Positions 1 through 64,000 of a stretch of DNA of 64,000 nucleotides are shown here, one piece after another. A program made the translations under genes and the position numbers. Under the pieces are notes generated by a model. The model had not been told where the DNA came from and made no database searches. It saw only the letters and a list, made by a program, of their open reading frames with translations. Each line of letters opens with the position of its first letter. Position 1 is the first letter of the stretch. The DNA is taken from assembly GCA_003139545.1 (NCBI GenBank), contig PLJC01000008.1, positions 22,874-86,873 of the forward strand, written 5' to 3'. The DNA is from Actinomycetota bacterium (GTDB lineage Bacteria; Actinomycetota; Thermoleophilia; Gaiellales; Gaiellaceae).

Positions 1-37
1 AAGGAGGGGGTCTGCGGTTCGAGTCCGCAAGAGGGCT
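1..37 (+). tRNA. 3' portion of a tRNA gene (anticodon-stem 3' strand to acceptor end). The 5' half lies upstream of the window. Possibly tRNA-Thr(GGU), by analogy with the downstream copies.
   Basis: GGAGG / GGGTC / TGCGG-TTCGAGT-CCGCA (canonical T-arm) / AGAGGGC acceptor strand + discriminator T. CCA is not encoded. Confidence 0.6.
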
Positions 38-64
38 TCATAAGGTGCGCTGGAACCCAGCCGG

Positions 65-946
65 TCAGCCGCGCTCGCCTGCGCTGAGCGCCGCGCGGAT
101 CGCCTCGTCAAAGGTTGTGCGTTTGACCCCGACGATGTCCCAGATTCGGGCGTCGTGTGCGACGGTCGGGACGCGAAGTCCCTCGACGAGGGGCCGTGCA
201 ACGGCCACGCTGGCGGGTGTGACGAGGTACAGCCACAGCGACGAGAGCCGCGGCGTCAAGAACGGAACCTCGATCAGAAGCGGATGCCTGCCGCGCACGC
301 GTGCGACCCGTTCCATCATCGCCCGGTAGGTCATCACCTCGAGACCACCGACATCGAAGGTCTGATCGTAGGCGACCTCGTTGCCACACACGCCGACGAG
401 GACGGCGAGCACGTCGGCCATCGCAACCGGCTGCGTCTCGACCGACACCCAGCGCGGGCAGATCATGATCGGAAGTCGGTCGACGAGCGCGAGAATCGTT
501 TCGAACGCCACGCTCCCGGCACCGACGATCATCGCGGCCTGCAACGTCGTCACAGGAACCTGGCCCGTCTTGAGAATCGTCGCCGTCTCGGCCCTGCTGC
601 GCAGATGCGGTGAGAGATCAGCCGCTTCGCCGAGCCCGCCGAGATAGACGATCTGTGTCGCGTCGCCCGCCGCCGCGCCGGCCGCGACCGCGGTTGCGGC
701 GGCGCGATCCCGCGCCTCGAAGTCGCCGCTACCGAGCGAGTGCACAAGGTGGTAGACGACCTCGGCCCCGGCGAGTGCGCGGCGCATCGCATTGGCATCG
801 GTCGCATCTGCGGCAATCCACTCGACCCCGTCCTCGACGCTCGCGGCGGGCCCCCGTGCCACACCGACAACCTCATGACGCGCCGAGAGCGCCCGCACGA
901 GCGGCCGCCCGATCGTGCCCGTCGCCCCGACAACGGCAACCCTCAC
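65..946 (-). CDS. NAD(P)-binding SDR/NmrA-like oxidoreductase
   Basis: 294 aa from GTG 946. N-terminal Rossmann motif VAVVGATGTIGRPLV. The listed ORF runs on to 1258, but that extension is Arg-rich and overlaps the upstream gene, so it was trimmed. Confidence 0.75.
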   Translation of the reverse strand: MRVAVVGATGTIGRPLVRALSARHEVVGVARGPAASVEDGVEWIAADATDANAMRRALAGAEVVYHLVHSLGSGDFEARDRAAATAVAAGAAAGDATQIVYLGGLGEAADLSPHLRSRAETATILKTGQVPVTTLQAAMIVGAGSVAFETILALVDRLPIMICPRWVSVETQPVAMADVLAVLVGVCGNEVAYDQTFDVGGLEVMTYRAMMERVARVRGRHPLLIEVPFLTPRLSSLWLYLVTPASVAVARPLVEGLRVPTVAHDARIWDIVGVKRTTFDEAIRAALSAGERG

Positions 947-1359
947 TGAGGCCGCCCATCGCGTGCGACCAGTGCCAGGAATCGCCTGCCGACCAGATCG
1001 TGGGACACAAGCTCGAGCCGCCACAACGGCCCACGCAGCAACGGAGCGAAACCTTCGACCTCGACGGCCACATACACGCCGTTGGCGCGCCACGCGATCG
1101 TCCCGCCCGGCCGGCGCGCCATCAACCCGCCAAGGATCACGCGCCGACCGCCCACGAGCGGACCGAATCGCAGGAAGACCGGCCCAACGCCCAGCAACCG
1201 AACGGCACTTCCCGAGAACCGCACCAGACCGAGCGTCGCCCGCCGAACCGCATCCCAATACAACTGCTCGAGCCGCACGCAGTCGATCACCACGCCGACA
1301 GGCGCACGTTGCGTCGTGTCGACCGTCCCGTCGTCGTGCTCGACGCTAACGCTCTCCAT
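943..1359 (-). CDS. hypothetical protein, translationally coupled to the SDR-like gene
   Basis: 139 aa from ATG 1359 (MESVSVEHDDG...). Its stop overlaps the GTG start of 65..946 (GTGA). No motif recognised. Confidence 0.55.
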   Translation of the reverse strand: MESVSVEHDDGTVDTTQRAPVGVVIDCVRLEQLYWDAVRRATLGLVRFSGSAVRLLGVGPVFLRFGPLVGGRRVILGGLMARRPGGTIAWRANGVYVAVEVEGFAPLLRGPLWRLELVSHDLVGRRFLALVARDGRPQ

Positions 1360-1461
1360 TGCGCGAAAGACGCTACCGCCAGCACACAGCCGAGGGGCTC
1401 GCGCCAATTGGGATCGACGAGCTTCACGCAGTTCTCTCGTGCTTGCGGACGCCATTACGCG

Positions 1462-1479
1462 ATGGAGCATTTATGGAGC
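1462..1479. repeat. tandem ATGGAGC-N4-ATGGAGC motif pair, ~110 nt left of tRNA-derived repeat B
   Basis: ATGGAGC at 1462-1468 and 1473-1479. The same heptamer pair recurs at 1698-1716 and 6909-6927. Confidence 0.6.
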
Positions 1480-1589
1480 CCAGCGGGCGCAACCGGTGGC
1501 AACCGGTCGCAAATTGGAGAGCCTCGAAAACGGCTCAAACAGGCCGATCCGCAACCGGTGGCAACCCACGGCAACCGTTTCGCAGCGCA

Positions 1590-1631
1590 TGGTAAGGAGG
1601 GGGTCGACGGTTCGAGTCCGTCAGAGGGCTT
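1590..1631 (+). repeat. tRNA-derived 42-nt direct repeat, copy B (anticodon loop to 3' end; att-core-like)
   Basis: TGGTAAGGAGGGGGTCGACGGTTCGAGTCCGTCAGAGGGCTT is identical to 6805-6846. It has a T-arm and an acceptor 3' strand, but no matching 5' acceptor strand (GCCCTCT) upstream, so it is not a complete tRNA. Confidence 0.8.
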
Positions 1632-1633
1632 CG

Positions 1634-1660
1634 AAAAGCCCCGCACAGCGGGGCTTTTTT
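1634..1660 (+). terminator. rho-independent terminator directly after tRNA-derived repeat B
   Basis: AGCCCCG-CACAG-CGGGGCT stem-loop followed by a run of six T (TTTTTT). Confidence 0.8.
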
Positions 1661-1697
1661 CTTGGCGCGATTTGCAGAGTTCGCTGGTTGCTCAGTT

Positions 1698-1716
1698 ATG
1701 GAGCACCTTATGGAGC
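1698..1716. repeat. tandem ATGGAGC-N5-ATGGAGC motif pair, ~65 nt right of repeat B
   Basis: ATGGAGC at 1698-1704 and 1710-1716. Confidence 0.6.
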
Positions 1717-1767
1717 TCTCGGATTTCGGCCGCCCCAAGATCGTCTCCAGACGAGACAACACCGGCG

Positions 1768-1791
1768 TGCGCCGGCGTTCGGGAATGTCAC
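1768..1791. repeat. copy 1 of the TGCGCC-NN-CGTTCGGGAATGT motif
   Basis: TGCGCCGGCGTTCGGGAATGTCAC. Compare copies at 2051-2074 and 4147-4170. Confidence 0.7.
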
Positions 1792-2050
1792 GGCTCGGGC
1801 CGACAGAGAGCGTGCCGCCGTAGTGCGGATCGCTTCCGAGGAGGCGAGAGGAACGGTCTTCGCTCCACGTTGCAGTCACCTCGTGAACGAACCCAAATTT
1901 CGCCAGGGAGGTCGATCCGTAGGCCAGGCGTCGGCGTTTCCTCGCTGACGTGCATGTACTGCGCGCCTTCGATGACGTGGCCGTCCGCGTCCTAGAGTGC
2001 AAGCCGATACTTCCGTCCAGCCACTACACCCTAAGGGTACGAGAATGCCC

Positions 2051-2074
2051 TGCGCCAACGTTCGGGAATGTCAC
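2051..2074. repeat. copy 2 of the TGCGCC-NN-CGTTCGGGAATGT motif. Overlaps a possible ECF-type promoter: TGTCACC-N16-CGAC (2069-2095).
   Basis: TGCGCCAACGTTCGGGAATGTCAC. Lies ~250 nt upstream of the ECF sigma gene. Confidence 0.7.
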
Positions 2075-2321
2075 CCGAGGGGCAGGATCAACGACCAGTG
2101 CCGTAGTCGAGGTCGAGGCTGTCTGTTCGACCCGCCCATCCAAGCGTCAAACAGCCCGGGCATTGCCTCGCTGGGAAGACTTGTAGCCAGGCGAGCTAGG
2201 CAGGCAAGCGCTTCGCGCCTGGACGCAATGTCACACTTGAACCTCTTTCGGCGCCTTATCTCCGAGAGGTGTGGAGACGTCGTTCCGCCAGCAGCGGTTG
2301 CATCCCATAGCCGTCGGTCGC

Positions 2322-2831
2322 ATGGTCATGAGCGACGACGATCTCAGGCGCGCTGTCGGAGACCTGTTCACCGGCTGTGAGCGACGCATGGGCAGGTATC
2401 TGGTGCAGATGGTCGGCGACCGGGAACTCGCGGCCGACCTCCTTCAGGACAGCTTCCACGACGCTTTGCGCGCGCGGGCGCAGCTCTCGGGTGTGCGCAA
2501 TCCGGAGGCGTGGCTGTTCGGGATCGCGCGCAACCGGGCGCTGCGCGCGCTACGCAGAAGAGGGCGCTTCGATCGTGCCCTGGGCAGGCTCGCCCGCCGG
2601 CAGTCGCAGAGCGGCGACAGCAGCGAGATTGTCGCGATCCGGGATCTGCTCGCGCGCAGCCTGAGCGTTGAGGATCGGGCGCTCGTGCTGTTGCGCTACC
2701 TGCACGACTTCTCGGCGAGTGAGCTTGCGGAGATGACAGGAATGACGGCGGAGGCGGTGCGCCAGCGCCTCTCCCGGGCGCGCGCCCGCCTGCTCGCTGC
2801 CTCTGAACACGATGAAGGAGCGACGCCATGA
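2322..2831 (+). CDS. ECF-family RNA polymerase sigma-70 factor
   Basis: Region 2 (DLLQDSFHDALR...NPEAWLFGIARNRA) and region 4 (LLRYLHDFSASELAEMTGMTAEAVRQRLSRAR). Start taken at ATG 2322; ATG 2328 is also possible. Confidence 0.85.
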   Translation: MVMSDDDLRRAVGDLFTGCERRMGRYLVQMVGDRELAADLLQDSFHDALRARAQLSGVRNPEAWLFGIARNRALRALRRRGRFDRALGRLARRQSQSGDSSEIVAIRDLLARSLSVEDRALVLLRYLHDFSASELAEMTGMTAEAVRQRLSRARARLLAASEHDEGATP

Positions 2832-4126
2832 TCGTTCTCGACGACGACGCTCGCGTACGCGAGCTGCTCGCACCGCTCAACGACGTCGAGCCTGTCGCAC
2901 GACGGGCCCCGTTTCGCGATCGTGAGCTGCTTGAGCTGTTGGCCGGGGAGGTCGGGGCTTCTAGTGGACTGCGTCGGCGTGGGCGCGCGATGGTTGTGAC
3001 CGTGGCTGCCGCGGTCGCGGCCGCACTGGCGATCATGTTCTGGCCTGCGTCGACGTCGCCGTCGGTTCTGGACAGCGCCCTCGCCGCCATCGGCACGGGA
3101 CAGGTGACCCACGTTGTGTTCGAGGATGATCTTGGCAGCACGCTGCTCGACCTCCGCACCGGTCGACAGACGCCTGCCAGCGGTCGCCTGAGCGTGTGGT
3201 ATGCGCCCGCTCGCGGCCTGTTGATCAGGTCGAGCTTCCTCGGAGTCGACGAAGGATCGACGTTCATCGCCACCAACACGCAGACGCTGGGCGGACGGCC
3301 GCTGCCGAGCGCGGCTGACTTCGTGCGCGGGTATCGCGCTGCCCTTCGCGCACATCGCTTCCACCTCGTCGGGAGTGGCAGCTATCGCGGCACATCGGTC
3401 TTCTGGATCGACGGCACGCCGAGCCTGTTCGGCCGCGCTCCGACGCACCGGATCGTCGAGCGGGTCGCCATCTCGAAGGTGAGCTACAAACCGGTGTTCG
3501 TCCAGCGCCTCGTCGACGGTAAGCCAGCCCAGGGGTCTGGCCAGCACATCCTGTCCATCCAGACCTCCGACTCAGGCCCCGGCGCCCTCGACGGCACCCG
3601 CACGCGCTCGGCGCCCTTCGGCTCCAACATCGGCTACTTCAACGGCGTCGTGCAGTACGAGCCGCTGCCCCTCACCGAGGCTCGCGCGATGCGCCCCACA
3701 CCGCTCATCCCGAGAACGATCAGCGGTCTGCGTCTCAGCGTCATCGCCCGGGCGCCGTACACAACCACCCCCAACTCCAGCCAGGACATTGCCGGCGTCT
3801 TGCTCTACTACGGCACGCCATACAACTCCGGACTTCCAAACGACACCCAGCCCGCATACACCGGCCGCTGGGTGCAGATCATCGAATTCCCACGGGCCAA
3901 CCTCGTCACCCGTTTCTACGCGGGCCACTTCCCGACCGGCGGCAAAGCCGTCATCGACGGGTTCGCCGGAAGCGCCCCAGCCCTCTTCGGCAAGCCTGGC
4001 AGCGCCGGCCAGTTTGGAGACACGATCAACGACCACACCGCCACCCTCACTACGCAGGGCCGCTACTTCTTCATCGACGCCACCACCAGAAGCGACGCAA
4101 TCCAAGCTGCACGAGCAACGCCCTAG
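2828..4126 (+). CDS. membrane-anchored protein, putative anti-sigma factor / sigma-coupled sensor
   Basis: ATGA start/stop overlap with the sigma gene. One TM helix (VVTVAAAVAAALAIMFW) follows a ~55-aa N-terminal segment, then ~350 aa of extracytoplasmic sequence. No ZAS motif seen. Confidence 0.65.
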   Translation: MIVLDDDARVRELLAPLNDVEPVARRAPFRDRELLELLAGEVGASSGLRRRGRAMVVTVAAAVAAALAIMFWPASTSPSVLDSALAAIGTGQVTHVVFEDDLGSTLLDLRTGRQTPASGRLSVWYAPARGLLIRSSFLGVDEGSTFIATNTQTLGGRPLPSAADFVRGYRAALRAHRFHLVGSGSYRGTSVFWIDGTPSLFGRAPTHRIVERVAISKVSYKPVFVQRLVDGKPAQGSGQHILSIQTSDSGPGALDGTRTRSAPFGSNIGYFNGVVQYEPLPLTEARAMRPTPLIPRTISGLRLSVIARAPYTTTPNSSQDIAGVLLYYGTPYNSGLPNDTQPAYTGRWVQIIEFPRANLVTRFYAGHFPTGGKAVIDGFAGSAPALFGKPGSAGQFGDTINDHTATLTTQGRYFFIDATTRSDAIQAARATP

Positions 4127-4146
4127 CACCAAACCGGAAGCTCGCA

Positions 4147-4170
4147 TGCGCCACCGTTCGGGAATGTGCG
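4147..4170. repeat. copy 3 of the TGCGCC-NN-CGTTCGGGAATGT motif
   Basis: TGCGCCACCGTTCGGGAATGTGCG, 21 nt after the stop of 2828..4126. Confidence 0.7.
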
Positions 4171-4474
4171 CCGACGGCGACGCCTAACCTGCACGGATCA
4201 GGCGGACAAGTGCTCGCGCTGTTGCGAGGCGTAGTCCCGCGAATTCGATTCCAGGCTGGCCGTAAAGGCCTTGCGGGAAGAGCGGGTGGTTGATCCGAGC
4301 GGGCGTAGATGTGACCCACCGACGTCGATGTTCAAGTGGTGCTCCGAGTGCAGCTGGGCTCCAAGCTGCGCCGCGGAGCGTTCCAAGAACATCGGGCGTC
4401 GCGGCGTAAGGTGGGCGATATGAGGCAGCGGCAAGTCACGTCCGCGTCCGGCGCAGCCGCTACTGCTTCTCGTC

Positions 4475-4996
4475 ATGTTGGACGCGATCGGCGGCGGCCT
4501 TATCGGGATCGGAGCTCTCCTGCTCCTGAGCACGCTGTGGTGGCCGCCTCCGCCCCTGGAGCTGGTCGGCGACGCGGAGCACCGGCGCACCAAGCGCAAC
4601 AGCGCCGTCGCGACGATCGTCTCAGCTGCATCGACGTTCGCGGGCGCCGTTCTTCTTCTCCTTCGGAGCGGGTTCCTCTGGGCGCTCCTCGGGGTGGGGC
4701 TCGGGCTGCTCGTCTACTACGCGATGCTCGCATCATGGACGCACAGCGAATGGGCGTCCATCAACCGTCAAGTCACGCTGGAACGCAAAGGCGGAGATGG
4801 CCGAATCACGCTGGGAACTGCGAGCCGCATGGGGGCAACAAACGACCCCGCCGCTTCGACGTCAAGCATGGCGATATGGCTGACAAACGACGCCGAATAC
4901 GGTGAGCACGAGGCTCGGGTAGCCGCACGGAACGCTGGGTGGCGGTGGGCGCTCCGCCATCCGCGCGGCGGCGGTTGGGATCGCCGGAACCTGTAA
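4475..4996 (+). CDS. hypothetical membrane protein (3 predicted TM helices)
   Basis: 173 aa with hydrophobic helices GGLIGIGALLLLSTLWW, AVATIVSAASTFAGAVLLLL and FLWALLGVGLGLLVYYAML. No family recognised. Confidence 0.5.
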   Translation: MLDAIGGGLIGIGALLLLSTLWWPPPPLELVGDAEHRRTKRNSAVATIVSAASTFAGAVLLLLRSGFLWALLGVGLGLLVYYAMLASWTHSEWASINRQVTLERKGGDGRITLGTASRMGATNDPAASTSSMAIWLTNDAEYGEHEARVAARNAGWRWALRHPRGGGWDRRNL

Positions 4997-5076
4997 GCGC
5001 CTCAAAGTGTGCATGAGCCCGAGTTGCCGTCGCCCCCAGGCAACGATCCGTCCGCCGCGCGTGCGTTGATGGGCGC

Positions 5077-6258
5077 ATGGCGCGGATCGAGGCGATAGCC
5101 GAACCGAGCCTCCTCGTCTGGGCGCGGGAGCGAGCGGGCTACAGCATCGAGCAGGCTGCGAAGCGGGTGCCGGTGACCCCTGAGCGCCTTGCGGCGTGGG
5201 AGGCCGGTGAGGCCCGTCCCACTGTGAAGCAGCTCCGGAAGCTCGGTGGGATCTACGGGCGGCCGCTCGCGGTCTTCTATCTGCCGGAACCGCCGCGCGG
5301 CCCGCAGCAACCGGTCAGGGATCACCGTCGCATTTGGGGCGAGGAGCCTGAGGGAATCTCGCCGCGGCTCCGCAAGGAGATCGACATCGCCGAGGACCGG
5401 CGCGAACTCGCGCTCGAACTTCTTTCGCTCCAGGGGGAAGAGCCGCCAACGTTTGAGCTTCGAGCGAGCATCGGCGAGAACCCGAACACGGTCGCGGCTC
5501 GCTTCCGCGAGGCGCTCGGCGTCACCCTCGACGAGCAACTCTCCTGGCACGAGCGCTACAACGGCTTCAACGCGTGGCGAGACGCGATCGAAGGAGTCGG
5601 CGCCCTCGTCCTCCAGATGACCGACGTCCCCGTGCTGGAGGCGCGCGGCTTCTCCATCGCCGACAGACCGCTCCCGGCCGTGGTCGCGAACATCAAGGAC
5701 ACACCGCGCGCGCGGTGCTTCACGCTCATGCACGAGCTCGTGCATGTGGCGTTGCACGAGGGAGGTATCTGCACGCTCGACGATGCGGAGCGGGTGGAGG
5801 TGTTCTGCAACCGCATCGCCGGGGCGGTGCTCGTCCCCGCCGAAGCGCTCCGCTCCGATCAGATCGTTTCCGCGCACGGCACCGAGCCGGAGTGGGAAGA
5901 CCGCGAGATCGAAGCGCTCGCGCGTCATTTCAGCGTGAGCCGCGAGGTCGTTCTTCGCCGCTTGCTCATCATCGGTCGGACCGAGCAGGCGTTCTACCAG
6001 CGCAAGCGCGACGAGTACACGGAGCAGTACCGGGAAGCGACGGAACAGCGCAAGCGCGAAGAACAGAAGCCGCGGCCGATCCCCCGCGATCTGATCGCAG
6101 TCGCGCGCTCGGGACGGTTCCTGTCGCTGCTCGTGCTGAACAACTACGAGCAGGGCCGGATCACCGCGAGCGACGTCGCGGACTACCTCGGCATCCGCAT
6201 CAAGCACCTCGGCGCCATCGAGCGGCGCGTCTTCGGAGCGCAGCCGCAGACAGAGTGA
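5077..6258 (+). CDS. XRE-family HTH fused to an ImmA/IrrE (COG2856, M78-like) zinc metallopeptidase domain
   Basis: N-terminal HTH (YSIEQAAKRVPVTPERLAAWEAGEARPTVKQLRKLGGIYG) and an HEXXH site (FTLMHELVHVALHEGG). Confidence 0.85.
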   Translation: MARIEAIAEPSLLVWARERAGYSIEQAAKRVPVTPERLAAWEAGEARPTVKQLRKLGGIYGRPLAVFYLPEPPRGPQQPVRDHRRIWGEEPEGISPRLRKEIDIAEDRRELALELLSLQGEEPPTFELRASIGENPNTVAARFREALGVTLDEQLSWHERYNGFNAWRDAIEGVGALVLQMTDVPVLEARGFSIADRPLPAVVANIKDTPRARCFTLMHELVHVALHEGGICTLDDAERVEVFCNRIAGAVLVPAEALRSDQIVSAHGTEPEWEDREIEALARHFSVSREVVLRRLLIIGRTEQAFYQRKRDEYTEQYREATEQRKREEQKPRPIPRDLIAVARSGRFLSLLVLNNYEQGRITASDVADYLGIRIKHLGAIERRVFGAQPQTE

Positions 6259-6722
6259 ACTACAGCGTCGACACGAGCTCCCTCATCAACGGGTTCCGCA
6301 TCAACTACCCGTATCTGAACTTTCCGCGGCTCTGGAACGAGAACATTCCCTCCCTCGTGGCGTCGGGCGAACTGCGCGCGACCGAGGAGGTGCTCGTCGA
6401 GCTAAAGCAGCAAGACGATGAGCTGATCCAGTGGATTGAGGAGTACAGCGACGAGCTCTTCGTCGAGATCGACGACCCGATCCAGCGCGAGGTGATCGCC
6501 ATCCTGCGCGGCTTTCCGGCGCTCATCCACGCCGGGCGCGGCCGCTCCGGAGCTGACCCGTTCGTGATCGCGCTCGCAAAGCTCCACACGTGCGTGGTCG
6601 TCACCGAGGAGGGACGCGGGTCCGTCAAGCACCCGAAGATCCCGGACGTCTGCGACGCGCTCGGCGTGCCCTGCATCCGCCTCGTCGACATGATCGCTGA
6701 GCAAGGCTGGATCTACGGGTAG
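6255..6722 (+). CDS. DUF4411-like PIN-fold nuclease (putative toxin/effector)
   Basis: 155 aa from GTG 6255 (GTGA overlap with the upstream stop). YSVDTSSLING N-terminus and ADPFVIALA...VVTEE...IPDVC C-terminal pattern, as I recall for DUF4411. Confidence 0.7.
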   Translation: MNYSVDTSSLINGFRINYPYLNFPRLWNENIPSLVASGELRATEEVLVELKQQDDELIQWIEEYSDELFVEIDDPIQREVIAILRGFPALIHAGRGRSGADPFVIALAKLHTCVVVTEEGRGSVKHPKIPDVCDALGVPCIRLVDMIAEQGWIYG

Positions 6723-6804
6723 CCGCGTGGAATGCCTAGATGATCGCTGAACTGGTGGGGTGACTCACCATTTGCGCGAGCGTCCATTGACTCGACGCCC
6801 AATC

Positions 6805-6846
6805 TGGTAAGGAGGGGGTCGACGGTTCGAGTCCGTCAGAGGGCTT
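6805..6846 (+). repeat. tRNA-derived 42-nt direct repeat, copy C (att-core-like)
   Basis: Identical to 1590-1631. No 5' acceptor strand upstream, and no terminator downstream. Confidence 0.8.
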
Positions 6847-6908
6847 GCAACACCCCCTCACGGATTCTCGTTCAGGACACCTTGCTCTTCGTCGCACCTG
6901 CGATGGAT

Positions 6909-6927
6909 GTGGAGCTGTCTATGGAGC
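6909..6927. repeat. tandem GTGGAGC-N5-ATGGAGC motif pair, ~63 nt right of repeat C
   Basis: GTGGAGC at 6909-6915 and ATGGAGC at 6921-6927. The context CTATGGAGCTTTCGCGG resembles CTTATGGAGCTCTCGG at 1708-1723. Confidence 0.55.
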
Positions 6928-6963
6928 TTTCGCGGGCGCGAACGCGCGCCGACTCGCGCGGCG

Positions 6964-7455
6964 TTAGGACGCGCCCGACAGGTGGATGCCTCGCTTCGCC
7001 GCGTCCTGCGTCGCACGCTCTAGCAAACGAAGCGCACGCGCGAAGTCCTCGTGTCCGATCTCGAAGTGGGAGACGCCATGCCCGATCTGAGCTTGAAGAT
7101 CTGGACCGACCGAGGCCAGTGACGGCGCAAGGGACAGGCTTGGCACGCATGCGCCCTTGCGGAGCTCGACCGGTGCGGCGTACGGCCAAAGCCGAGCGAC
7201 CTCGGGGTTCGAGTGCCGGTCGTTGAGTACAGGCGGGTCCAAAGCACGCGACGCACCGAAGATGCACTTGGTGCCGCCGACCGCGTAGTAGATGAACTCG
7301 TCGCCGCGCGAAACATTCGTTGGCGCAGGCCGCGGAGGGAATCGTACTTCGATGTGCATCTCAGGATCCCGATCCCAAGGATCGTCGGCCATCGGCCACT
7401 TGCTTGATCCGAGGAGCTTGACGAAGTAGCTCAGCCCAACCCTCCCTTCAGTCAC
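6964..7455 (-). CDS. hypothetical protein
   Basis: 163 aa with ordinary, non-repetitive composition, unlike the GC-shadow ORFs. Co-directional with the ATPase gene and 330 nt downstream of it. No motif recognised. Confidence 0.6.
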   Translation of the reverse strand: MTEGRVGLSYFVKLLGSSKWPMADDPWDRDPEMHIEVRFPPRPAPTNVSRGDEFIYYAVGGTKCIFGASRALDPPVLNDRHSNPEVARLWPYAAPVELRKGACVPSLSLAPSLASVGPDLQAQIGHGVSHFEIGHEDFARALRLLERATQDAAKRGIHLSGAS

Positions 7456-7784
7456 CGCTGTCCTCGCGACCGTACAACAAGGCCGCGGTCGCGCCTAGGC
7501 GCTCATTGGTCACCACGACATGTCGCGCCCCTCGATCTCTCGTTCGAGCTCCTTCTGTTCTGCGCGGATCGCGACCAGCTTCTTCCGCTCCGGCGGATTT
7601 GCGCTCCGGAGCGCTCCACCACCTCAGATGTCGCGTCTGCGCTGCCTGCCTCTGTACAACATGGTGCGGCCGCTCCTGGGCTTCGCCGATGTCCTGCCGG
7701 CTCATTGTGGCAAGCGGTCTGAGAATCGAGGCAGGCGCTCGTGGGAACGAGCAGGCGCGACTATCACGCGAGTCTCCGCCGCGG

Positions 7785-10700
7785 TCAGGCAGCTGCAGCT
7801 TCGCGCAAGGTTGGTGCCGCATCAGGCAGATCCTGTGCGACGAGCCGATCACCGAGCGCCTTTCGGCCGACATCGATCAGGTGCTCGTGATGCGTCAGCA
7901 CGATAACCTGCGTCAGCTTCGCGAGCTCGCCGAGTGCTTCGAAGATGCGCTCCGACCGGGGCGGATCAGACTCGACGAACACATCATCGAAGATAACAGG
8001 GACATGTCCGGAGCTTTCGACGTAGCGCTCGATTGCGGCGATCCGTAGCGCGAGGAACAGCTGCTCACGCGTCCCCTTGCTCATCTGCGGGACGCGCTTC
8101 AAGACACGGTCACGCTGGCGGCCGATCAGCTCGCCGACGCCGCGTTCGGTCACGTCAACGAACAACTCGACGAAGCTGCCGAGCGTGAAGCGCGTGAACA
8201 GTTCGTTCGCGCGGCGCAGCAGTGGATCCTGGTGCTGCGCGCGGTAGCGGTCGATCGCCCGGCGCACAGTCGTGGCAGCGAGGTTCGCCCTCGCATGCGC
8301 AACCGCAGTTTCTTGCACAGCTGCTCGCGCAAGCGCGACGCCCTGTGCCGCCTCAACCGCAGAAACGTCGGTCTCGGCGTCCGCGAGCGCACGCCGGCGC
8401 TCACCGATCTGCTCCTTGATCTCGTCGCGCTCCGCACGCAGCTGCTCCGCCGTCGCGCCAAGGTCACGAAGGTCGAGGGCTGCGCGGTCGCGGTCGAATC
8501 CTTCCGCTGACGCAGCGAGCTCCGCGAATGGTCCCTCCCCTACTTCGGCGACGCGCTGTTCGGCTGCCTTGATCTCTTGGCGCAGAAGACGCACGCGCTC
8601 CGCACGCGCCTCGATCGTCGGAAGTTCGCGCGCGATGACGACGCCCGCGAACTCGACGAGCTCGGCGATCTCAGCTTCGGCGGTTGCGAGCTCGCCTGCG
8701 ATGACGGCGACCTCATCTGCTTTCGTCGCGCGCTGTTCCAGAAGGCCGTCGCGCCGAGCATTCGCACTGTCCTGCTCGGCCAGACGGCCGCCGAGCGCTG
8801 TGGCCGCGCGCAGCGTCGCCAGCGCCTGCAAGTCAGGAGCAAGCTCCTCACAAAGCGCCGTCACGGTTACATCGAAGGCGTCCGTGTCTGCGTCGATTCC
8901 CGCAATCCGCCGCTCGAGGTCAGCGACCGTGGCGAGCTGGTTGAGTCCCTCGTCGATCGCGCGTGCGATTTCGTGCGCTGTCTCGGGTGACGTCGTCCCC
9001 GGCAGCCCCGCCTCAGCCCGGCGCTTGGGCCACTCCTTCTCCCACGTGGCGAACGCGGCGCCCGCGGTGTCGAGTTCACGCTTCGCGCGAGTGACGGCAC
9101 GCTCGGCGCCGGCGAACGTGGTTTCAAGCGACGCTCGTGTTGTCGCTGCGGTTCGCGCGTCGTTGACGGCGGCCTGTGCACGCGCAATCAGCGCATCTAG
9201 TGGCGTCCCCGACACGACCTCAAGACCGAGGGCGCGCAATTCGGTGATGAGAAGCCCGACGACTCCGTGTTCGCGCTCTCGCAGCCGATCGGCGCGCTCC
9301 TCGGCTGCGTCCGCGTCGCGTGCGAGCTCGATGATCTCTTCGCGGTTGTCAAGCCACGAGTGAGCATCATCCGGCTGTATCGCATCCAGCTGCGTCACCG
9401 ACCACGTAGCAGCCCAGGCTGCGGCAGCAGCTGCTTCCCGACCACGGTGATCGTCTTGCCATCGCTCATGATCTGCGCGCTCGCGGGCGAGCTTCGTTGC
9501 GCTAGCGTGAAGCGCTGCGGTGCGCTCGATCTGCGCGGCGTGATCGGTGCGCCGATCAGCCAGATGATCGGCTTCGAGCACGATGCGCTCGAACGCGTCG
9601 CAGTCATCGTCGGCAAGCTCGCCCTCGGCACCCGAAGCACGGATGCGCGACCAGTGCTCATCCCGGTGAGAACGGGTACCCGCAAGGACTTCGGCGCTCG
9701 GGGCCTCGCCTTCGATCTGAAGGCGCAGGCGCTCCTCCTCGATCTCCGCCTCCCCGACCGCCAGGCGCTGCGACTCAGCTACGAGTGATTCCCTCTCGCG
9801 CTGCAATTCCTGCACCTGCAATGACGCACGAGTTGCATCTTCGCGCGATGGCGCTGTCATCGAGCGAAGTGCCGCGACAGATAGTGGCGGCGGAGCAAGC
9901 TCCCCAAGCTTCTCATCCGCTTCGCGGCGGCGGCGCCTTGCATCGAGATCGAGCTCATCGCGCTGCTCCGCGAGCGCGCTCGACTTCAGTGCGACGGCAA
10001 GCGCTGCCTCAAGCGGCGCAATGTCTGAGGCGCTCGGCGCTGCCGCAAGCGCCGTCTGCGCATCCTCGAGGTCTCGTACGGCCTGATCGTGCGTCGTCGT
10101 CGCGCTCCGCAGGGCCGCACGAAGCTCGTCCCGCGCGCGTAGACAGACATCGAGCGCATTCCGCTCGGCGATCGACCTACGGAGCGACTCGAGCTCGGAC
10201 AGGCCAACTCCGACAGTCGCCGCCGCATGCGACACAGCCGCTTGGGCCGCCTGCAACTCGCCTTCGCGCTTCCGACGGTCACCCGCAGCCTTGTTGATCG
10301 CGGCGCCGATGTCTGCGACAGCCCTGATTTCCTCGCCGCGTCCGAGGAGAGCGGAGTTGACAATGATCGAGTTGATCTCACCGTCGAGAGCGGCAAGTGC
10401 CTTCGTCGCGCGCGCGAGCGACTGTGTAGCGTTGCGGATGCGCCCTTGCACGTCGATCCGTCGCGCGGCAGCATCCTCGGGCAGGTCAGGCGTTCCCTCG
10501 AGCTTGGCGTATTCCTCAACGAGCTGAGCGCGCGCGGCAACCAGCGGTGCGATCGCCCGCTTGCGTTCGAGCTCGCGCATCTCAAGATCAAGCCCGCGCA
10601 GCCGCAACGTCGCCTCTTCGCAGGCACGCTCGGCCTCGCTAAGGGCTTTCGTCATCTCGTGGTAGCGCGCCGGCCGCAGCATCGAGTCGCGCAACCGCCG

Positions 10701-11282
10701 CTCTGCCTCGTGCAGATAGGCGAGCTGCTTGCGGAGGACGCTCGATCGCCCGCGCGGGTTGAAGAGCCGATCAGCGTCGGCCTGAAGCGCAGCGAGCGTC
10801 CGGTGAAGCGACGCGATCCCGGCAGCGGCCGCGAAGAGACTCGCGCCCACCTCGCCCTGGCCTTCCAGCAGCTCCCGGCCCCCGGCGACCAGCGTCTCGT
10901 TGTCGACCTGGAGCAGCCCGACGTACACGTCGGCCGACAGACCGCCGAGCGCCTTCGTAAGGACGTTCTCGGGAACGGGCTCACCGTTCGGGCCAAGCAG
11001 GGAATCGACGCGGCGCTTGCGCCTGCTGACCTCGATCGTTCGACCGTCGACGTTCAGCCGAGCGCCGATCCTAAGATCTGCGTAGTCGTACGTGTGGTTG
11101 TCCACGGGACGATCGCCCATGCCGTAAAGAAGACTGCGTTCACCGCGGCTTGTGGTCGACTTCCCGGAGGCATTGCGCCCGTGGATGAGATCGACGTCAC
11201 CGACACGGGGACTGAAGCGCAGCGAGTGATCCTCGAAACAGCCCCATGGGTTGAAGTCGAGGCGTTCGAACCGGAGCGCCAT
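7785..11282 (-). CDS. Rad50/SbcC-like ABC-type ATPase with a very long coiled coil (YhaN/SbcE-like)
   Basis: 1165 aa. Walker A GRNASGKST, then ~900 aa of A/E/R/L-rich coiled coil. C-terminal signature SKGTREQLFLALRIA, Walker B VIFDDVF and H-loop LTHH. ATGA overlap with the upstream nuclease gene. Confidence 0.85.
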   Translation of the reverse strand: MALRFERLDFNPWGCFEDHSLRFSPRVGDVDLIHGRNASGKSTTSRGERSLLYGMGDRPVDNHTYDYADLRIGARLNVDGRTIEVSRRKRRVDSLLGPNGEPVPENVLTKALGGLSADVYVGLLQVDNETLVAGGRELLEGQGEVGASLFAAAAGIASLHRTLAALQADADRLFNPRGRSSVLRKQLAYLHEAERRLRDSMLRPARYHEMTKALSEAERACEEATLRLRGLDLEMRELERKRAIAPLVAARAQLVEEYAKLEGTPDLPEDAAARRIDVQGRIRNATQSLARATKALAALDGEINSIIVNSALLGRGEEIRAVADIGAAINKAAGDRRKREGELQAAQAAVSHAAATVGVGLSELESLRRSIAERNALDVCLRARDELRAALRSATTTHDQAVRDLEDAQTALAAAPSASDIAPLEAALAVALKSSALAEQRDELDLDARRRRREADEKLGELAPPPLSVAALRSMTAPSREDATRASLQVQELQRERESLVAESQRLAVGEAEIEEERLRLQIEGEAPSAEVLAGTRSHRDEHWSRIRASGAEGELADDDCDAFERIVLEADHLADRRTDHAAQIERTAALHASATKLARERADHERWQDDHRGREAAAAAAWAATWSVTQLDAIQPDDAHSWLDNREEIIELARDADAAEERADRLREREHGVVGLLITELRALGLEVVSGTPLDALIARAQAAVNDARTAATTRASLETTFAGAERAVTRAKRELDTAGAAFATWEKEWPKRRAEAGLPGTTSPETAHEIARAIDEGLNQLATVADLERRIAGIDADTDAFDVTVTALCEELAPDLQALATLRAATALGGRLAEQDSANARRDGLLEQRATKADEVAVIAGELATAEAEIAELVEFAGVVIARELPTIEARAERVRLLRQEIKAAEQRVAEVGEGPFAELAASAEGFDRDRAALDLRDLGATAEQLRAERDEIKEQIGERRRALADAETDVSAVEAAQGVALARAAVQETAVAHARANLAATTVRRAIDRYRAQHQDPLLRRANELFTRFTLGSFVELFVDVTERGVGELIGRQRDRVLKRVPQMSKGTREQLFLALRIAAIERYVESSGHVPVIFDDVFVESDPPRSERIFEALGELAKLTQVIVLTHHEHLIDVGRKALGDRLVAQDLPDAAPTLREAAAA

Positions 11283-12523
11283 CAGCGATCAGTCCGTTCT
11301 AGAAGCGCGACCGGTAGCGAGCGCGAGACGTCTCCCATCAACTCACGCACTGTCTGTGGGTCGGACGGGTTGAACTCGGCGAGGACGGCCTGCGGCAGTA
11401 CGCGCGTCAACGGTTCGAGGGTTGCGGCGAGCTCGGCAGCGGAGCCGTCTCCATCCATCAGCTCTGCGAGCTCTTGCACGAGCTCACCGATCGCGTCGTC
11501 TCCGGCGGCGAGGTCACGAGGCGCCTGGGTCTCGAGCTTCACCTGCTCGATCCAGACCTGGCTGCTCGCGACGTCTGCAGCGGCACCGATCACCTCGTAG
11601 CGGAGACGCTCTTCATCGCCAGCAAGCTCGTTGTGTGCATCGCTCACACCTCCGATCACGACCCTCGCCGCGATCAGGCGCTCGCCGGCATCACGAACGG
11701 CGCCACGAACTGCCGCCGCGACATGCTCGATCGCCCGATCGCGATCCAAGCACTCGCTCGCGTCGATGTTCAGGACTGCCCAACGCACCGCATCCAACGC
11801 GACGTGCTCGAGAGTCGCGCGACCGTCGTCTCCGATCTCGACGATCACCGCGCCCTTCGGCCCCGCTTCGCGGACACCGCGACCCTGGAGGTTGCCGGGG
11901 AACACGATCAGCGGATCGAGGCTCAAGACCTCTTGGCTGTGAACGTGCCCAAGCCCCCAAAACGCGTAGCCGCGATCGCTGAGTCCTCGAAGAGTGCACG
12001 GCGCGTAGCGCTCGTGACCTGGGCGACCATCCACGCTCGTGTGCAGCAAGCCAACGTTGACGAGGTCCGTAATGGGCGCCGGATAGCCGACGGAGAGATC
12101 GTCGAGTACCGCCGGCGTTGCGTAGCCCTGGCCGTGAACGGCAAGGCCGATCTCCTCGTACGTCGCAGTATCGGGCTTGCGGGTGCCGAGGACGCGCACG
12201 TTGTCAGGAAAGCGCAGCGACCGGGTCAGCTTCGACTCCGCGTCATGGTTTCCAGCGACCATCACAACCGGGATCTCCGCTTCACGCAACCGCGCCATCT
12301 CCGAGACGAAGTGGACACCCGTGCCGTAGTGCTGCCAGTCCCCGTCAAAGATGTCGCCCGCCAGGAGAACGGCGTCAACGGCGCGCTCGATAGCTGAGTC
12401 CACAAGGTTCGAGAGTGCGACGCGCGTTGCCAGTCGAAGCTCGTCAGCCGGAGCGCCGTCGTACGCGACGAGACCTCTCATCGGGCTGTCGACGTGCAGA
12501 TCGGCTGACTGAAGGAGTCTCAT
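11282..12523 (-). CDS. Mre11/SbcD-like calcineurin-fold metallophosphoesterase nuclease (YhaO/SbcF-like)
   Basis: 413 aa with motifs DLHVDS, GDIFDG, GNHD, LLHTSV and GLGHVH in canonical order. Confidence 0.85.
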   Translation of the reverse strand: MRLLQSADLHVDSPMRGLVAYDGAPADELRLATRVALSNLVDSAIERAVDAVLLAGDIFDGDWQHYGTGVHFVSEMARLREAEIPVVMVAGNHDAESKLTRSLRFPDNVRVLGTRKPDTATYEEIGLAVHGQGYATPAVLDDLSVGYPAPITDLVNVGLLHTSVDGRPGHERYAPCTLRGLSDRGYAFWGLGHVHSQEVLSLDPLIVFPGNLQGRGVREAGPKGAVIVEIGDDGRATLEHVALDAVRWAVLNIDASECLDRDRAIEHVAAAVRGAVRDAGERLIAARVVIGGVSDAHNELAGDEERLRYEVIGAAADVASSQVWIEQVKLETQAPRDLAAGDDAIGELVQELAELMDGDGSAAELAATLEPLTRVLPQAVLAEFNPSDPQTVRELMGDVSRSLPVALLERTDR

Positions 12524-12765
12524 GGCGGGCGTCTAAGTAAATACGCCGGGTCGGACGGGCCACCGATGCACGCCACGAACGCCGGGGAGCGGCCCGAGGA
12601 ACGCAGTCTGTGCACGCCTTGCCCCACGGAAGCTGCAATTACGAGTTCGCGGTGTAAGTGCCGCAGTGAGTCCCACAACCCGCCGGCTATACGCGCGCGC
12701 CGGGTGAGGCAGGTCAACAGGTTCGATTCCGGTTCGCAAGAGCCACAGGGGGCGCCAGCGCGGTC

Positions 12766-13335
12766 CTAGGTCAGAAGCTCAAGTCCGCGCAGCAGCTCTA
12801 CAGATCGCGCGACTTGCTCCTCCGAGATGCGCCAACCAAGTTGATTGGCGAGTGCGGGGATCTCTGCGAGCTTCGTGGGCTGATCCTGCTGGCTAACGAT
12901 GAAATGAATCTTCGCCGCCATCGACAAGGTGTTTTGGTCGAAGTCCGGCACCGCCTTGTGGATCGCGTCGACCGTCACCTTGATCATGTCGGCCTGAGCT
13001 CCGTACGTCGCCCGAATCGCAGCTACCTCGCTAACTCCATCGCCCGTGAGCGCGTATGTGTACTTCCGAATGTCTGGGCCTGAGGCGTAGGAAGGAAACC
13101 TCTCCATCGTCTCAGTCACCTTTTCGCCGAGGGCAGTCTGCGCCAACGCATACTCGACGGGTCGACTGTACGGGCCGTAGTAATGCGCCCGATGCCCCAG
13201 ATCGTCGGCAAGGGCAACAGCGACGAAGTAAGCAATCTTCTGGATCGCTGTCCTGCCTTCAACCGTGCCGCCTGCAGCGTCGATCGCCAGCAGAACCGCA
13301 TCTCGCGGTGTCAGGCCTTCTTCAGTGCTTCCCAT
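12766..13335 (-). CDS. Panacea/DUF4065-like (SocA/GepA-type) antitoxin-like protein with a wHTH-like C-terminus
   Basis: 189 aa. GRTAIQKIAYFVAV...YYGPYSRPVEYAL resembles the KLQKLLYF...GP motif of DUF4065. Its start lies 25 nt inside the upstream HD gene. Confidence 0.6.
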   Translation of the reverse strand: MGSTEEGLTPRDAVLLAIDAAGGTVEGRTAIQKIAYFVAVALADDLGHRAHYYGPYSRPVEYALAQTALGEKVTETMERFPSYASGPDIRKYTYALTGDGVSEVAAIRATYGAQADMIKVTVDAIHKAVPDFDQNTLSMAAKIHFIVSQQDQPTKLAEIPALANQLGWRISEEQVARSVELLRGLELLT

Positions 13336-14732
13336 AGCAGCCCTTTCGCTCTCTCATGTGCTTCGTCTTGCGGATCGTCAGACAGAAACGGCGTGTAGAG
13401 ATGCGCGAAGCTGTGTTCCGCGCGACTCTCTTCGTCGAAGATCTCGCTCTCGCTCTCGAATGTGTCAGGTGGTCTGTCCCGGTACTCGAGCATGATGTCG
13501 CCGGAGTTGATCTTGGTTCCGGGGCCCCGATACGTCGGATTGGTCTGACTGTCGACGTAGAGCGCAACGAGATACGGCTCGCATCCCAGCGCCTCGGCTA
13601 TCTCAGCCTCAAGATCCGCAACCCGCGGCTCGAACTTGGTGCGATCAAGAATCTTGTCGTATTGCTGGGCACCGACCGTATGCCGTTCCCGGTGAAGTGG
13701 GATGCTTGCGGTACGTCGGAGAAGATCTCGGCAACGCAACCGATCAGCGAGTTTGAAGGAGATCCGGTCGGAGTTCTGGGAGAGGAGTCGTTCCGTTACT
13801 GACGCGTCTGTTTGAGGCAGGTACCACTCGATGAATTCCGGGGTCACCTTCGGCTTCCCGCCTTCTGCATCAACCGTGTAAGCCTCCGCCGGCACAGCGC
13901 CTTCTTCGATCCCGAATTTCAGCGCGCGCGTAACCATGATGTCGGTGGCGATTCGTGTCTTGTGTCCATAGACCTGGCGATGCATGTGATGACGCGCTAG
14001 CAACAGTGCCTCGACCGCCCAGACGCCATCCTCCTCGAATCCTAGAAACGACTCCGGCTGGTCTCGTCCGATAACCCTCGCGGTGTCGACAATCCGATCT
14101 AGGTCGTAGTGGCCATACTCGACACCTGCGTAACGACTGTCACGTAGGAGGTAGTCCAGCTTGTCTGCGTCCGTTGGACCGCTCACGATGTCCCCCAAGA
14201 AGGTTCGCGGCCCAACCTTCTCGATGAGGAGTGCTGCCTGATCACACGCCTCTTGACCGAGCGCCTCGACCAATCCCGAATCGTTGCGGATCAGGAATGC
14301 CGAGATCGCCTCGTGGCACCCCTTCACTCCGCTCCGATCATCGATGAGGCCCTCCGAAACGTGAGAGAAAGGTCCGTGGCCGATGTCATGGAGAAGCGCA
14401 GCGCCCCGTACCTGCCTGTACTCGGCCTCCGTCACTTCAAGAGTCTTCGCCAGGCGACCCGCGACGTGGCAGACGCCGATCGAGTGCTCAAAGCGGGTGT
14501 GAGTGGCTCCGGGATAGACAAGATCAGTCATCGCGAGCTGCCGGATCCCGCGCAGACGCTGGAAAACATCCGAGTTCACCGCAGCCCACTCAGCCGGCTC
14601 CAGAAAGATCATCCCGTGAATCGGGTCTCGAACGGTCTTGCTCGCCACAGGCTCTGGAGCTTCGCAGACCAGGTTGACGGAAGGAAGCGAAACTTCGATG
14701 AGAGTCTGCGTGGGCATAGGTGGACTGTTCAA
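13311..14732 (-). CDS. SAMHD1/EF1143-type HD-domain dNTP triphosphohydrolase-like protein
   Basis: VRDPIHGMIFL, FQRLRGIRQL, THTRFEHSIGV, LLHDIGHGPFSH and DADKLDYLLRDSRYAGV. The listed start is TTG 14732; ATG 14717 is an alternative. Confidence 0.85.
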   Translation of the reverse strand: MNSPPMPTQTLIEVSLPSVNLVCEAPEPVASKTVRDPIHGMIFLEPAEWAAVNSDVFQRLRGIRQLAMTDLVYPGATHTRFEHSIGVCHVAGRLAKTLEVTEAEYRQVRGAALLHDIGHGPFSHVSEGLIDDRSGVKGCHEAISAFLIRNDSGLVEALGQEACDQAALLIEKVGPRTFLGDIVSGPTDADKLDYLLRDSRYAGVEYGHYDLDRIVDTARVIGRDQPESFLGFEEDGVWAVEALLLARHHMHRQVYGHKTRIATDIMVTRALKFGIEEGAVPAEAYTVDAEGGKPKVTPEFIEWYLPQTDASVTERLLSQNSDRISFKLADRLRCRDLLRRTASIPLHRERHTVGAQQYDKILDRTKFEPRVADLEAEIAEALGCEPYLVALYVDSQTNPTYRGPGTKINSGDIMLEYRDRPPDTFESESEIFDEESRAEHSFAHLYTPFLSDDPQDEAHERAKGLLWEALKKA

Positions 14733-14959
14733 GACGAACGTATGTTCGCATCGGTATCGGACGGCACACTCGTCCTACCGCCTGGTGAGCTTCATCACAG
14801 CTTGCGCCGTCCGGCCCAGCTCGACACCCGGTCGAGCAGGCGTCCCAGCTCGCGCAAAGGTTGGCGCGATCCTGTCCGGCCACCCCAAGGGCGGCCCGGG
14901 GGTCGCCGACATGCTCTCCCCCTGGCAACCCGAACACCGAGCCAACGCGACTGATTCAG

Positions 14960-15026
14960 CGCGGATCCGGAGAGCTATCGGCGGCTCAAACACCGCTCCG
15001 TACCGCCCTCTGGAGCCGGATCCGCG
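14960..15026. repeat. long inverted repeat (11-bp perfect arms CGCGGATCCGG / CCGGATCCGCG, ~45-nt loop) in the divergent HD / methyltransferase intergenic region
   Basis: Arms at 14960-14970 and 15016-15026. Each arm contains GGATCC. There is additional AGAG/CTCT pairing inside the arms. Confidence 0.7.
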
Positions 15027-15090
15027 ATTTCCCGAAACTCGTCGAGCCCTTGAAATCCCTGCAAACACAGGAATAGGCTCACGGACCCCT

Positions 15091-16578
15091 ATGGCACCGA
15101 TCAGCTATCTGGAAACGGGCGTCATCTACTGCGATGAAAACCTGCGACGGCTGTCGCAGTTTCCTTCCGAGAGCATCGACCTGATCTACCTCGACCCTCC
15201 GTTCTTCACGAACCGGACATACGAGGTGATCTGGGGCGATGAGGCCGAAGTGCGGTCGTTCGAGGATCGCTGGGAGGGCGGCATTCAGGTCTACATCGAC
15301 TGGATGCGTGAGCGGATGATCGAGCTTCAGCGCATTCTCAAGCCGACCGGCTCCCTATATCTCCACTGCGATCCCACGGCGAGTCATTACCTCAAGGTAA
15401 TGACCGATGAGGTGTTCGGAAGCCGGGATCGCTTCGTGAACGAGATCATCTGGAAGCGCAGCAGTGCACATAGCGATACCAAGCAGGGCGCAAAGCACTA
15501 CGGCCGGCTGAGCGACACGATCCTCTTCTACGCCAAGAGCCCGAAACGCGCGTGGAATCAGCTGTACACACCCTACGAGCAGGAGTACGTCGACCGGGAC
15601 TACAGGCGAATCGAAGCTGGGACCGGGCGTCGTTACCGGATCGACAACATCCAGGGACCCGGTGGCGCGTCAAAGGGCAACCCCCACTACGAGTTCCTGG
15701 GCGTGTCGCGATATTGGCGCTATAGCCGCGAAAGGATGGAGCAGCTCTACGAGGAGGGCCGGATCATTCAGACGCGACCCGGCGCCGTCCCTCAATACAA
15801 GCGGTATCTCGACGAGATGCCTGGCGTGCCGCTTCAGAACCTTTGGATGGATGTCCCTGTGATCAACAACCGGTCGCGTGAGAAACTCGGCTACCCCACG
15901 CAGAAGCCCGAGGCACTACTTGAGAGGATCATCGCAACGAGTAGCAACCCCGGAGACATCATTCTCGATCCCTTCTGCGGCTGCGGTACGACGATTGCGG
16001 TCGCTGAGCGGCTACAGCGAAACTGGCTCGGCATCGACATCAGCCCGACTGCCGTCGGGCTGATGAAACGGCGGATGGAGAAGCTCGGCGCGTTCAATGT
16101 CCGCCTCGTCGGCATGCCTGTGACCGAAGAGCAGCTCAAGGCGCTCAAGCCCTTCGAATTCCAGAACTGGGTGATCCAAACGCTGCATGGAACCCACGCG
16201 CCGAGGAAGAGCGGCGATATGGGGATCGACGGCTATTCGTTCATGGAGCACGCACCGATCCAGGTCAAGCAATCTGAGCGTGTGGGCCGCAACGTCGTCG
16301 ACAACTTCGAGACGGCCGTACGACGTTCGGGCAAGGACGCGGGAATGATCGTCGCATTCAGTTTCGGCAGAGGCGCGCGGGAGGAAGTAGCTCGCGCAAG
16401 AAGTGAGGGACTGCGGCTCGAGCTTGTCACCGTGAAGCGACTGCTCGATGATCCTTCTGATCTCGTCACACCCGACGCGGCCCAACTGTGGCGGGACATG
16501 CTGCCGCCGCCTCGCGACAAAGCCGCTCGACCTTCGGCCGAAGAGCTCATTTCGAGCGATCTCGCCGTCGCCGTCTAG
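15091..16578 (+). CDS. beta-class N6-adenine/N4-cytosine DNA methyltransferase fused to a C-terminal Mrr-type (PD-(D/E)XK) nuclease domain
   Basis: 495 aa from ATG 15091. Motif IV DPPF precedes motif I ILDPFCGCGTT. The C-terminus carries SGDMGIDGY...IQVKQ, typical of the Mrr catalytic core. Confidence 0.8.
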   Translation: MAPISYLETGVIYCDENLRRLSQFPSESIDLIYLDPPFFTNRTYEVIWGDEAEVRSFEDRWEGGIQVYIDWMRERMIELQRILKPTGSLYLHCDPTASHYLKVMTDEVFGSRDRFVNEIIWKRSSAHSDTKQGAKHYGRLSDTILFYAKSPKRAWNQLYTPYEQEYVDRDYRRIEAGTGRRYRIDNIQGPGGASKGNPHYEFLGVSRYWRYSRERMEQLYEEGRIIQTRPGAVPQYKRYLDEMPGVPLQNLWMDVPVINNRSREKLGYPTQKPEALLERIIATSSNPGDIILDPFCGCGTTIAVAERLQRNWLGIDISPTAVGLMKRRMEKLGAFNVRLVGMPVTEEQLKALKPFEFQNWVIQTLHGTHAPRKSGDMGIDGYSFMEHAPIQVKQSERVGRNVVDNFETAVRRSGKDAGMIVAFSFGRGAREEVARARSEGLRLELVTVKRLLDDPSDLVTPDAAQLWRDMLPPPRDKAARPSAEELISSDLAVAV

Positions 16579-16711
16579 GCGGCCCGACCAAGCGCTCATA
16601 TGCGGCGCTCAACCTTGCAGCCGCAATTCAGCAGCGACAGCAGCGTCTTGGCGGTGTTCTCATTGGCGCCGCTGCAGTTGCGCTAGTCGCGAGTTTCGCT
16701 CGCGGCTAGAT

Positions 16712-17119
16712 TCAGCAGAAGCCGCAGTAGTCGATTTCAACTGTCTTGTAGTTCCCCTGGTCGAAGGTTGAGACCTGGAACCTCGGGCCGTTGGCGTTGA
16801 AGACCTTGATCATTGCGGGGAATACGCTGTTCCAGATGTCGACGGGACTCATGCCGACGATGGTCGTTGCCACGCCTTGCTGATCGGCGGCGACCTGTGC
16901 CTTGTAGGTCTGCTCGAGGTTGAGCGCGGCTGCGACCGCATTCTGCGCGGTCGTGAGCTGGTTGTTGGCGCCGTTGAGCGCCTGGGTCAGCTTGGCGACT
17001 TTCTGAGTGAGCGCCGCGTTCTGGCGCTCGAGCGATGCGATCCTGCCGGACGGGCCGGCGGCTGAGGCCGGCCACGCTCCAACCAGAGCGATAACGGCCA
17101 GTACGACAATCGCTTTCAT
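16712..17119 (-). CDS. small secreted coiled-coil protein
   Basis: 135 aa from ATG 17119 with a GGGAGG RBS. Signal peptide [22 protein letters not shown]-terminal CGFC. Confidence 0.7.
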
Positions 17120-17147
17120 TACGACCTCCCGGCAGTCGAAGAACTCC

Positions 17148-17163
17148 ACACACAACTGTGTGT
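17148..17163. promoter_or_regulatory. palindrome ACACAC-AACT-GTGTGT in the divergent promoter region; candidate XRE operator
   Basis: Perfect 6-4-6 inverted repeat between 16712..17119 (-) and 17198..17431 (+). Confidence 0.4.
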
Positions 17164-17197
17164 AGCACTTGTCTGGGCCTCGTGCCAGCTTCGGGAG

Positions 17198-17431
17198 GTG
17201 GCACCGAGACCCGCCCCACACGTCCGGCTCGGACGGGTCATCCGCCGTCTGCGCGAGGAACGGGGCCTCTCTCAAGAGGAGCTCGCCTACGCGAGTGGCT
17301 TCCACCGCAACTACATCGGGTTCGTCGAACGGGGCGAGCGGAACCCGAGCTGGGACAACGTGATACAGATCGCTGCCACCCTCGGTGTCAGCATCACCGA
17401 GCTCGCCGCCGAGTACGAACGCACGCGGTAG
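17198..17431 (+). CDS. XRE-family HTH transcriptional regulator
   Basis: 77 aa with [40 protein letters not shown]. Confidence 0.8.
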
Positions 17432-17605
17432 GCCTCCCCGCCCGGGCCGCCGAGGGGGTAAGGGGGGTCGAATTAGAAGTTGGCGACCTCTCGAACCCCG
17501 TGCCAACCCCCCGTGCGCGTCCGCGAAATAGGCCTCGTTTTTTCCAACGAGACAAGACAAGTGCTCCGCAGGATTCGCTCCATTTCTGGTCAATTGCCAA
17601 GGAGC

Positions 17606-18100
17606 ATGTCTCGACTCGGGCACAGCGCGAAGTCGACGCCGGCCCAACGCGCCGAGGTTCTGCGTCTGCGCTCTGAAGGACGCACGATCCGCGCGATCGC
17701 GGAAGAGGTGTTCGGCCATGAGCGCCTCCGCGGCCGAGTCGAGCGCATCGTCGCACCCAAGAGGGCTGCCGGATCGGGCTCTGAGTACAAGATGCCGCCG
17801 GGGGTCGAGCTTGAAGATGTTGATTTCGACGCGCTGACCCATCTCGAGCTCCTGCGTCTTCTCATGGACCGAACGCTGCGCTACTGGGCGAAGACCGGTG
17901 AGACACCATCGATGAACGAGCTCTCCAAGCAGCTCGACGTGATGCAGCGGCTTTACAGCATGGAGTCGTATGAGCGGACGCACGAGCTCACGATCGAGCC
18001 CCAGGGCCCGCAGAAAAGCGCGCCGGCGGAAGGCAACGACGCGTTCCCGGAGCTGAAGGGACGCAAGGCCAGAGGTCGAATGACAGACCGCATGCCCTGA
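17606..18100 (+). CDS. hypothetical protein with an N-terminal HTH-like segment
   Basis: 164 aa from ATG 17606, preceded by AAGGAG. N-terminus TPAQRAEVLRLRSEGRTIRAIAEEV. Confidence 0.65.
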   Translation: MSRLGHSAKSTPAQRAEVLRLRSEGRTIRAIAEEVFGHERLRGRVERIVAPKRAAGSGSEYKMPPGVELEDVDFDALTHLELLRLLMDRTLRYWAKTGETPSMNELSKQLDVMQRLYSMESYERTHELTIEPQGPQKSAPAEGNDAFPELKGRKARGRMTDRMP

Positions 18101-18189
18101 GGGGCCGGTAGTCGACGGCGACGGGCGTTCACTCGGGTCGAGGAGGACCGTGGACGCTCGCCGTTCTACTCGATATCACTCCAAATAAC

Positions 18190-19242
18190 TCAGAGATTCG
18201 CCGTCGCCACGAGCTGGAAGCGCGCGGGAAAGACCGCGCGGCCGGCGGCGCGCGCGATGCAGACGACTCCGTCCTCGAGCGGTTGCCGCAGCGCCTCGAG
18301 CGCCGGGCGCTGGAACTCGGCGAGCTCGTCGAGCAGGAGAACGCCCTGGTGCGCAAGGCTCGCCTCGCCGGGACGGATGCCCGGCCCACCGCCGACGATG
18401 GCCGCCGTCGAGGCGCTGTGATGCGGTGCGCGGAACGGCGGCGTATGCAAGAGCGGCTGCTCGGGCGGAAGGAGCCCGGCGACCGAGTGGATGCGCGTGA
18501 CCTCGAGTGCGGCTTCGTCGTCGAGCGGCGGCAGGATGCCCGGCAGGCGACGCGCCAGCATCGTTTTGCCCGTCCCGGGCGGCCCGGCGAGGAGGAGGTT
18601 CTGCCGTCCTGCGGCGGCGATCTCGAGTGCCCGTCGCGCCCGCTCCTGGCCGCGCACCTCGGAGAGGTCGGGGAGCGACACCGCCTCCGGCTCGGCGGGC
18701 GCAGACACGGGCTCGGGCTCGAGCTCGCCCCGCAGGTACGCGACCGCCTCGGCCAGATGAGCGACGGGAATCGGCCGCACGCCGGCGAAGGCCGCCTCCG
18801 GCGCCGACTCGGGCGGGCAGAGCAGGCACTCGATCCCGAGGCGGCGGGCACCCTCGGCGACCGCGAGGACGCCGCCAACGCGGCGCAGGCGGCCGTCGAG
18901 CGCGAGCTCGCCCACGGCCGCGTGCCGGTTCAGCTCAGCCTGCGGGATCTGCCGCGAGGCGGCGAGTATGGCGAGCGCGATCGGCAGGTCGTAGCCGGAG
19001 CCTTCCTTCCGCAGCCCCGCGGGTGCGAGGTTGACGGTGACACGCCCGCGCGGGAAATCGAGCTCGGCGGAGAGGATGCCGCTGCGGACCCGCGTGCGCG
19101 CCTCGGCGCAGGCGCGGTCGGGCAAGCCGACGATGGCGAACGTCGGTAGGCCGTTTTCGTGCACGTCCGCCTCCACCTCGACGCGGCGCGGCTCGAGGCC
19201 GACGAGCGCATGCGTGATCGCGCGTGCAAGCACGCCGACCAC
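18190..19242 (-). pseudogene. comM: comM/yifB (Mg-chelatase-like AAA+ competence protein), 3'-truncated
   Basis: N-terminal Lon-like domain ([26 protein letters not shown]), Walker A GPPGTGKT and Walker [10 protein letters not shown]. It ends at ...FQLVATANL-stop, where homologues continue with NPCPCG and ~150 more residues. An AT-richer sequence follows the stop. Confidence 0.75.
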
Positions 19243-19265
19243 GCTAGGTGGGGAACCGATACGGC

Positions 19266-20648
19266 TTAGTCGAGGATCTTCAACGCGCCGAGCCCGAGCA
19301 GCTCGCGACAGAGCTTCACGGCTTGCTTGTCCGCGCCCAGCTTGCGGAGCGTCTTCTTCCCGTCCAGGCGCTCGACGAGCTCCACTGCCGAGGGCGTCGC
19401 CGGGAGGATCGAGCACGTGCCCTCGGCAAGGACGATCTCGGCGGACTTCCGGCCGAGCTCGCGCTCGAGCCGCAGCGGCATCGCGCGCGCGAGGCGCAGG
19501 TCGAGCAAGCCGTCCGACGACTGTCGACGGTTCGCGAACGCACGCCGGATCTGCTTGTCGGCTTCCTCGAGCGAGTCCTCGTCGATCTCGTCGATGCGCA
19601 CGCTCGTCCGACCCTTCTTCCGGTGCAGCAGGATCGCGCCCTCCCCCACGCCGCGCGCGCCGAGCTCGCTGATGTAGCTCGTCCAGCGCTCGAGCGCCTC
19701 CGCATACGTGCTCGCATCGGCGAAGAAGCTGCCGTTCCAGCTCGCGGCATGCTCGAGCGGATCGCTCTCGATCGACGTCAGGATCCACGCGTCGCACCCG
19801 GTGCCCTTCACCCACGCATTCGGACGTTGTTCCGGCCGGTCCTCGTCGACGATGAGCCAGCTCCCCAGCAGCGTCGCGTAGCCGCCGGGTGAGAGGTGCG
19901 CAGCTGCCTCGCTGACGACGTGCGCGGTGACATCGTCACCGCGGAAACCGCTGTCGCGGTATGCCCACCGCTGCTCAGGCGAGACGACGAACGGTGCGTT
20001 GCACACGACGAGGCCGAAGGTCTCTCCTTCGACGGGCGCGAAGAAGCTGCCGTTGCGGCACTCGATGTTGTCTAGCCCGTTGAGCGCTGCGTTCAGCTCG
20101 GTGTATGCGAGCGCGCGATCGTTGACATCGATCGCGACGACGTGGTCTGCGTGTCTCGCGGCGAGGAGCGCGTGGATCCCGCTGCCCGTGCCGACGTCGA
20201 GCGCACGCCGGACGCGCGGACGCGGCGTCAGCAGGTCGCACGTGCGCGCCGTCGGCGTGTAGGTCGCCACGTAATCCGGCGGGTCGTCGGCATCGCGCGT
20301 GAACCCGTCCGAAGCGAGGAGCGTGTCGTCCACCGGCAGGATGCGCCCAAGCGGGACGAGCTCGTCGCCCCGCCGGCTGACGAGATTCGTGGCGAGAAGC
20401 GCGTCAACGCCGCCGCTTCCGAACGCGGCGACTACCTTGCCCTCGGGAACGCCGAGCTCGAGGTAGAGCAGGCGGATCGCAGTCTCGAGCGGAGACTCCG
20501 ACAGCCGGCGTTCGGCGACGACGACCTCTTCGCGCTCCTCGACCTCGTCGCCGACGAGGTCGGAGATCGCGTCGCTCTCGTAGCCGAGGTCGCGCAGCAC
20601 AGCGCCGAGCACCTCTGCGGCGGGACGATCCGGGACCGGAGACTTCAC
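19266..20648 (-). CDS. class I SAM-dependent methyltransferase with N- and C-terminal extension domains
   Basis: 460 aa. SAM motif [13 protein letters not shown] and an NPPY-like substrate motif VVCNAPFVV. Confidence 0.8.
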
Positions 20649-20657
20649 CAGGCGAGA

Positions 20658-21776
20658 CTACTGGCGCGCGACGAGGACGTCCTCGTAGTACTCACCGGCA
20701 CGTCGGCCCGTTCTCCGGTTCACGTGCCTGCGCAGACGCCCCTCGAGGCGCAACCCCGCCCGTTCGAGGATGACGGGATACAGGTTGCGGCGATCGTTCA
20801 CGACGATCAGGACCGGGGCGTCAGGCGCGAGCGCGGAGGCGGCGTTCGCTAGCGCGGCCGCGATGCCGTCGGTGTACGCGTCGAGCGCTGCCCGCGAGGT
20901 TCCGCCTTCTGCTGCGCCGAGCTCGAGCTCGCGGCGGTCGTCCAGGCCGAGGAGCTCGTACGCATAGCGGTGCTGCTCGTGGTAGTCGATCAGTCCGGGA
21001 TAGGGCGGAGACGTGAGCACGCCGTCGAAGACGGCCTCGTACTCGACCGTGCGCGAATCGCCATGGACGACACGCGCTTCGCGTTCGACGTCCCGGACGG
21101 ACGCGAATTTGGCAATGCGCACCAACGTGTCGAGCGTATAGCGGCGCAGGAAACCCGCGGCCGACTCGACCGGCCGACATGTGCGCCGGTGCTTGTGGCA
21201 CCAGTACTCCCCGACCTGCGGCGCCCGCGGCGCTTCGAGGTCGAAATGTGCCGTGCGACGAGCGGAGCGTGCGGCCCTCGAAAGGATGACGCGCAGCACG
21301 TCTTCGTGTTCGTACTCGCCGATCACGTCGCGGAAGGCGAGCAGCTCCTTCGCCGCCTGCGGCTCGTACCACCTGCGCAGGTATGCCGTGGGCCGTGCCT
21401 TCGTCGCAAGAGAGTCGAGCCGCGCGGAGACATCGCGAAGCTCCGCCCCCAGCGCCTCGACGTCGTAGTGCGCGGTCTTGACGCGCATGAGCAGGCAGTT
21501 GAACGCCGCGAGCTCCGTGCCCGTCGCGTCCATCCCCGACTCGAGCGCCTGCACGAGCGTCGTCCCGGAGCCGGCGAACGGATCGAGCACGCGCCCGCCG
21601 GTCGGCAGGTACCGGTCGAGCAGTACCTCAACGAGCTGCGGGATGAACTTGCCGTGGTACGGATGCAGCCGGTGCACGTGCTTTGTCCGCACGTTCTCTG
21701 GCAGCGCACGCTCCGACCAGGACATCTCACGATCGACGTTTAGGGACGCGTAAAGCTCCTCTTGCGTGGCGGCCAC
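20658..21776 (-). CDS. putative DNA (N4-C/N6-A) methyltransferase, SPPY type
   Basis: 372 aa. HPYHGKFIPQL, motif I VLDPFAGSGTT and motif IV LTSPPYPGLIDY. Confidence 0.75.
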   Translation of the reverse strand: MAATQEELYASLNVDREMSWSERALPENVRTKHVHRLHPYHGKFIPQLVEVLLDRYLPTGGRVLDPFAGSGTTLVQALESGMDATGTELAAFNCLLMRVKTAHYDVEALGAELRDVSARLDSLATKARPTAYLRRWYEPQAAKELLAFRDVIGEYEHEDVLRVILSRAARSARRTAHFDLEAPRAPQVGEYWCHKHRRTCRPVESAAGFLRRYTLDTLVRIAKFASVRDVEREARVVHGDSRTVEYEAVFDGVLTSPPYPGLIDYHEQHRYAYELLGLDDRRELELGAAEGGTSRAALDAYTDGIAAALANAASALAPDAPVLIVVNDRRNLYPVILERAGLRLEGRLRRHVNRRTGRRAGEYYEDVLVARQ

Positions 21777-21893
21777 TGCTCGCTGTTCAACAGGTGTGCA
21801 TGAGGTCCTTGTGAGTGATTACTAGGTCCGTTCGGCGTCCGACTGCTCGCTTACGTTGTTGGAGACCCTTCAACACGCTAAGGAGGTGAATAA

Positions 21894-22208
21894 ATGCCTG
21901 CTCGCTCTTTGACACACGACTGCGCGATTCCGGGGTGTCCCCACCCCGGCCGTAATCAGCTCGGCGTTCGGGATCGCGTCGCACACTCGGGTGCGTCGCC
22001 TTTTCCGAACAAGAAGCGGACCGATGCTCTGTGGTCGCTGGAGACGCCGATGTTCCTTTGCGACGACCACGCCTTGATGGGTGGTGTGGTGCGGCTCACG
22101 TTCGAACCGAACACGAGCCAGGAGATCGTCGTCGAGTCCTCGTGCTGCGGCACCGAGTTCGAGGCCCGGTCCAAGTCGATCAATCAGCCGCTCAGCGAGG
22201 CGGCGTGA
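21894..22208 (+). CDS. small Cys/His-rich hypothetical protein
   Basis: 104 aa. Strong RBS AAGGAGGTG 5 nt (AATAA) before the ATG, within a locally AT-richer divergent promoter region. Cys/His clusters HDCAIPGCPH, LCDDH and SCCG. Confidence 0.7.
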   Translation: MPARSLTHDCAIPGCPHPGRNQLGVRDRVAHSGASPFPNKKRTDALWSLETPMFLCDDHALMGGVVRLTFEPNTSQEIVVESSCCGTEFEARSKSINQPLSEAA

Positions 22209-22255
22209 CCTAAGCGCGCGGCGTGCTCGGGCCGAAAGTCCCGAGCACAGCCTCG

Positions 22256-22732
22256 CTAGTCGGCCAGCCACCCCTGCTTGTAGGGCACTTTCGGGAACTC
22301 GATCCCGGCGTAGGCCTCCTTCGGGCTCGAAGTCTCCTCGGCCACTCCGGCGCCGTGCTTCTGCGCCACCGGGTCGGCCGGATAGAGGACTCCGCGCTCC
22401 CCCGTGCGAGAGCCGACGGCGAGCACGAGGCACGGCCCATCGCTCGCTCCGACGATGGCGTGCGCGACGCCGGCGGGACAGTGGAAGAGGTCCCACTTCC
22501 GCAGCGCCTGCTCCTCGCCCTCGACGATGAGCAGGCACTCCCCTTCGAGCACGAGGAAGTCCTCCTGTGCCGGCTCGCGGTGGTACATCGTCATCGGCTC
22601 GCCCGGCTGCATCACGTTGAGATTGATGCCGAGCTCCGGGAAGCGCTCGCCCTCGCGCTGCCAGTCGCAGAACTTGCCGAGCTTGCAGTCGATCCACGTC
22701 GCGTCGCGCGCGTTCTGCACGAACCAGTCCAT
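22256..22732 (-). CDS. cupin-domain protein
   Basis: 158 aa. MQPGEPMTMYHRE...EDFLVLEGECLLIVEGE...FHCPAGVAH matches cupin motifs 1 and 2. Confidence 0.8.
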   Translation of the reverse strand: MDWFVQNARDATWIDCKLGKFCDWQREGERFPELGINLNVMQPGEPMTMYHREPAQEDFLVLEGECLLIVEGEEQALRKWDLFHCPAGVAHAIVGASDGPCLVLAVGSRTGERGVLYPADPVAQKHGAGVAEETSSPKEAYAGIEFPKVPYKQGWLAD

Positions 22733-22741
22733 GCGGTGATC

Positions 22742-23065
22742 CTAGAACGCGTCGGGAATCCTGCGCAGCCTCCCCTCCCACACGGCGACGACGTCGAAGG
22801 CGACGTCGAGGCCGCCGAGCTCCGGATGTGCCGCCAGCCACGCACGGGCAGCGTTGCGGACGCGGCGCTGCTTCTCCGCAGTGACCATCTCGGCAGGATC
22901 GCCATAGGCGACGCCCCGCTTCTCCTTCACCTCGACGAAGCGCAAGCTCCGACCGCGCCTGGCGACGAGATCGATCTCGTTGCGTCCCGCCCAGACGTTG
23001 GCGCCGAGGATGCGCCAGCCGCGCAGCCGGTACCAGCGCGCGGCCCGGCGCTCGGCCGCATTCAT
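22742..23065 (-). CDS. yraN: YraN-family (UPF0102) endonuclease-like protein
   Basis: 107 aa from ATG 23065. AERRAARWYRLRGWRILGANVWAGRNEIDLVARRGRSLRFVEVK. Confidence 0.85.
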   Translation of the reverse strand: MNAAERRAARWYRLRGWRILGANVWAGRNEIDLVARRGRSLRFVEVKEKRGVAYGDPAEMVTAEKQRRVRNAARAWLAAHPELGGLDVAFDVVAVWEGRLRRIPDAF

Positions 23066-23207
23066 GGGGCGCCTAGCGGCCCATGAACCGGGGAGGGGTT
23101 GAGGTTCTTGCGGGGGAACCGGGAGGTTCTCCCGCACAACATTCGAAGAAGGGAGCTCGTGAGGGAAACACGGTTTCCCTCACGGGAGCGAGCCGAAGGC
23201 GAGCGAC

Positions 23208-23834
23208 TCACCGGTAACAGAGAGCCTGAAACGACAGGCGGTGCACCGCGGATGGGCCGCGCTCGCGCACGACCGCCGAATGTCCGGGCGTGATGTAGCC
23301 GACGTGCTGCGCGAATCCGTACGCGGGATAGAGCGCGTCCAGCCTGCGCATCAGACGGTCACGCGTTACCTTCGCGACAATCGACGCGGCCGCGATCGCC
23401 GCGCTCTTCTCGTCGCCGTCGACGACGGCGGTGTGCTCGGGCGCGAGCGGCCCGAGGCGGAAGCCGTCGACGAGGCACGCGTCCGCGGGCGGCGACAGCG
23501 CCTGCAGCATCGCGCGCAGGCCGGCGAGGTTCGACTTGTGCAGGCCGTTGCGGTCGATGTCGCCGGCGGGGATCGCACGCACGACGACCTTCTCCGCACA
23601 GCCGAGCACGGCGTGGAAGAGCTCCTCGCGCCGCTCCTCGGAGCACTGCTTCGAGTCGTTGAGATACGCGAGCGGCCGCACGCGGTGCTCCTTCAGCGCG
23701 GCGTAGTCGAGCAATACGCCCGCCACGACGAGCGGCCCGGCGAGCGATCCGCGTCCCGCCTCATCGGCGCCGGCGACGAAGCGTGCACCGAGGTTCCGGT
23801 CGAACTTGAGGAGCCTCTGGCCGGTCCGCTTCAC
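23208..23834 (-). CDS. rnhB: ribonuclease HII
   Basis: VAGADEAGRGSLAGPLVVAGV, DSKQCSEERRE, ASIVAKVTRD. Confidence 0.9.
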   Translation of the reverse strand: MKRTGQRLLKFDRNLGARFVAGADEAGRGSLAGPLVVAGVLLDYAALKEHRVRPLAYLNDSKQCSEERREELFHAVLGCAEKVVVRAIPAGDIDRNGLHKSNLAGLRAMLQALSPPADACLVDGFRLGPLAPEHTAVVDGDEKSAAIAAASIVAKVTRDRLMRRLDALYPAYGFAQHVGYITPGHSAVVRERGPSAVHRLSFQALCYR

Positions 23835-23852
23835 GCGGCCGACGATAGCGCG

Positions 23853-24314
23853 CTACTCGGGCGTTGCGACAGTGTCTTCTTCGGCCGCGACCGGTTCCTC
23901 GGTCTCAACCTCAGCAGGCGCGTCCTCGAGCCCAGGCTCGTCGTCGACCACTGCATCCGGCTTCGCGCCGCTGTAGCGCTGCTCGCGGACGCGCGCCTTC
24001 TTGCCGACCCGGCCACGGAGGTAGTAGAGCTTGGCCCGGTTCACGTCGCCGACGGCGGCGACGTCGATCGTCTCGATCTTGGGCGAATGCAGCGGGAATG
24101 TCCGCTCGACGCCGACGCCGAACGACTGCTTCCGGACGGTGAAGGTCTCGCGGGCACCCGAGCCCTGCCGCTTGATCACGATGCCCTCGAACACCTGCAC
24201 GCGGCGGCGCTGGCCCTCGATCACCTGGAAGTGCACGCGCACCGTGTCCCCCGCCTTGAAGCGGGGAACTTTGCGCATTTGGGCGCGCTCGATCGAATCG
24301 ATGACGTTGCTCAT
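23853..24314 (-). CDS. rplS: 50S ribosomal protein L19 (with an acidic C-terminal tail)
   Basis: [33 protein letters not shown]...RTFPLHSP. Confidence 0.95.
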
Positions 24315-24357
24315 GGGAAAAGGCGGCCCGCAGGCCGGAGCGCAGGTTAGCGAATAT

Positions 24358-24963
24358 TCAGGGTTTCTCGGGCGCGATGAGCGCTGCGAGCACGTCTCTG
24401 CCGCCCTGGAGCACGGGAGCGCCGTGCGCGAGGAGGATCCGCTCCACCGGCAGGTCCAGGAGCGGGAGGAGCGACTTCACGAGCTTCTTCGTCGTCGCTC
24501 CCTCGAGCCAGTTCTCCGGGCAGAGCCGGAGCGGCTCCGAGGTCGCATGCGGCTTCGCGCCGGCTCCGAGGAGCACATCCCCGACGACGAGTGCCTTCTG
24601 CTGGGGCAGCCAGTAGACGACCTCGCCCTCGTGGGCGGTCGCGAACGCCTTGATCCCGCCCGGCAGCTCGGGGTCAGCCTCGAACGGGTCGGTGACGACG
24701 ACGCCGCGGTTCTTCAGCTTCCGGCCGCCGCGGGCCTGCGCCCAGACGTGCTCCGCTCCGAGCTCACCGCCGGAGCGGCCGTGCGCGTAGAGGGTGATGA
24801 GCACGTGCGCCGGCGAACGCACCTCCGGCGGCGGGTCGAGCGGGTCGATGAGGACGAGCCCGCCGGGCGTGTCCACGGCGACGGAGCCGACCTCCTGCCG
24901 CCATTCTGGATGCCAGGCCGACCAGCGCCGCAGCCCAGGGGCCACCTGTTCGAGCCTGCTCAT
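24358..24963 (-). CDS. conserved hypothetical protein, degenerate MBL-fold-like
   Basis: 201 aa. [10 protein letters not shown]...[11 protein letters not shown]...ILLAHGAPV has the layout of a metallo-beta-lactamase fold without an intact HxHxDH. Confidence 0.55.
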
Positions 24964-24973
24964 GCCAGCTCCT

Positions 24974-25606
24974 TTAGCGGAACCCGATGCGGTTCGGGGG
25001 CCAGTAGACGAAGAACACGGTTCCGATCAAGTTCTTCCGCGGGACCGACCCCCACTCCCGCGAATCGCACGACTCGGCGCGATTGTCTCCCATGAAGAAG
25101 TAGTCGCCCAGGGGCACCTGCCAACTCTTTCCATAATGAGAGGTATCTGCCAAGCGCCGCTGGGCCTGGACGTACGGTTCCGTCAGCTTGTAGAAGGTGG
25201 TCCCGCGGAACGGCTCGATCCAGATATAGCCCTGGTTGTCCTCCTTGATCGTCTCCCCGGGCAGCCCGATCAGCCGCTTGACGAAGGTGCCGCCGGCGCC
25301 GCATTTCACCAGCGCGAGCGGCGGCGTGTTGAAGACGATGATCTGGCCGCGATGCGGGCTGGAGACGTCGAGGCAGACCCGGCAGGCGAGCACGCGGTCG
25401 CTGAAGCCGGCCTCGCATCCGGGCGCGGGCCGCGCGCAGTGCAGCGTCGGCTCCATCGACGACGACGGGATCCGGTACGGATTGACGACGAATGCCTTCA
25501 GGGCGAGGACGATGACGATGGCCCCCGCGATCGTCAGGAACCAGTCCAGCGCCACGCGGACGGGCCGGGGCAGGTTCGGGAAGAGGTGGCCGAGCGGGTC
25601 CCTCAT
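24974..25606 (-). CDS. lepB: signal peptidase I
   Basis: 210 aa from ATG 25606 (ATGA overlap with the trmD stop). TM helix, then IPSSSMEPTL, VKRLIGLPGE and FFMGDNRAESCDSR. Confidence 0.9.
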   Translation of the reverse strand: MRDPLGHLFPNLPRPVRVALDWFLTIAGAIVIVLALKAFVVNPYRIPSSSMEPTLHCARPAPGCEAGFSDRVLACRVCLDVSSPHRGQIIVFNTPPLALVKCGAGGTFVKRLIGLPGETIKEDNQGYIWIEPFRGTTFYKLTEPYVQAQRRLADTSHYGKSWQVPLGDYFFMGDNRAESCDSREWGSVPRKNLIGTVFFVYWPPNRIGFR

Positions 25607-26244
25607 CTGACGTTGCCTCTGCGCCAAGCGTCGATGCGCGCGTGGTCGCCGGAGAGGAGCACGTCCGGCACCGTCCAGCCGCGGAAGTCCGGGGGCCGCG
25701 TGTAGTGCGGGTACTCGAGCGCCCCGCCGAGCTCGACCGAGAAGCTCTCCATCTCCCCGGAGCCCTCGGCCAGGGCGCCCGGCAGCCGGCGCGCGACCGC
25801 GTCGAGCAGCACCATCGCCGGGAGCTCCCCGTTGGAGAGGACGTAGGGGCCGATCGAGATGGCGTCGCTGCAGAGGTGCTGCACGATCCGGTCGTCGAAG
25901 CCCTCGAAGCGCGACGAGAGGAGCGTGACCTCCTCCTCGCCGGCGAGCTCCTCCACGACCTCCTGCGTCAGGGGCCGCCCCTGCGGCGTGAGCGCGATCA
26001 CCCGGCGCGGCGGCTCGTCGCCGTAGGCGGCCTCGAGCGCCGCGGCGACGACGTCGACGCGCAGGACCATCCCGGCGCCGCCACCGTACGGCTCGTCGTC
26101 GACCTGCCCGGCCCGGAGCGGCGTCGTGTCGCGGTAGCTGAAAAGGCGCAGCTCGAGCCCGTCGCCGAGGATGCCTGCGATCGGCCGCTGCTCCGTGAGC
26201 CAGGCGAACGCGTGCGGGACGAGGGTGAAGACGTCGACTCTCAT
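25603..26244 (-). CDS. trmD: tRNA (guanine37-N1)-methyltransferase
   Basis: VDDEPYGGGAGMVL, LLSSRFEGFDDR, SIGPYVLSNGELPAMVLLDAV. Confidence 0.95.
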   Translation of the reverse strand: MRVDVFTLVPHAFAWLTEQRPIAGILGDGLELRLFSYRDTTPLRAGQVDDEPYGGGAGMVLRVDVVAAALEAAYGDEPPRRVIALTPQGRPLTQEVVEELAGEEEVTLLSSRFEGFDDRIVQHLCSDAISIGPYVLSNGELPAMVLLDAVARRLPGALAEGSGEMESFSVELGGALEYPHYTRPPDFRGWTVPDVLLSGDHARIDAWRRGNVR

Positions 26245-26711
26245 TGCGGGTCTGCAAAGCCTGGAGCCACCACGATCCGCCCACCCTCGATATCCACCGA
26301 CCGCACGCAGGCTTCGACGAGCGGCAGGAACATGCCCGAGTCCAGCTCGAGCACGTCGTTCGCAGGGTAATCGACCACGTCGGCAACGCGGCCCAGGAAC
26401 CGGCCTCCCTCCTCCTCCACGGCCACGCCGACGAGCTGAAAGGCGTAGTACTCATCCTCCCCGAGCGGAGGAAGGCTCTTACGGGGCACGGCCAGGACGG
26501 CGCCGCGCTCGACCGCCCGGTCGAGCTTGATCACGGGCCGATTTCCGCCTCCACGGCGGGAGACGACCACTTTCGCGGGCTCGTCGCCCACGTAGACCTC
26601 CGCGTCCTTCGCGAAGACGGCGGGATTGTCGCTCGGGACCTCGACGAAGAACGCGCCGTCGACCCCGTGCGGCCGGCCCACACGACCGACCGGGACGAGG
26701 TCAGAGGCCAA
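26241..26711 (-). CDS. rimM: 16S rRNA processing protein RimM
   Basis: 156 aa from TTG 26711. VPVGRVGRPHGVDGAFFV... plus a PRC-barrel C-terminus. The start is uncertain. Confidence 0.85.
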   Translation of the reverse strand: MASDLVPVGRVGRPHGVDGAFFVEVPSDNPAVFAKDAEVYVGDEPAKVVVSRRGGGNRPVIKLDRAVERGAVLAVPRKSLPPLGEDEYYAFQLVGVAVEEEGGRFLGRVADVVDYPANDVLELDSGMFLPLVEACVRSVDIEGGRIVVAPGFADPQ

Positions 26712-27291
26712 TGCGCGTGTACTCGGCGAGCGTCTCGGCCCGCGTGTGCTCCGGGGCGGGCGCGCCCTCGTACGGCGTGAACCGGTGGACGAGGTCGAGC
26801 GTCCAGTACGCACCCGGCTTCGCTTCGAACGGCTTGCCGACACTGCCGGAGTTGATCACTCGCTTTCCCGCGATCGTGCGCTCGAATTGCATGTGCGTGT
26901 GCCCGCACACGACGACGTCGGCGTCGACGTCCTCGAACAGGAATGCGATGCGCTCCTCGGGAGTGCGCTCAGTGAAGATGTCCATGTCGTTACGCGGCGT
27001 TGCGTGGCAGTACAGAACGCGATCGATCTGCACCGTCGGCGGGAGGCCGTGGAGAAACGTGACTTGCTCGCCGCTCAGGTGCGACTCCGTCGTGATCTCT
27101 CGGTCCGTGTTGCCCCGTACCCAGACGACTCGCTCGCCGAGCGCGCGCAGCCGCTCGAGCGCCTCGGCCGGTTGCTCACCGGCGAAGCAGATGTCGCCGC
27201 CAATGACGATGGTCGCGTCGTCCGGGATCTCGGCGAGCACGACCTCGAGCGCGGCGAGATTCCCGTGGATGTCGTACAGAGTGGCGACCAC
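26701..27291 (-). CDS. metallophosphoesterase family protein (YfcE-like)
   Basis: DIHGN, GGDICF, RGNTD, CGHTHMQF. Confidence 0.85.
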   Translation of the reverse strand: MVATLYDIHGNLAALEVVLAEIPDDATIVIGGDICFAGEQPAEALERLRALGERVVWVRGNTDREITTESHLSGEQVTFLHGLPPTVQIDRVLYCHATPRNDMDIFTERTPEERIAFLFEDVDADVVVCGHTHMQFERTIAGKRVINSGSVGKPFEAKPGAYWTLDLVHRFTPYEGAPAPEHTRAETLAEYTRIGL

Positions 27292-27524
27292 TACCCGGCG
27301 ATCTCGAGCTGCATCCGACGACCCGCGTTCGGGCCGCCAGCCCTCACAACCGCGCGCAACGCGCGAGCGATGCGCCCCTGCCGGCCGATCACCTTGCCCA
27401 CGTCGCCCTCGGCGACGTGCAGGCGAAAGACGAGCGAGCCATCGTCGCCTTCGACCTGCTCGACGCGCACGGCGTCGGGCTCGTCGACGAGCCGCCGCGC
27501 CAACTCGGCGAGCAGCTCGTCCAC
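27291..27524 (-). CDS. KH-domain RNA-binding protein (YlqC family)
   Basis: 77 aa from GTG 27524 with a GGAAGGGG RBS. GDVGKVIGRQGRIARALRAV. Confidence 0.85.
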   Translation of the reverse strand: MDELLAELARRLVDEPDAVRVEQVEGDDGSLVFRLHVAEGDVGKVIGRQGRIARALRAVVRAGGPNAGRRMQLEIAG

Positions 27525-27689
27525 GTTAGTGCCCCTTCCAGCAACAGTCAGTGCGTCCCTGGGCGGCTGCAAAGCGGCGCGCTGCTGCGTCCTCGGTCGC
27601 TTCCGTAGCTCTGCTACGGCCGCTCCCTGCGTCCTTGCATCGCTTGCTTTTCGCGCGCCAGGAACGCGAGACCGTCACTGGAAGGGGCA

Positions 27690-27932
27690 CTAAGAGATTC
27701 CCTTGATCTTGAGCAGCTTGGCGACGGGATCCGTCGGCTGTGCGCCCTTCTGCAGCCAGCTCCGAACCTTCTCCTCGTCGAACTCGATCAGCGACGGCTC
27801 GTGCTGCGGGTTGTACCGGCCGACGATCTCGATGAACTTGCCGTCACGCGGCGAGCGCGTGTCGGCGGCGACGACGCGGTAGATCGGGTTCTTCTTCGAC
27901 CCGACCCGCGTCAACCTCAATTTCACTGACAT
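27690..27932 (-). CDS. rpsP: 30S ribosomal protein S16
   Basis: [35 protein letters not shown]. Confidence 0.95.
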
Positions 27933-27936
27933 TGAC

Positions 27937-29322
27937 TCACCTTCTCGCTTTCTTCTTTCGCTTGCTGGAGGACTTGCGTGTTGCGCTTGCCCTCGGCTTG
28001 GCGCCGGCGGCAGCTCCGGGGATCTGGGGCATCTTGCCCGATCCCATCATCTTCATCATCTTCGCCATCTGCTTTCGAGCCTCGAGCAGCTGGTTGACCT
28101 GGGGCACGGTGGTGCCGCTCCCGGCCGCGATCCGCATCCGCCGAGACCCGTCGATGACGTGCGGGACCCGCCGTTCATGCGGCGTCATCGAGAGGATGAT
28201 CGCCTCGACGCGGCCGAGCTCCTTCTCGTTCACCTGGTCGAGCCCTTCGAGCTGCTTGCCCATGCCCGGAATCATCTTCAGCACGCCCTGGAGCGGCCCC
28301 ATGCGGCGCAGCATCTTGTAGCTCTTGAGGAAGTCGTCGAAGGAGAACTCGCCCTTCATCATCCGGCGCTCGATCTCTTCCTTCTCGTCGTCGCCGACCG
28401 CGGCCTCCGCGCGCTCGATGAGCGTGAGCACGTCGCCCATCCCGAGGATGCGCGACGCCATCCGGTCGGGATGGAACCACTCGAGCGCGTCGAGCTTCTC
28501 GCCGACCGACGCGAGCTTGATCGGGCGGCCGGTGACGTGCTTCACCGACAACGCCGCGCCGCCGCGCGCATCGCCGTCGAGCTTCGTCATGAGGACGCCG
28601 TCGAAGTCGATGCGCTCCTGGAACGCCTTCGCGACATTCACCGCCTCCTGGCCCGTCATCGCGTCGAGGACGAGGAGCACGTTCGTCGGCTTCGCCTCGC
28701 GGCGCACGGCGGCGAGCTCCTCCATCAGCGCCTCGTCCACGTGCAGGCGCCCGGCTGTGTCGAGGATGACGACGTCGCGGCCGTCCGCCTTCGCGCGCTC
28801 GATGCCGTCACGCACGGCCTTGACCGGGTCGGAGCGCTCGTCCGCGTAGACCGGGACGCCGACCTGCTCGCCGAGCTGCATGAGCTGGTCGATCGCGGCC
28901 GGGCGCTGGAGGTCGGCGGCGACGAGCGCGGGCTTCTTGTCGTCCTTCTTCAGGAGGAGCGCCAGCTTGCCGGCGGCGGTCGTCTTGCCGGAGCCCTGAA
29001 GGCCGGCGAGGAGGATCGTCGTCGGCGGCCGCGGCGAGAACGCGAGCTGCGACGAGCCGGAGCCCATGAGGGCGGTGAGCTCGTCGTGGACGATCTTCAC
29101 CACCTGCTGGCCGGGCGTCAGGCTCTTGCGGACGTCCTGGCCCAGCGCACGCTCGCGCACGTGACCGACGAACTCGCGCGCGATCTCGAGGTTGACGTCC
29201 GCCTCGAGCAGGGCTAGCCGCACCTCCCGCATGGCGCGGGAGATGGCCTCCTCGTCGAGCGTTCCGCGGCTGCGGAGGTCGCCGAGGGCGCTCTGAAGCT
29301 TGTCCGAAAGGGCGTCGAACAC
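27937..29322 (-). CDS. ffh: signal recognition particle protein Ffh
   Basis: 461 aa from GTG 29322. [46 protein letters not shown] and a Met-rich M domain. The listed 1470-aa ORF is an antisense over-extension. Confidence 0.95.
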
Positions 29323-29382
29323 GGCTGGCCAGTGTACTGGCGGCACTTTGCGCCTTTTGGCTCTTGGAGGGACACTGTCGGC

Positions 29383-32211
29383 ATGGCCTCCGCAGCCGCC
29401 GTCATGCGGAAGACCGTCACGGTGCTCTTCTGCGACGTCGCGGGCTCGACCGAGCTCGGCGAGCGGCTGGACCCCGAGGCGCTGCGCGCGGTCATGACCC
29501 GCTGGTTCGACGCGATGCGTGCGCCGGTCGAACGCGCCGGCGGAACGGTGGAGAAGTTCATCGGCGACGCGGTGATGGCCGTCTTCGGCGTGCCGTCCGT
29601 CCACGAGGACGACGCCTTCCGGGCCGTGCTGGCGGCCGTCGAGATGCGCGATGCCGCGGTCCCGCTCGGCCTGCAGGTGCGCATCGGCGTCAACACCGGC
29701 GAGGTCGTGACGGGCGACGGCGCGACGACGCTCGTCACCGGGGACGCGGTCAACACGGCGAAGCGGCTGGAGGAGGCAGCGGCGCCCGGCGAGATCCTCA
29801 TCGGCGCGGCCACCCGGCGGCTGGTCGCGAACGCCACGGTGCTCGAACCGGCGGGCGCGGTCGCGGCGAAGGGCAAGCGCGAGCCGGTGGAGGCCTGGCG
29901 CGTGCTCGACACGATCGCGGATGCAACGCCGTATGCGCGCCGCCTCGACGCGCCGCTCGTCGGCCGCGTGCGGGAGCTGGCGCTGCTCGACGACGAGCTC
30001 GGAGCGGTGATACGCGATAGCGCGTGCCGCCTCGTCACCGTCACCGGCACCGCCGGCGTCGGGAAGTCGCGCCTTGCGCGCGAGTTCCTCGCCCGTGCCG
30101 GGCCGGCCGCGCGCGTGCTCACCGCGCGCTGCGTCCCCTACGGCGACGGGATCACGTTCCTGCCCCTGCGCGAGCTGCTCGCCGAAGCGGGCGAGGAGCA
30201 ACTGCTCGCCGCCGCGTCGAGCGAGGAGACGTTCTTCGGCGTCCGGCGGCTGTTCGAACGGCTCGCCGCCGAACAACCGCTGCTCGTCTGCTTCGAGGAC
30301 CTGCACTGGGCGCAACCGACGTTCCTCGACCTCATCGAGTACGTCGCCGGTTGGAGCCGCGGCGCCCCGATCCTCCTCCTCTGCCTCGCGCGGCCGGAGC
30401 TGTCCGACGAGCGCCCGCGCTGGCCGGGCGCGGCAATCGCGCTCGAGGCGCTGAGCGGGTACGAATCGGCGGCGCTCCTCGACGAGCTCGCGGCCGAGTG
30501 GCCCATCGACCCGTCGGCGCGGCAGCAGATCGAGGAGGCAGCGGAGGGCAACCCGCTCTTCCTCGAGCAGCTCGTCGCGATGGTGGCCGAGTACGGGCCT
30601 GACGCGGCCATCCCGCCGACCATCCAGGCACTGCTCGCGGCGCGGCTCGACCGGCTCGACCAGAACGAGCGGGCGGTGCTCGAGCGCGCGTCGGTCGCCG
30701 GCCGCGACTTCTCGCGTGCCGCCGTCGCCGAGCTCTCGCGCGACGAGGAACGCGACGACGTCGCCGCGACGCTCCTCTCGCTCGTGCGCAAGGAACTCGT
30801 CCGTCCCGATCTCTCCGGCGCGCAGGACGAGGACCGCTTCCGCTTCCGCCACGCGCTCATCCGCGACGCTGCGTATAGCGGCATCCCGAAAGCGTTGCGC
30901 GCCGAGCTGCACGAGCGTTTCGCAGCGTGGCTCGACGCGCGCGGCGCGGAGGACGAGCTCGTCGGGTACCACCTCGAACAGACGGCCCGGTATCGCGGCG
31001 AGCTCGGCGTTCCCGACGACGAACTCGCCGAGCGCGCCGGGGCTCTCCTTGCGGCGGCCGGCCGGCGCGCGCACGTCCGCGACGACATGCCTGCGGCGCG
31101 GAGCCTGCTCGAGCGGGCACTCTCGCTGGCCGATCTTGGCAAGGGCCGGCCCGTCGCGCTGCGCGGTCTCGCCGCCGCGAGCTGGGCGGTCGGCGATATC
31201 GATGCGGCAGCGGCAGCGATCGACGAGGCGATCGACACGGCGGCGCGCACCGGCGACGTGCAGCAGGAGTGGTACGGGCGGCTCGAGCGCGCGGCGCGGC
31301 GGCATCAGCTGCATGCGGCGGACGACGACCTCGAGGAGGTCGCGACCGAGGCGGTGCGCGTCTTCGGCTCGCTCGGCGACGACGCCGGCCTCTGCCGCGC
31401 GTGGCGACGCCTCGCGCTGCTCTCGTACTCGGCCGGGCACTGCGCCGAAGCCGCCGAGCAGGCCGAACGCGCGCTCGAGCATGCGCGCCGCGCGGAAGAC
31501 GCTGGCGAGGTGACGCGCACGGCCGATCTCTTCTGTTCGGCGCTCGTGTACGGACCGGAGCCGGCTGCGAGCGCGGCGCGACGCTGCCGCGAGCTCCTTG
31601 ACGCCGATGCGCCGAGCCGCGTGCTCGAAGCGGCGGTCGTGAGCGCATTGGCGTATCTCGCCGCGATGCAGGGATCGTTCGACGAGGCGCACGCGCACGC
31701 CGCGCGTGCCGCCGCGATCTACGAGGAGCTCGGTCTCCCACTCCTCCGCGCAGGCCTCGCGGAGTGGATCGCTGCAATCGAGATCCTCGCCGGCGATCTC
31801 GGCGCCGCGGAGCGCGAGCTCCGCCTCGGCCGCGGGTTGTTCGCAGACGCGGGCGCGGGGCCGCTCGCCGGGGCCATCGCGGCGTCGCTTGCGCGCGTCG
31901 TCCTCGAGCGCGACCGGCTCGACGAGGCAGAGGAGCTGGTCGAGCTCGCTCGGAGCACCGTCGACGAGCGTAACCTCGGCGGTTTCGTCGATACACGCCT
32001 CGCGTGCGCGCGGCTCGCCGAGCTCCGCGGACGGCCGGACGAAGCCGCGCGGCTCGCCCACGAGGCTGTCGTCCGCCTCGAAGGCACCGACACGATCCGG
32101 CTCGCAGACGCGCTCGCGGCGTCCGGCCGCCTCACAGAGGCGATCGAGCTGCACGAGCGCAAAGGGAACGTCGCCGCCGCAGAGTTGGTCATGGCACGCG
32201 CCGCGCGATAA
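29383..32211 (+). CDS. class III adenylate/guanylate cyclase domain fused to a STAND/AAA ATPase and a TPR-like C-terminal region
   Basis: 942 aa from ATG 29383 (GGAGGG RBS). VTVLFCDVAGSTELGE...KFIGDAVMAVFG...GVNTGEVV, then Walker A VTGTAGVGKS, then a long helical repeat region. Confidence 0.85.
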   Translation: MASAAAVMRKTVTVLFCDVAGSTELGERLDPEALRAVMTRWFDAMRAPVERAGGTVEKFIGDAVMAVFGVPSVHEDDAFRAVLAAVEMRDAAVPLGLQVRIGVNTGEVVTGDGATTLVTGDAVNTAKRLEEAAAPGEILIGAATRRLVANATVLEPAGAVAAKGKREPVEAWRVLDTIADATPYARRLDAPLVGRVRELALLDDELGAVIRDSACRLVTVTGTAGVGKSRLAREFLARAGPAARVLTARCVPYGDGITFLPLRELLAEAGEEQLLAAASSEETFFGVRRLFERLAAEQPLLVCFEDLHWAQPTFLDLIEYVAGWSRGAPILLLCLARPELSDERPRWPGAAIALEALSGYESAALLDELAAEWPIDPSARQQIEEAAEGNPLFLEQLVAMVAEYGPDAAIPPTIQALLAARLDRLDQNERAVLERASVAGRDFSRAAVAELSRDEERDDVAATLLSLVRKELVRPDLSGAQDEDRFRFRHALIRDAAYSGIPKALRAELHERFAAWLDARGAEDELVGYHLEQTARYRGELGVPDDELAERAGALLAAAGRRAHVRDDMPAARSLLERALSLADLGKGRPVALRGLAAASWAVGDIDAAAAAIDEAIDTAARTGDVQQEWYGRLERAARRHQLHAADDDLEEVATEAVRVFGSLGDDAGLCRAWRRLALLSYSAGHCAEAAEQAERALEHARRAEDAGEVTRTADLFCSALVYGPEPAASAARRCRELLDADAPSRVLEAAVVSALAYLAAMQGSFDEAHAHAARAAAIYEELGLPLLRAGLAEWIAAIEILAGDLGAAERELRLGRGLFADAGAGPLAGAIAASLARVVLERDRLDEAEELVELARSTVDERNLGGFVDTRLACARLAELRGRPDEAARLAHEAVVRLEGTDTIRLADALAASGRLTEAIELHERKGNVAAAELVMARAAR

Positions 32212-32245
32212 CGTCGCGCAACCAAGACCGAGGGAGGGCACGCAC

Positions 32246-32467
32246 ATGGCGAAGAAAAAGAAGGCGGTGACCGGGACGGCCCAGGCCGGACCATCCATCA
32301 AGGGGCACTGGGACGGGTGGAACGCCGCGCTCGACGACGCGCTCGGCAAAACGGGCTGGAAGGCCGGTGACCACGACGCCGTGCAGGTCGAGTTCTACGC
32401 GAACGTCAAGGTCGTCAATCCGGGCAGCATCGTCGAGTACGCGGTGAAGCTCATCCCGCCGAAGTAA
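32246..32467 (+). CDS. small hypothetical protein
   Basis: 73 aa, GAGGGAGGG RBS, ordinary composition (MAKKKKAVTGTAQAGPSIKGHWDGWN...). Confidence 0.6.
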   Translation: MAKKKKAVTGTAQAGPSIKGHWDGWNAALDDALGKTGWKAGDHDAVQVEFYANVKVVNPGSIVEYAVKLIPPK

Positions 32468-33403
32468 CTAGTCGACGAGGGCCCGCGCGTAATCCTGCGC
32501 GTCGAACGGGCGTAGGTCCTCGAGCTGTTCACCGACGCCGACGAGCTTGACCGGGAGGCCGAGCTCGTAGGCGATCGGGATGGCGACCCCGCCCTTCGCC
32601 GATCCGTCGAGCTTCGTCAACGCGACGCCGGTCACACCGACCGCTTCCTTGAAGAGGCGCGCCTGCTGCACGCCGTTCTGGCCCGTCGTCGCGTCGACGA
32701 CGAGCAGCGTTTCGTGCGGCGCGCCGTCGAGCTTGCGCTCGATCACGCGGCGCACCTTCGCGAGCTCCTCCATGAGGTTCGTCTGCGTGTGCAGGCGGCC
32801 AGCGGTGTCGACGAGGACGACGTCGCGGCCGCGCGCCTGCGCCGCCTCGATTGCGTCGTAGGCGACCGCAGCCGGATCGGCGCCGCGTTCCGAGCCGACG
32901 AAGTCGGCGCCCGCGCGCTGTGCCCAGATCTCGAGCTGCTCCTCCGCGGCGGCGCGGAACGTGTCGGCCGCAGCGACGACGACGGAGTGACCGCGCGCGG
33001 AGAGGATGGCCGACAGCTTGCCGATGGTCGTCGTCTTCCCCGTTCCGTTCACGCCGACGACGAGGATCACCGCCGGTGCGTGCTTCACGTCCAGCGTCGG
33101 CGGCTCGCCGAAGAGCAGGGCGATCTCGTCCGGAAGCGCGGCGATGTCACCGCGCGCCTCGAGCCTGCGCACGAGCTCGGCGGTCGCCGGCACGCCGACG
33201 TCCGCTTGGAGCAGCGCTTCCTCGAGCCGCTCCCAGGAGAGATCGTCACCGGGATCGAACGCTGCGACCTGGATCTGCTCCGTCAGCGCGCGGCGCGACT
33301 TCGAGAGCGAGTCGCGCAGGCGCGAGAACATCCCGGCCCGTTCCGTCTCCGGCTCCGGCGCGGCCTCGTCTTCGCCGAGTAGCTCGGCCCAGCTCCGCGA
33401 CAT
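32468..33403 (-). CDS. ftsY: signal recognition particle receptor FtsY
   Basis: [31 protein letters not shown]. Confidence 0.95.
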   Translation of the reverse strand: MSRSWAELLGEDEAAPEPETERAGMFSRLRDSLSKSRRALTEQIQVAAFDPGDDLSWERLEEALLQADVGVPATAELVRRLEARGDIAALPDEIALLFGEPPTLDVKHAPAVILVVGVNGTGKTTTIGKLSAILSARGHSVVVAAADTFRAAAEEQLEIWAQRAGADFVGSERGADPAAVAYDAIEAAQARGRDVVLVDTAGRLHTQTNLMEELAKVRRVIERKLDGAPHETLLVVDATTGQNGVQQARLFKEAVGVTGVALTKLDGSAKGGVAIPIAYELGLPVKLVGVGEQLEDLRPFDAQDYARALVD

Positions 33404-33567
33404 CGCGCCACACTAACCGGCCCCCGCACGATGTCCATCAGGGACACGACCGGGTCCAGGCCCCGTTACGGAAGTGTCACGACTTCCACACGACTCCGTT
33501 TGGGTACCTGGTACCTGAACGTTTGCGTCACGCAACTGTGACGGCCGTGAGCACGGGCTCAGTTCCC

Positions 33568-33590
33568 GGTGTCAGACGGTGTCTGACACC
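33568..33590 (-). terminator. perfect 10-bp stem / 3-nt loop hairpin abutting the smc stop codon (no U-tract)
   Basis: GGTGTCAGAC-GGT-GTCTGACACC. Confidence 0.4.
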
Positions 33591-36100
33591 TACGCGGCGC
33601 TGACTGCTTCTGCTTCTTCGCGCGGCAGGCGGCGCGAGACGACCTGCGACACACCGTCGCCGCCCATGGTCACGCCGTACAGGATGTCGGCCGCTTCCAT
33701 CGTCCGCTTCTGGTGCGTGATGACGACGAACTGTGCGCGGTCCGCATAGCGCCGCAGCAGCTCGACGAAACGACTGATGTTTGTGTCGTCGAGCGCAGCC
33801 TCCACCTCGTCGAGCAAGTAGAACGGGCATGGCCGCGCAAGGAAGAGTGCGAACAGGAACGCGATCGCGCCGAGCGCCTTCTCGCCGCCGGACAGGAGCG
33901 ACAGCCGCTGCACGCGCTTGCCGGCGGGGCGAAGCTCCACTTCGATTCCGGGCTGCTCCTCGTCGTCGTCGGACTCCGTCAGCCGCAGCCGGCCCTCGCC
34001 ACCGGGGAAGAGCGTCGCCGCCACCTCCGCGAAGTTGGCCTGCACCGCGTCGAAGGTCTCCGCGAAGCGGCGCTCGACCGTCTCGGTCAGCTCCGTGCGC
34101 AGCTTGTCCAGCTCGTCGAGGCTCTGCTCGAGATCCGCACGCTGCGTCGTCAGCTCCTCGAGCCGGATCTTCTCAGCGTCGTACTCCTCCTTCGCCAGCG
34201 GGTTCACCTGGCCGAGGCTCTCGCGCCGCCGCTCGAGCCGCTCGGCACGGTCGGCGAGCTCATCGCGGTCGTCACCCTCCGCGCGCTCCTCGGTCCCGGT
34301 GTCCGCGAGGCGGCGCCGGGCCTCGTCGGCCTCGGCCTCGATGCGCGCCGTCTCGACGTCAATCGCCGACGCGCGCTCGGCCGCCTCGGATAGCGCCTGC
34401 CGCAGCTCGACCTCGGCCGCGCCGAGCCGGCGGAGCTCCTCGCCCAGCGCGCCGGTGCGGGCCGCGCCGGCGTCGACGCGCGCGCGCAGCGGCGTCTCGA
34501 ATCGAGACGCGGGAATGTCGAGCACGCGCACGAGCCGCTCGACGATCGCAACGCTCCGCACGACGACGGGGTCCTGTTCGACCGAGTACGCCGCATCCGG
34601 AATCGGTGCGTCGGCACGCCTGCGCAGGTCATCTAGCTCGGCGGCGAGACCTCGCCGCCGAGCCTGCAGCTCGAGCAGCACAGCTTCGGCCGTCTCGCCT
34701 GCGAACCAGAGCTCACCCTGCGCCGGGTCGTAGCCGAAACCTTCGCGCGTCACCGCCGCGACGGGAGAGGACAGCAGCTCCTCCTTCGCGACGACCGGCA
34801 ACTCCGGCTCGCGGCGACCGATGACGACGGTGAGTGAGCCGAGCCCGGCCGACCGCGCACGCTCGAGCAGCGCGAACGCGGCGTGGACGTCGTCGACGAC
34901 CAAGGCAGACGCACGCTGTCTCAACGCTGCGGCGACCGCGTGCTCCATTCCCGCCTCGACGTCGAGCAGCGAGAGCACGATGCGCTCACCTTCTTCCGCG
35001 AGAGCGCGCGCCGCAGGCGGCAGACCCTCGCGCTCGGCGAGCGCGCGATCGAGCGCGCGCAGACGCTCCTCGTGCAAGGACACCTGCTCGGCGAGAGCCG
35101 CACGCTCCATGCGCACACGCTCGTCCAGCACGCGGCGCGGCTGTTCGAGCTCGTCGCGGAGCCGGCGCACGAGCGACTCGGCGGACTCCCGCCGCATCCC
35201 GACGCGCTCGGCCGCGCTGCGCAGCCGGTACAGCTCCTGCATCGCCTGCTCGCGCGCGCCTGCCGCGTCGGCGAGCTCCTCCTCCGCCTCACCGCGCTCG
35301 GCGAGCACGGCCTCGAGCCGCTCTTCGGCGCCGCGCTTCGCGAGCGCGGCGGCCGCACGCCGGCCGGCAGCCTCGCCGAGCCGGTCGTCGAGCGTCGAGA
35401 GATCGAGCTCGGCGATGCGCGCGCGCAGCTTCGCGAGCTCGCCGAGAAGCTTTTCGGCGCGCTCGGCCGCCGTCGCCTGCAATGCGAGCGGCCGCAGCCG
35501 CTTGCGCACTTCCGACTCCAGATCGCGTGCACGCTCGACCTGGATCGCGACACGCGCGAGCTTCAGCTCGGCGCGATGCCGGCGCGCCTTGAAGCGCCCG
35601 AGGCCTGCGGCCTCCTCGATGAGCGCGCGGCGCTCCTCCGGCTTCGACGCGAGGATGGCCTCGACCTTGCCCTGCCCGATGATCGAGTGCATGCCCTGGC
35701 CGAGCCCGAGGTCGGCGAGCAGCTCGACGAGGTCGATGCGCCGCACGCCGGTCTTGTTGAGGAGGTACTGCCCTTCGCCGCCGCGATGGAGCCTGCGCGC
35801 GACCGACAGCTCGGCGTAGTCGACCGGCAGCGTCCCGTCGGAGTTGTCGAACAGGAGCTCGACCTCGCAGAAGTCGGCCGCGCCCCGGTTGGCCGCGCCG
35901 GCGAACAGGACGTCGTCGGGCTTCTCGGCGCGCAGCTCGAGGGGGCTGAGGGAGCCGGCGGCCCAGCGGATGGCGTCGGAGACGTTCGACTTGCCGGACC
36001 CGTTCGGGCCGACGATCACGCCGACGCCCGGCTCGAGGCGAACCTCGACCGGGTCGGGAAACGACTTGAACCCGCGGATCTTGACGGCACGGAGATGCAC
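33590..36100 (-). CDS. smc: chromosome partition protein Smc, unusually short (836 aa)
   Basis: N-terminal head MHLRAVKIRGFKSF...GPNGSGKSN, a central hinge-like segment, and a C-terminal LSGGEKALGAIAF...YLLDEVEAALDD. Confidence 0.9.
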   Translation of the reverse strand: MHLRAVKIRGFKSFPDPVEVRLEPGVGVIVGPNGSGKSNVSDAIRWAAGSLSPLELRAEKPDDVLFAGAANRGAADFCEVELLFDNSDGTLPVDYAELSVARRLHRGGEGQYLLNKTGVRRIDLVELLADLGLGQGMHSIIGQGKVEAILASKPEERRALIEEAAGLGRFKARRHRAELKLARVAIQVERARDLESEVRKRLRPLALQATAAERAEKLLGELAKLRARIAELDLSTLDDRLGEAAGRRAAAALAKRGAEERLEAVLAERGEAEEELADAAGAREQAMQELYRLRSAAERVGMRRESAESLVRRLRDELEQPRRVLDERVRMERAALAEQVSLHEERLRALDRALAEREGLPPAARALAEEGERIVLSLLDVEAGMEHAVAAALRQRASALVVDDVHAAFALLERARSAGLGSLTVVIGRREPELPVVAKEELLSSPVAAVTREGFGYDPAQGELWFAGETAEAVLLELQARRRGLAAELDDLRRRADAPIPDAAYSVEQDPVVVRSVAIVERLVRVLDIPASRFETPLRARVDAGAARTGALGEELRRLGAAEVELRQALSEAAERASAIDVETARIEAEADEARRRLADTGTEERAEGDDRDELADRAERLERRRESLGQVNPLAKEEYDAEKIRLEELTTQRADLEQSLDELDKLRTELTETVERRFAETFDAVQANFAEVAATLFPGGEGRLRLTESDDDEEQPGIEVELRPAGKRVQRLSLLSGGEKALGAIAFLFALFLARPCPFYLLDEVEAALDDTNISRFVELLRRYADRAQFVVITHQKRTMEAADILYGVTMGGDGVSQVVSRRLPREEAEAVSAA

Positions 36101-36134
36101 CTGAGGAGGACCCTAACCGCGGCCCTGGACGGCG

Positions 36135-36284
36135 CTACTTGTCGTCGGATTCCTCGGGCTCCCGGGCGAGCGGGGCGTCCTCGTCCCGCTCGAAGAGCTC
36201 GAGGATCCCGCGCGGCTCGGGCTGCTCGTCCGGCTCTTCGAGCCGCTCGTCGAGCGCCTTGTCGGAATGCTTCTGGCGGGTCAC
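36135..36284 (-). CDS. possible small acidic protein (49 aa) between rnc and smc
   Basis: GTG 36284 to TAG 36135: VTRQKHSDKALDERLEEPDEQPEPRGILELFERDEDAPLAREPEESDDK. Not in the ORF track because it is under 60 aa. RBS spacing is poor. Confidence 0.3.
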   Translation of the reverse strand: MTRQKHSDKALDERLEEPDEQPEPRGILELFERDEDAPLAREPEESDDK

Positions 36285-36289
36285 GGCCC

Positions 36290-36928
36290 TCAGGATGCCA
36301 GAGCTTGGAGCGCTTCGCGGGCGGCTTCCTGCTCGGCCGCTTTCTTCGACCCGCCCTCGCCCATGCCCAGCCGCTCGCCGTCCACGACCGCGGCGCAGGT
36401 GAAGTGCCGCTCGTGCGGCGGCCCGACGGCGTCCACGACCTCGTAGGTGACCTGCCGGCCCAAGCGGGCGAGCGCCTCCTGCAGCTCGGTCTTGTGGTCG
36501 ACGAACGTCGTCAGCGCGTACTCGATGCGATCCGAGAATGCGTCCACGATCGCGTCCTCGATCGGAGCGAAGCCATGCTCGAGGAAAAGCGCGCCGAGCA
36601 CCGCTTCGAGCAGCGCCGCGAGCACGTTCCGGTTCTTGGCGAGCCGGCTCGCGTCCTCGCCGTCGCTGTAGGCGGCCAGCCGCCGGCCGAGGTCGAGCTC
36701 GTGGGCCACGACCGCGCAGCTCGCGCGCGACACGACATGCGAGCGCACCTTCGCGAGGCGTCCCTCGGAGAAGTCCGGGTGACCCGCATACAGCGCGTGC
36801 GCCACCGCGAGCTCGAGCACGCTGTCACCGAGGAACTCGAGGCGCTCGTACGAGGCGGTGCGCTCCGCCGCCCAGGACGAGTGAGTGAATGCCGTCGCCG
36901 CTGCCGCGGCAGGAAGCGCGTCGATCAG
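36290..36928 (-). CDS. rnc: ribonuclease III (start codon uncertain)
   Basis: The catalytic signature ERLEFLGDS lies upstream of the first in-frame ATG/GTG/TTG (36820). The frame stays open back into acpP. CTG 36928 is taken provisionally as the start. C-terminal dsRBD GGSKKAAEQEAA. Confidence 0.8.
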   Translation of the reverse strand: MIDALPAAAAATAFTHSSWAAERTASYERLEFLGDSVLELAVAHALYAGHPDFSEGRLAKVRSHVVSRASCAVVAHELDLGRRLAAYSDGEDASRLAKNRNVLAALLEAVLGALFLEHGFAPIEDAIVDAFSDRIEYALTTFVDHKTELQEALARLGRQVTYEVVDAVGPPHERHFTCAAVVDGERLGMGEGGSKKAAEQEAAREALQALAS

Positions 36929-36956
36929 CTCGGCGAGGGTTCGACCGCGCGTGCCG

Positions 36957-37202
36957 CTACTGGTGCGACGCGACGTAGTCGACGGCCTGCCCGACAGTCG
37001 TGATCTTCTGGGCGTCCTCGTCGGAGATCTTGATCCCGAACTGATCCTCGAGCTCCATGATCAGCTCGACGAGGTCGAGCGAGTCGGCGTCGAGGTCCTC
37101 CTGGAACGAGGCCTCCTCCGTGATGTCGGCCTCTTCGATTCCGAGCTGCTCGGTCAGAACTTCCTTGACCCGCTCGTAGACTTCCTCACGCGACGCTGCC
37201 AT
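36957..37202 (-). CDS. acpP: acyl carrier protein
   Basis: [20 protein letters not shown]. Confidence 0.95.
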
Positions 37203-37241
37203 GTCACCTCATTTGGTTTCCGGGGGCTGAAAGCGCGCCGA

Positions 37242-38213
37242 TCATACAGCCTCTGCGGGCTGCTGCATCCGGGCTGCGAGCCTGCCGACGACGTCGCGCT
37301 CCACTCCGCGGGCGGCCAGGCGGATCGCGTTCGCGATCGCCGTCCGGGACGAGTTCCCGTGCGCGACGACCGCGAGGCCGCGGAGGCCGAGCAGGTAGGC
37401 GCCGCCGAATGTGTCCGGATCGAGCCGCTTGCGCAGCCGCCGGGCCGCCGGCCGGATGAGCAGGCCGCCCACCGTGCCGCGCGTGTTGGCGGCGATCTCC
37501 TCGCGGAACGCATCGAGGAGGCTCATGATCGTCCCCTCCAGGAGCTTCAGCGCGACGTTGCCGGTGAAGCCGTCGGCGACGACCACGTCGGCGGCGCCGG
37601 ACAGGATGTCGCGGCCCTCGCAGTTCCCGGCGAAGTTCAGGTCGCTGGCGGCCAGGAGCGCGTGCGCCTCGATGGTCAGCTGGTTCCCCTTCTCCGGCTC
37701 CTCGCCGATGGAGAGAAGCCGCACAACAGGGTTCACGATGCCGAGCATCTCCTCTGCGAAGACCACGCCCATAGTCGCGAACTGCAGAAGATATTCGGGA
37801 CGGGCGTCCGCGTTTGCGCCCGCGTCGATGAGCACCGAGGGGCCGCGCTGAGCCGGAATGGGGACCGCAATCGCAGGACGCAGCACACCGGGGATGCGAC
37901 GCAGCTCGAGGAGGCCCGCGGCCAACACTGCGCCCGTGTTGCCGGCGGACACAACCGCGTCCGCGTCGCCTTCGGCGACCGCGCGCACCGCCGAGACGAG
38001 CGAGCTCTCCGGCTTTCCGCGCACTGCCTCGGCCGGCTTCTCGTTCATCTCGATGACGCCGTCGGTCTCGCGCAGCTCGAGGCCGCCGGTATCGATTCCC
38101 GCCGACCCGTACAGGATCGGCGTCAGCCCGTCGGCGGCCGCTTCGAGCGCGCCCGCGACGACTTCCGCCGGGCCGCGGTCGCCCCCCATCGCGTCGACCG
38201 CGATCCGCGGCAT
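37242..38213 (-). CDS. plsX: phosphate acyltransferase PlsX
   Basis: 323 aa from ATG 38213. IAVDAMGGDRGP... Confidence 0.9.
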   Translation of the reverse strand: MPRIAVDAMGGDRGPAEVVAGALEAAADGLTPILYGSAGIDTGGLELRETDGVIEMNEKPAEAVRGKPESSLVSAVRAVAEGDADAVVSAGNTGAVLAAGLLELRRIPGVLRPAIAVPIPAQRGPSVLIDAGANADARPEYLLQFATMGVVFAEEMLGIVNPVVRLLSIGEEPEKGNQLTIEAHALLAASDLNFAGNCEGRDILSGAADVVVADGFTGNVALKLLEGTIMSLLDAFREEIAANTRGTVGGLLIRPAARRLRKRLDPDTFGGAYLLGLRGLAVVAHGNSSRTAIANAIRLAARGVERDVVGRLAARMQQPAEAV

Positions 38214-38218
38214 TCGAC

Positions 38219-38407
38219 CTAGGGAGCGTCGATGCGGAGTGGTTCGACCTCGCGGCCCTTGTACGTCCCGCAGTTCGCGCACGCGTGATGCGGCCGCTTC
38301 GGCACGCCGCAGTTGGGGCAGATGTTCACCACTGCAGCCGAGATCGCGTGGGTCGCACGCCGCTTGTCGCGGCGCGACTTGGAGGTTTTCCGCTTCGGGA
38401 CGGCCAT
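38219..38407 (-). CDS. rpmF: 50S ribosomal protein L32
   Basis: [17 protein letters not shown]...CPNCG...CANCG. Confidence 0.95.
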
Positions 38408-38448
38408 GAGCGCCGCGCAGTATAGCCACGGGCGGCTACGGTCAGGCC

Positions 38449-39405
38449 ATGGAGAAACGCACGCTGGGCCAGGGACTCGTCGTCTCCGAGCAGGGCCTCG
38501 GATGCATGGGCATGTCGGCCTTCTACGGCCAAAGTGACGACACGGAGTCGATCGCGACCATCCACCGGGCGCTCGAGCTCGGCATCACGTTCCTCGACAC
38601 CGCCGAGATGTACGGGCGCGGCGTGAACGAGGAGCTCGTCGGCCGCGCAATCAAGGGGCGCCGCGACGAGTTCGTCGTGGCGACGAAGTTCATCGGCGCG
38701 TTCAGCGACCGGCGGCCGGACGGTCGGCCCGAGTACATCCGAACGGCGATCGAGGGATCGCTGCAGCGGCTCGGCACCGACCACGTCGATCTCTACTACC
38801 AGCATCGAGTCGACCCTCAGACGCCGATCGAGGAGACCGTCGGCGCGATGGCAGAGCTCGTGGCCGCCGGCAAGGTGCGCCACCTCGGCCTCTCGGAGGC
38901 ATCGGCGGAGACGATCCGCCGCGCGCACGCGGTGCATCCGATCGCTGCGCTCCAGTCGGAGTACTCGCTGTGGACGCGCGACCCCGAAGGCCCGATCCTC
39001 GACACGCTGCGCGAGCTCGGCATCGGCCTCGTCGCCTACAGCCCGCTCGGCCGCGGCTTCCTCGCCGGCCGGTTCACGTCGCCCGACGAGCTCGACGACG
39101 GCGACTTCCGCAAGAACCATCCGCGGTTCACCGGGGAGAACCTCGAACGCAACGTGAAGCTGGCCGAGCACGTGAAGGCGCTCGCGGAGTCGAAGGGCGT
39201 GACGCCGGCGCAGGTGGCGATCGCCTGGGTCCTCTCGCGCGGCGACGACGTCGTCCCGATCCCCGGCACGCGCCGGCGGACGTATCTCGAGCAGAACGCA
39301 GCCGCGAGCGACATCGAGTTGACGGCGCAAGAGCTCGCGGAGCTGGACGAGATCGGCGAAGCTGCAGGCGACCGCTACTCCGACATGTCGGCCGTCAACC
39401 GCTAG
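38449..39405 (+). CDS. aldo/keto reductase
   Basis: [32 protein letters not shown]. Confidence 0.9.
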
Positions 39406-39413
39406 GAGAGGCC

Positions 39414-39965
39414 ATGACCACACTCGAGAACCGGCCGAACACCGCACTCCTCGTCATCGACGTGCAGAACGGCGTCGTCAGTGGGACGCACGAGCGGGAC
39501 GCCGTCGTCGCGAACGTCGGCAGCCTCGTCGAGAAGGCGCGGCAGGAACAAGTGCCCGTCGTCTGGGTCCAGCAGACCGACGACAACTTCGCGAAGGGGA
39601 GCGACAACTGGCGGATCGTGCCCGAGCTGACGCCGGACGACGCAGAGCCACTCGTCGAGAAGAGCTACGCCGACTCCTTCGAAGAAACCCGCCTCGAGAC
39701 CGTACTGTCGGACCTCGGCGTGGGGCGACTCGTCGTCGTCGGCGCACAAACCGACGAGTGCATCCGCTCGACCCTCCACGGCGCGATCGTCAGGGGCTAC
39801 GACGCGACCCTCGTCAGCGACGCCCACACGACGGAAGACCAGTCAGCCTGGGGCGCGCCGACGCCGGACAAGGTGATCGCGCACACGAACCTGTACTGGA
39901 AGTTCCACACCGCGCCCGGGCGGACAGCCGGGACGGCCGAGACCAGCGACGTCGACTTCGGCTAA
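39414..39965 (+). CDS. isochorismatase-family cysteine hydrolase
   Basis: 183 aa from ATG 39414 (AGGAGAG RBS). ALLVIDVQNG, and VVVGAQTDECI with the catalytic Cys. Confidence 0.85.
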   Translation: MTTLENRPNTALLVIDVQNGVVSGTHERDAVVANVGSLVEKARQEQVPVVWVQQTDDNFAKGSDNWRIVPELTPDDAEPLVEKSYADSFEETRLETVLSDLGVGRLVVVGAQTDECIRSTLHGAIVRGYDATLVSDAHTTEDQSAWGAPTPDKVIAHTNLYWKFHTAPGRTAGTAETSDVDFG

Positions 39966-39971
39966 GAGGCT

Positions 39972-40481
39972 CTAAAGTCGGCCGCGGAGCTCGTCGAGCG
40001 CATCCCAGCGGGAGTCGCCGTGCTGCTCCTTGTGCGTATGCAGCTCGACGTTCAGGTCCTTGCCGCACACCGGGCACAGGCCGGCGCAGTCGGGGTCGTG
40101 CAGGATCTTGTCCGGCAGCTCGAGCGCAATCGCGTCGTGCGCCCACGCTGAGAGGTCGAGCACGTCGTCCGTGACGTACGGCGAGCGCAGGTCCTCGTCC
40201 TCCCCCGGCTTCGTCGCCTGGTATTCCTGGGCGTCGATCGCGATCTCCAGCACGCTGTCGGCGAGGCAGCGGAAGCACGGGCCTTCGAGGCGCACGCGGA
40301 ACTTCAGCTTCAAGACGGAGCCGGAGCTCGCCTTCGTCACAGTCAGCTGAGCTGGGACGAGCGCCGGGTCAGGCGCGTATGCCTGGCCGCCGAGCACGAG
40401 CGGCTCGATCTCCACGTCGACGCGCTCGTTGAACTGCTCTCCGATGCGCAGCCGGAGGTGCCGCAGGTTGAACGTGGTCAC
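39972..40481 (-). CDS. yceD: YceD-family (DUF177) protein
   Basis: CFRCL...CAGLCPVCG Cys pairs, with the typical length and layout. Confidence 0.85.
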   Translation of the reverse strand: MTTFNLRHLRLRIGEQFNERVDVEIEPLVLGGQAYAPDPALVPAQLTVTKASSGSVLKLKFRVRLEGPCFRCLADSVLEIAIDAQEYQATKPGEDEDLRSPYVTDDVLDLSAWAHDAIALELPDKILHDPDCAGLCPVCGKDLNVELHTHKEQHGDSRWDALDELRGRL

Positions 40482-40496
40482 GAACCTACGGTAGCG

Positions 40497-41432
40497 CTAC
40501 GCCGCAGCGCGCTCAGGCGCCGCTGAAGGCCTGCGCTGCGGAAGCTCTACGACGGTAGTAGGCGCCGGCCGGCGGGCCACGAGGATGAGCGCGACCGACG
40601 AGAGGACGATGAGCCCCGCGACGAGCTCGCGCGCGCCCAGATGCTCGCCGACGAGCGCCCAGCCGAGCACGACGGCGACGGCCGGGTTCACGTACGCGTA
40701 GGTGGAGAGCAGCGGCGTCGAGGCGTTCTTGAGCAGCCAGCCGTACGCGGTGTAGGCGAGGATCGACCCGAAGCCGACGAGGTAGGCGATCGAGCCGATG
40801 GAGGTGAGCGAGATCGCGCTCGGATGCACGCGGCCGAACTCGCCGGTCGCGCCGGCCAGGACGGCGAGCATGACTCCGGCGCACAGCATCTGCATGCCGG
40901 CGCTCAGCACGGAGCTGCCGGGTAGCGGAGCGACGCGTGCGTAGGCCGAGCCGGCCGCCCAGGCGAGCGCTCCGCCGAGGAGTACGAGCGTCCACAGTGG
41001 GTCGATCGTGCCGCCGCCGCCCGCGAGCAGACCGACGCCGGCGAGGCCGGCGAGGATTCCCGCGCCGGCGAGCAGCGGGATGCGGATACCGAAGAAGGCG
41101 CGGTCGATGACGGCCATGAAGAGGGGCACGCATCCGACGACGAGGGCGGCGAGGCCGGTGGCGACGTGCTTCTCGGCGAACGCGAGCGCGCCCGTCTCGA
41201 CGACGAGCAGAAGGCCGCCGACGCGGGCTGCGGCGCCCCACTGTCGGCGGCCCGGCCGCTCGGCGGCGACCTCACCGCGGCGGTGCGCCCAGGCGTACAG
41301 GAGCGCTCCGGCGATGAGGAAGCGGATGGAAAGCATGACCAGCGGCGGCAGCCCGCGCTCGGCCACGGCGATGCCGAGGTACGTCGATCCCCAGACGACG
41401 TAGACGAGACCAAGGGCGGCAGCGAGCTTCAT
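40497..41432 (-). CDS. EamA/DMT-family transporter
   Basis: 311 aa, ~10 hydrophobic helices, VVWGSTYLGI N-terminus. Confidence 0.85.
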   Translation of the reverse strand: MKLAAALGLVYVVWGSTYLGIAVAERGLPPLVMLSIRFLIAGALLYAWAHRRGEVAAERPGRRQWGAAARVGGLLLVVETGALAFAEKHVATGLAALVVGCVPLFMAVIDRAFFGIRIPLLAGAGILAGLAGVGLLAGGGGTIDPLWTLVLLGGALAWAAGSAYARVAPLPGSSVLSAGMQMLCAGVMLAVLAGATGEFGRVHPSAISLTSIGSIAYLVGFGSILAYTAYGWLLKNASTPLLSTYAYVNPAVAVVLGWALVGEHLGARELVAGLIVLSSVALILVARRPAPTTVVELPQRRPSAAPERAAA

Positions 41433-41489
41433 AGCTTCACCGTGCCTAGCCCTCTACTATTAGTGCAAATCGGGATATAATTGCTTAAC

Positions 41490-42422
41490 ATGAATAAACG
41501 TGATGGATTCCTCGGGCTCGAGCTGCGCCATCTGGCCGCGCTCGAAGCCGTCGGACGCACGCAGTCGTTCGGCCGCGCGGCGCGCGAGCTCGGCTACACG
41601 CAGTCGGCAGTGAGCCAGCAGATCGCGCACCTCGAGCGCGTCGTCGGGCAGCGGCTCGTCGTTCGCCCCGGCGGCCCGCGCCCCGTGTCCCTCACCGAGG
41701 CCGGGCAGCTCCTGCTCCGGCACGCGGACGCGATCGTCGCGCAGCTCGATGCGGCCCAGGCAGACATGGCCGCGCTGGCCGAAGGGGCGGCCGGCCCGCT
41801 CCGCGTCGGCATCCTCCAGAGCGTCGGCGCGCGCATCCTCCCCGCGCTGCTCCGGCGCTTCCGCGACGAGTGGCCGCGCGTCGAGGTGCAGGTGCACGAG
41901 GAAGCGGACGTCGCCGACCTGCTTCGCCTCGTCGAGCGCGGCGAGCTCGACCTCACGTTCGCGGAGCTGCCGCTGCCGGAGGGGCCGTTCGAGTCGCGGG
42001 AGGTCCTCCGCGATCCCTACGTGCTGCTCGTGTCCGCCAAGTCGGAGCTCGCCGAACGGGACAGCCTCCCGCTCCGCTCGCTTTCCGGAATGCCGCTGAT
42101 CGGCTGGCGGACGTCGGGGGAGCCCGACCGCTTCCTGCGCGGGCACGTCTCGGACATCAACGTGGTCTTCCGCACCGACGACAACGGGACGCTCATGTCG
42201 CTCGTCGCCGAGGGCCTCGGCGCGGCGGTCGTCCCCTACCTCGTCGTCAACCCGCGCAACCAGGCGCTCGTCGCAGTGCCGCTCGGCGGACGCCTACCGC
42301 CGCGTGTACTCGGGGTCGTGTGGCACCGCGACCGCTATCGCTCCGCCGCGTCGCACGCGTTCGTCGACCTCGCGGCCGAGCTCGGCGCCGACTACATGAC
42401 TCGCGCCAAGGCCGGAGCGTAA
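41490..42422 (+). CDS. LysR-family transcriptional regulator
   Basis: LRHLAALEAVGRTQSFGRAARELGYTQSAVSQQIAHLE. Divergent from the EamA gene. Start taken at ATG 41490; TTG 41481 is listed. Confidence 0.9.
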   Translation: MNKRDGFLGLELRHLAALEAVGRTQSFGRAARELGYTQSAVSQQIAHLERVVGQRLVVRPGGPRPVSLTEAGQLLLRHADAIVAQLDAAQADMAALAEGAAGPLRVGILQSVGARILPALLRRFRDEWPRVEVQVHEEADVADLLRLVERGELDLTFAELPLPEGPFESREVLRDPYVLLVSAKSELAERDSLPLRSLSGMPLIGWRTSGEPDRFLRGHVSDINVVFRTDDNGTLMSLVAEGLGAAVVPYLVVNPRNQALVAVPLGGRLPPRVLGVVWHRDRYRSAASHAFVDLAAELGADYMTRAKAGA

Positions 42423-42600
42423 GCCGGAGGCTTACGCTCAGGCGGACTAGCGGCCGGGGATGGCCGTAGGCCACCACCGGCCGCGCAGCACGTCCATCCG
42501 CTTGACGCTAGATCAAAGCTCGGCGGCTTCGCCGACGAGCGATTCCCGCGAAGCGGCGCATCCTTTGATCGCGCGAAGTGCGCAGCACTTCGCGCGAGGG

Positions 42601-43107
42601 CTAGTAGCCGAGATCGTCCGCGGCGCCGTCCGTCGGGCCGATGCCCGCGACGACGGTCTCCTGCGAACGTTCGTGCAGCCGCTCGCGCCCGCGTTTCACC
42701 GCGGACAGGAACTTGTCCAGGTTGACCTCGAGCGTCGAGAGGATGCCGTCGGCCCAGTCCTCCATCTCGAGGCGAGTTTCCCGCGCTTGTCTGCGGGCGT
42801 CGTCGACGATGTCCTGCGCCTGATGCTCGGCGATCTTCACGATCTCGGTCTGCGACGCCTCGCGCACCGCCTGCTCGCGCGCCTCGGCCAGCAGCCGGTC
42901 GACCTCGCGTTTCGCCTCCGCGAGCATCTCCTGCCGCTCCTTCACGATCCAGCGCGCCTGCTTGATCTCTTCCGGGATGGTCGCGCGCATCTGGTCGAGG
43001 ATGTCGTAGATCTCCTCGCGGTCGATGCGAACCTGGTCGGTGAGAGGGACGGCCTTCGCGTTGTGCACGAGGTCGTCGAGCTTGTCGATGAGAACGAGGA
43101 CGTCCAT
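42601..43107 (-). CDS. conserved coiled-coil protein (often annotated ATP synthase subunit b-like / DivIVA-like)
   Basis: 168 aa from ATG 43107. MDVLVLIDKLDDLVHNAKAVPLTDQVRIDREEIYDILDQMRATIPEEIKQA. Confidence 0.7.
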   Translation of the reverse strand: MDVLVLIDKLDDLVHNAKAVPLTDQVRIDREEIYDILDQMRATIPEEIKQARWIVKERQEMLAEAKREVDRLLAEAREQAVREASQTEIVKIAEHQAQDIVDDARRQARETRLEMEDWADGILSTLEVNLDKFLSAVKRGRERLHERSQETVVAGIGPTDGAADDLGY

Positions 43108-43133
43108 GGTTTCCAGTTTAGCCCGTGGGGCTG

Positions 43134-43649
43134 TCAGTCCCCGGGATTCTCCGGCGTCCCCGGACGTCCTGCTGGGAACATCTCCTTGAATCGGCGGGCG
43201 ACCGGCTCCGGCACGAGATCGGAGATGTCGCCGCCGAAGGCTGCGATCTCCTTCACCCCGCTGGACGAGACAAAGCTCACATTCGGGCCGGCCATCACGT
43301 ACATCGTCTCGACGTCGGGCGCGAGGTGCCGGTTGAGCTGGTTCATCTGGAACTCCCACTCGAAGTCCGACATGACGCGCAGGCCCTTCACGATCGCTTT
43401 CGCCTCCCACCGGTGCGCGAAGTCGACGACGAGCTCGCGGAAGACGTCGATCTCCACGTTCGGCAAGTGCGCAAGCGCGGCATGGAGGAACTCGACGCGC
43501 TCCTCGACCGTGAACATCGGCTGTTTGTGGCGCGGCTCGCCGACCACGCCGACGACGACGCGGTCGAAGATGCCGGCTGCGCGGCCGATCACGTCGACGT
43601 GACCGTTCGTCACCGGGTCGTACGAGCCGGGACAGATCGCGGTGATCAC
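43134..43649 (-). CDS. coaD: phosphopantetheine adenylyltransferase
   Basis: 171 aa from GTG 43649 (GTGA overlap with the rsmD stop). CPGSYDPVTNGHVDVI, SSSGVKE. Confidence 0.95.
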   Translation of the reverse strand: MITAICPGSYDPVTNGHVDVIGRAAGIFDRVVVGVVGEPRHKQPMFTVEERVEFLHAALAHLPNVEIDVFRELVVDFAHRWEAKAIVKGLRVMSDFEWEFQMNQLNRHLAPDVETMYVMAGPNVSFVSSSGVKEIAAFGGDISDLVPEPVARRFKEMFPAGRPGTPENPGD

Positions 43650-44176
43650 TTCTCGTACACCGTCACGCGCGTCTGACCGTACTTCCGCGAGGTGCGTTCC
43701 TCGAGCGGCAGCTCCGGTTGCGTGCGCGCATCCGTCTCGACGACGAGCATCCCGTCGTCCTCGAGGATGGCGGGGAGATAACGCGCAAGCTGGGGCTGGA
43801 GGTCGGTGTACATGTCGTACGGGGGGTCGACGAGGACGAGATCGTACTTCCTGCCTGCGGAGGCTTCGGCGGAGAGCACCGCGATCGCGTCGCGGCGCAG
43901 GACGGTCGCCTGCAGCTTGAGCTTGTCGAGGTTCCGCTCGATCGCGCGCACGGCGTCCCCGTCCGACTCGACGAAGACCGCCCGCGCGGCGCCGCGCGAG
44001 AGCGCCTCGAGCCCCATCGCGCCCGAGCCGGCGTAGAGGTCGAGGACGGCCGCGCCATCCACGGGGCCGACGATGTTGAACACGTTCTCGCGCACGCGAT
44101 CCGAGGTCGGACGGGTGTCCTGCCCCGCCGGAGCGTTGATGGTGTGGCCCCTGTGGGAGCCGGCGATGATCCGCAC
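43646..44176 (-). CDS. rsmD: 16S rRNA (guanine966-N2)-methyltransferase RsmD
   Basis: MRIIAGSHRG, DLYAGSGAMGLEALSRGA, LVDPPY. Confidence 0.9.
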   Translation of the reverse strand: MRIIAGSHRGHTINAPAGQDTRPTSDRVRENVFNIVGPVDGAAVLDLYAGSGAMGLEALSRGAARAVFVESDGDAVRAIERNLDKLKLQATVLRRDAIAVLSAEASAGRKYDLVLVDPPYDMYTDLQPQLARYLPAILEDDGMLVVETDARTQPELPLEERTSRKYGQTRVTVYEK

Positions 44177-44185
44177 GCGCGAAGC

Positions 44186-45079
44186 TTATGGATACGCGAG
44201 GCAGGCGTCGTGCGACGACGGCGCGACGCGCACCTTCTCGAGCACGCGTCCGTTCGCATCGAGGACGCACAGCGTCCCCTCGTCGAGCGACGGCGTGAGC
44301 ACACGGCCCGCCGCGAACTGCACGTTGTAGGAGCCAACGGGGATCCGCGTCGTCGTCAGGAGCCGCGCGGTCGGCTCGTGGTAGACGCGCAGCGTCCCGG
44401 ACGCGCCGCTCGTCACATACGCGCGGTCGCCGAGGAACGTCACGTGCTGCGGCGCGCCGTCCGCCGGAAGCGTCGGCCCGCCGTGCACTGCGATCGTGCT
44501 CGCCTCGCCGCCGGTGATCCACGCGCGCCCGCTGGGCGCGAAGCCGACGTCGTGCGCAAGAAACGGCGGCTTGACAGTCGCCGTGTGCCGCGGCCGGGCC
44601 GGGTCGGAGACGTCCACGACCGCGATCGCGTTCGAGGCAGTCCCGAGCCCAACCCACAGCGTGCGTCCGTCCGGCGCAAGTGACACATGACGCGGCCACT
44701 GCGACAGCTTCACGCGGCCGACGACGACGCCGCGCAGGACGTCGATCGCGACGAGCTCCGTGTGCCCCGAGTCGCTCACGAACGCGTGCCGGCCGTCGTG
44801 CGCGGCGGCGGTGTAGCGAGGCTCCCCAAATCCCTCGATCACATGCCGCTCGAGCACAGTCACGCGACCGGTAACGGTGTGCGCGACGACGGCATGGTCG
44901 CCGACGCGCTCGATGCTGAACGGCGACGGCGCCGTCGGGATGCGGCGATAGACGTGCCCGGTCGTCATCCCGACGAGAACAACCTGCGACTCCGTGTCGG
45001 CCGTGACGTACGCGAGCGGCTCGTGCGCGAGGACGGCCGGAGCCGCCGCAATGGCGAGAAGGAACTGACGCCGGTCCAC
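44186..45079 (-). CDS. secreted beta-propeller repeat protein (YncE/lactonase-like)
   Basis: 297 aa from GTG 45079. Tat-like N-terminus VDRRQFLLAIAAAPAVLA, then repeated ...H.V.F.PDG... blades. Confidence 0.7.
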   Translation of the reverse strand: MDRRQFLLAIAAAPAVLAHEPLAYVTADTESQVVLVGMTTGHVYRRIPTAPSPFSIERVGDHAVVAHTVTGRVTVLERHVIEGFGEPRYTAAAHDGRHAFVSDSGHTELVAIDVLRGVVVGRVKLSQWPRHVSLAPDGRTLWVGLGTASNAIAVVDVSDPARPRHTATVKPPFLAHDVGFAPSGRAWITGGEASTIAVHGGPTLPADGAPQHVTFLGDRAYVTSGASGTLRVYHEPTARLLTTTRIPVGSYNVQFAAGRVLTPSLDEGTLCVLDANGRVLEKVRVAPSSHDACLAYP

Positions 45080-45091
45080 CCTGTCTATACG

Positions 45092-46312
45092 GTGCCGCGC
45101 GTGGAAACGGTCCCTCTTCGGAAGAACCGCGACTTCGTCCTGCTCCAGGCAGGCCAGCTGCTGTCGAACGTCGGGACGCAGGTGACGCAGATCGCGTACC
45201 CGTTGCTCGTGCTCGCGCTCACGCACTCGCCGGCGAAAGCCGGGATCGTCGCCTTCGCGCGCGCCCTTCCGCTCTGGCTGTTCGCGCTTCCCGCCGGGCT
45301 CGCGGCCGACCGGTTCAGCCGGAAGCGGATCATGATCGTCTCCGACGTCGTCCGTACCGCGACCGTGACCGCGCTCGGCGTCGGCCTGGTCCTCCATCAC
45401 GTCGCCTTCTGGGAGATCCCGATCGTCGCGTTCGTCGAGGGCGCCGGCGCGGCGCTCTTCGGCGGCGCACAGATGGGAGCGATGCGCTCGGTCGTCCCGA
45501 GGCCGCAACTCCCAATGGCGACGAACGTCCTCACCGCCCGCACGGCGATCGTGCGGCTCGCCGGGCCGCCACTCGGCGGCGTCCTCTTCGGCTTCGGCCG
45601 CGCGCTGCCGTTCCTCGCGGATGCCGGCTCCTACGCGGCGTCGACCGGGTCGCTCCTCGCGATGCGCACGCGGTTCGAGGAGGAGCGCGAGCGCGAGTCC
45701 GCGCCGATCGTGCACAGCCTGCTGGAGGGCTTCCGCTTCCTCTGGTCGAGCCCGTTCCTGCGGACGATCGTCGGCATCTTCACCCTGGCGCAGATCGTCT
45801 TCCCCGGCGTGTCGCTCGCGCTCGTCGTCATCGCCAAGCGGCAAGGGCTTTCGGGCGCAGAGATCGGTGCGCTCGTCGCCGTCTTCGGCGCCGCTCTCCT
45901 GGTTGGCTCTGCGATCTCGCCGTTCATGCGCACACTGCTCCCGTCGCGGGCGCTCATCGTGCTCGAGTTCTGGACGTGGGCCGGCTGCGCGCTCTTTCTC
46001 ATCTGGCCGAGCGTCTATGTGCTGACGGCGAGCCTCATCCCCACGGCGCTCGCGATTCCGACAACCGACTCGATCGTCTGGCCGTACCAGCTCTCGCTCA
46101 CGCCGGACCGGCTGATCGGCCGCACGACGGCGGCGGTCAGCGCCCTGACCGGCGGCACCGCCGCGCTCGGGCCGCTCGTGGCCGGACTCCTGCTCGCAAC
46201 CGTCTCCGCTCGCGCGACGATCGCCGTGTTCGCGGCGTTCGGCGTGGCGATGGCCGTCTGGGGGACGCTCAGCCCAGCGATTCGAGCAGCGCCGGCGATC
46301 GACGAGCTATAG
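45092..46312 (+). CDS. MFS transporter
   Basis: About 406 aa from GTG 45092. FVLLQAGQLLSNVGTQ, GLAADRFSRKRIM, 12 hydrophobic segments. Confidence 0.85.
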   Translation: MPRVETVPLRKNRDFVLLQAGQLLSNVGTQVTQIAYPLLVLALTHSPAKAGIVAFARALPLWLFALPAGLAADRFSRKRIMIVSDVVRTATVTALGVGLVLHHVAFWEIPIVAFVEGAGAALFGGAQMGAMRSVVPRPQLPMATNVLTARTAIVRLAGPPLGGVLFGFGRALPFLADAGSYAASTGSLLAMRTRFEEERERESAPIVHSLLEGFRFLWSSPFLRTIVGIFTLAQIVFPGVSLALVVIAKRQGLSGAEIGALVAVFGAALLVGSAISPFMRTLLPSRALIVLEFWTWAGCALFLIWPSVYVLTASLIPTALAIPTTDSIVWPYQLSLTPDRLIGRTTAAVSALTGGTAALGPLVAGLLLATVSARATIAVFAAFGVAMAVWGTLSPAIRAAPAIDEL

Positions 46313-48302
46313 CGCGCGCCTGCTCGAGCAACGCCCGGTCACGCTTGAAGTTGGCGAAGCGGAGGTCCGACATCCCGGACTGGCGCGTGCCGAGCAGCTG
46401 GCCGGTGCTGCGCAGGTCGAGGTCGACCTCGGCGAGCTCGAAGCCGTCCGTCGTCGCGACGAGCGCGTCGAGGCGCTTCTGTGCCGACTCCGTGAGCTCC
46501 TCCGTCGGCCGGGAGACGAGGACGCAGAACGACTGCTCGGCGCCGCGGCCGACACGTCCGCGCAGCTGGTGGAGCTGGGCGAGGCCGAAGCGGTCGGCCT
46601 CCTGCACGATCATCACGGTCGCGTTCGGCACGTCCACGCCGACCTCGATCACGGTCGTCGCGACGAGAACGTCGATCTCCCCCGCCTTGAAGCGCGCCAT
46701 CGTCGTGCGCCGCTCCGCCGCCTTCTGGCGGCCGTGCACGCATCCGACGCGGAAGTCACGCAGCTCCGCCCGCTGCAGCCGCTCGGCTTCCTCCTCCGCC
46801 GCTCGAGCGCGCGAGGTCTCCGACTGCTCGATGAGCGGACAGACGACGTACGCCTGGCGGCCTTCGCGCAACAGGCGCGTCAGACGCGTATACGCCTCCG
46901 ACGCGCGCTCCTCGCCGATGTGCGAGGTGACCACCGGCTTGCGCGACGCCGGCGGCTTCGCGATCTCCGACACGGCGAGGTCGCCGTAGATCGTCAGCGC
47001 AAGCGTGCGCGGGATCGGTGTCGCCGTCATGTGCAACACGTGCGGCCCGCGCCCCTGGGCGAGCGCCTGCCGTTGCTCCACGCCGAAGCGGTGTTGCTCG
47101 TCGACGACGGCGACCGCGAGATCGCGTAGCTCGACGCCCTCCTGAATGAGCGCGTGCGTGCCGACGACGACGTCGGCGCCGAGCGCACTCACACGGTCGC
47201 GCTTCGGAGTCGCGTTCGTGAGCAAGCCGCACGACACGCCGAGCGCGAGGCACAGATCCGAGACGGTGTTGAAGTGCTGTTCGGCGAGCGTCTCCGTCGG
47301 GGCCATGAGCGCGCCCTGCCTCCCGTTCTCGACCGCGCGCAGCAATGCGTACAACGCGACGACGGTCTTGCCGGAGCCGACGTCGCCCTGCAAGAGGCGC
47401 TGCATCGGCACGGTGCGCGTGAGGTCGGCGTCGATCTCGCGGATGGCCTGCTCCTGGTATGGCGTCAACGCGAACGGGAGGGATTTGCGATAGCGGACGA
47501 TCAGGTCTCCCGCCTCGCCGAGTGATGGTGCGAGCGTGCGCTCGCGCTCGGCGGCGCGGCGCGCGATGCCGATCTGGAGCAGCAGCAGCTCGTCGAACGC
47601 GAGCCGCCTCCGGCCGATCTCCGCCTCGTCCTCGCTCTGCGGCCGGTGGATGACCGCGAGCGCGTCGCGCTTGAGCGGCATCGACTCGTCGGCGCGGAGC
47701 GCCGCCGGCAGCGGATCGAAATAGTCGGAGACGTGCGGGAGCGCCGCTTCGACGACGCGGCGCACGGTCTTCGCCGCGATCTCCTCAGCTGCGGGATACA
47801 CCGGCGCGAAGTCGGCGGTCGCGCGAGCCTCGCCGAGATCGTACGAGCGCACGTCGAAGCCGTAGCGACCGGTCTTCCCGCGCAACCGGACACGCATTCC
47901 GGGCTTCAGCTGGTCGGCGATCCAGGGCTGGTTGAACCACGTGGCGCCGATGGTCGCCGTGCCGTCGGAGACGCGCGCGGTGACGAGCGTGCGCCGCCCC
48001 CGCAGCGGGCGCTTCGAGACGTTGAGGACGTCGCCGACGATCACGACCTCCTCGTCGCCGTGCAGCTCGGCGATCGCGACCTCGTCGGCCGCGTTCTCGT
48101 AGCGGCGGGGCACGTGCTCGAGCAGGTCGCGCACCGTGCCGATGCCGAGGCTCGCGAGCTTCCGCCTCAGCGTCGCGCCGACGCCGGGAAGGGAGTCGAG
48201 CGACGCCTCCAACCGCTGCGGGCGGGGCCTCCCACGGGTCGCCGGCCAGGCCGGTGGTTGGTCCAGCCTTGCAAACGCCGTCTGTCGACGGGTCTCGGTC
48301 AT
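46269..48302 (-). CDS. recG: ATP-dependent DNA helicase RecG
   Basis: 677 aa from ATG 48302. Wedge domain, GDVGSGKT, DEQHRFG, TATPIPRT, QLHQLRGRVGRG. Confidence 0.95.
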   Translation of the reverse strand: MTETRRQTAFARLDQPPAWPATRGRPRPQRLEASLDSLPGVGATLRRKLASLGIGTVRDLLEHVPRRYENAADEVAIAELHGDEEVVIVGDVLNVSKRPLRGRRTLVTARVSDGTATIGATWFNQPWIADQLKPGMRVRLRGKTGRYGFDVRSYDLGEARATADFAPVYPAAEEIAAKTVRRVVEAALPHVSDYFDPLPAALRADESMPLKRDALAVIHRPQSEDEAEIGRRRLAFDELLLLQIGIARRAAERERTLAPSLGEAGDLIVRYRKSLPFALTPYQEQAIREIDADLTRTVPMQRLLQGDVGSGKTVVALYALLRAVENGRQGALMAPTETLAEQHFNTVSDLCLALGVSCGLLTNATPKRDRVSALGADVVVGTHALIQEGVELRDLAVAVVDEQHRFGVEQRQALAQGRGPHVLHMTATPIPRTLALTIYGDLAVSEIAKPPASRKPVVTSHIGEERASEAYTRLTRLLREGRQAYVVCPLIEQSETSRARAAEEEAERLQRAELRDFRVGCVHGRQKAAERRTTMARFKAGEIDVLVATTVIEVGVDVPNATVMIVQEADRFGLAQLHQLRGRVGRGAEQSFCVLVSRPTEELTESAQKRLDALVATTDGFELAEVDLDLRSTGQLLGTRQSGMSDLRFANFKRDRALLEQARAIARRSPALLESLG

Positions 48303-48351
48303 CGTGCTCAGCGCCAGAGCGAGAGTGACACTAAAAGCCGGACCGGACGGA

Positions 48352-49197
48352 CTAGATGTCGGTGAACCAAAAGAGGCCGACGGTCCCGGGCCCTGCGTGC
48401 GTGCCGATGACCGCGCCCAGCTCCGTCTCGACCTCGAGCGTCGCCTGCGGCCGCAGGTCGCGGACCATCTTCGCGAGCTCGGCCGCGCGCTCGGGAGCAT
48501 CCGCGTGCGCCGTGCCGAAGCGCAGAGCAGGACTGTCGATCGTTCCTTCGACTTCGTCGACGAACTCCTGGAATGCCTTCCGGTTTCCGCGCACTCGCTT
48601 GACCGGGATCACCTCGCCGTTGCGGATGGACAGGATCGGCTTGACGTGCAGCAGCTCGCCGGCGAACGCCCTCGCACGCCCGATGCGTCCGCCGCGCGCA
48701 AGGAACTCGAGCGTGTCGACGGTGAAAAGCATCGCATGGTCGTCCTTGTACCGCGCCACGAGCTCGTACACCTCTTCGTCCGTCGTGCCGCGCTCAAGCC
48801 GCCGCTGGATCGCGAGCGCGAGCATTGTGATCGCGACCGACGCGGTCTCCGTGTCGATCGTCCGAACGCGGTCGTCGGCCGCGAGGTTCGCGCTCTCATA
48901 CGTGCCGGAGAGGGTCGCCCCGATGTGAAGCGAGAAGATGCGCTCATACGAGCCAAGCTCGTCGTACATGGCCTTGAAGTCGCCCGGCGTCGGCTGCGAG
49001 GTCGTCGGCGTCGCCTGCGTCGTGCGAAGGCGCTCGTAGAACTGCGTCGCAGTCATCTCGACGCCGTCCCGGTAGCTCTCGGTGCCGAAGTTGACATAGA
49101 GCGGGACGACGCGCCAGTTCGGGAAGCGATCGGCTGCATCGGGAAAGTCCGCCGTCGAGTCGAGGACGATCGCCGTGTTCGCGGCGTTCAGATTCAC
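48352..49197 (-). CDS. DegV-family fatty-acid-binding protein
   Basis: 281 aa from GTG 49197 (GTGA overlap). TAIVLDSTADFP, TSQPTPGDF, SLHIGATLSGTY. Confidence 0.9.
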   Translation of the reverse strand: MNLNAANTAIVLDSTADFPDAADRFPNWRVVPLYVNFGTESYRDGVEMTATQFYERLRTTQATPTTSQPTPGDFKAMYDELGSYERIFSLHIGATLSGTYESANLAADDRVRTIDTETASVAITMLALAIQRRLERGTTDEEVYELVARYKDDHAMLFTVDTLEFLARGGRIGRARAFAGELLHVKPILSIRNGEVIPVKRVRGNRKAFQEFVDEVEGTIDSPALRFGTAHADAPERAAELAKMVRDLRPQATLEVETELGAVIGTHAGPGTVGLFWFTDI

Positions 49198-49574
49198 GTG
49201 CGTCCGTTGGCGGCGTTCTTGATCGCGTCGACGATCTCCTCCAGCTCCTGGTCCTTGCGCAGGCACGCGGTCGCCCCGGCCTCCCGCAACGCGTTGATCT
49301 CATGTCCGCCAGCGGAGGCGGTGAGGCACACGACCGCAGTCTGCGGGCACGCGGCGAGCACCGCCCGCGTGGCCTGCACGCCGTCGAGGCCCGGGAGGCG
49401 GTAGTCCATCAGCACGACGTCGGGCCGGTGCTCGACGGTCGCGGGAACGGCAGCGCCGCCGTCACCGACCGACGCGACCACGTCGATGTCGTCGCGAAGC
49501 GAGAACAACAGCTCGAGCGCTTCGCGGAACACCGCATTGTCCTCCACGAGGAGGATCCGCACGGGCGCCACCAC
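49194..49574 (-). CDS. stand-alone response-regulator receiver domain protein
   Basis: ILLVEDN, VVLMDYRLPGLDG, CLTAS. No output domain. Confidence 0.85.
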   Translation of the reverse strand: MVAPVRILLVEDNAVFREALELLFSLRDDIDVVASVGDGGAAVPATVEHRPDVVLMDYRLPGLDGVQATRAVLAACPQTAVVCLTASAGGHEINALREAGATACLRKDQELEEIVDAIKNAANGRT

Positions 49575-49585
49575 TGCTACGGAGA

Positions 49586-50977
49586 TTACTCTGCGGAGAG
49601 AAGGAGCGGGTAGTGCGGCTGTCCGCCGTCCTGCACGTCGACGTCGAGGTCCGGATGCGCGGCGGCGATGCGTTCGACGAGCTCCTCGAGTGGAGGCGCG
49701 TCCAACCCGGCGAGCAGCGTGAGCAGGTCGCGCGGCTCTGCCAGCAGCCGTTCGGCGACGGCGGCGGCGACCTCCTCGAAGTCGGTGCCGCCCGCGACCG
49801 GCTCCCCCGCGGCGAGGACGATGTTGGAGTTGTTCGGCAGGAGGATCGCCTCCTCCGAGGCGAGCGACTGCACGGCGGTGAGCAGGTCGGCGGTGGACGG
49901 GTTCATCGTCTGCCCGCCCTCGACGATCGCGATCGGCCCCATCCCCTGCGCGAGCGTCTCGAACAGGCGCCGGTTGCCCTCGCCGGCGACGACGGCCACG
50001 ACGCCCGTGGCGGCGGGCTCCGCCGGCGGGTCCGGGACGGCGGCGAGCAAGCGCTCCTCACGCTGCTGCGTCTGCTCGTGCATGTTCGCGATCTCGATCC
50101 GGTCGATGGTGCCGACCTCCGTGCCGAGCGAGAGAGCGGCGCCCGGGTCGTCGGTGTGCAGGTGCGCCTTCAGCGCGTTCTCGTCGCCGACGACGAGCAG
50201 TGAGTCGCCGAGCTGCTCGAGCTTCGCCTCGAGGGCGTCACGGTCGAGGTCGTGCCCCTCGACGAGGAAGACGGTGCAGTAGCGGTACGGAGACAGCTCC
50301 TGGTGGACGGCCTCGAAGCTGAGCCCTGCCTCAGCCGCGCGAGGAGGCGGCAACGGCTCTCCGCTCACCGTCGCGGCAACCCCGCGCACGAGCTCGAGCA
50401 ATCCCGCCCCGCCCGCGTCGACGACGCCTGCGTCGCGGAGCACCTGCAGCTGCTCCGGCGTCCGCGCGACCGCGATCTCGCCACGGCGGACGAGCTCGAT
50501 GAGCAGGTCGCCGATGGCAGGGCCTTCGAGCGCGCGCGCCTCCGCCTCCTCCGCAAGCTCGCGGATCACCGACAGCATCGTTCCCTCGACCGGCCTGCGC
50601 ACCGCGCGGTACGCGGCGTCGGACGCGCCGCGCAGCGCGAGCGCCGCGGAGTTCGCGTCGATGCGCGGCAAGTCCGTCTCACCGAGGACGTCGGCGGCGC
50701 CGCGCACGATCTGCGAGAAGATCACGCCGCTGTTGCCGCGCGCGCCCATGAGCGCGCCGCGCGCGATGTCGCGCGCAAGCGACTGCCGGCTCGCGGCCGA
50801 GGTCTGCTCGACCGCCTCGGAGACGGCACGCACGGTCATCGTCAGGTTCGTCCCCGTGTCGCCGTCCGGCACGGGATAGACGTTGAGATCGTCGATGCGC
50901 TGCCGGCTCGCCTCCAGCGAGGCGAGCGCGCCGTCGACGATCTTCTGGAGGACTTCCAGATCTCCGTTGAGGTTCAC
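49586..50977 (-). CDS. DAK2-domain fusion protein (YloV family)
   Basis: DLNVYPVPDGDTGTNL, ARGNSGVI. Confidence 0.85.
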   Translation of the reverse strand: MNLNGDLEVLQKIVDGALASLEASRQRIDDLNVYPVPDGDTGTNLTMTVRAVSEAVEQTSAASRQSLARDIARGALMGARGNSGVIFSQIVRGAADVLGETDLPRIDANSAALALRGASDAAYRAVRRPVEGTMLSVIRELAEEAEARALEGPAIGDLLIELVRRGEIAVARTPEQLQVLRDAGVVDAGGAGLLELVRGVAATVSGEPLPPPRAAEAGLSFEAVHQELSPYRYCTVFLVEGHDLDRDALEAKLEQLGDSLLVVGDENALKAHLHTDDPGAALSLGTEVGTIDRIEIANMHEQTQQREERLLAAVPDPPAEPAATGVVAVVAGEGNRRLFETLAQGMGPIAIVEGGQTMNPSTADLLTAVQSLASEEAILLPNNSNIVLAAGEPVAGGTDFEEVAAAVAERLLAEPRDLLTLLAGLDAPPLEELVERIAAAHPDLDVDVQDGGQPHYPLLLSAE

Positions 50978-51306
50978 TTCGGTCTCCGCACGTCGTCAAT
51001 GTGCACTTCGACGGCGCGGATTGGAAGCCCTGTCATGCGGGAGACCTCATATGAGACCCGGTTTCGGATCGTCGACGCCACCTCGGCGAGGTTGAGGCCG
51101 TACTCGACGACGACGTGCAGGTCGATCGTCACCTCGTCGCCGTCGCGGCCGACCTCGATCCCCTTGCGCACGCGCTCGGGCAGCCATTTCGGGCCTGCCA
51201 TGGCAACCACGCCGTAACACTCGCGAGCGGTCTCGCCCACGATGTGCTCGATCGCCGCGTTCGCGATCGTGATCCGGCCGAGAGGAGAGGAGGACACCGC
51301 CTGCAC
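50974..51306 (-). CDS. Asp23/Gls24-family envelope stress protein
   Basis: IANAAIEHIVGETARECYGVV...VEVHIDDV. Confidence 0.85.
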   Translation of the reverse strand: MQAVSSSPLGRITIANAAIEHIVGETARECYGVVAMAGPKWLPERVRKGIEVGRDGDEVTIDLHVVVEYGLNLAEVASTIRNRVSYEVSRMTGLPIRAVEVHIDDVRRPK

Positions 51307-51347
51307 CAGCGGGTTGGACGACCCGCCGACGCTCAGAGTTGCGGCGT

Positions 51348-51539
51348 CTAGACGGCTTTTTGGACTTTGCCGGCCTTGAGGCAGCGCGTGCAGACGTACG
51401 CCCGCGTCGCCTTCCCGTTCAGGATCATGCGGACGTGCTGCAGGTTCGGGTCGAAGCGGCGCTTCGTCGCCACCATCGAATGACTCCGGTGGTTCCCGAA
51501 TCCCGGCTTCTTCCCACAGATTGAGCAGACCTTCGACAT
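51348..51539 (-). CDS. rpmB: 50S ribosomal protein L28
   Basis: 63 aa from ATG 51539. [34 protein letters not shown]. Confidence 0.95.
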
Positions 51540-51558
51540 CGGCGGGGCAGTGTAGCGA

Positions 51559-52200
51559 CTACGACGCTTTGGCGGTCGCGCGCAGCTGGTTGAAGAGGTC
51601 GGCCATCTCGAGCGCGGTGCGTACGGCCTCTGCGCCCTTGTCGGCGCGAGCCATGGCCTGCTCGAGCGTGTTCGTCGTGAGGACGCCGAACGCGACCGGG
51701 ACGCCGGTCTCGAGGGCGGCGAGCTGGAGACCCGACGCCGCCTCGCCGGCGACGTACTCGAAGTGGGCCGTCTCGCCCCGGATGACGCAGCCGAGCGCGA
51801 CGATCGCGACATAGCGGCGCGTCTTCGCCAGGGCCATGGCGCCGAGGGGCAGCTCGAACGCTCCGGGCACCGGCATCACGGTCACGTGCTCGCGCTCGAT
51901 CCCGGCACGGTCGAGCTCCGCGAGCGCCGACTCGAGCAGCCGGTTCGTCACGTCGCCGTTGAAACGGGAGAGCACGATCGCGATGCGCTTCCGCGTCCCG
52001 TGCGGCGAGCCCTCGACGACGTCGAGCCCGTCCGGAATGTCGAGCGCGCCGGGCGCGTGGCCCGCGAGCTGCTCCGGCTCCTCGACGACGGCCGGCTCCT
52101 CGCCGGTGTCGTCTTCCCGAACCTCGACCTCCTCCTCGGCCTCGACTTCGGCCGCGACGAGTTGCTCGCCGGGCCAGTGCTCGCCGCTCTCGTCGCTCAC
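51559..52200 (-). CDS. ribH: 6,7-dimethyl-8-ribityllumazine synthase with a ~60-aa acidic N-terminal extension
   Basis: Core [18 protein letters not shown]...VPGAFELP...[16 protein letters not shown]. The only canonical in-frame start is GTG 52200 (GTGA overlap with the ribBA stop). Confidence 0.9.
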
Positions 52201-53423
52201 TCGTCCTCCTCGAACCGCAGTCCCTGATGGTGCAGGCCGTGGCCGAGCTTATCCCGCTTGGCGGCCAGATACCGCCGGTTCTCCGGATGGGGCTGCATCT
52301 CGATCGGCACCTGCTCCGTCACTTCCAGCCCGAACGCCTGCAGCCCGGACACCTTCTTCGGGTTGTTCGTCAGCAATCGAATGGTCGTGAGCCCGAGCTC
52401 ACTGAGGATCTGGTTGCCGATCCCCCACTCCCGCTCGTCGGCGGCGAAGCCGAGCGCAAGGTTGGCGTCGACCGTGTCGAGACCGCCCTCCTGCAGCTCG
52501 TACGCCTTCAGCTTGTTGAGCAGTCCGATGCCGCGACCCTCCTGCGCCATGTACAGGAGGACGCCGCGCGGCTCGTCGGCGATGAGCTTCATCGCCGCGT
52601 CGAGCTGCTCGCCGCAGTCGCAGCGAAGCGAATGGAAGACGTCGCCGGTGAGGCATTCCGAGTGCACGCGCACGAGCACGTTCTCCTCGCCGTCGACGTC
52701 GCCGCGCACGAGCGCGACGTGCTGCTTGCCGGTAAGCGTCTCCCTGAACAGCACCGCATCGAAGTCGCCATAGGCTGTCGGGAGCCGGACAGTGATCTCG
52801 CGCTCGACGAGCTTCTCATGCCGGCGGCGGTACTCGATCAGGTCGGCGACGGTCACGAGCTTCATGTCGTGGCGCGCGCAGAACTCGATCAGGTCGGGGA
52901 CGCGCGCCATCGTCCCGTCGTCCTTCATCACCTCGCAGATCACGCCCGCGGGGATGAGCCCTGCGAGCCGCGCGAAGTCGACGGCCGCTTCCGTCTGGCC
53001 CGCGCGCTGGAGGACGCCGCCGTCGCGCGCACGGAGCGGGAACACGTGACCGGGCTGCACGAGGTCGGAGCTGTCCTTCGAGGGATCGATCGCGACCTGG
53101 ATCGTGCGCGCGCGATCCTGCGCGGAGATGCCGGTCGAGATTCCCTCGCGCGCCTCGATCGAGACGGTGAACGCCGTGCCGTAGGGCGTCTCGTTGCGCT
53201 CGGTCATCATGCGCAGGCCAAGCGCGTCGCACCGCTCGCCGGTGAGGCCGAGACAGATGAGGCCGCGCCCCTCCTTCGCCATGAAGTTGATCGCCTCCGG
53301 CGTAGCGAACTGCGCGGCGATGGTCAGGTCGCCCTCGTTCTCGCGGTCGTCGGCGTCGACGACGACCACCATCCGCCCGGCGCGGATCTCCTCGATTCCT
53401 TCCTCAACGCTCGCGAAGCTCAT
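52197..53423 (-). CDS. ribBA: bifunctional 3,4-dihydroxy-2-butanone-4-phosphate synthase / GTP cyclohydrolase II
   Basis: 408 aa from ATG 53423. [35 protein letters not shown]. Confidence 0.95.
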
Positions 53424-53974
53424 GGGGTAATCGTAAGGCGCTCGACGTACTTGGCGATCACGTCGGCCTCGAGGTTGACCGCGTCGCCCGGCTCCAGCGC
53501 GCCGAGCGTCGTCGCCTCGAGCGTGTGCGGGACGAGTGCGACGGCGAAGCCGCCGTCGTCGAAGGCGGCGACGGTGAGCGATGTCCCGTCCACCGTGATC
53601 GAGCCTTTCTGGACGCAGTAGCGGAGGACGTCCGGCGGGGCGTCGAACCACGTGAGCCCGTCCGCGGCCCCGCGGAGCGAGCCGACGCCGTCGACATGCC
53701 CTTGCACGATGTGCCCGCCCATCGGCTCGCCGGCGCGCAGGGCAGGCTCGACGTTGACCTCGTCGCCGGCTTCCTTGCCGCCGAGCGTCGAACGCTCGAG
53801 CGTCTCGCCGACGACGTCGAACGCGAGCGGCGCAGCGGAGACGACCGTCAGGCACACCCCGGAGATCGCGACCGAGTCGCCGATGACCGCAGACGTTCCC
53901 GGCGCTTCGACGACGAGCCGAGAGCCGTCGAAGGAGACGATTCGGCCACGCTCGCGGACGATCCCAGTGAACAT
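53420..53974 (-). CDS. ribE: riboflavin synthase
   Basis: MFTGIVRERG, GDSVAISGVCLTVV, and a second repeat, GSITVDGTSLTV. Confidence 0.9.
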   Translation of the reverse strand: MFTGIVRERGRIVSFDGSRLVVEAPGTSAVIGDSVAISGVCLTVVSAAPLAFDVVGETLERSTLGGKEAGDEVNVEPALRAGEPMGGHIVQGHVDGVGSLRGAADGLTWFDAPPDVLRYCVQKGSITVDGTSLTVAAFDDGGFAVALVPHTLEATTLGALEPGDAVNLEADVIAKYVERLTITP

Positions 53975-53983
53975 GCAGACAGG

Positions 53984-54910
53984 TTACGGCTCGTGGAGGT
54001 ATCCCTCGAGCAGCACGTCCTCGCCGACCCGCCGCGCGCGCATCCCCTTGACCTCGGCCGCGACGTCGCCGACGAAGCGCGGCCCGGCGCCGGCGACGAC
54101 GGGCGCCACGAAGAGCATGAGCTTGTCCACGAGATCGGCGGCCAAGAACGCGGTCGCAAGCGTCGGCCCGCCCTCGAGCAGGAGCGACTGCACGCCGTCG
54201 GCCGCGAGCGCGTGCAGTTCGTCCTCGAGCGGGCCGCTGCGCAGCTCGAGCTCGCCGGCTTCGCCGTGCCCGAACGCGATCCGGCGCGGCTGTTTCGTGG
54301 CGCCCACGTCGCGCGCGTCGAGCCGCGGGTCGTCGGCGCGCACGGTCCCCATCCCGACGGCGACCGCGTCCACCGACGCGCGCAGCTCGTGCACGAGCCC
54401 GCGCGACTCCTCGCCCGACACCCAGCGCCGCCCGGGAACGGTGACGCGTCCGTCGAGCGTGACCGCGAGCTTCAGCGTCACGTGCGGACGGCCGAGCGCG
54501 GCCCACGTGCGCCACGCCTCGTTCTGCCGACGCGCTTCGACGCTGTCGACGACCTCGACCTCGACGCCGGCCGCGCGCAGCCGCTCGACGCCGCCGGCAG
54601 CCTTCGGGTTCGGATCGAGCGCTCCGACGACGACGCGCGCGATGCCCGCTGCAACAACCGCATCGGCGCACGGCGGCGTGCGCCCGTGATGCGTGCACGG
54701 CTCGAGGGTCACGTACAACGTCGCGCCACGTGCGCGCTCGCCCGCCTGCGCGAGCGCGACCGTCTCCGCGTGGTCGACGGCGTCGTACTCGTACCAGCCT
54801 TCGCCGACGACCTCGCCACCGGCGACGACGACCGCGCCGACGAGCGGATGGTCCCGCACCTTTCCCCGGCCGCGCTCCGCGAGCTCGAGGGCTCGCACCA
54901 TGAAGTTCAC
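53984..54910 (-). CDS. ribD: bifunctional riboflavin biosynthesis deaminase/reductase RibD
   Basis: HAETVAL, TLEPCTHHGRTPPC, and a reductase C-terminus. Start taken at GTG 54910 (GTGA overlap with the rpe stop); ATG 54901 is an alternative. Confidence 0.9.
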   Translation of the reverse strand: MNFMVRALELAERGRGKVRDHPLVGAVVVAGGEVVGEGWYEYDAVDHAETVALAQAGERARGATLYVTLEPCTHHGRTPPCADAVVAAGIARVVVGALDPNPKAAGGVERLRAAGVEVEVVDSVEARRQNEAWRTWAALGRPHVTLKLAVTLDGRVTVPGRRWVSGEESRGLVHELRASVDAVAVGMGTVRADDPRLDARDVGATKQPRRIAFGHGEAGELELRSGPLEDELHALAADGVQSLLLEGGPTLATAFLAADLVDKLMLFVAPVVAGAGPRFVGDVAAEVKGMRARRVGEDVLLEGYLHEP

Positions 54911-55584
54911 GCCAGAGCTTGTACCAGCCGCCGGTACGACCGCGGCAGGTCTTCGCGCCCGAAGATCGCACTGCCGGCGACGATAAGCGTCGCTCCGGCG
55001 TCGTAGACGGCGCGGACGTTGTCGTTGTCGATGCCGCCGTCGACCTGCACGTGCACCGACTCGGGGAGCGCTGCGCGCGTGCGCGCGATGCGCTCGAGCG
55101 AGCCCTCCATGAACTCCTGCCCGGAGTAGCCGGGGTGGATGCTCATGCACAGGACGATGTCCGCGTCGCCCGCGACTTTCGCCACGTCCTCGGGCTCCGA
55201 CTCGGGATTGAACGCGACGCCGACCTGGAGCCCGTGCTCGCGCGCGACCGCGATCGTCGCGGGAACGTCGTCGACCGCTTCGTAGTGGAACGTCACGCTG
55301 TCGCCGCCCGCCTCCGCGATCTGCGGGAAGTGCCGCACCGGGTTGTCGACCATGAGGTGGCAGTCCATCGCGCCGTCCATCGCGTGCACGACCGGCGCGA
55401 TCGAGCGCAGGACGATCGGCCCCATCGTGATCGGCTCGACGAAGTGGCCGTCGCCGACGTCGAAATGGAAGACGCGCACGCCCGTCCGCAGGAGGATCTC
55501 GACCTCGTCTCCCAGCCGCGAGAAGTCCGCCGCATAGAGCGACGGCTCGATCTCGACCGTCCGCACCCACTCCTGCCAGCCCAT
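54907..55584 (-). CDS. rpe: ribulose-phosphate 3-epimerase
   Basis: FHFDVGDGHFV, HLMV, MSIHPGYSGQEF, VDGGI. Confidence 0.95.
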   Translation of the reverse strand: MGWQEWVRTVEIEPSLYAADFSRLGDEVEILLRTGVRVFHFDVGDGHFVEPITMGPIVLRSIAPVVHAMDGAMDCHLMVDNPVRHFPQIAEAGGDSVTFHYEAVDDVPATIAVAREHGLQVGVAFNPESEPEDVAKVAGDADIVLCMSIHPGYSGQEFMEGSLERIARTRAALPESVHVQVDGGIDNDNVRAVYDAGATLIVAGSAIFGREDLPRSYRRLVQALA

Positions 55585-55594
55585 GGGGCCGACT

Positions 55595-56803
55595 CTAAGC
55601 GGTCAGGCGGGCAATGAAGAAGCCACTCGTACCGTGCTCATACGGAAGCGTCAGGAGGAACTCCGGCCGCCTGGGATGCGCGAACTGGGGCCACTCCTCC
55701 CCGAGTGGCACGACCGTGAGCCCGCTCGCCTCGACGACGGTCTCGTTCTCGTCCGCGTTCATCGTGCAGACCGAGTACACGATCGTCCCGCCGGGCCGGA
55801 CGCGCTCGGCGGCCGAGCGGAGGAGCGCGAGCTGGAGCTCGGGCAGAGGCTTGGCCCGCCAGCGCAGGTCGGGACGCGCTGCGAGCACGCCGAGGCCGGA
55901 GCACGGCGCATCGACGAGCGCCCGGTCGTATCCGGTCAGCTCCGGCGGGAGCGCGGTGGCGTCCGCCTCGACGACATGGACGTTCGTCGCGCCGAGCCGC
56001 GCCGCGTTCTCCCGGAGCTCGCTCGCACGATGCGGGTCGATCTCGACCGCGGTCACCTCGCCGCGCTGCTGCGTCGCCTTGCCGCCGGGGGCGGCGCACA
56101 GGTCGAGCACGCGCTCGCCCTCCTGCGAGCCGACGACGAGGCCCGCGAGCTGCGACCCGCGGCTCTGCGGCCAGATGCGCCCGTCGGCGACCGCCAGGTC
56201 GTCCACGCGCTCGACGCGATATGCACCCGGGATATCAGTTGGCTCTCCGGGAGGGTCGCCGTGGACGAGGCGCACGACGGTCTCGAGCGGCTCGTTCTGC
56301 GCGCGCATCAGCGCGAGCGCCTCGTCGGCGCCGAAGTCCCGGGTCCAGATCTCGGCGATCCAGTCCGGATACGACTCCTTCAGCGGGCCGTCCGGAAGGC
56401 TGTCCAGCAGCCCGCGCATGCCGGCAGTGAGGCGGCGCATGACCGCGTTCGTGAACGGAACGGCGCGTTCGAGACGGGCGCGGCGGACGAGCTCGACCGA
56501 CTCGTTCGCGGCCGCGTGCGGCGCGGTCTCGGTGTAGCCCAGCTGGTACGCGCCCAGCCGCAGCGCAGCGCGCACCGGCGGGTCGAGCTTGCGCACCGGC
56601 CGCTTACCGAGCGTCTCGATCGCATGATCGAGCGTGCGGACGCGCTGGACGGCGCCGTACGCGAGCCGCTGCGCGAACCCGCGCTCGCGCTCGTCGAGCC
56701 CCTTCGCCGCCGTGCGGAACGCGCGGTCCGCGTACGCCTCCTGTTCGAACACGCGTAAGAGGACTTCGTACGCGGCGCGCCGCGCAGGGCTAACGTCGGC
56801 CAC
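55595..56803 (-). CDS. rsmB: 16S rRNA (cytosine967-C5)-methyltransferase RsmB/Sun
   Basis: 402 aa from GTG 56803. NusB-like N-terminus, DLCAAPGGK, DAPCSGLG, YSVCT. Confidence 0.9.
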   Translation of the reverse strand: MADVSPARRAAYEVLLRVFEQEAYADRAFRTAAKGLDERERGFAQRLAYGAVQRVRTLDHAIETLGKRPVRKLDPPVRAALRLGAYQLGYTETAPHAAANESVELVRRARLERAVPFTNAVMRRLTAGMRGLLDSLPDGPLKESYPDWIAEIWTRDFGADEALALMRAQNEPLETVVRLVHGDPPGEPTDIPGAYRVERVDDLAVADGRIWPQSRGSQLAGLVVGSQEGERVLDLCAAPGGKATQQRGEVTAVEIDPHRASELRENAARLGATNVHVVEADATALPPELTGYDRALVDAPCSGLGVLAARPDLRWRAKPLPELQLALLRSAAERVRPGGTIVYSVCTMNADENETVVEASGLTVVPLGEEWPQFAHPRRPEFLLTLPYEHGTSGFFIARLTA

Positions 56804-57557
56804 GGAGATACGCCTCGTAGTCCATGCGCCGGCCGCCGGCCGGCTGGACTTCGACCGGGACGAACGCGCCGCCGTCGACGCGCGCCTTCCAGACGACGAG
56901 ATCGCCCATGCGTGCACCGATGTGCGGCGACAGCGCGTGGACGCGATTGACGAGCTCCGGCGCCGGCCGTGACGGATCGAGCTCGCGATCCGCGGCGGTG
57001 ATCTTCTCGGCGTACGTGACGCCTTGGTCCGGCTGGGGCGTGAACGCCGGATGCTCGAGGACGCCATCGAGGAGTCGCGCCGCCACCTCGGCTGCATGCG
57101 CATACACGACACCGGCGTCGTCCTCCGGCGCGATGTCGAACGCCTCTTGCGCGGCGATCGGCCCCGCGTCGAGCTCCCTCGTCGTTCGGTGGATGGTCAC
57201 GCCCGTCTGCGCGTCGCCGGCCATGATCGCGCGCTCGACCGGCGCCGCGCCGCGCCAGCGCGGCAGGAGCGAGGGGTGCACGTTCAGCCACAGCGCGCGC
57301 GACAGCAACGACTCCGGAATGAGGAGCCCGTACGCGCACACGACGACGGTGTCCGCGGCGAGCGCGTCCCGCTCGTGCACGACGGGAATGCCGAGCCGCT
57401 CCGCCGTCTCTTTCGCCGGCGACGGCGCGAGTTTCTGGCCGCGCCCGCGCGGCGCATCCGGGCGCGTCAACAGTTGCACGATCTCGTGCTTCGCGGCGAG
57501 ACGCTCGAGCACGTCCGCGCCGAAAGGCGCGGTCGCCGCGACCGCGATGCGACTCAC
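56790..57557 (-). CDS. fmt: methionyl-tRNA formyltransferase (short form)
   Basis: 255 aa from GTG 57557. NVHPSLLPRWRGAAPVERAI, TGVTI. Confidence 0.9.
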   Translation of the reverse strand: MSRIAVAATAPFGADVLERLAAKHEIVQLLTRPDAPRGRGQKLAPSPAKETAERLGIPVVHERDALAADTVVVCAYGLLIPESLLSRALWLNVHPSLLPRWRGAAPVERAIMAGDAQTGVTIHRTTRELDAGPIAAQEAFDIAPEDDAGVVYAHAAEVAARLLDGVLEHPAFTPQPDQGVTYAEKITAADRELDPSRPAPELVNRVHALSPHIGARMGDLVVWKARVDGGAFVPVEVQPAGGRRMDYEAYLRGRR

Positions 57558-58120
57558 TAGGAGATGACGATGCGCGGGCGCAGCAGCGCGAGCGCCTCGC
57601 GGCGCGCTTCCGGCGTCGTCCGGTCGATGATCAGCACGCCGTCGAGATGGTCGACCTCGTGCTGTGCCGCGCGGGCGTAGATGTCGTCCAGCTCGAACCG
57701 CACGTCCTCGCCGTTCTCGTCCTTGCCGGCAAGCGTGATGCGCATCGGCCGCTCGATCGGAACGAGCACGCCCTGGATGGAGAGGCATCCTTCCTCCGCG
57801 ACGTCGCTCTCGTCGCTGCGCTCGACGATCTCCGGATTGACCACCGCGGCGACAACGTCCTTGCTCGGCGTGAATACGAACAGGCGCTGCACCGTGCCGA
57901 CCTGGTTGGCAGCGAGTCCGATCCCGTGGGCGTCGCGCATGAGCCGCCTCATCCGCTCGACGAGGCTGCGCAGCTCGTCGTCGAAGTGCTCCACCGGCCG
58001 CGCGGCCATCTTCAGCGCGACGTCCGGGTATTGCCGGATCTGTGCGAGGGCAAGCCGACGTCGCGCCTCGTTCTCGGCGTCCAGTTCCTCCTCGACGACT
58101 TCTCCTTCGACCTTGGCCAT
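57557..58120 (-). CDS. def: peptide deformylase
   Basis: GIGLAANQVG, EGCLS, HEVDHLDG. Confidence 0.95.
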   Translation of the reverse strand: MAKVEGEVVEEELDAENEARRRLALAQIRQYPDVALKMAARPVEHFDDELRSLVERMRRLMRDAHGIGLAANQVGTVQRLFVFTPSKDVVAAVVNPEIVERSDESDVAEEGCLSIQGVLVPIERPMRITLAGKDENGEDVRFELDDIYARAAQHEVDHLDGVLIIDRTTPEARREALALLRPRIVIS

Positions 58121-58167
58121 GCAGTGGGCACACTAACGACGTGGATCCGAGCGAGTTGAAGGACGTC

Positions 58168-58689
58168 ATGAGCCAGGGTGCGATCCGTCCCGAGACGTCG
58201 CGCGACCGTGAGGAACGGCGCGTGCTCGAAGCGGATCTCGTTGAGAGCCCGGTCAAGGGAAAGCCGCTGCGACAGCGGCTGCGCAACTTCCAGCCCGACG
58301 CCGAGTCGGCCATCCGCGCACTCGGCGGGCCGCTCGTGTGGATGCGCCGGCTGCGCGCGATCGAGGACGCACTCGACCAGCACGAAAGACAACTGGACGC
58401 CGCATGGCGCGCGCTCGCCGCCGAGGTGCACGATCCGGACGAGTTCGCACGGCTCTGGCGCGAGACGGCCGCGACCTGGGACTTCACCGCGGTGAACGCG
58501 CTCATCGCGACCCACAACACGTACTTCCCGGCAGAAGCGCGGCTGCCGATGGATCCGCGCACGCGCGACTTCATCCGGATCAACGGGCACCGGTACGAGC
58601 GCGACCCGCTCGACGCCGGCTGGATCCTCGTCCACTGGCCGCCGGAGCGGTCAGAGGCTCTGCGGGTCCACGTCGACCACAACGCTTAG
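58168..58689 (+). CDS. hypothetical protein, DUF1992 (DnaJ-homolog C28)-like N-terminus
   Basis: 173 aa from ATG 58168. The ESPVKGKPL motif recalls DUF1992. The 3' end overlaps the priA 3' end (convergent genes). Confidence 0.55.
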   Translation: MSQGAIRPETSRDREERRVLEADLVESPVKGKPLRQRLRNFQPDAESAIRALGGPLVWMRRLRAIEDALDQHERQLDAAWRALAAEVHDPDEFARLWRETAATWDFTAVNALIATHNTYFPAEARLPMDPRTRDFIRINGHRYERDPLDAGWILVHWPPERSEALRVHVDHNA

Positions 58690-60558
58690 CCCCGCGCGCC
58701 GCATCGCCGGAGCCGCGGCAGATAGGAGCGCCGCAGCTCTCGCCGCGAGCGCACGCGGCCGGTCGGTCTTCGCCACGAGCTGCGCGCGGTGCTTGCCGCG
58801 CAGCCGCAGCAACGGAGCCGGGCCGAGCAGTTCGTGGCCCGTGAGGCCGGCCTTCAGCTCCTCGAGCGCGCGAATGGTGTCGTCCTGCTCCGGCCCGGTG
58901 ACGACGATGCGCACGAGGTGCGCGAACGGCGGATAGCCGAGCTCGCGCCGGCGTTCCAGCTCCTCGGTCAGGAAGCCGGACACGTCGTGCCGCGCGGCGT
59001 GCGAGATCGCGCGCGCGTCGGGCTGGAACGTCTGCACGAGCACGCGGCCCGGCGCGTCGCGGCCGCTGCGGCCGGCGAGCTGCGTCAGAAGCTGGAACGT
59101 CCGCTCCTCGGCGCGGAAGTCCGGCAAGCCGAGGCCCGTGTCGGCGTCCACGACGGCGGCGAGCTCGACGCCCGCGAAGTGATGGCCCTTCGCCACCATC
59201 TGCGTCCCGACGAGCACGGCGCGCTTCGCGCGCGCGAAACGCTCGAGCGGCTCACGCACGTCGGCGACGTCGGCGTCGAGACGGATGACCTCGAGCTCCG
59301 GCAGATGCTTCGCCAGCTCGCGCTCGAGCCGCTGTGTGCCCGCCCCGATGCGCGCGAGCTCGGCGGACCCGCACGCGGGGCACGTCTCCCCCATCGCCTC
59401 CATGCGTCCGCAGTGGTGGCAGTGCAGCGCGGCGTCGCCGTGCAGCGTGAGCGCCACGTCGCAGTTCGGGCAGCGGCGCGTCGCGCCGCACGCGCGGCAG
59501 TGCACCGCCGGCGCGATGCCGCGCCGATTCAGGAGCAGGATCGCCTTGCCGTTGCTCTCGACGATCTTGCCCAGCTCGGCCAGCAGCGGCGCCGAGAGCG
59601 GATAGCCCGCCTGCCGGCGGAGGTCGACGATACGTACCGACGGCATCGGCGCGGCGAGCCGTCCGCCGAGCTCGAGTCGCTCCAGTGATTGCCACGACTC
59701 TGGCCGCGGCGTCGCCGAGCCGAACACGGCGACCGCACCTTCGAGCGCGGCGCGCTTCGCGGCCACCGTGCGCGCGTCGTACCGCGGATCCGAGTCCTGC
59801 TTGTACGACGCGTCATGCTCCTCGTCCACGCAGATGACGCCGAGCGACGCGACCGGCGCGAAGACCGCCGAGCGCGCACCGATGACGACCGGCGCCTCGC
59901 CGGACACGATGCGTTCGCGCTCGTCGCGACGCTCCGCCTCGCTCAATCCCGAGTGCAGGACGGCGACGCGGTCGCCGAACCGCTCGCGGAAGCGTCCGAG
60001 CGCCTGCGGTGTGAGCGCGATCTCCGGCACGAGCACGATCGCGCCACGGCCCCGGCCGAGCGCGGCCTGGCATGCGCGGATGTACACCTCGGTCTTGCCG
60101 CTGCCGGTCGAGCCCCACAGGAGGACGTTGCCACCGCCGGCGTCCATCAGCGCCTCGATGCGGCCGAGCGCCGCCTCCTGCGGCGGCGACAACTGTGTCG
60201 GCGCCGCCTCGGCCTCGATCGCATGGCCGACGGTGCGCCGCTCGCCGCGTCGCTTCGGATATGACGGGGCGACGAGCCCGAGCGCGCGCGCCGGCGTCGA
60301 CCCGTAGTAGTCCGCGATCCAGAGCGCGAGATCGACGAGCGCCGGCGGCAGCGTCTCGGCGACGCGCTCGATCGCGGCGGCATCCACTCCTTCGGGACGC
60401 TCGACGTCGACCTCGGTGACGACGCCGCGACGGCGCGCGTTGCCGAAGCGCACCTCGACGACATCGCCCTTCGCGGTGTCGGCCGGAACCTCGTACGTGA
60501 ACGGCCTCGCGACGGCGCGGGCAGTGACGAGCGGGTAGACGGAGGCGTAGCGGCTCAC
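58651..60558 (-). CDS. priA: primosomal protein N' (replication restart helicase PriA)
   Basis: GSTGSGKTEVY, DEEHD, Cys4 zinc motifs CRACG...CPNC...CHHCG...CPACG. Confidence 0.95.
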   Translation of the reverse strand: MSRYASVYPLVTARAVARPFTYEVPADTAKGDVVEVRFGNARRRGVVTEVDVERPEGVDAAAIERVAETLPPALVDLALWIADYYGSTPARALGLVAPSYPKRRGERRTVGHAIEAEAAPTQLSPPQEAALGRIEALMDAGGGNVLLWGSTGSGKTEVYIRACQAALGRGRGAIVLVPEIALTPQALGRFRERFGDRVAVLHSGLSEAERRDERERIVSGEAPVVIGARSAVFAPVASLGVICVDEEHDASYKQDSDPRYDARTVAAKRAALEGAVAVFGSATPRPESWQSLERLELGGRLAAPMPSVRIVDLRRQAGYPLSAPLLAELGKIVESNGKAILLLNRRGIAPAVHCRACGATRRCPNCDVALTLHGDAALHCHHCGRMEAMGETCPACGSAELARIGAGTQRLERELAKHLPELEVIRLDADVADVREPLERFARAKRAVLVGTQMVAKGHHFAGVELAAVVDADTGLGLPDFRAEERTFQLLTQLAGRSGRDAPGRVLVQTFQPDARAISHAARHDVSGFLTEELERRRELGYPPFAHLVRIVVTGPEQDDTIRALEELKAGLTGHELLGPAPLLRLRGKHRAQLVAKTDRPRALAARAAALLSAAAPAMRRAGLSVVVDVDPQSL

Positions 60559-60588
60559 CGCTCGAGCCTAGCCGGGGGTCAGGTCGAC

Positions 60589-61431
60589 CTAGACGCCGGC
60601 GGCAGTGACGACGAAGTCCGTCGCGAAGCCGGCGAGGATCCCGGCCAGCATGAGCCACGTGATCAGCCTCGGATTGCCGTACTTGCGGTTGACCGCGAAC
60701 AGCTCCTGCACGACGTAGAGGATCGATCCGCCCGCGATGGTGAAGAAGACAACGGAGACGGCCGCGCTCGTCCACGCCTGGCCGACGACCGTGCCGAGGA
60801 ACGTCGGGACGCCGCCGATGAGGCCGAGGATCGCAAGCAGGCGCCAGCTCGGGCGGATGCCCTCGCCGGTGAGCGGCCCGCAGATGCCGAAGCCCTCGGT
60901 CGCGTTGTGCAGGCCGAAGCCGATGATGAGCGTCACCGCGAGGCTGATCTCGTTCGCCGCGGCTGCCTGGCCGATCGCGAGCCCCTCGCCGAAGTTGTGC
61001 ACGCCGATGCCGATCGAGATGAGGAACGCGAGCCGCACCGCGGGCGTCGTGAGATCGAAGTGGCCGCGATGCGCGAATTCGTCCACCGCCGCCGCTCCAG
61101 GCCCGACGAGCGACGTTGCGCGGCGGTTCGCGCGGCGCTTCATCCAGGCGTCGTAATAGACGAGGCTCATGAGGCCGGCGGTGAAGCCGGCAGCGCCGAG
61201 AGCGGCGAGTGCGCTGAACCGGCCCCAGTGGTGGGCGTGGAGCGCCGAGTCGATCGGGTCGACGGCGTTCGTGAGCACGTCCCAGAGCAAGAAGACGAGG
61301 ATTCCGGTGGCGAGAGCGGACAGGCCGGCCCGGGCGTTGGCGCTCAGGGAGCGCACGCGGCTCATCGGCAGGCCGAGGAAGATCGTCGATCCGGCGATCG
61401 CGCCGAGGAGGAGGATGTGTCCGGTGCTCAT
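60589..61431 (-). CDS. ZIP-family metal cation transporter
   Basis: 280 aa. HNFGEGLAIG and HNATEGF motifs, ~8 TM segments. Confidence 0.9.
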   Translation of the reverse strand: MSTGHILLLGAIAGSTIFLGLPMSRVRSLSANARAGLSALATGILVFLLWDVLTNAVDPIDSALHAHHWGRFSALAALGAAGFTAGLMSLVYYDAWMKRRANRRATSLVGPGAAAVDEFAHRGHFDLTTPAVRLAFLISIGIGVHNFGEGLAIGQAAAANEISLAVTLIIGFGLHNATEGFGICGPLTGEGIRPSWRLLAILGLIGGVPTFLGTVVGQAWTSAAVSVVFFTIAGGSILYVVQELFAVNRKYGNPRLITWLMLAGILAGFATDFVVTAAGV

Positions 61432-61434
61432 CGT

Positions 61435-61450
61435 GTAAGGGTCGCCTTAC
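61435..61450. promoter_or_regulatory. inverted repeat GTAAGG-GTCG-CCTTAC; candidate metalloregulator operator in the divergent ZIP / DtxR-like promoter region
   Basis: Perfect 6-4-6 palindrome 4 nt upstream of the ZIP start and 26 nt upstream of the regulator start. Confidence 0.45.
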
Positions 61451-61475
61451 AGCGACTGTCGGGCAATATAGCCAT

Positions 61476-62159
61476 ATGGCACAGGGGCATTCGGTCGACG
61501 AGTACCTGGAGACGATCTATTTCCTGGCGTTCCCGATCGGCGAGTACACGCCGCGCGGGGCCGGCTCCCCGCCCTTGGCGTCGCGCGTGGCGGAGATGCT
61601 CCACGTCTCGAGGGCGTCCGCCGGCGAGATGCTGAAGCGGCTCGAGGCCGAGGGGCTGATCGAGCGCGGGGCCCGCAAGGAGGCGCTCCTCACCGACACG
61701 GGGCGCGAGCGCGCGGAGCGTGTCGTCCGCAAGCATCGCATCATCGAGCGGCTCCTCACCGACTTCATGGGCTACACCGGCTACGAGGCGCACGAGCGCG
61801 CGGACGAGCTCGGCGACACGTTCGACGACGAGATGGTCGCGCGCATCGACGAGAAGCTCGGCCACCCGGAACGCTGCCCGCACGGCTGGCCGGTCGACCC
61901 CCAGGTGGAGCAGGCCGAGAATCTGGAGCTCGCGCCGCTCGCGGCGCTCGAGCCCGGGACGAAGGCGACGATCGTCCGGCTCGCGGAGCACGACGGCGTG
62001 CTCCTGCACTGGTTCTACGACCAGGGCCTCGTGCCCGGGACGAGCATCGTCGTGCGCGCGACGCAACCGGCCGCCGACGAGGTCACGATCGGACTGAACG
62101 GCGGCGAGCGCTCGATCTCCGTGAAGGCCGCCGCCGGATTGTTCGTCAAGCCGGCGTAA
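61476..62159 (+). CDS. DtxR/IdeR/MntR-family metal-dependent transcriptional regulator with an FeoA/SH3-like C-terminal domain
   Basis: EYLETIY, VSRASAGEMLKRLEAEGLI, RKHRIIERLL, HPERCPHG. Confidence 0.9.
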   Translation: MAQGHSVDEYLETIYFLAFPIGEYTPRGAGSPPLASRVAEMLHVSRASAGEMLKRLEAEGLIERGARKEALLTDTGRERAERVVRKHRIIERLLTDFMGYTGYEAHERADELGDTFDDEMVARIDEKLGHPERCPHGWPVDPQVEQAENLELAPLAALEPGTKATIVRLAEHDGVLLHWFYDQGLVPGTSIVVRATQPAADEVTIGLNGGERSISVKAAAGLFVKPA

Positions 62160-62182
62160 CGACTTCCCGACGATCTCGTTAC

Positions 62183-62195
62183 GGGGAGTGTCCCC
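62183..62195. repeat. GGGGAGTGTCCCC hairpin motif, copy 1
   Basis: 5-bp stem GGGGA/TCCCC with loop GTG. An identical copy lies at 62250-62262, in the convergent intergenic region. Confidence 0.6.
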
Positions 62196-62249
62196 ATGAC
62201 GAGGTCGTGCGGAATACGTCTGAAGCCTCGGGGCACGCGGTCCCGCGAT

Positions 62250-62262
62250 GGGGAGTGTCCCC
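62250..62262. repeat. GGGGAGTGTCCCC hairpin motif, copy 2
   Basis: Identical 13-mer, 67 nt downstream of copy 1. Confidence 0.6.
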
Positions 62263-62266
62263 GTGG

Positions 62267-63331
62267 TCAGCCGGTGAGGCCGCGGCGGGCGAGCTCGGCC
62301 GTCGCCTCGTCCACGCGGTCGACGGCGGTCTGGCCTGCGAGCCACTCCGCTAGCTCGGCGATGCCGGCCTCGAGCGGCACCTCGGGCTCGAAGCCGAGCG
62401 CCTCGCGCGCGAGGCTCACGTCGGCGAAGCAGTGTCTGATGTCGCCGACGCGGAACTCGCCGGTCACCTCCGGCGCGATTTGCTTGCCGAGCGTGCGCGC
62501 GAGCAGCTCACCGAGCGCCTTCACCGTGATGCTCTCGCCGCTCCCGATGTTCACCGCCAGCCCGTCCGCGCCGTCGCGCTCGACCGCGAGCACGAACGCG
62601 CGCGCGATGTCGTGCACCGAGACGAAGTCGCGCCGCTGCTCGCCGTCCTCGAAGATGCGGGGCGCGCGGTCGTTCAGCAGCCGCGCAGCGAAGATCGCGA
62701 GCACGCCCGTGTACGGATTCGACAACGCCTGACCCGGGCCGTAGACGTTGAACAACCGCAGCGCCACCGTCGGGATGCCGTACGCGGCGCCGGCGACGAG
62801 GCACGCGCGCTCCTGGTCGTACTTCGTCAGCGCATAGATGGAGCTGAGCGCAGGCCGCTTCGTCTCCGGCGTCGGCAGCGGCTCCAGCCCCGGGAAGTCC
62901 CACTCGTGCCGCTCGAGCTGCTCACGCGTGCGTTCGCCCGGATCGCCGCCGCGGTACAGCCCTTCGCCGTAGATGCTCATGCTCGACGCGACGACGAGCT
63001 TCCGCACCGGCTTCTCCGCGAGCGCCTCCAGCAACACCGCCGTGCCGAGCGAGTTCGCCGACGTGTACTCCGCCATCTCGTACATCGACTGCCCGACGCC
63101 GACACGCGCTGCCAGATGGACGACCGCATCCACTCCTTCGAGGGCGCCCCTGACGACCTCCGGATCCCGGACGTCGCCGACGATGTCGGGCTCGACGCCG
63201 GCCGCGCCCTCGTGCACCTGCGGGACGAGGCTGTCGAGCACACGGACGCGATCTCCCCTCGCGCGCAACTCGTCGGCGAGGTGCGAGCCGATGAAGCCGG
63301 CGCCGCCGGTTATGAGGACGTGCTCAGACAG
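62267..63331 (-). CDS. NAD-dependent epimerase/dehydratase (start codon uncertain)
   Basis: [14 protein letters not shown] Rossmann motif, YALTKY catalytic motif. There is no ATG/GTG/TTG between the Rossmann motif and a start 140 codons upstream inside metK. CTG 63331 is taken provisionally. Confidence 0.8.
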
Positions 63332-64000
63332 CTGCGGGCACGGAGAGCCCGGCGGCCGCGCGCAGCGTGTCGGCCTTGTCGGTGCGCTCCCACGTGAAGT
63401 CGGGGTCGTCGCGGCCGAAGTGGCCGTACGCCGCCGTCTTCGTGTAGATCGGCCGGCGCAGATCGAGGTCGCGGAGGATCGCCGCCGGGCGCAGGTCGAA
63501 ATGCTCCTGCACGAGCGCCTCGATCTGCAGCGCGGGGATCGCCTCCGTCCCGAACGTCTCCACGAGAACCGACATCGGATGCGCCACGCCGATCGCGTAC
63601 GCGACCTGGATCTGGCAGCGGTCGGCGAGGCCCGCGGCGACGACGTTCTTCGCCACGTAGCGCGCGGCGTAGGCGGCCGAGCGGTCGACCTTCGTCGGGT
63701 CCTTGCCCGAGAACGCGCCGCCGCCGTGCGGCGCCGCGCCACCGTACGTATCGACGATGATCTTGCGGCCCGTCAATCCGGCGTCGCCCATCGGGCCGCC
63801 GACGACGAACTTGCCGGTCGGATTGCAATAGAAGAAATCCTTCGCTTCGAGGCTCCTCGGGTCGTACAGCTCCTTCGGGAGGATCGGCTCGAGCACGTGC
63901 TCGATGAGATCCGGCTTCATCAGCATCTCGATGTCGATTCCCTCGCGATGCTGCGTCGAGATGACGATCCGCTCGATCTCGACGGGGCGCCGGTGCCCGT
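63324..64000 (-). CDS. metK: S-adenosylmethionine synthase, C-terminal part (the gene continues beyond the window)
   Basis: [40 protein letters not shown]. The frame is open to the window edge. Confidence 0.95.

Follow-up and report, generated by a model that had tools for sequence, protein, structure and literature searches.

How a block of accessory genes came to lie against an interrupted comM gene, with no recombinase of its own, is the question raised by the first 18 kb of the window, the whole 64,000-nt stretch analysed here, which belongs to contig C9 of a metagenome-assembled genome (MAG) from the Gaiellaceae. The composition of the block (1-18190) sets it apart from the core, as the check proposed in the initial annotation had asked: its GC content is 0.648 vs 0.703 in the rest of the window, which places it within the lowest 6.5% of the genome's 18-kb windows, and its tetranucleotide distance is 0.209 vs a mean of 0.107. 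No recombinase was found in 1-18190 by a six-frame PF00589 search of the genome, by tblastn with the genome's 12 recombinases, or by six-frame local HMMs for large serine recombinases (LSRs) and tyrosine integrases, in agreement with the initial annotation, which had proposed either decayed tandem islands or a rearrangement joining two integration sites. We consider it quite probable that the block is the attL-proximal part of mobile DNA inserted into comM by an LSR encoded on another contig, C36. The apparent island without a recombinase would then resolve into two ordinary mechanisms, and it illustrates a trap of draft genomes and MAGs, in which the far end of an insertion, and the recombinase with it, may have been assembled into a separate contig.

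The interruption of comM and its recombinase

On the minus strand of the window, comM is represented by a 5' fragment of 346 codons out of about 484 (18190-19230), which carries the ChlI and Mg_chelatase domains up to ...VATANL and ends at 18190-18192, the TGA stop (18192-18190) arising at the insertion junction. Of the 207 positions of the Pfam Mg_chelatase profile the fragment matches 1-157, and it lacks Mg_chelatase_C, which bears out the earlier reading that the gene loses its 3' part at 18190. The sole Mg_chelatase_C match in the genome lies at C36:5214-5372, in a row of genes that runs from an LSR through a 140-aa C-terminal piece of comM to dprA, DAO and pntBA. The genome holds a single 5' part and a single 3' part of comM, meeting at the same codon, and the DNA of the window's 5' part is contiguous with the comM 3'/dprA DNA of C36 in 10/10 relatives examined, with an overlap of ~29 bp; between the comM parts of these ten genomes nothing of window 1-18190 or of C36:1-4951 is present. 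Similarity to the ten relatives begins exactly at 18191 and continues beyond 30 kb, and the full-length comM and empty sites that the first reading had suggested looking for are thereby found.

The alignment of the comM junctions is clean and contains no target-site duplication, and with comM uninterrupted in relatives the interruption is precise and site-specific. It falls in the comM codons for ...ATM(344)NLCPCG. The attL site occupies 18190-18204 on the minus strand (in comM sense, ...GCGACG/GCGAATCTCTG/AGTTATTTGG), and the crossover is placed between 18204 and 18190, where we infer the exact dinucleotide. The comM end of the block is the attL of an LSR insertion whose attR, together with the LSR gene, is on C36; the earlier view of a comM insertion lacking a recombinase does not survive this finding.

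The LSR gene (C36:3310-4974) is intact and, by comparison with homologues, full length. It encodes 554 aa with Resolvase, Recombinase and Zn-ribbon domains (Pfam matches 2.6e-13, 5.8e-17 and, for Zn_ribbon_recom, 6.2e-8). Across 20 homologues S11 is nearly invariant and D82, R83, L84, R86 and G87 are invariant, so that the protein has the resolvase catalytic domain with its nucleophilic serine and DRLxR motif, followed by the Recombinase domain and the zinc ribbon. The orphaned comM piece of 140 aa now begins with an ATG that shares bases with the LSR stop codon (ATGA); this stop lies 0-9 nt from the crossover, which puts the gene at the end of the insert, next to the att site. Related recombinases use the same target: homologues with 61-68% identity adjoin the same 140-142-aa comM fragment and dprA in GCA_009772125.1 and in metagenome contigs from four further samples, and for a sixth, in GCA_975250815.1, just a 46-aa ORF stub precedes the contig end. 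These relatives occur in Solirubrobacterales/Thermoleophilia MAGs and reside on T4SS conjugative elements. It is possible that a crossover at ACG (18204-18202) would exchange the LSR C-terminus and stop codon for host comM sequence upon integration, and such an exchange would yield an integration-dependent form of the LSR. The clade was previously unannotated and, with a conserved and well-delimited attB within comM (...GCGACGATGAACCTCTGCCCGTGCGG...), it is a candidate site-specific integration tool for high-GC actinobacteria.

A comparable arrangement has been described for the sr1WO group of Wolbachia prophage WO, in which an LSR integrates into a magnesium chelatase gene (PMC9203015). The likeness, drawn from the target gene and the element layout, consists in an LSR at one end of the element, a Mg-chelatase/ComM-family target split with one part on each side, and an attB recoverable from uninterrupted relatives. 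The host here, however, is a high-GC actinobacterium and the element is not a phage; the LSR relatives are found on T4SS conjugative elements, whereas the copy in this genome is accompanied by neither phage nor conjugation genes.

The tRNA-Thr half copies and the cargo modules

The left part of the block is organised around three direct copies of the 3' half of a tRNA (1-39, 1588-1646 and 6805-6861), all on the plus strand. The two further tRNA-derived repeats that the initial annotation had placed at 1590 and 6805 were recovered as copies 2 and 3, whose 41-43 nt agree at 100% with the tRNA-Thr(GGT) of this genome from position 31/33 to 73; in copy 1 the agreement is 91%, and its T-stem changes are compensatory. 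Copies 2 and 3 repeat the 3' part of the target tRNA exactly, and the cores measure 41-57 nt, copy 1 being unlike the others. Conserved arms accompany them: a P arm of ~130 nt lies just upstream of the window before copy 1, another (1461-1587) precedes the core of copy 2 (1588-1630), which is followed by a conserved downstream flank (the whole unit spanning 1461-1646), and the core of copy 3 (6805-6845) is followed by a conserved flank of ~100 nt (6805-6960).

Contrary to the earlier reading, the first letters of the window are not part of a tRNA gene. Copy 1 is an orphaned 3' half, what stands upstream of it is a conserved element arm and not a tRNA 5' half, and ARAGORN found no tRNA in C9:19874-23173, which includes the 3 kb upstream of the window. 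The genome's single tRNA-Thr(GGT) gene is at C14:38188-38261, with a tyrosine-type integrase gene 3 nt downstream; C9 has no tRNA-Thr and no intact tRNA gene at the end of the array, and the tRNA-like end of the block is not the chromosomal tRNA integration site that it had been taken for. The genome contains 11 tRNA-Thr half copies with shared arms, and copies are found in 70/101 genomes of the genus, with up to 8-10 per genome. From their sequences, the half copies are best read as attachment-site scars of small decayed elements. Within the array no functional tyrosine integrase was found: C9 has no PF00589 match, and its only tyrosine integrase is a frameshifted pseudogene fragment (C9:12068-12430; E 2e-22 by tblastn, 2.9e-10 by HMM) located 10.5 kb upstream of the window. 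The proposal of decayed tandem islands therefore holds for the left 6.9 kb, because modules there are separated by half copies and the sole tyrosine integrase of C9 is a pseudogene; the comM end results from the LSR insertion.

The first module (M1) holds an NAD(P)-binding/NmrA-like gene (65-1258, minus strand); between window 45-1633 and C14:52298-53860, a stretch of the array beside the genuine tRNA-Thr gene, identity amounts to 88.8%. The second (M2) holds an ECF sigma factor (2271-2831) and a 432-aa partner, presumed to be its anti-sigma factor (together 2271-4126, plus strand). An XRE-HTH/M78 peptidase (RmrA-like), whose gene is translationally coupled to that of a DUF4411 protein (5077-6722, plus), forms with it a Rosmer-like toxin-antitoxin or defence pair. 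Beyond copy 3 lie an SbcCD-like pair, formed by an AAA_27/SMC-like ATPase of 1165 aa and a metallophosphoesterase of 413 aa (7785-12523, minus), an HD/HD_assoc dNTPase-like protein of 473 aa with an overlapping 189-aa partner (12766-14732, minus), an N6/N4 DNA methyltransferase-Mrr-type nuclease fusion (14638-16578, plus), and a 423-aa protein with no assigned function (16712-17983, minus) that is present in this genome only among 101 of the genus. The island-type cargo described earlier (TA-like pair, SbcCD-like pair, HD protein, methyltransferase-nuclease fusion and XRE regulators) stands at the level of domain calls, and no resistance-gene domains were detected in the ORFs scanned with Pfam and PADLOC.

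Taken together, the LSR would have inserted mobile DNA at comM, its own gene ending up at the opposite end (attR) on C36. The inserted DNA would consist of cargo modules separated by the 41-57-nt tRNA-Thr(GGT) 3'-half copies, the scars of small elements that a tyrosine integrase would normally place at the tRNA-Thr gene. Having lost their integrase, the modules of the window would resemble cis-mobilisable elements and were presumably moved in trans, in the past or at present. Such modules are reminiscent of ICESt1 and the CIMEs of Streptococcus thermophilus, in which integrative and cis-mobilisable elements accrete in tandem at a tRNA or tmRNA 3' end. The ssrA-specific islands of Dehalococcoides are a further example of such accretion (PMC3146451). 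As in accretion arrays, the direct repeats between modules correspond to the 3' part of an RNA gene, most modules are devoid of their own recombinase, and an integrase-bearing member, here on C14, lies beside the real gene; the array of the window differs in being attached to no tRNA gene and in lying within DNA inserted into comM, and the same cores are held internally by a sister ICE. If the block is the end of a mobile island, with its LSR elsewhere and scars between its modules, it is therefore an ordinary and well-explained genomic island.

Other routes to the same arrangement

In the MAG, one end of the insertion falls on C9, with the comM 5' part, and the other on C36, with the LSR and comM 3' part; C9 and C36 may be joined through a single insertion of roughly 80 kb. 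C36 begins in an IS110-like repeat and C9 inside an aldehyde dehydrogenase (ALDH) gene. Left of the island C9 carries a ROK regulator, a sugar ABC transporter, glycosidases, a lactonase and the ALDH, ordinary-looking metabolic genes that might be chromosomal and not island DNA, and the GT2 and GGDEF genes beyond C9:1 have a codon bias near that of the host. An LSR island in comM could have been split later by an inversion or translocation, perhaps between tRNA-Thr cores or IS110 copies, in which case the block would be one island fragment fused to a decayed tRNA-Thr array and unrelated chromosomal DNA, with the LSR fragment elsewhere. There is a precedent in Wolbachia, where in the strains wRi and wAna the sr1WO prophage was later rearranged, each fragment keeping a piece of the Mg chelatase gene (PMC9203015). 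Cores in both orientations on single contigs of relatives such as G061 hint at inversions, and leftward C9 enters a sugar-catabolism operon found in three different contexts in other genomes of the genus; this operon is, however, present in only 12/101 genus genomes, and the DNA left of the junction is accessory, C9:9000-12300 being absent from 10/10 close relatives. DNA of the same strain continues beyond C9:1 into the GT2 and GGDEF genes, JGI and ENA contigs reaching about 33.9 kb past that point, but those contigs end within about 70 nt of each other, which points to a repeat, for instance the IS at the start of C36, and none of the 100 further genomes sampled from the genus holds an orthologue of the region; only weak paralog matches of ~70%, to its APS-kinase-like gene, were found in them. 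Finally, tRNA-Thr cores also occur within an intact comM-LSR ICE, in the same orientation relative to the LSR. A rearrangement is in our view unlikely, and the joining of two integration sites is not needed to explain the block.

That C9 is a chimera assembled at the repeated cores, or that C9 and C36 come from different strains, is highly improbable. In its favour, the 39 contigs of this MAG derive from a community rich in related species, a Logan contig is broken precisely at cores 2 and 3, and a second context within the sample has C9:1-2715 at 94% identity. Against these points, both the ENA and the JGI assembly contain C9:8008-39131 at 100% identity, on contigs of 272 kb and 407 kb, a Logan contig likewise carries the junction between ROK and the integrase remnant, the cores are short and copy 1 is divergent, and the two comM parts, one of each, complement each other to the codon.

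The comM gene is a known Tn7-like target in Acinetobacter, and the AbaR/Tn6019-type islands of A. baumannii belong to the Tn7-like transposons, carrying tns genes and producing a 5-bp duplication; like the element described here they are large accessory islands that interrupt comM, whereas here the agent is a serine recombinase that leaves no duplication and the cargo consists of defence and metabolic genes. A Tn7-like insertion (tnsABC(D), 5-bp duplication), or one by a tyrosine-integrase element, with the LSR as an unrelated neighbour, can practically be dismissed, since Pfam detects no Tns, DDE or other transposase domains among the block ORFs, the junction alignment holds no duplication, and the LSR stop lies within 0-9 nt of the crossover, while four further LSR homologues, from other samples and genomes, occupy exactly this place in comM.

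Cores and cassettes inside a related conjugative element

Within this bin, tblastn with the proteins of the sister ICE found no conjugation, relaxase or primase genes, and the relaxase, coupling protein and VirB4-type ATPase of an ICE are missing from it; therefore the element is not an intact ICE like its LSR relatives. The only trace of an ICE backbone in the bin is a 33-aa T4CP remnant on C24, and neither attP nor an excised form was found. The related comM-LSR T4SS ICE, on the other hand, contains an 8.4-kb integrase-less cargo cassette bracketed by core plus flank and by P arm plus core, with 80.6% and 79.8% identity to the window copies; the former value is that of core 3 and its flank against L126:12260-12403. 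We tentatively suggest that comM-LSR islands and ICEs of this group of actinobacteria may hold an internal tRNA-Thr(GGT) half as a docking site for integrase-less cassettes. Defence or cargo cassettes bounded by a core and conserved arms would then pass to and fro between the island and the chromosomal tRNA-Thr array, the tyrosine integrase at the real tRNA-Thr gene acting in trans, and such islands would form a nested two-recombinase platform for cargo exchange. Mobile islands, and not the tRNA gene alone, harbour half-tRNA-Thr scars and the defence cassettes that they bracket, which bears on how defence islands are assembled and exchanged.

The split comM gene and its recombinase

The initial annotation had described an accessory block of ~18 kb lying between a tRNA end and a truncated comM, with no recombinase. 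The block is largely real; the absence of a recombinase was an artefact of viewing a single contig of this 2.96-Mb, 39-contig MAG (69% GC). The truncation of comM is borne out: on the minus strand of the window, which is C9:22874-86873, the reading frame ending at 18190 matches ChlI and the first 157 of the 207 positions of the Mg_chelatase profile before a stop, and the only Mg_chelatase_C match in the genome lies on another contig (C36:5214-5372). The 554-aa protein encoded immediately upstream of that match (C36:3310-4974) carries Resolvase, Recombinase and Zn_ribbon_recom domains and is therefore a large serine recombinase (LSR), so that the comM end taken to be recombinase-less has its LSR on the opposite side of the insertion. 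A search of PDB sequences found no match to this protein. Independent gene calls on identical JGI and Logan contigs give the following order, namely XRE, a 62-aa ORF, LSR, a 140-aa comM C-terminal piece, dprA, DAO and pntB/A. The JGI counterpart of C36 is Ga0310755_0000099, the source being JGI sample 3300037340 (run SRR7151629), in which the DNA of the window is also present.

comM was matched in 30 of the 31 relatives searched, in most of them as an open frame of ~483-490 aa. In all 10 relatives examined closely, the comM DNA of the window (from 18191) and that of C36 (from 4952) are contiguous, with an overlap of ~29 bp, and nothing of window 1-18190 or of C36:1-4951 is found at the locus; an intact comM-dprA locus is what the initial annotation had proposed to look for. 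A site-specific LSR has split comM, its gene lying at one end of the insert. Insertion of an LSR element in comM and tRNA-Thr scars are both known kinds of phenomenon.

In comM sense, the junction in the window (attL) reads ...CAGCTCGTGGCGACG GCGAATCTCTG / AGTTATTTGGAGTG and that on C36 (attR) reads ...CAAGCGCTTCGCAACG ATGAACCTCTG / CCCGTGCGGCGC; intact relatives have ...GCGACGATGAACCTCTGCCCGTGCGG, which encodes A-T-M344-N-L-C-P-C-G. Taken at maximal homology, the break falls at 18191/18190. The ACG common to both sites (18204-18202) is nevertheless slightly favoured as the probable crossover, in view of the GCG that attL has at the position where attR and every relative have ATG, and of the perfect inverted repeat TTCGC-AACG-GCGAA held by the attP reconstructed with the 18191/18190 break. 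The expected attP junction, C36 ...GCTTCGCAACG joined to window GCGAATCTCTGAGTTATTTGG, was not found in exact metagenome scans under either crossover model. The stop codon of the LSR (C36:4972-4974) and the ATG of comM Met344 overlap (ATGA, C36:4971-4974), an arrangement through which translation of the 140-aa ComM C-terminal fragment could be coupled to that of the recombinase. The identical 4-nt overlap is called at every homologous locus.

LSR homologues with 61-68% identity adjoin a comM fragment of 140-142 aa, followed by dprA, in GCA_009772125.1 and, in four further samples, on metagenome contigs; a sixth, in GCA_975250815.1, lies on a contig that ends 46 codons after the LSR. Among 101 species representatives of the genus, this genome alone carries the clade. 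The more distant homologues retrieved all come from Solirubrobacterales/Thermoleophilia MAGs, and none of those in an alignment-based scan (<=47% identity) splits comM. Their hosts suggest that the organism is an uncultured, high-GC actinobacterium from the same neighbourhood. The existence, in this group of actinobacteria, of an LSR clade specific for comM is new. In two relatives the LSR ends a T4SS conjugative element with genes for a Toprim primase, an NlpC/P60 hydrolase, a VirB4-like ATPase, a coupling protein and a TrwC relaxase, none of which was found in this bin. The LSR-proximal DNA here is unlike that of the T4SS relatives and is interrupted by an IS110-like repeat, which breaks several contigs, the LSR-bearing one included (C36:1-162; C3:72-233; C28:11684-11850; the 3' end of C23), and in which both C36 and its JGI counterpart begin.

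Half-copies of tRNA-Thr

The window had been thought to open in a tRNA gene. In the 3 kb before it ARAGORN calls no tRNA, and the three direct repeats detected by a repeat search (1-39, 1588/1590-1646 and 6805-6861) correspond, in a genome-wide tRNA scan, to positions 31/33-73 of tRNA-Thr(GGT), a stretch that begins in the anticodon loop and reaches the 3' end, the gene itself being located at C14:38188-38261. Identity to this gene is 100% for copies 2 and 3 and 91% for copy 1, whose T-stem changes are compensatory. The genome holds 11 such half-copies on four contigs (C9, C14, C24 and C33); six of them, including window copies 1 and 2, are preceded by a conserved arm of ~130 nt rich in GGCAAC-type repeats (the P arm), and several, including copies 2 and 3, have conserved downstream flanks of ~100 nt. 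A tyrosine integrase frame (C14:38264-39766, minus strand) follows the true gene at a distance of 3 nt, and the first cargo module of the window (M1, 45-1633), with an NmrA-like gene, is 88.8% identical to C14:52298-53860 within that array. The half-copy core is carried by 70 of the 101 genus genomes, some with 8-10 copies in arrays. The match to the tRNA-Thr 3' half, the shared arms and flanks, the true array with its integrase and the genus-wide spread show that no tRNA gene ends here and that the repeats are att scars, produced by a family of elements that target tRNA-Thr throughout the genus; they were left by decayed, probably trans-mobilised, tRNA-Thr cassettes. The sole integrase trace on C9 is a frameshifted fragment (C9:12068-12430, window -10805 to -10443) that directly adjoins a ROK regulator gene.

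An assignment of the repeats to LSR sites or MITEs was rejected, since their sequence is that of the tRNA-Thr 3' half and, at the real gene, they delimit elements that carry an integrase; so was the empty tRNA site that had been sought beside the ROK operon, as no tRNA gene adjoins this operon in the relatives tested. Elsewhere in the genome, a 21.8-kb segment between two half-copies (C24:140900-162724), ~135 nt downstream of a tRNA-Lys, contains an IS110-like transposase and has neither a tRNA-Thr 5' half nor a PF00589 match; it resembles a further orphan array, which may occupy a secondary site.

Probable extent and nesting of the island

Left of 18191, C9 shows no homology in relatives; C9:9000-12300 is missing from 10 close relatives, and the ROK/sugar-ABC/glycosidase operon occurs in 12 of the 101 genus genomes, in three different contexts. 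The assembly is consistent across data sets: C9:8008-39131 is 100% identical in JGI and ENA contigs, and the junction from ROK into the island is also present on a Logan contig. The JGI (Ga0310755_0000007) and ENA contigs run ~33.9 kb past C9:1 and end at most ~70 nt apart, a pattern to be expected from a repeat like the IS in which C36 begins. There the DNA of the same strain, followed to ~5.5 kb beyond C9:1, holds the remainder of an ALDH gene, followed by GT2 and GGDEF genes, with no orthologous match in 100 other sampled genomes and only weak paralog matches to its APS-kinase-like gene. The C-terminal part of the ALDH gene is at no contig end of this bin, and the C9 5' end was not found in exact metagenome scans. 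A block at that end (C9:1-2715, encoding an ABC-ATPase, a lactonase and ALDH) also occurs, at 94% nucleotide identity, within another operon context of the source metagenome and of others (L135 and L142), where the lactonase protein is identical; this sharing is probably why C9 ends inside the ALDH gene.

The absence or rarity in relatives of the DNA left of 18191, together with the JGI and ENA end pattern, makes a single composite island of ~80 kb the preferred reading, held with somewhat better than even confidence. A later rearrangement that split the island, for which there is a precedent in Wolbachia (PMC9203015), seems rather unlikely.

In a related comM-LSR T4SS element of JGI 3300032770 (the sister ICE, L126/L127), an 8.4-kb cassette (L126:12258-20713) lies between the coupling-protein and helicase/relaxase modules. 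It is bracketed by a tRNA-Thr core with its flank (L126:12260-12403, 80.6% identical to window 6805-6941) and by a P arm with core (L126:20541-20713, 79.8% identical to window 1463-1635); it has no integrase, carries an HD/HD_assoc dGTPase-like gene, ThiF, Prok-JAB and several unknown ORFs, and is a candidate mobile defence cassette. Were C9 and C36 joined through comM, the cores would be oriented relative to the LSR as in the sister ICE. It is therefore plausible that the comM island carries the window array as internal cargo, and that the array is not a tRNA locus displaced from elsewhere in the chromosome. That cassettes bounded by half-tRNAs are nested within comM-LSR islands is new.

Cargo, composition and neighbouring genes

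The second module (M2, 1647-6804) encodes an ECF sigma factor with its partner and an XRE-M78 (RmrA-like) and DUF4411 pair. The 11.3 kb beside attL carry an AAA_27/SMC-like ATPase with a metallophosphoesterase, an HD dNTPase-like gene with a 189-aa partner, an MTase-Mrr fusion and a 423-aa orphan found in this genome alone. The block also departs in composition, which the initial annotation had proposed to compare, with a GC of 0.648 vs 0.703 in the rest of the window and a GC3 of 0.66-0.82 vs 0.85-0.92 for core genes nearby. Three copies of a motif of ~24-31 nt (TGCGCC..CGTTCGGGAATGT..) lie around the ECF sigma operon (1768-1798, 2051-2081 and 4147-4177); the motif could be an ECF-type promoter or operator, and it is similar to the end of the IS110-like repeat (..CAGGAATGTCCCC). 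The module that precedes the window at -10582 to -97 (C9:12291-22776) encodes a UDG-family protein, a DUF998 membrane protein, large proteins without Pfam match (756, 586 and 449 aa) and a 542-aa protein with a weak OLD-like TOPRIM match, and looks like further defence-type cargo.

The housekeeping synteny described from 19.2 kb onward includes one variable gene, a 460-aa methyltransferase (MTS + DUF7059; 19266-20648) directly upstream of comM, which is present in some relatives (L016 and L021) and missing in others. Further along, ARAGORN reports an unusually long tRNA-Arg(GCG) of 84 nt, with the anticodon at position 39 (35296-35379, minus strand); a normal 73-nt tRNA-Arg(GCG) is found on C17.

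Follow-up and report, generated by a model that had tools for sequence, protein, structure and literature searches.

To our knowledge, the nucleotide-depletion defences that have been characterized in bacteria so far, the dCTP deaminase and the Dgt-type dGTPase, are single proteins with poorly understood triggers. The Dgt-type enzymes, which defend by depleting dGTP, are encoded by single genes and do not allow direct alignment to SAMHD1 (Tal et al., bioRxiv 2021.04.26.441389). Among toxin-antitoxin systems, the C-terminal domain of DarG binds and inhibits the toxin DarT (PMC13621843; PMC8832971) and has been reported to be homologous to DUF4065, at a marginal E value of 1e-3 (PMC13621843). 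The survey of Panacea-containing antitoxins (PanA) lists, as cluster pT33/T34, predicted pairs of PanA with an "HD domain-containing protein, YdhJ" from five Firmicutes (Dataset S1, PMC8832971).

The window, i.e., the whole stretch of 64,000 nucleotides analysed here, carries a pair of overlapping genes whose products resemble SAMHD1 and the C-terminal domain of DarG, respectively. The pair and its surroundings are laid out as follows:

7785-11282, minus strand: AAA_27 SMC-like ATPase gene, co-directional with and downstream of the pair
11282-12523, minus strand: SbcD-like metallophosphatase gene, co-directional with and downstream of the pair
12766-13335, minus strand: gene for a stand-alone protein resembling the DarG C-terminal domain, 189 aa from ATG (ORF listing, profile and fold matches)
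13311-13335, minus strand: 25 nt shared by the two genes, from the HD stop codon (13311-13313) to the partner start (ATG at 13335)
13311-14732, minus strand: SAMHD1/EF1143-type HD phosphohydrolase gene, 473 aa from TTG at 14732 (ORF listing)
14733-15090, no strand assigned: intergenic region between the HD gene and a divergent methyltransferase-Mrr gene (gene layout), presumed to be the promoter region of the pair

The sequence of the larger protein identifies it as an HD phosphohydrolase of the SAMHD1/EF1143 type whose catalytic motifs are intact, as an earlier note on this DNA had proposed. It matches the Pfam domains HD (1.5e-9) and HD_assoc_2 (1.3e-11) and, in a phmmer search of the PDB, 2hek (2e-38), 2q14 (2.4e-36), EF1143 (2o6i, 5.4e-32), and SAMHD1 (~1e-28). 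Every motif quoted for it (VRDPIHG, RLRGIRQL, THTRFEHSIGV, LLHDIGHGPFSH, and DADKLDYLLRDSRYAGV) is present in the sequence, and the catalytic residues (H..H, HD..H..H, and D.D..DYL.RDS) show at least 95% conservation across 58 paired HD homologues. The enzyme probably degrades DNA building blocks (dNTPs). The 473-aa length given previously corresponds to an actual ORF with a TTG start, but the ATG at 14717, which is used in the public gene calls for the same contig and yields a protein of 468 aa, is the more probable start. Profile scores place this protein outside the Dgt-type defensive dGTPases: it obtained 17.5 bits against NF041026 (cut-off, 400) and 31.6 bits against TIGR01353 (cut-off, 152), and its match to the PADLOC dGTPase model is confined to residues 52-131 (~80 N-terminal residues). 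Stand-alone SAMHD1/EF1143-type enzymes are common and we know of no lethality caused by them; both points were counted against a defence reading of the pair.

The smaller protein contains the motif GRTAIQKIAYF...YYGPYS, on the strength of which it had been likened to the Panacea (DUF4065) antitoxins. Direct membership in that family was rejected: no match to PF13274 (SocA_Panacea) was found at E ≤ 0.1 for the window protein or at E ≤ 1 for any of its 22 close homologues, and just 2 of 74 members of the wider family matched at E ≤ 1 (best value, 0.19). No Pfam family was found for the 189-aa protein, and no Panacea structure was present among the matches in fold searches of BFVD and the PDB. 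Its sequence and predicted fold show it to be homologous to the C-terminal part of the DarG antitoxin, the domain that binds DarT, here standing alone, and "Panacea-like" is defensible at the superfamily level at most, by way of that domain. The window protein matches the PADLOC DarG model (6.6e-8, profile positions 159-321 of 329), as do, in the C-terminal half of the model, all 74 family members, and it matches the C-terminal part only of the NCBIfam model antitoxin_DarG (5.7e-6; 25.8 bits, the cut-off being 250). The family profile has a single credible match in the PDB, 7yk3_B (E value of 3.7e-6; the other three are at 0.035 to 1.4), and Foldseek aligned the AlphaFold2 (AF2) model of the protein (pLDDT of 91.5) with the same chain over the full length (TM score of 0.65, probability of 1.0). 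The invariant residues of the family are T29, Q32, K33, F37, H51-YYGPYS-57, A140, A141, K142, and W168. The winged-helix-like C-terminal segment noticed earlier is borne out by the AF2 model and by weak Pfam winged-helix matches in a few members. The PADLOC defence-candidate component PDC-M19A is matched by 46 of the 74 members, and a search of viral folds returned only two matches, both uncharacterized proteins of Sulfolobus viruses. Mimicry of single-stranded DNA in the manner of DarG was considered and rejected, given that the charge of the family is not consistently acidic (median net charge, -1.5); the lack of uniform acidity was also counted against the defence reading. Searches of the literature on YwgA, YwfO, COG1078, and PDC-M19 found essentially nothing relevant, and no HD toxin is among the entries of the NetFlax supplements.

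The 25-nt overlap of the two minus-strand genes, reported in the earlier note, was confirmed from the ORFs and the sequence. The upstream ATG of the partner gene, and therefore the overlap, is supported by the conservation of the N-terminus MGSTEEGLTPRDAVL in homologues; the identical overlap is found in five relatives (L001, L004, L087, L088, and L089), and its presence implies translational coupling. A motif-based scan of 185,579 GTDB species representatives yielded 214 loci with the small gene, and a profile search of 1.84 billion clusters yielded 2365 clusters of the small-protein family. In the 80 loci kept from these 214, an HD gene is adjacent and on the same strand in ~74, representing at least 15 phyla, which bears out the view of the two proteins as co-expressed partners. 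The clean pairs include 36 with the HD gene first and 18 with the small gene first, and in 52 of 52 the genes are separated by no more than 30 nt or overlap, the commonest value being -4 (15 times). The distance matrices of the HD and small-protein families are correlated (r = 0.91; Mantel p = 0.001). The two families thus co-diverge, and their synteny is near-obligate in both gene orders. Two statements made earlier about this arrangement had to be withdrawn: the combination is not unrecorded, since the Panacea paper already lists HD (YdhJ) with PanA, and the enzyme-first order is the one recorded for T34, which is arranged toxin-then-antitoxin, while the small-gene-first order is common in archaea. 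Within the pair, the small protein probably binds and regulates the HD enzyme.

Some genomes carry more than one pair: two Methanoperedens contigs (L019 and L054) belong to a single MAG, and the Desulfofundulus locus L011 holds two pairs, the second of them divergent. The two genes may also be fused, as in P0127, a 635-aa protein known from one sequence on one contig; such a form is a better fit to a stable regulatory subunit than to a labile antitoxin and was counted against the defence reading. A second candidate, the 651-aa ORF of L034, was rejected as a true fusion: P0122, a relative with 96% identity, is not fused, and its C-terminus differs in the way expected of a 1-nt frameshift, so that the L034 fusion is probably an assembly or indel artefact. 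In alignments built with MAFFT, the small proteins were placed onto the HD part of P0127 unless no more than five HD sequences were included. The AF2 model of P0127 obtained with such a shallow alignment (A6) had a pTM of 0.41 and carried no interface information, pLDDT values being below 50 over much of the HD part (254 of the 635 residues, most of them between 1 and 310); this co-fold proxy was likewise counted against the defence reading.

In contrast to the pair itself, its surroundings are variable, differing even between relatives at 45-73% identity, with integrases, toxin-antitoxin clusters, and restriction- or DISARM-like genes as frequent members. Integrases and runs of small genes without Pfam matches surround the pair in L089 and L090, a HEPN/MNT, HicB, and MazE cluster in L091, GmrSD and Eco57I in L088, a transposase and RHS in L001, and BilD-like and RHS genes in L092; in L033, L052, and L061, the pair is inserted within DISARM-like clusters of DUF499, SNF2, and DUF1156 genes. 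A rough survey that covered 32 loci, with four neighbours at each, revealed no dominant defence signal. Housekeeping genes were among these neighbours, such as those for ribonucleotide reductase, gyrase, and a tRNA synthetase, and this outcome was counted against the defence reading. In the window, one flank is formed by the AAA_27/SMC-like gene and the SbcD-like metallophosphatase gene and the other by an N6_N4 methyltransferase fused to Mrr_cat; domain matches and gene calls agree here with the earlier description of an SbcCD-like pair and a methyltransferase-nuclease fusion. The suggestion of an accessory block is likewise backed by the gene layout and by the low GC content (0.59-0.62 over 13-17 kb versus ~0.70 elsewhere in the window), and this low-GC block also holds the methyltransferase-Mrr fusion and a DUF4411/M78 pair. 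A sigma-70 consensus scan of positions 14733-15090 produced no match, a result that is uninformative for a high-GC lineage, and promoter, terminator, and RNA scans at the locus found nothing.

The reading of these observations that we favour, with about an even chance, is a toxin-antitoxin-like defence module in which the dNTPase is bound and gated by its partner. Here the first gene would encode an active SAMHD1/EF1143-type HD dNTP triphosphohydrolase and the second, translationally coupled to it, a DarG-tail-like protein that would bind the enzyme and hold it off or gate it. This control could then be lost when a phage infects, when host expression is shut off, or when the partner disappears, and the freed enzyme would hydrolyse dNTPs, causing DNA replication to stall; the outcome would be a toxin-antitoxin-like, abortive or bacteriostatic defence by nucleotide depletion. 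In this scheme, the physical binding, the inhibition, the dNTP substrates, the toxicity, and the phage trigger are inferred. There are precedents: the DarG C-terminal domain, a homologue of the partner, binds and inhibits DarT; HD (YdhJ)-PanA pairs have been predicted to be toxin-antitoxin systems (PMC8832971); and Dgt-type dGTPases already defend by depleting dGTP. A more specific version, in which the DarG-tail-like protein is a trigger-sensing inhibitor gating a true SAMHD1 homologue and the pair provides two-component nucleotide-depletion immunity in many phyla, is tentative and on balance doubtful.

The alternative that survives best, unlikely in our estimate yet the most serious of the rivals, is that the pair is a widespread operon of the YwfO-YwgA type with a housekeeping role in the control of dNTP pools and no part in genetic conflict. 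The small protein would then act constitutively as a regulatory or targeting subunit, e.g., an allosteric modulator or a winged-helix DNA tether, and the dNTPase would trim dNTP pools in the cell cycle or in stationary phase. Most small-protein homologues are labelled "uncharacterized protein YwgA" by JGI; this label points to the neighbouring genes ywfO and ywgA of B. subtilis and would fit a pair that belongs to the core genome in Bacilli. In addition, ywfO co-evolves with polC in Firmicutes (PMC3814617), and Dgt-type dNTPases have cell-cycle roles (PMC12186491); the YwgA label and the ywfO-polC co-evolution were both counted against the defence reading. Ribonucleotide reductase or DnaE-like genes adjoin some of the loci, fused forms exist, and tblastn searches of plasmid and phage collections found no copy, an absence that fits housekeeping and was also counted against defence. 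However, a housekeeping operon would hardly be expected to show so sparse and patchy a distribution as that seen in both the scan of species representatives and the cluster search, to occur in two copies in some genomes, or to lie in surroundings that are unconserved among close relatives and often contain mobile, toxin-antitoxin, or restriction-type genes. The location of the window pair in a low-GC accessory block and the fact that the sole characterized homologue of its partner is a toxin-neutralizing domain also speak for the gated defence module over housekeeping.

A role of the small protein solely as a winged-helix autoregulator of the PadR/MarR kind, making no contact with the enzyme, is improbable. 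Winged-helix-like units are seen in its AF2 model, the weaker Foldseek matches include PadR, VanR, and RTP, and a few family members have weak Pfam matches to PadR, HARE-HTH, or HTH_12 or are called PadR or MarR regulators by JGI. These winged-helix matches, however, are partial, with E values above 0.04, whereas the match to the DarG C-terminal domain spans the full length; the invariant residues are atypical of a DNA-recognition helix, and the tight co-divergence with the HD family and the existence of fusions indicate protein-protein contact. Many type II antitoxins both regulate transcription and bind their toxins, so that the two roles are compatible.

It is very improbable that the pair belongs to a larger system of four genes akin to Lamassu or SbcCD, in which the HD protein would be the effector and the small protein an adaptor resembling LmuC or a kleisin: the HD, small, SbcD-like, and SMC-like genes do follow one another on the minus strand, the AAA_27 protein weakly matches the PADLOC models mad3 (1.6e-10) and LmuB (1.1e-6), 16 of 74 relatives of the small protein weakly match LmuC models (best, 3.4e-5), and L087 has an SbcCD pair ~4 kb downstream of its HD/small pair, but the window small protein has no PADLOC match to LmuC at E ≤ 0.1, a 242-nt gap with a tRNA-3'-end-like fragment parts the two gene pairs, the HD/small pair occurs by itself in dozens of unrelated settings, and tblastn found homologues of the window AAA_27 and SbcD-like genes at no other pair locus, so that the link is largely refuted.

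If the gated defence module exists, it would, with a dedicated protein restraining a SAMHD1 homologue, be a tractable system for studying such restraint and its infection-triggered release. The "YwgA" family, which has no Pfam model in spite of its 2365 clusters, would gain a function, and the DarG/Panacea toxin-binding fold would be extended to a new enzyme class, archaea included. In the more specific version with a trigger-sensing inhibitor, the module would come closer to SAMHD1 restriction than any other prokaryotic system, in archaea as well as bacteria, and the DarG C-terminal/YwgA/Panacea fold would be a general "enzyme-clamp" adaptor, used with DarT, with HD dNTPases, with the partners of PDC-M19, and perhaps in complexes of the Lamassu type. 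Should the pair be a housekeeping one, it would still reveal a new protein regulator of dNTP pools.

Among the known systems, the HD protein is closest to the SAMHD1/EF1143/Aq_1910-type dNTPases (COG1078), with which it aligns directly (E values of 1e-28 to 2e-38) and shares the HD and HD_assoc_2 domain pair and the metal-binding and catalytic residues. It lacks the SAM domain of SAMHD1, and its gene comes with that of an obligate small partner, whereas we know of no comparable protein regulator for SAMHD1 or EF1143. The defensive dGTPases resemble it in being HD-superfamily triphosphohydrolases, in the starvation of phage replication by nucleotide depletion (for the window pair, a proposal), and in their genomic placement, as both can sit within or beside restriction-type operons. 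The small protein shares the motif xQKxxYF...YGPYS with the C-terminal domain of DarG (PDB 7YK3 chain B, Mycobacterium tuberculosis) but lacks its N-terminal macrodomain, an ADP-ribosyl glycohydrolase, and is paired with an HD phosphohydrolase rather than with the ADP-ribosyltransferase DarT. The co-directional bicistronic layout with a short gap or overlap across taxa is that of PanAT and other type II toxin-antitoxin pairs, whereas the PanAT antitoxins are Panacea (DUF4065) proteins and the window family has no match to PF13274. The greatest likeness in organization is to T34, where a COG1078-type HD enzyme is followed by an antitoxin-like protein of ~180 aa with a junction of -17 to +23 nt. 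Its genera include Desulfofundulus, the source of the locus with a divergent second pair; T34, compared here through its Dataset S1 listing, comprises five Firmicute entries, and the family described here is far broader, with its 2365 clusters spanning bacteria and archaea.

The two minus-strand ORFs described in the earlier note lie where it placed them, overlap by 25 nt, and encode proteins containing all the motifs that it quoted.

The gene pair in the window
13311-14732, minus strand: ORF of the HD enzyme, 473 aa from a TTG start
ATG at 14717, minus strand: start of the HD gene in the public gene call on the same contig, 468 aa
12766-13335, minus strand: ORF of the small partner, 189 aa

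The HD stop codon (13311-13313) sits 25 nt inside the partner ORF, and the N terminus of the partner is conserved among its homologs, so the upstream ATG, and hence the overlap, is real. The sequence is matched by a 407-kb metagenome contig (JGI 3300037340) and likewise in ENA and Logan assemblies. The closest relatives of the window contig are Solirubrobacterales/Thermoleophilia-like. Over positions 13-17 kb of the window the GC content is 0.59-0.62, down from about 0.70.

The large protein contains the Pfam domains HD (1.5e-9) and HD_assoc_2 (1.3e-11) and, in phmmer searches of the PDB, aligns directly with proteins from Aquifex (2HEK, 2e-38) and Bacteroides (2Q14, 2.4e-36), as well as with Enterococcus faecalis EF1143 (2O6I, 5.4e-32) and about 25 SAMHD1 entries (about 1e-28). 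Its metal-binding and catalytic residues (H78/R80/H83, H115-D116, H119, H124, and D188/D190/D193-Y-L-x-R-D-S) are at least 95% conserved in 58 partnered HD homologs. The SAMHD1/EF1143-type identity proposed earlier is thus borne out, and the protein is very probably an active enzyme of this class (COG1078, "YdhJ" in CDD). A Dgt-type defensive dGTPase identity was rejected: the protein scores 17.5 bits on NF041026, whose cutoff is 400, and only its residues 52-131 match PADLOC dGTPase. According to Tal et al. (bioRxiv 2021.04.26.441389), a direct alignment to SAMHD1 was not possible for their defensive dGTPases.

The small protein had been called Panacea-like. As a family assignment, this does not hold: the Pfam Panacea model matches neither the window protein (E<=0.1) nor any of 22 homologs (E<=1), and it matches 2 of the 74 family members in alignment A2 (best E, 0.19). 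At the superfamily level the guess was reasonable, since a 2026 paper found DUF4065 proteins to be marginally homologous to the DarG C-terminal domain (PMC13621843). The small protein corresponds to the C-terminal half of DarG, matching the PADLOC DarG model (6.6e-8, profile positions 159-321 of 329), as do all 74 family members (best, 5.7e-12), and NCBIfam antitoxin_DarG (5.7e-6, positions 188-312 of 338). The sole credible PDB match of the family profile (3.7e-6) is to the C-terminal domain of DarG as crystallized with DarT (7YK3 chain B); the other three matches listed have E values of 0.035-1.4. The whole length of the AF2 model (pLDDT 91.5, pTM 0.87) aligns in structure with 7YK3_B (TM 0.65, probability 1.0), and the signature xQKxxYF...(H/R)YYGPYS is common to both proteins. 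The DarG domain is the sole characterized relative of the small protein. There is no Pfam model for this family, most members of which bear the JGI label "uncharacterized protein YwgA," which points to the probable gene neighbors ywfO and ywgA of Bacillus subtilis. Of 1.84 billion representative clusters searched exhaustively with HMMER, 2365 reached E<=1e-3 and 324 of these reached E<=1e-30. Members of A2 also match PDC-M19A (46 of 74), a component of an uncharacterized candidate phage defense system in PADLOC (no literature on PDC-M19 was found), the LmuC component of Lamassu (weakly, 16 of 74; 4-16 members for each of four models), and the unannotated phage family phrog_14939 (38 of 74). 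The PDC-M19A and LmuC matches hint that the DarG C-terminal domain/YwgA fold is an adaptor reused in several conflict systems.

In a motif scan that took one genome from each GTDB species, 214 loci carrying the small gene were confirmed, and 80 of them were kept. An HD homolog is directly adjacent and codirectional in about 74 of these 80 (tblastn), so that the co-occurrence suggested for checking in the earlier note is found elsewhere and the pairing is real. Six loci lack the HD gene; in four (L014, L032, L037, and L043) the small gene lies near a contig end, which leaves L055 and L081 as the only two with complete flanks. In L081, a Schlafen AlbA_2 plus HATPase_c_4 protein (6672-7895) is encoded downstream of the small gene (5962-6552) in the same direction, which may represent a partner swap like those of Panacea antitoxins. 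Clean pairs number 54, of which 52 come from the GTDB scan and the other two are L001 and L002. The HD gene comes first in 36, the order of the window and most bacteria, and second in 18, mostly from archaea (Methanoperedens, Methanomicrobiales, Methanosarcinaceae, Nitrososphaerales, and Bathyarchaeia). All 52 scan pairs are joined by an overlap or a gap of <=30 nt, -4 (ATGA) being the commonest junction. Pairwise distances in the two families are correlated (r=0.91, Mantel p=0.001), and the hosts belong to at least 15 phyla. No third gene conserved family-wide was found beside the pair. A sister subclade, whose small proteins share 44-48% identity with that of the window, has two additional conserved genes beside the pair, one on each side. 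Neither matches Pfam, and both are absent from the window; outer flanks vary among these loci, which may carry a four-gene version of the module.

Extra genes of the sister subclade (locus-internal coordinates)
Upstream, same strand, about 110 aa: L001 6322-6657; L088 6321-6644; L089 (same as L004) 6282-6614; L093 6212-6586
Downstream, convergent, about 440-458 aa, 33-60% identical from locus to locus, degraded in L001: L088 8551-9867; L089 (same as L004) 8589-9929; L093 8542-9912

Obligate, translationally coupled synteny, codivergence, an intact dNTPase active site, and likeness to DarG, whose C-terminal domain binds and silences its partner enzyme DarT, make an inhibitory or gating complex the most economical model, all of whose elements, from binding and inhibition to substrate, toxicity, and trigger, are inferred. 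In this model, the small protein would form a complex with the HD enzyme and inhibit or gate it; once released, the enzyme would hydrolyze dNTPs and DNA replication would stop, a toxin-antitoxin-like, Abi-type defense. Three lines of structural or genetic evidence for HD-small contact yielded little. Of two natural fusions, the 651-aa ORF of L034 is probably a frameshift artifact and the 635-aa P0127 is a single sequence; AF2 modeling of P0127, run without a usable deep alignment, gave no interface information. Charge analysis of the small proteins did not support conserved DNA mimicry.

The genomic context leans toward an accessory, mobile, or conflict-related module, although the evidence is not uniform. 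The low-GC block of the window holds an XRE regulator and the genes listed below, which are given together with a tRNA-like fragment.

Surroundings of the pair in the window
5077-6258, plus strand: HTH_3 + Peptidase_M78 (ImmA/IrrE-like) gene
About 6255-6722, plus strand: DUF4411 (PIN-like) gene
7785-12523, minus strand: AAA_27 SMC/SbcC-like ATPase (1165 aa) and adjoining SbcD/Mre11-like metallophosphatase (413 aa)
12720-12745, plus strand: GGTTCGATTCCGGTTCGCAAGAGCCA, resembling a tRNA T-arm, acceptor strand, and CCA end, lying in the 242 nt that separate the small gene from the SbcD-like gene
15091-16578, plus strand: N6_N4 DNA methyltransferase fused to a C-terminal Mrr_cat nuclease domain (495 aa), divergent from the HD gene

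The first two genes, with Pfam assignments taken from public gene calls, make up a pair of toxin-antitoxin or Abi type that also belongs to this accessory stretch. The ATPase has weak PADLOC matches (mad3, 1.6e-10; LmuB, 1.1e-6) and, with the metallophosphatase, may be a defense-type Rad50/Mre11 paralog rather than housekeeping SbcCD; the methyltransferase fusion may be a single-chain restriction-modification enzyme. ARAGORN and Rfam called no tRNA at 12720-12745, and the window has no second copy of this fragment, which may be an att-site remnant at the junction of separately acquired modules.

Surroundings of the pair in other loci
L001: transposase, PLD, and RHS genes
L088: GmrSD, Eco57I/TaqI_C
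L089, L090: phage-type integrases, runs of small genes without Pfam match
L091 (Methanofollis ethanolicus): dense HEPN/MNT, HicB, MazE/ParE cluster
L092: BilD-like, XRE, and RHS genes
L033, L052/L059: DISARM/RM-like genes, the pair having a DUF499 or SNF2 gene on one side and a DUF1156 methyltransferase on the other
L061: DISARM/RM-like genes, the pair adjoining a helicase with an MZB domain

L052 (Methanoperedens MAG) and L059 (MAG labeled Ignavibacteria) are 90% identical in DNA over 8 kb (DUF499, DUF7680, small gene, HD gene, and DUF1156 methyltransferase), reflecting either recent interdomain transfer of a defense island or misbinning. Two copies of the pair occur in one Methanoperedens MAG and also in Desulfofundulus.

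Against the accessory reading, a crude survey of four neighbors at each of 32 loci found ribonucleotide reductase, gyrase, tRNA synthetase, and biosynthetic genes and no dominant defense family, the L093 pair adjoins NrdJ, and tblastn of plasmid and phage collections detected no copy. The main alternative casts the small protein as a regulatory subunit, with a housekeeping role, of an enzyme acting on dNTP pools; it appears unlikely but deserves consideration. Fold matches of the small-protein model other than DarG are partial winged-helix ones (E>0.04), and it is improbable that the protein is purely a transcription factor. Membership of the pair in a larger SMC-type system is very hard to credit, as the AAA_27/SbcD-like genes are unlinked to it in other genomes and lie beside it in no other locus.

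The earlier note knew of no such pairing, but it is already recorded in Dataset S1 of PMC8832971 as the predicted toxin cluster pT33/T34 ("HD domain-containing protein," CDD YdhJ), whose entries, each with the mark "notest," come from Ammonifex, Desulfofundulus, and three genomes of Caldicellulosiruptor. In Desulfofundulus australicus (L011), two HD-small pairs flank murJ (4606-5995, 6001-6582, 9895-11285, and 11276-11830); the first, with an HD gene split by a frameshift, belongs to the family studied here, and the highly divergent small protein of the second is matched to the family profile by hhalign (probability 97.8%, E 1.3e-12). The T34 PanA proteins therefore probably belong to the same family as the window small protein or to a sister family. 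No experimental work on the partnership of either protein was found in the literature. The observation made in the earlier note is thus confirmed and its interpretation partly supported; new here are the structural link to DarG, the near-obligate synteny, and the wide spread of the family, which comprises 2365 clusters and occurs in bacteria and archaea and in both gene orders.

The window locus is probably a divergent member of the computationally catalogued HD-PanA class (T34), for which a SAMHD1-type dNTPase paired with a stand-alone protein like the DarG C-terminal domain is the better description. T34 has the toxin-then-antitoxin order with a DUF4065 PanA and junctions of -17 to +23 nt (PMC8832971), and the window is likewise HD-then-small. 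The dGTPase genes found inside type I restriction-modification operons (Tal et al., bioRxiv 2021.04.26.441389) have a setting similar to that of the pairs beside DISARM/RM-like genes, and the inhibitory or gating complex proposed here would provide a defense analogous to those of SAMHD1 and the bacterial dGTPase/dCTP-deaminase systems.
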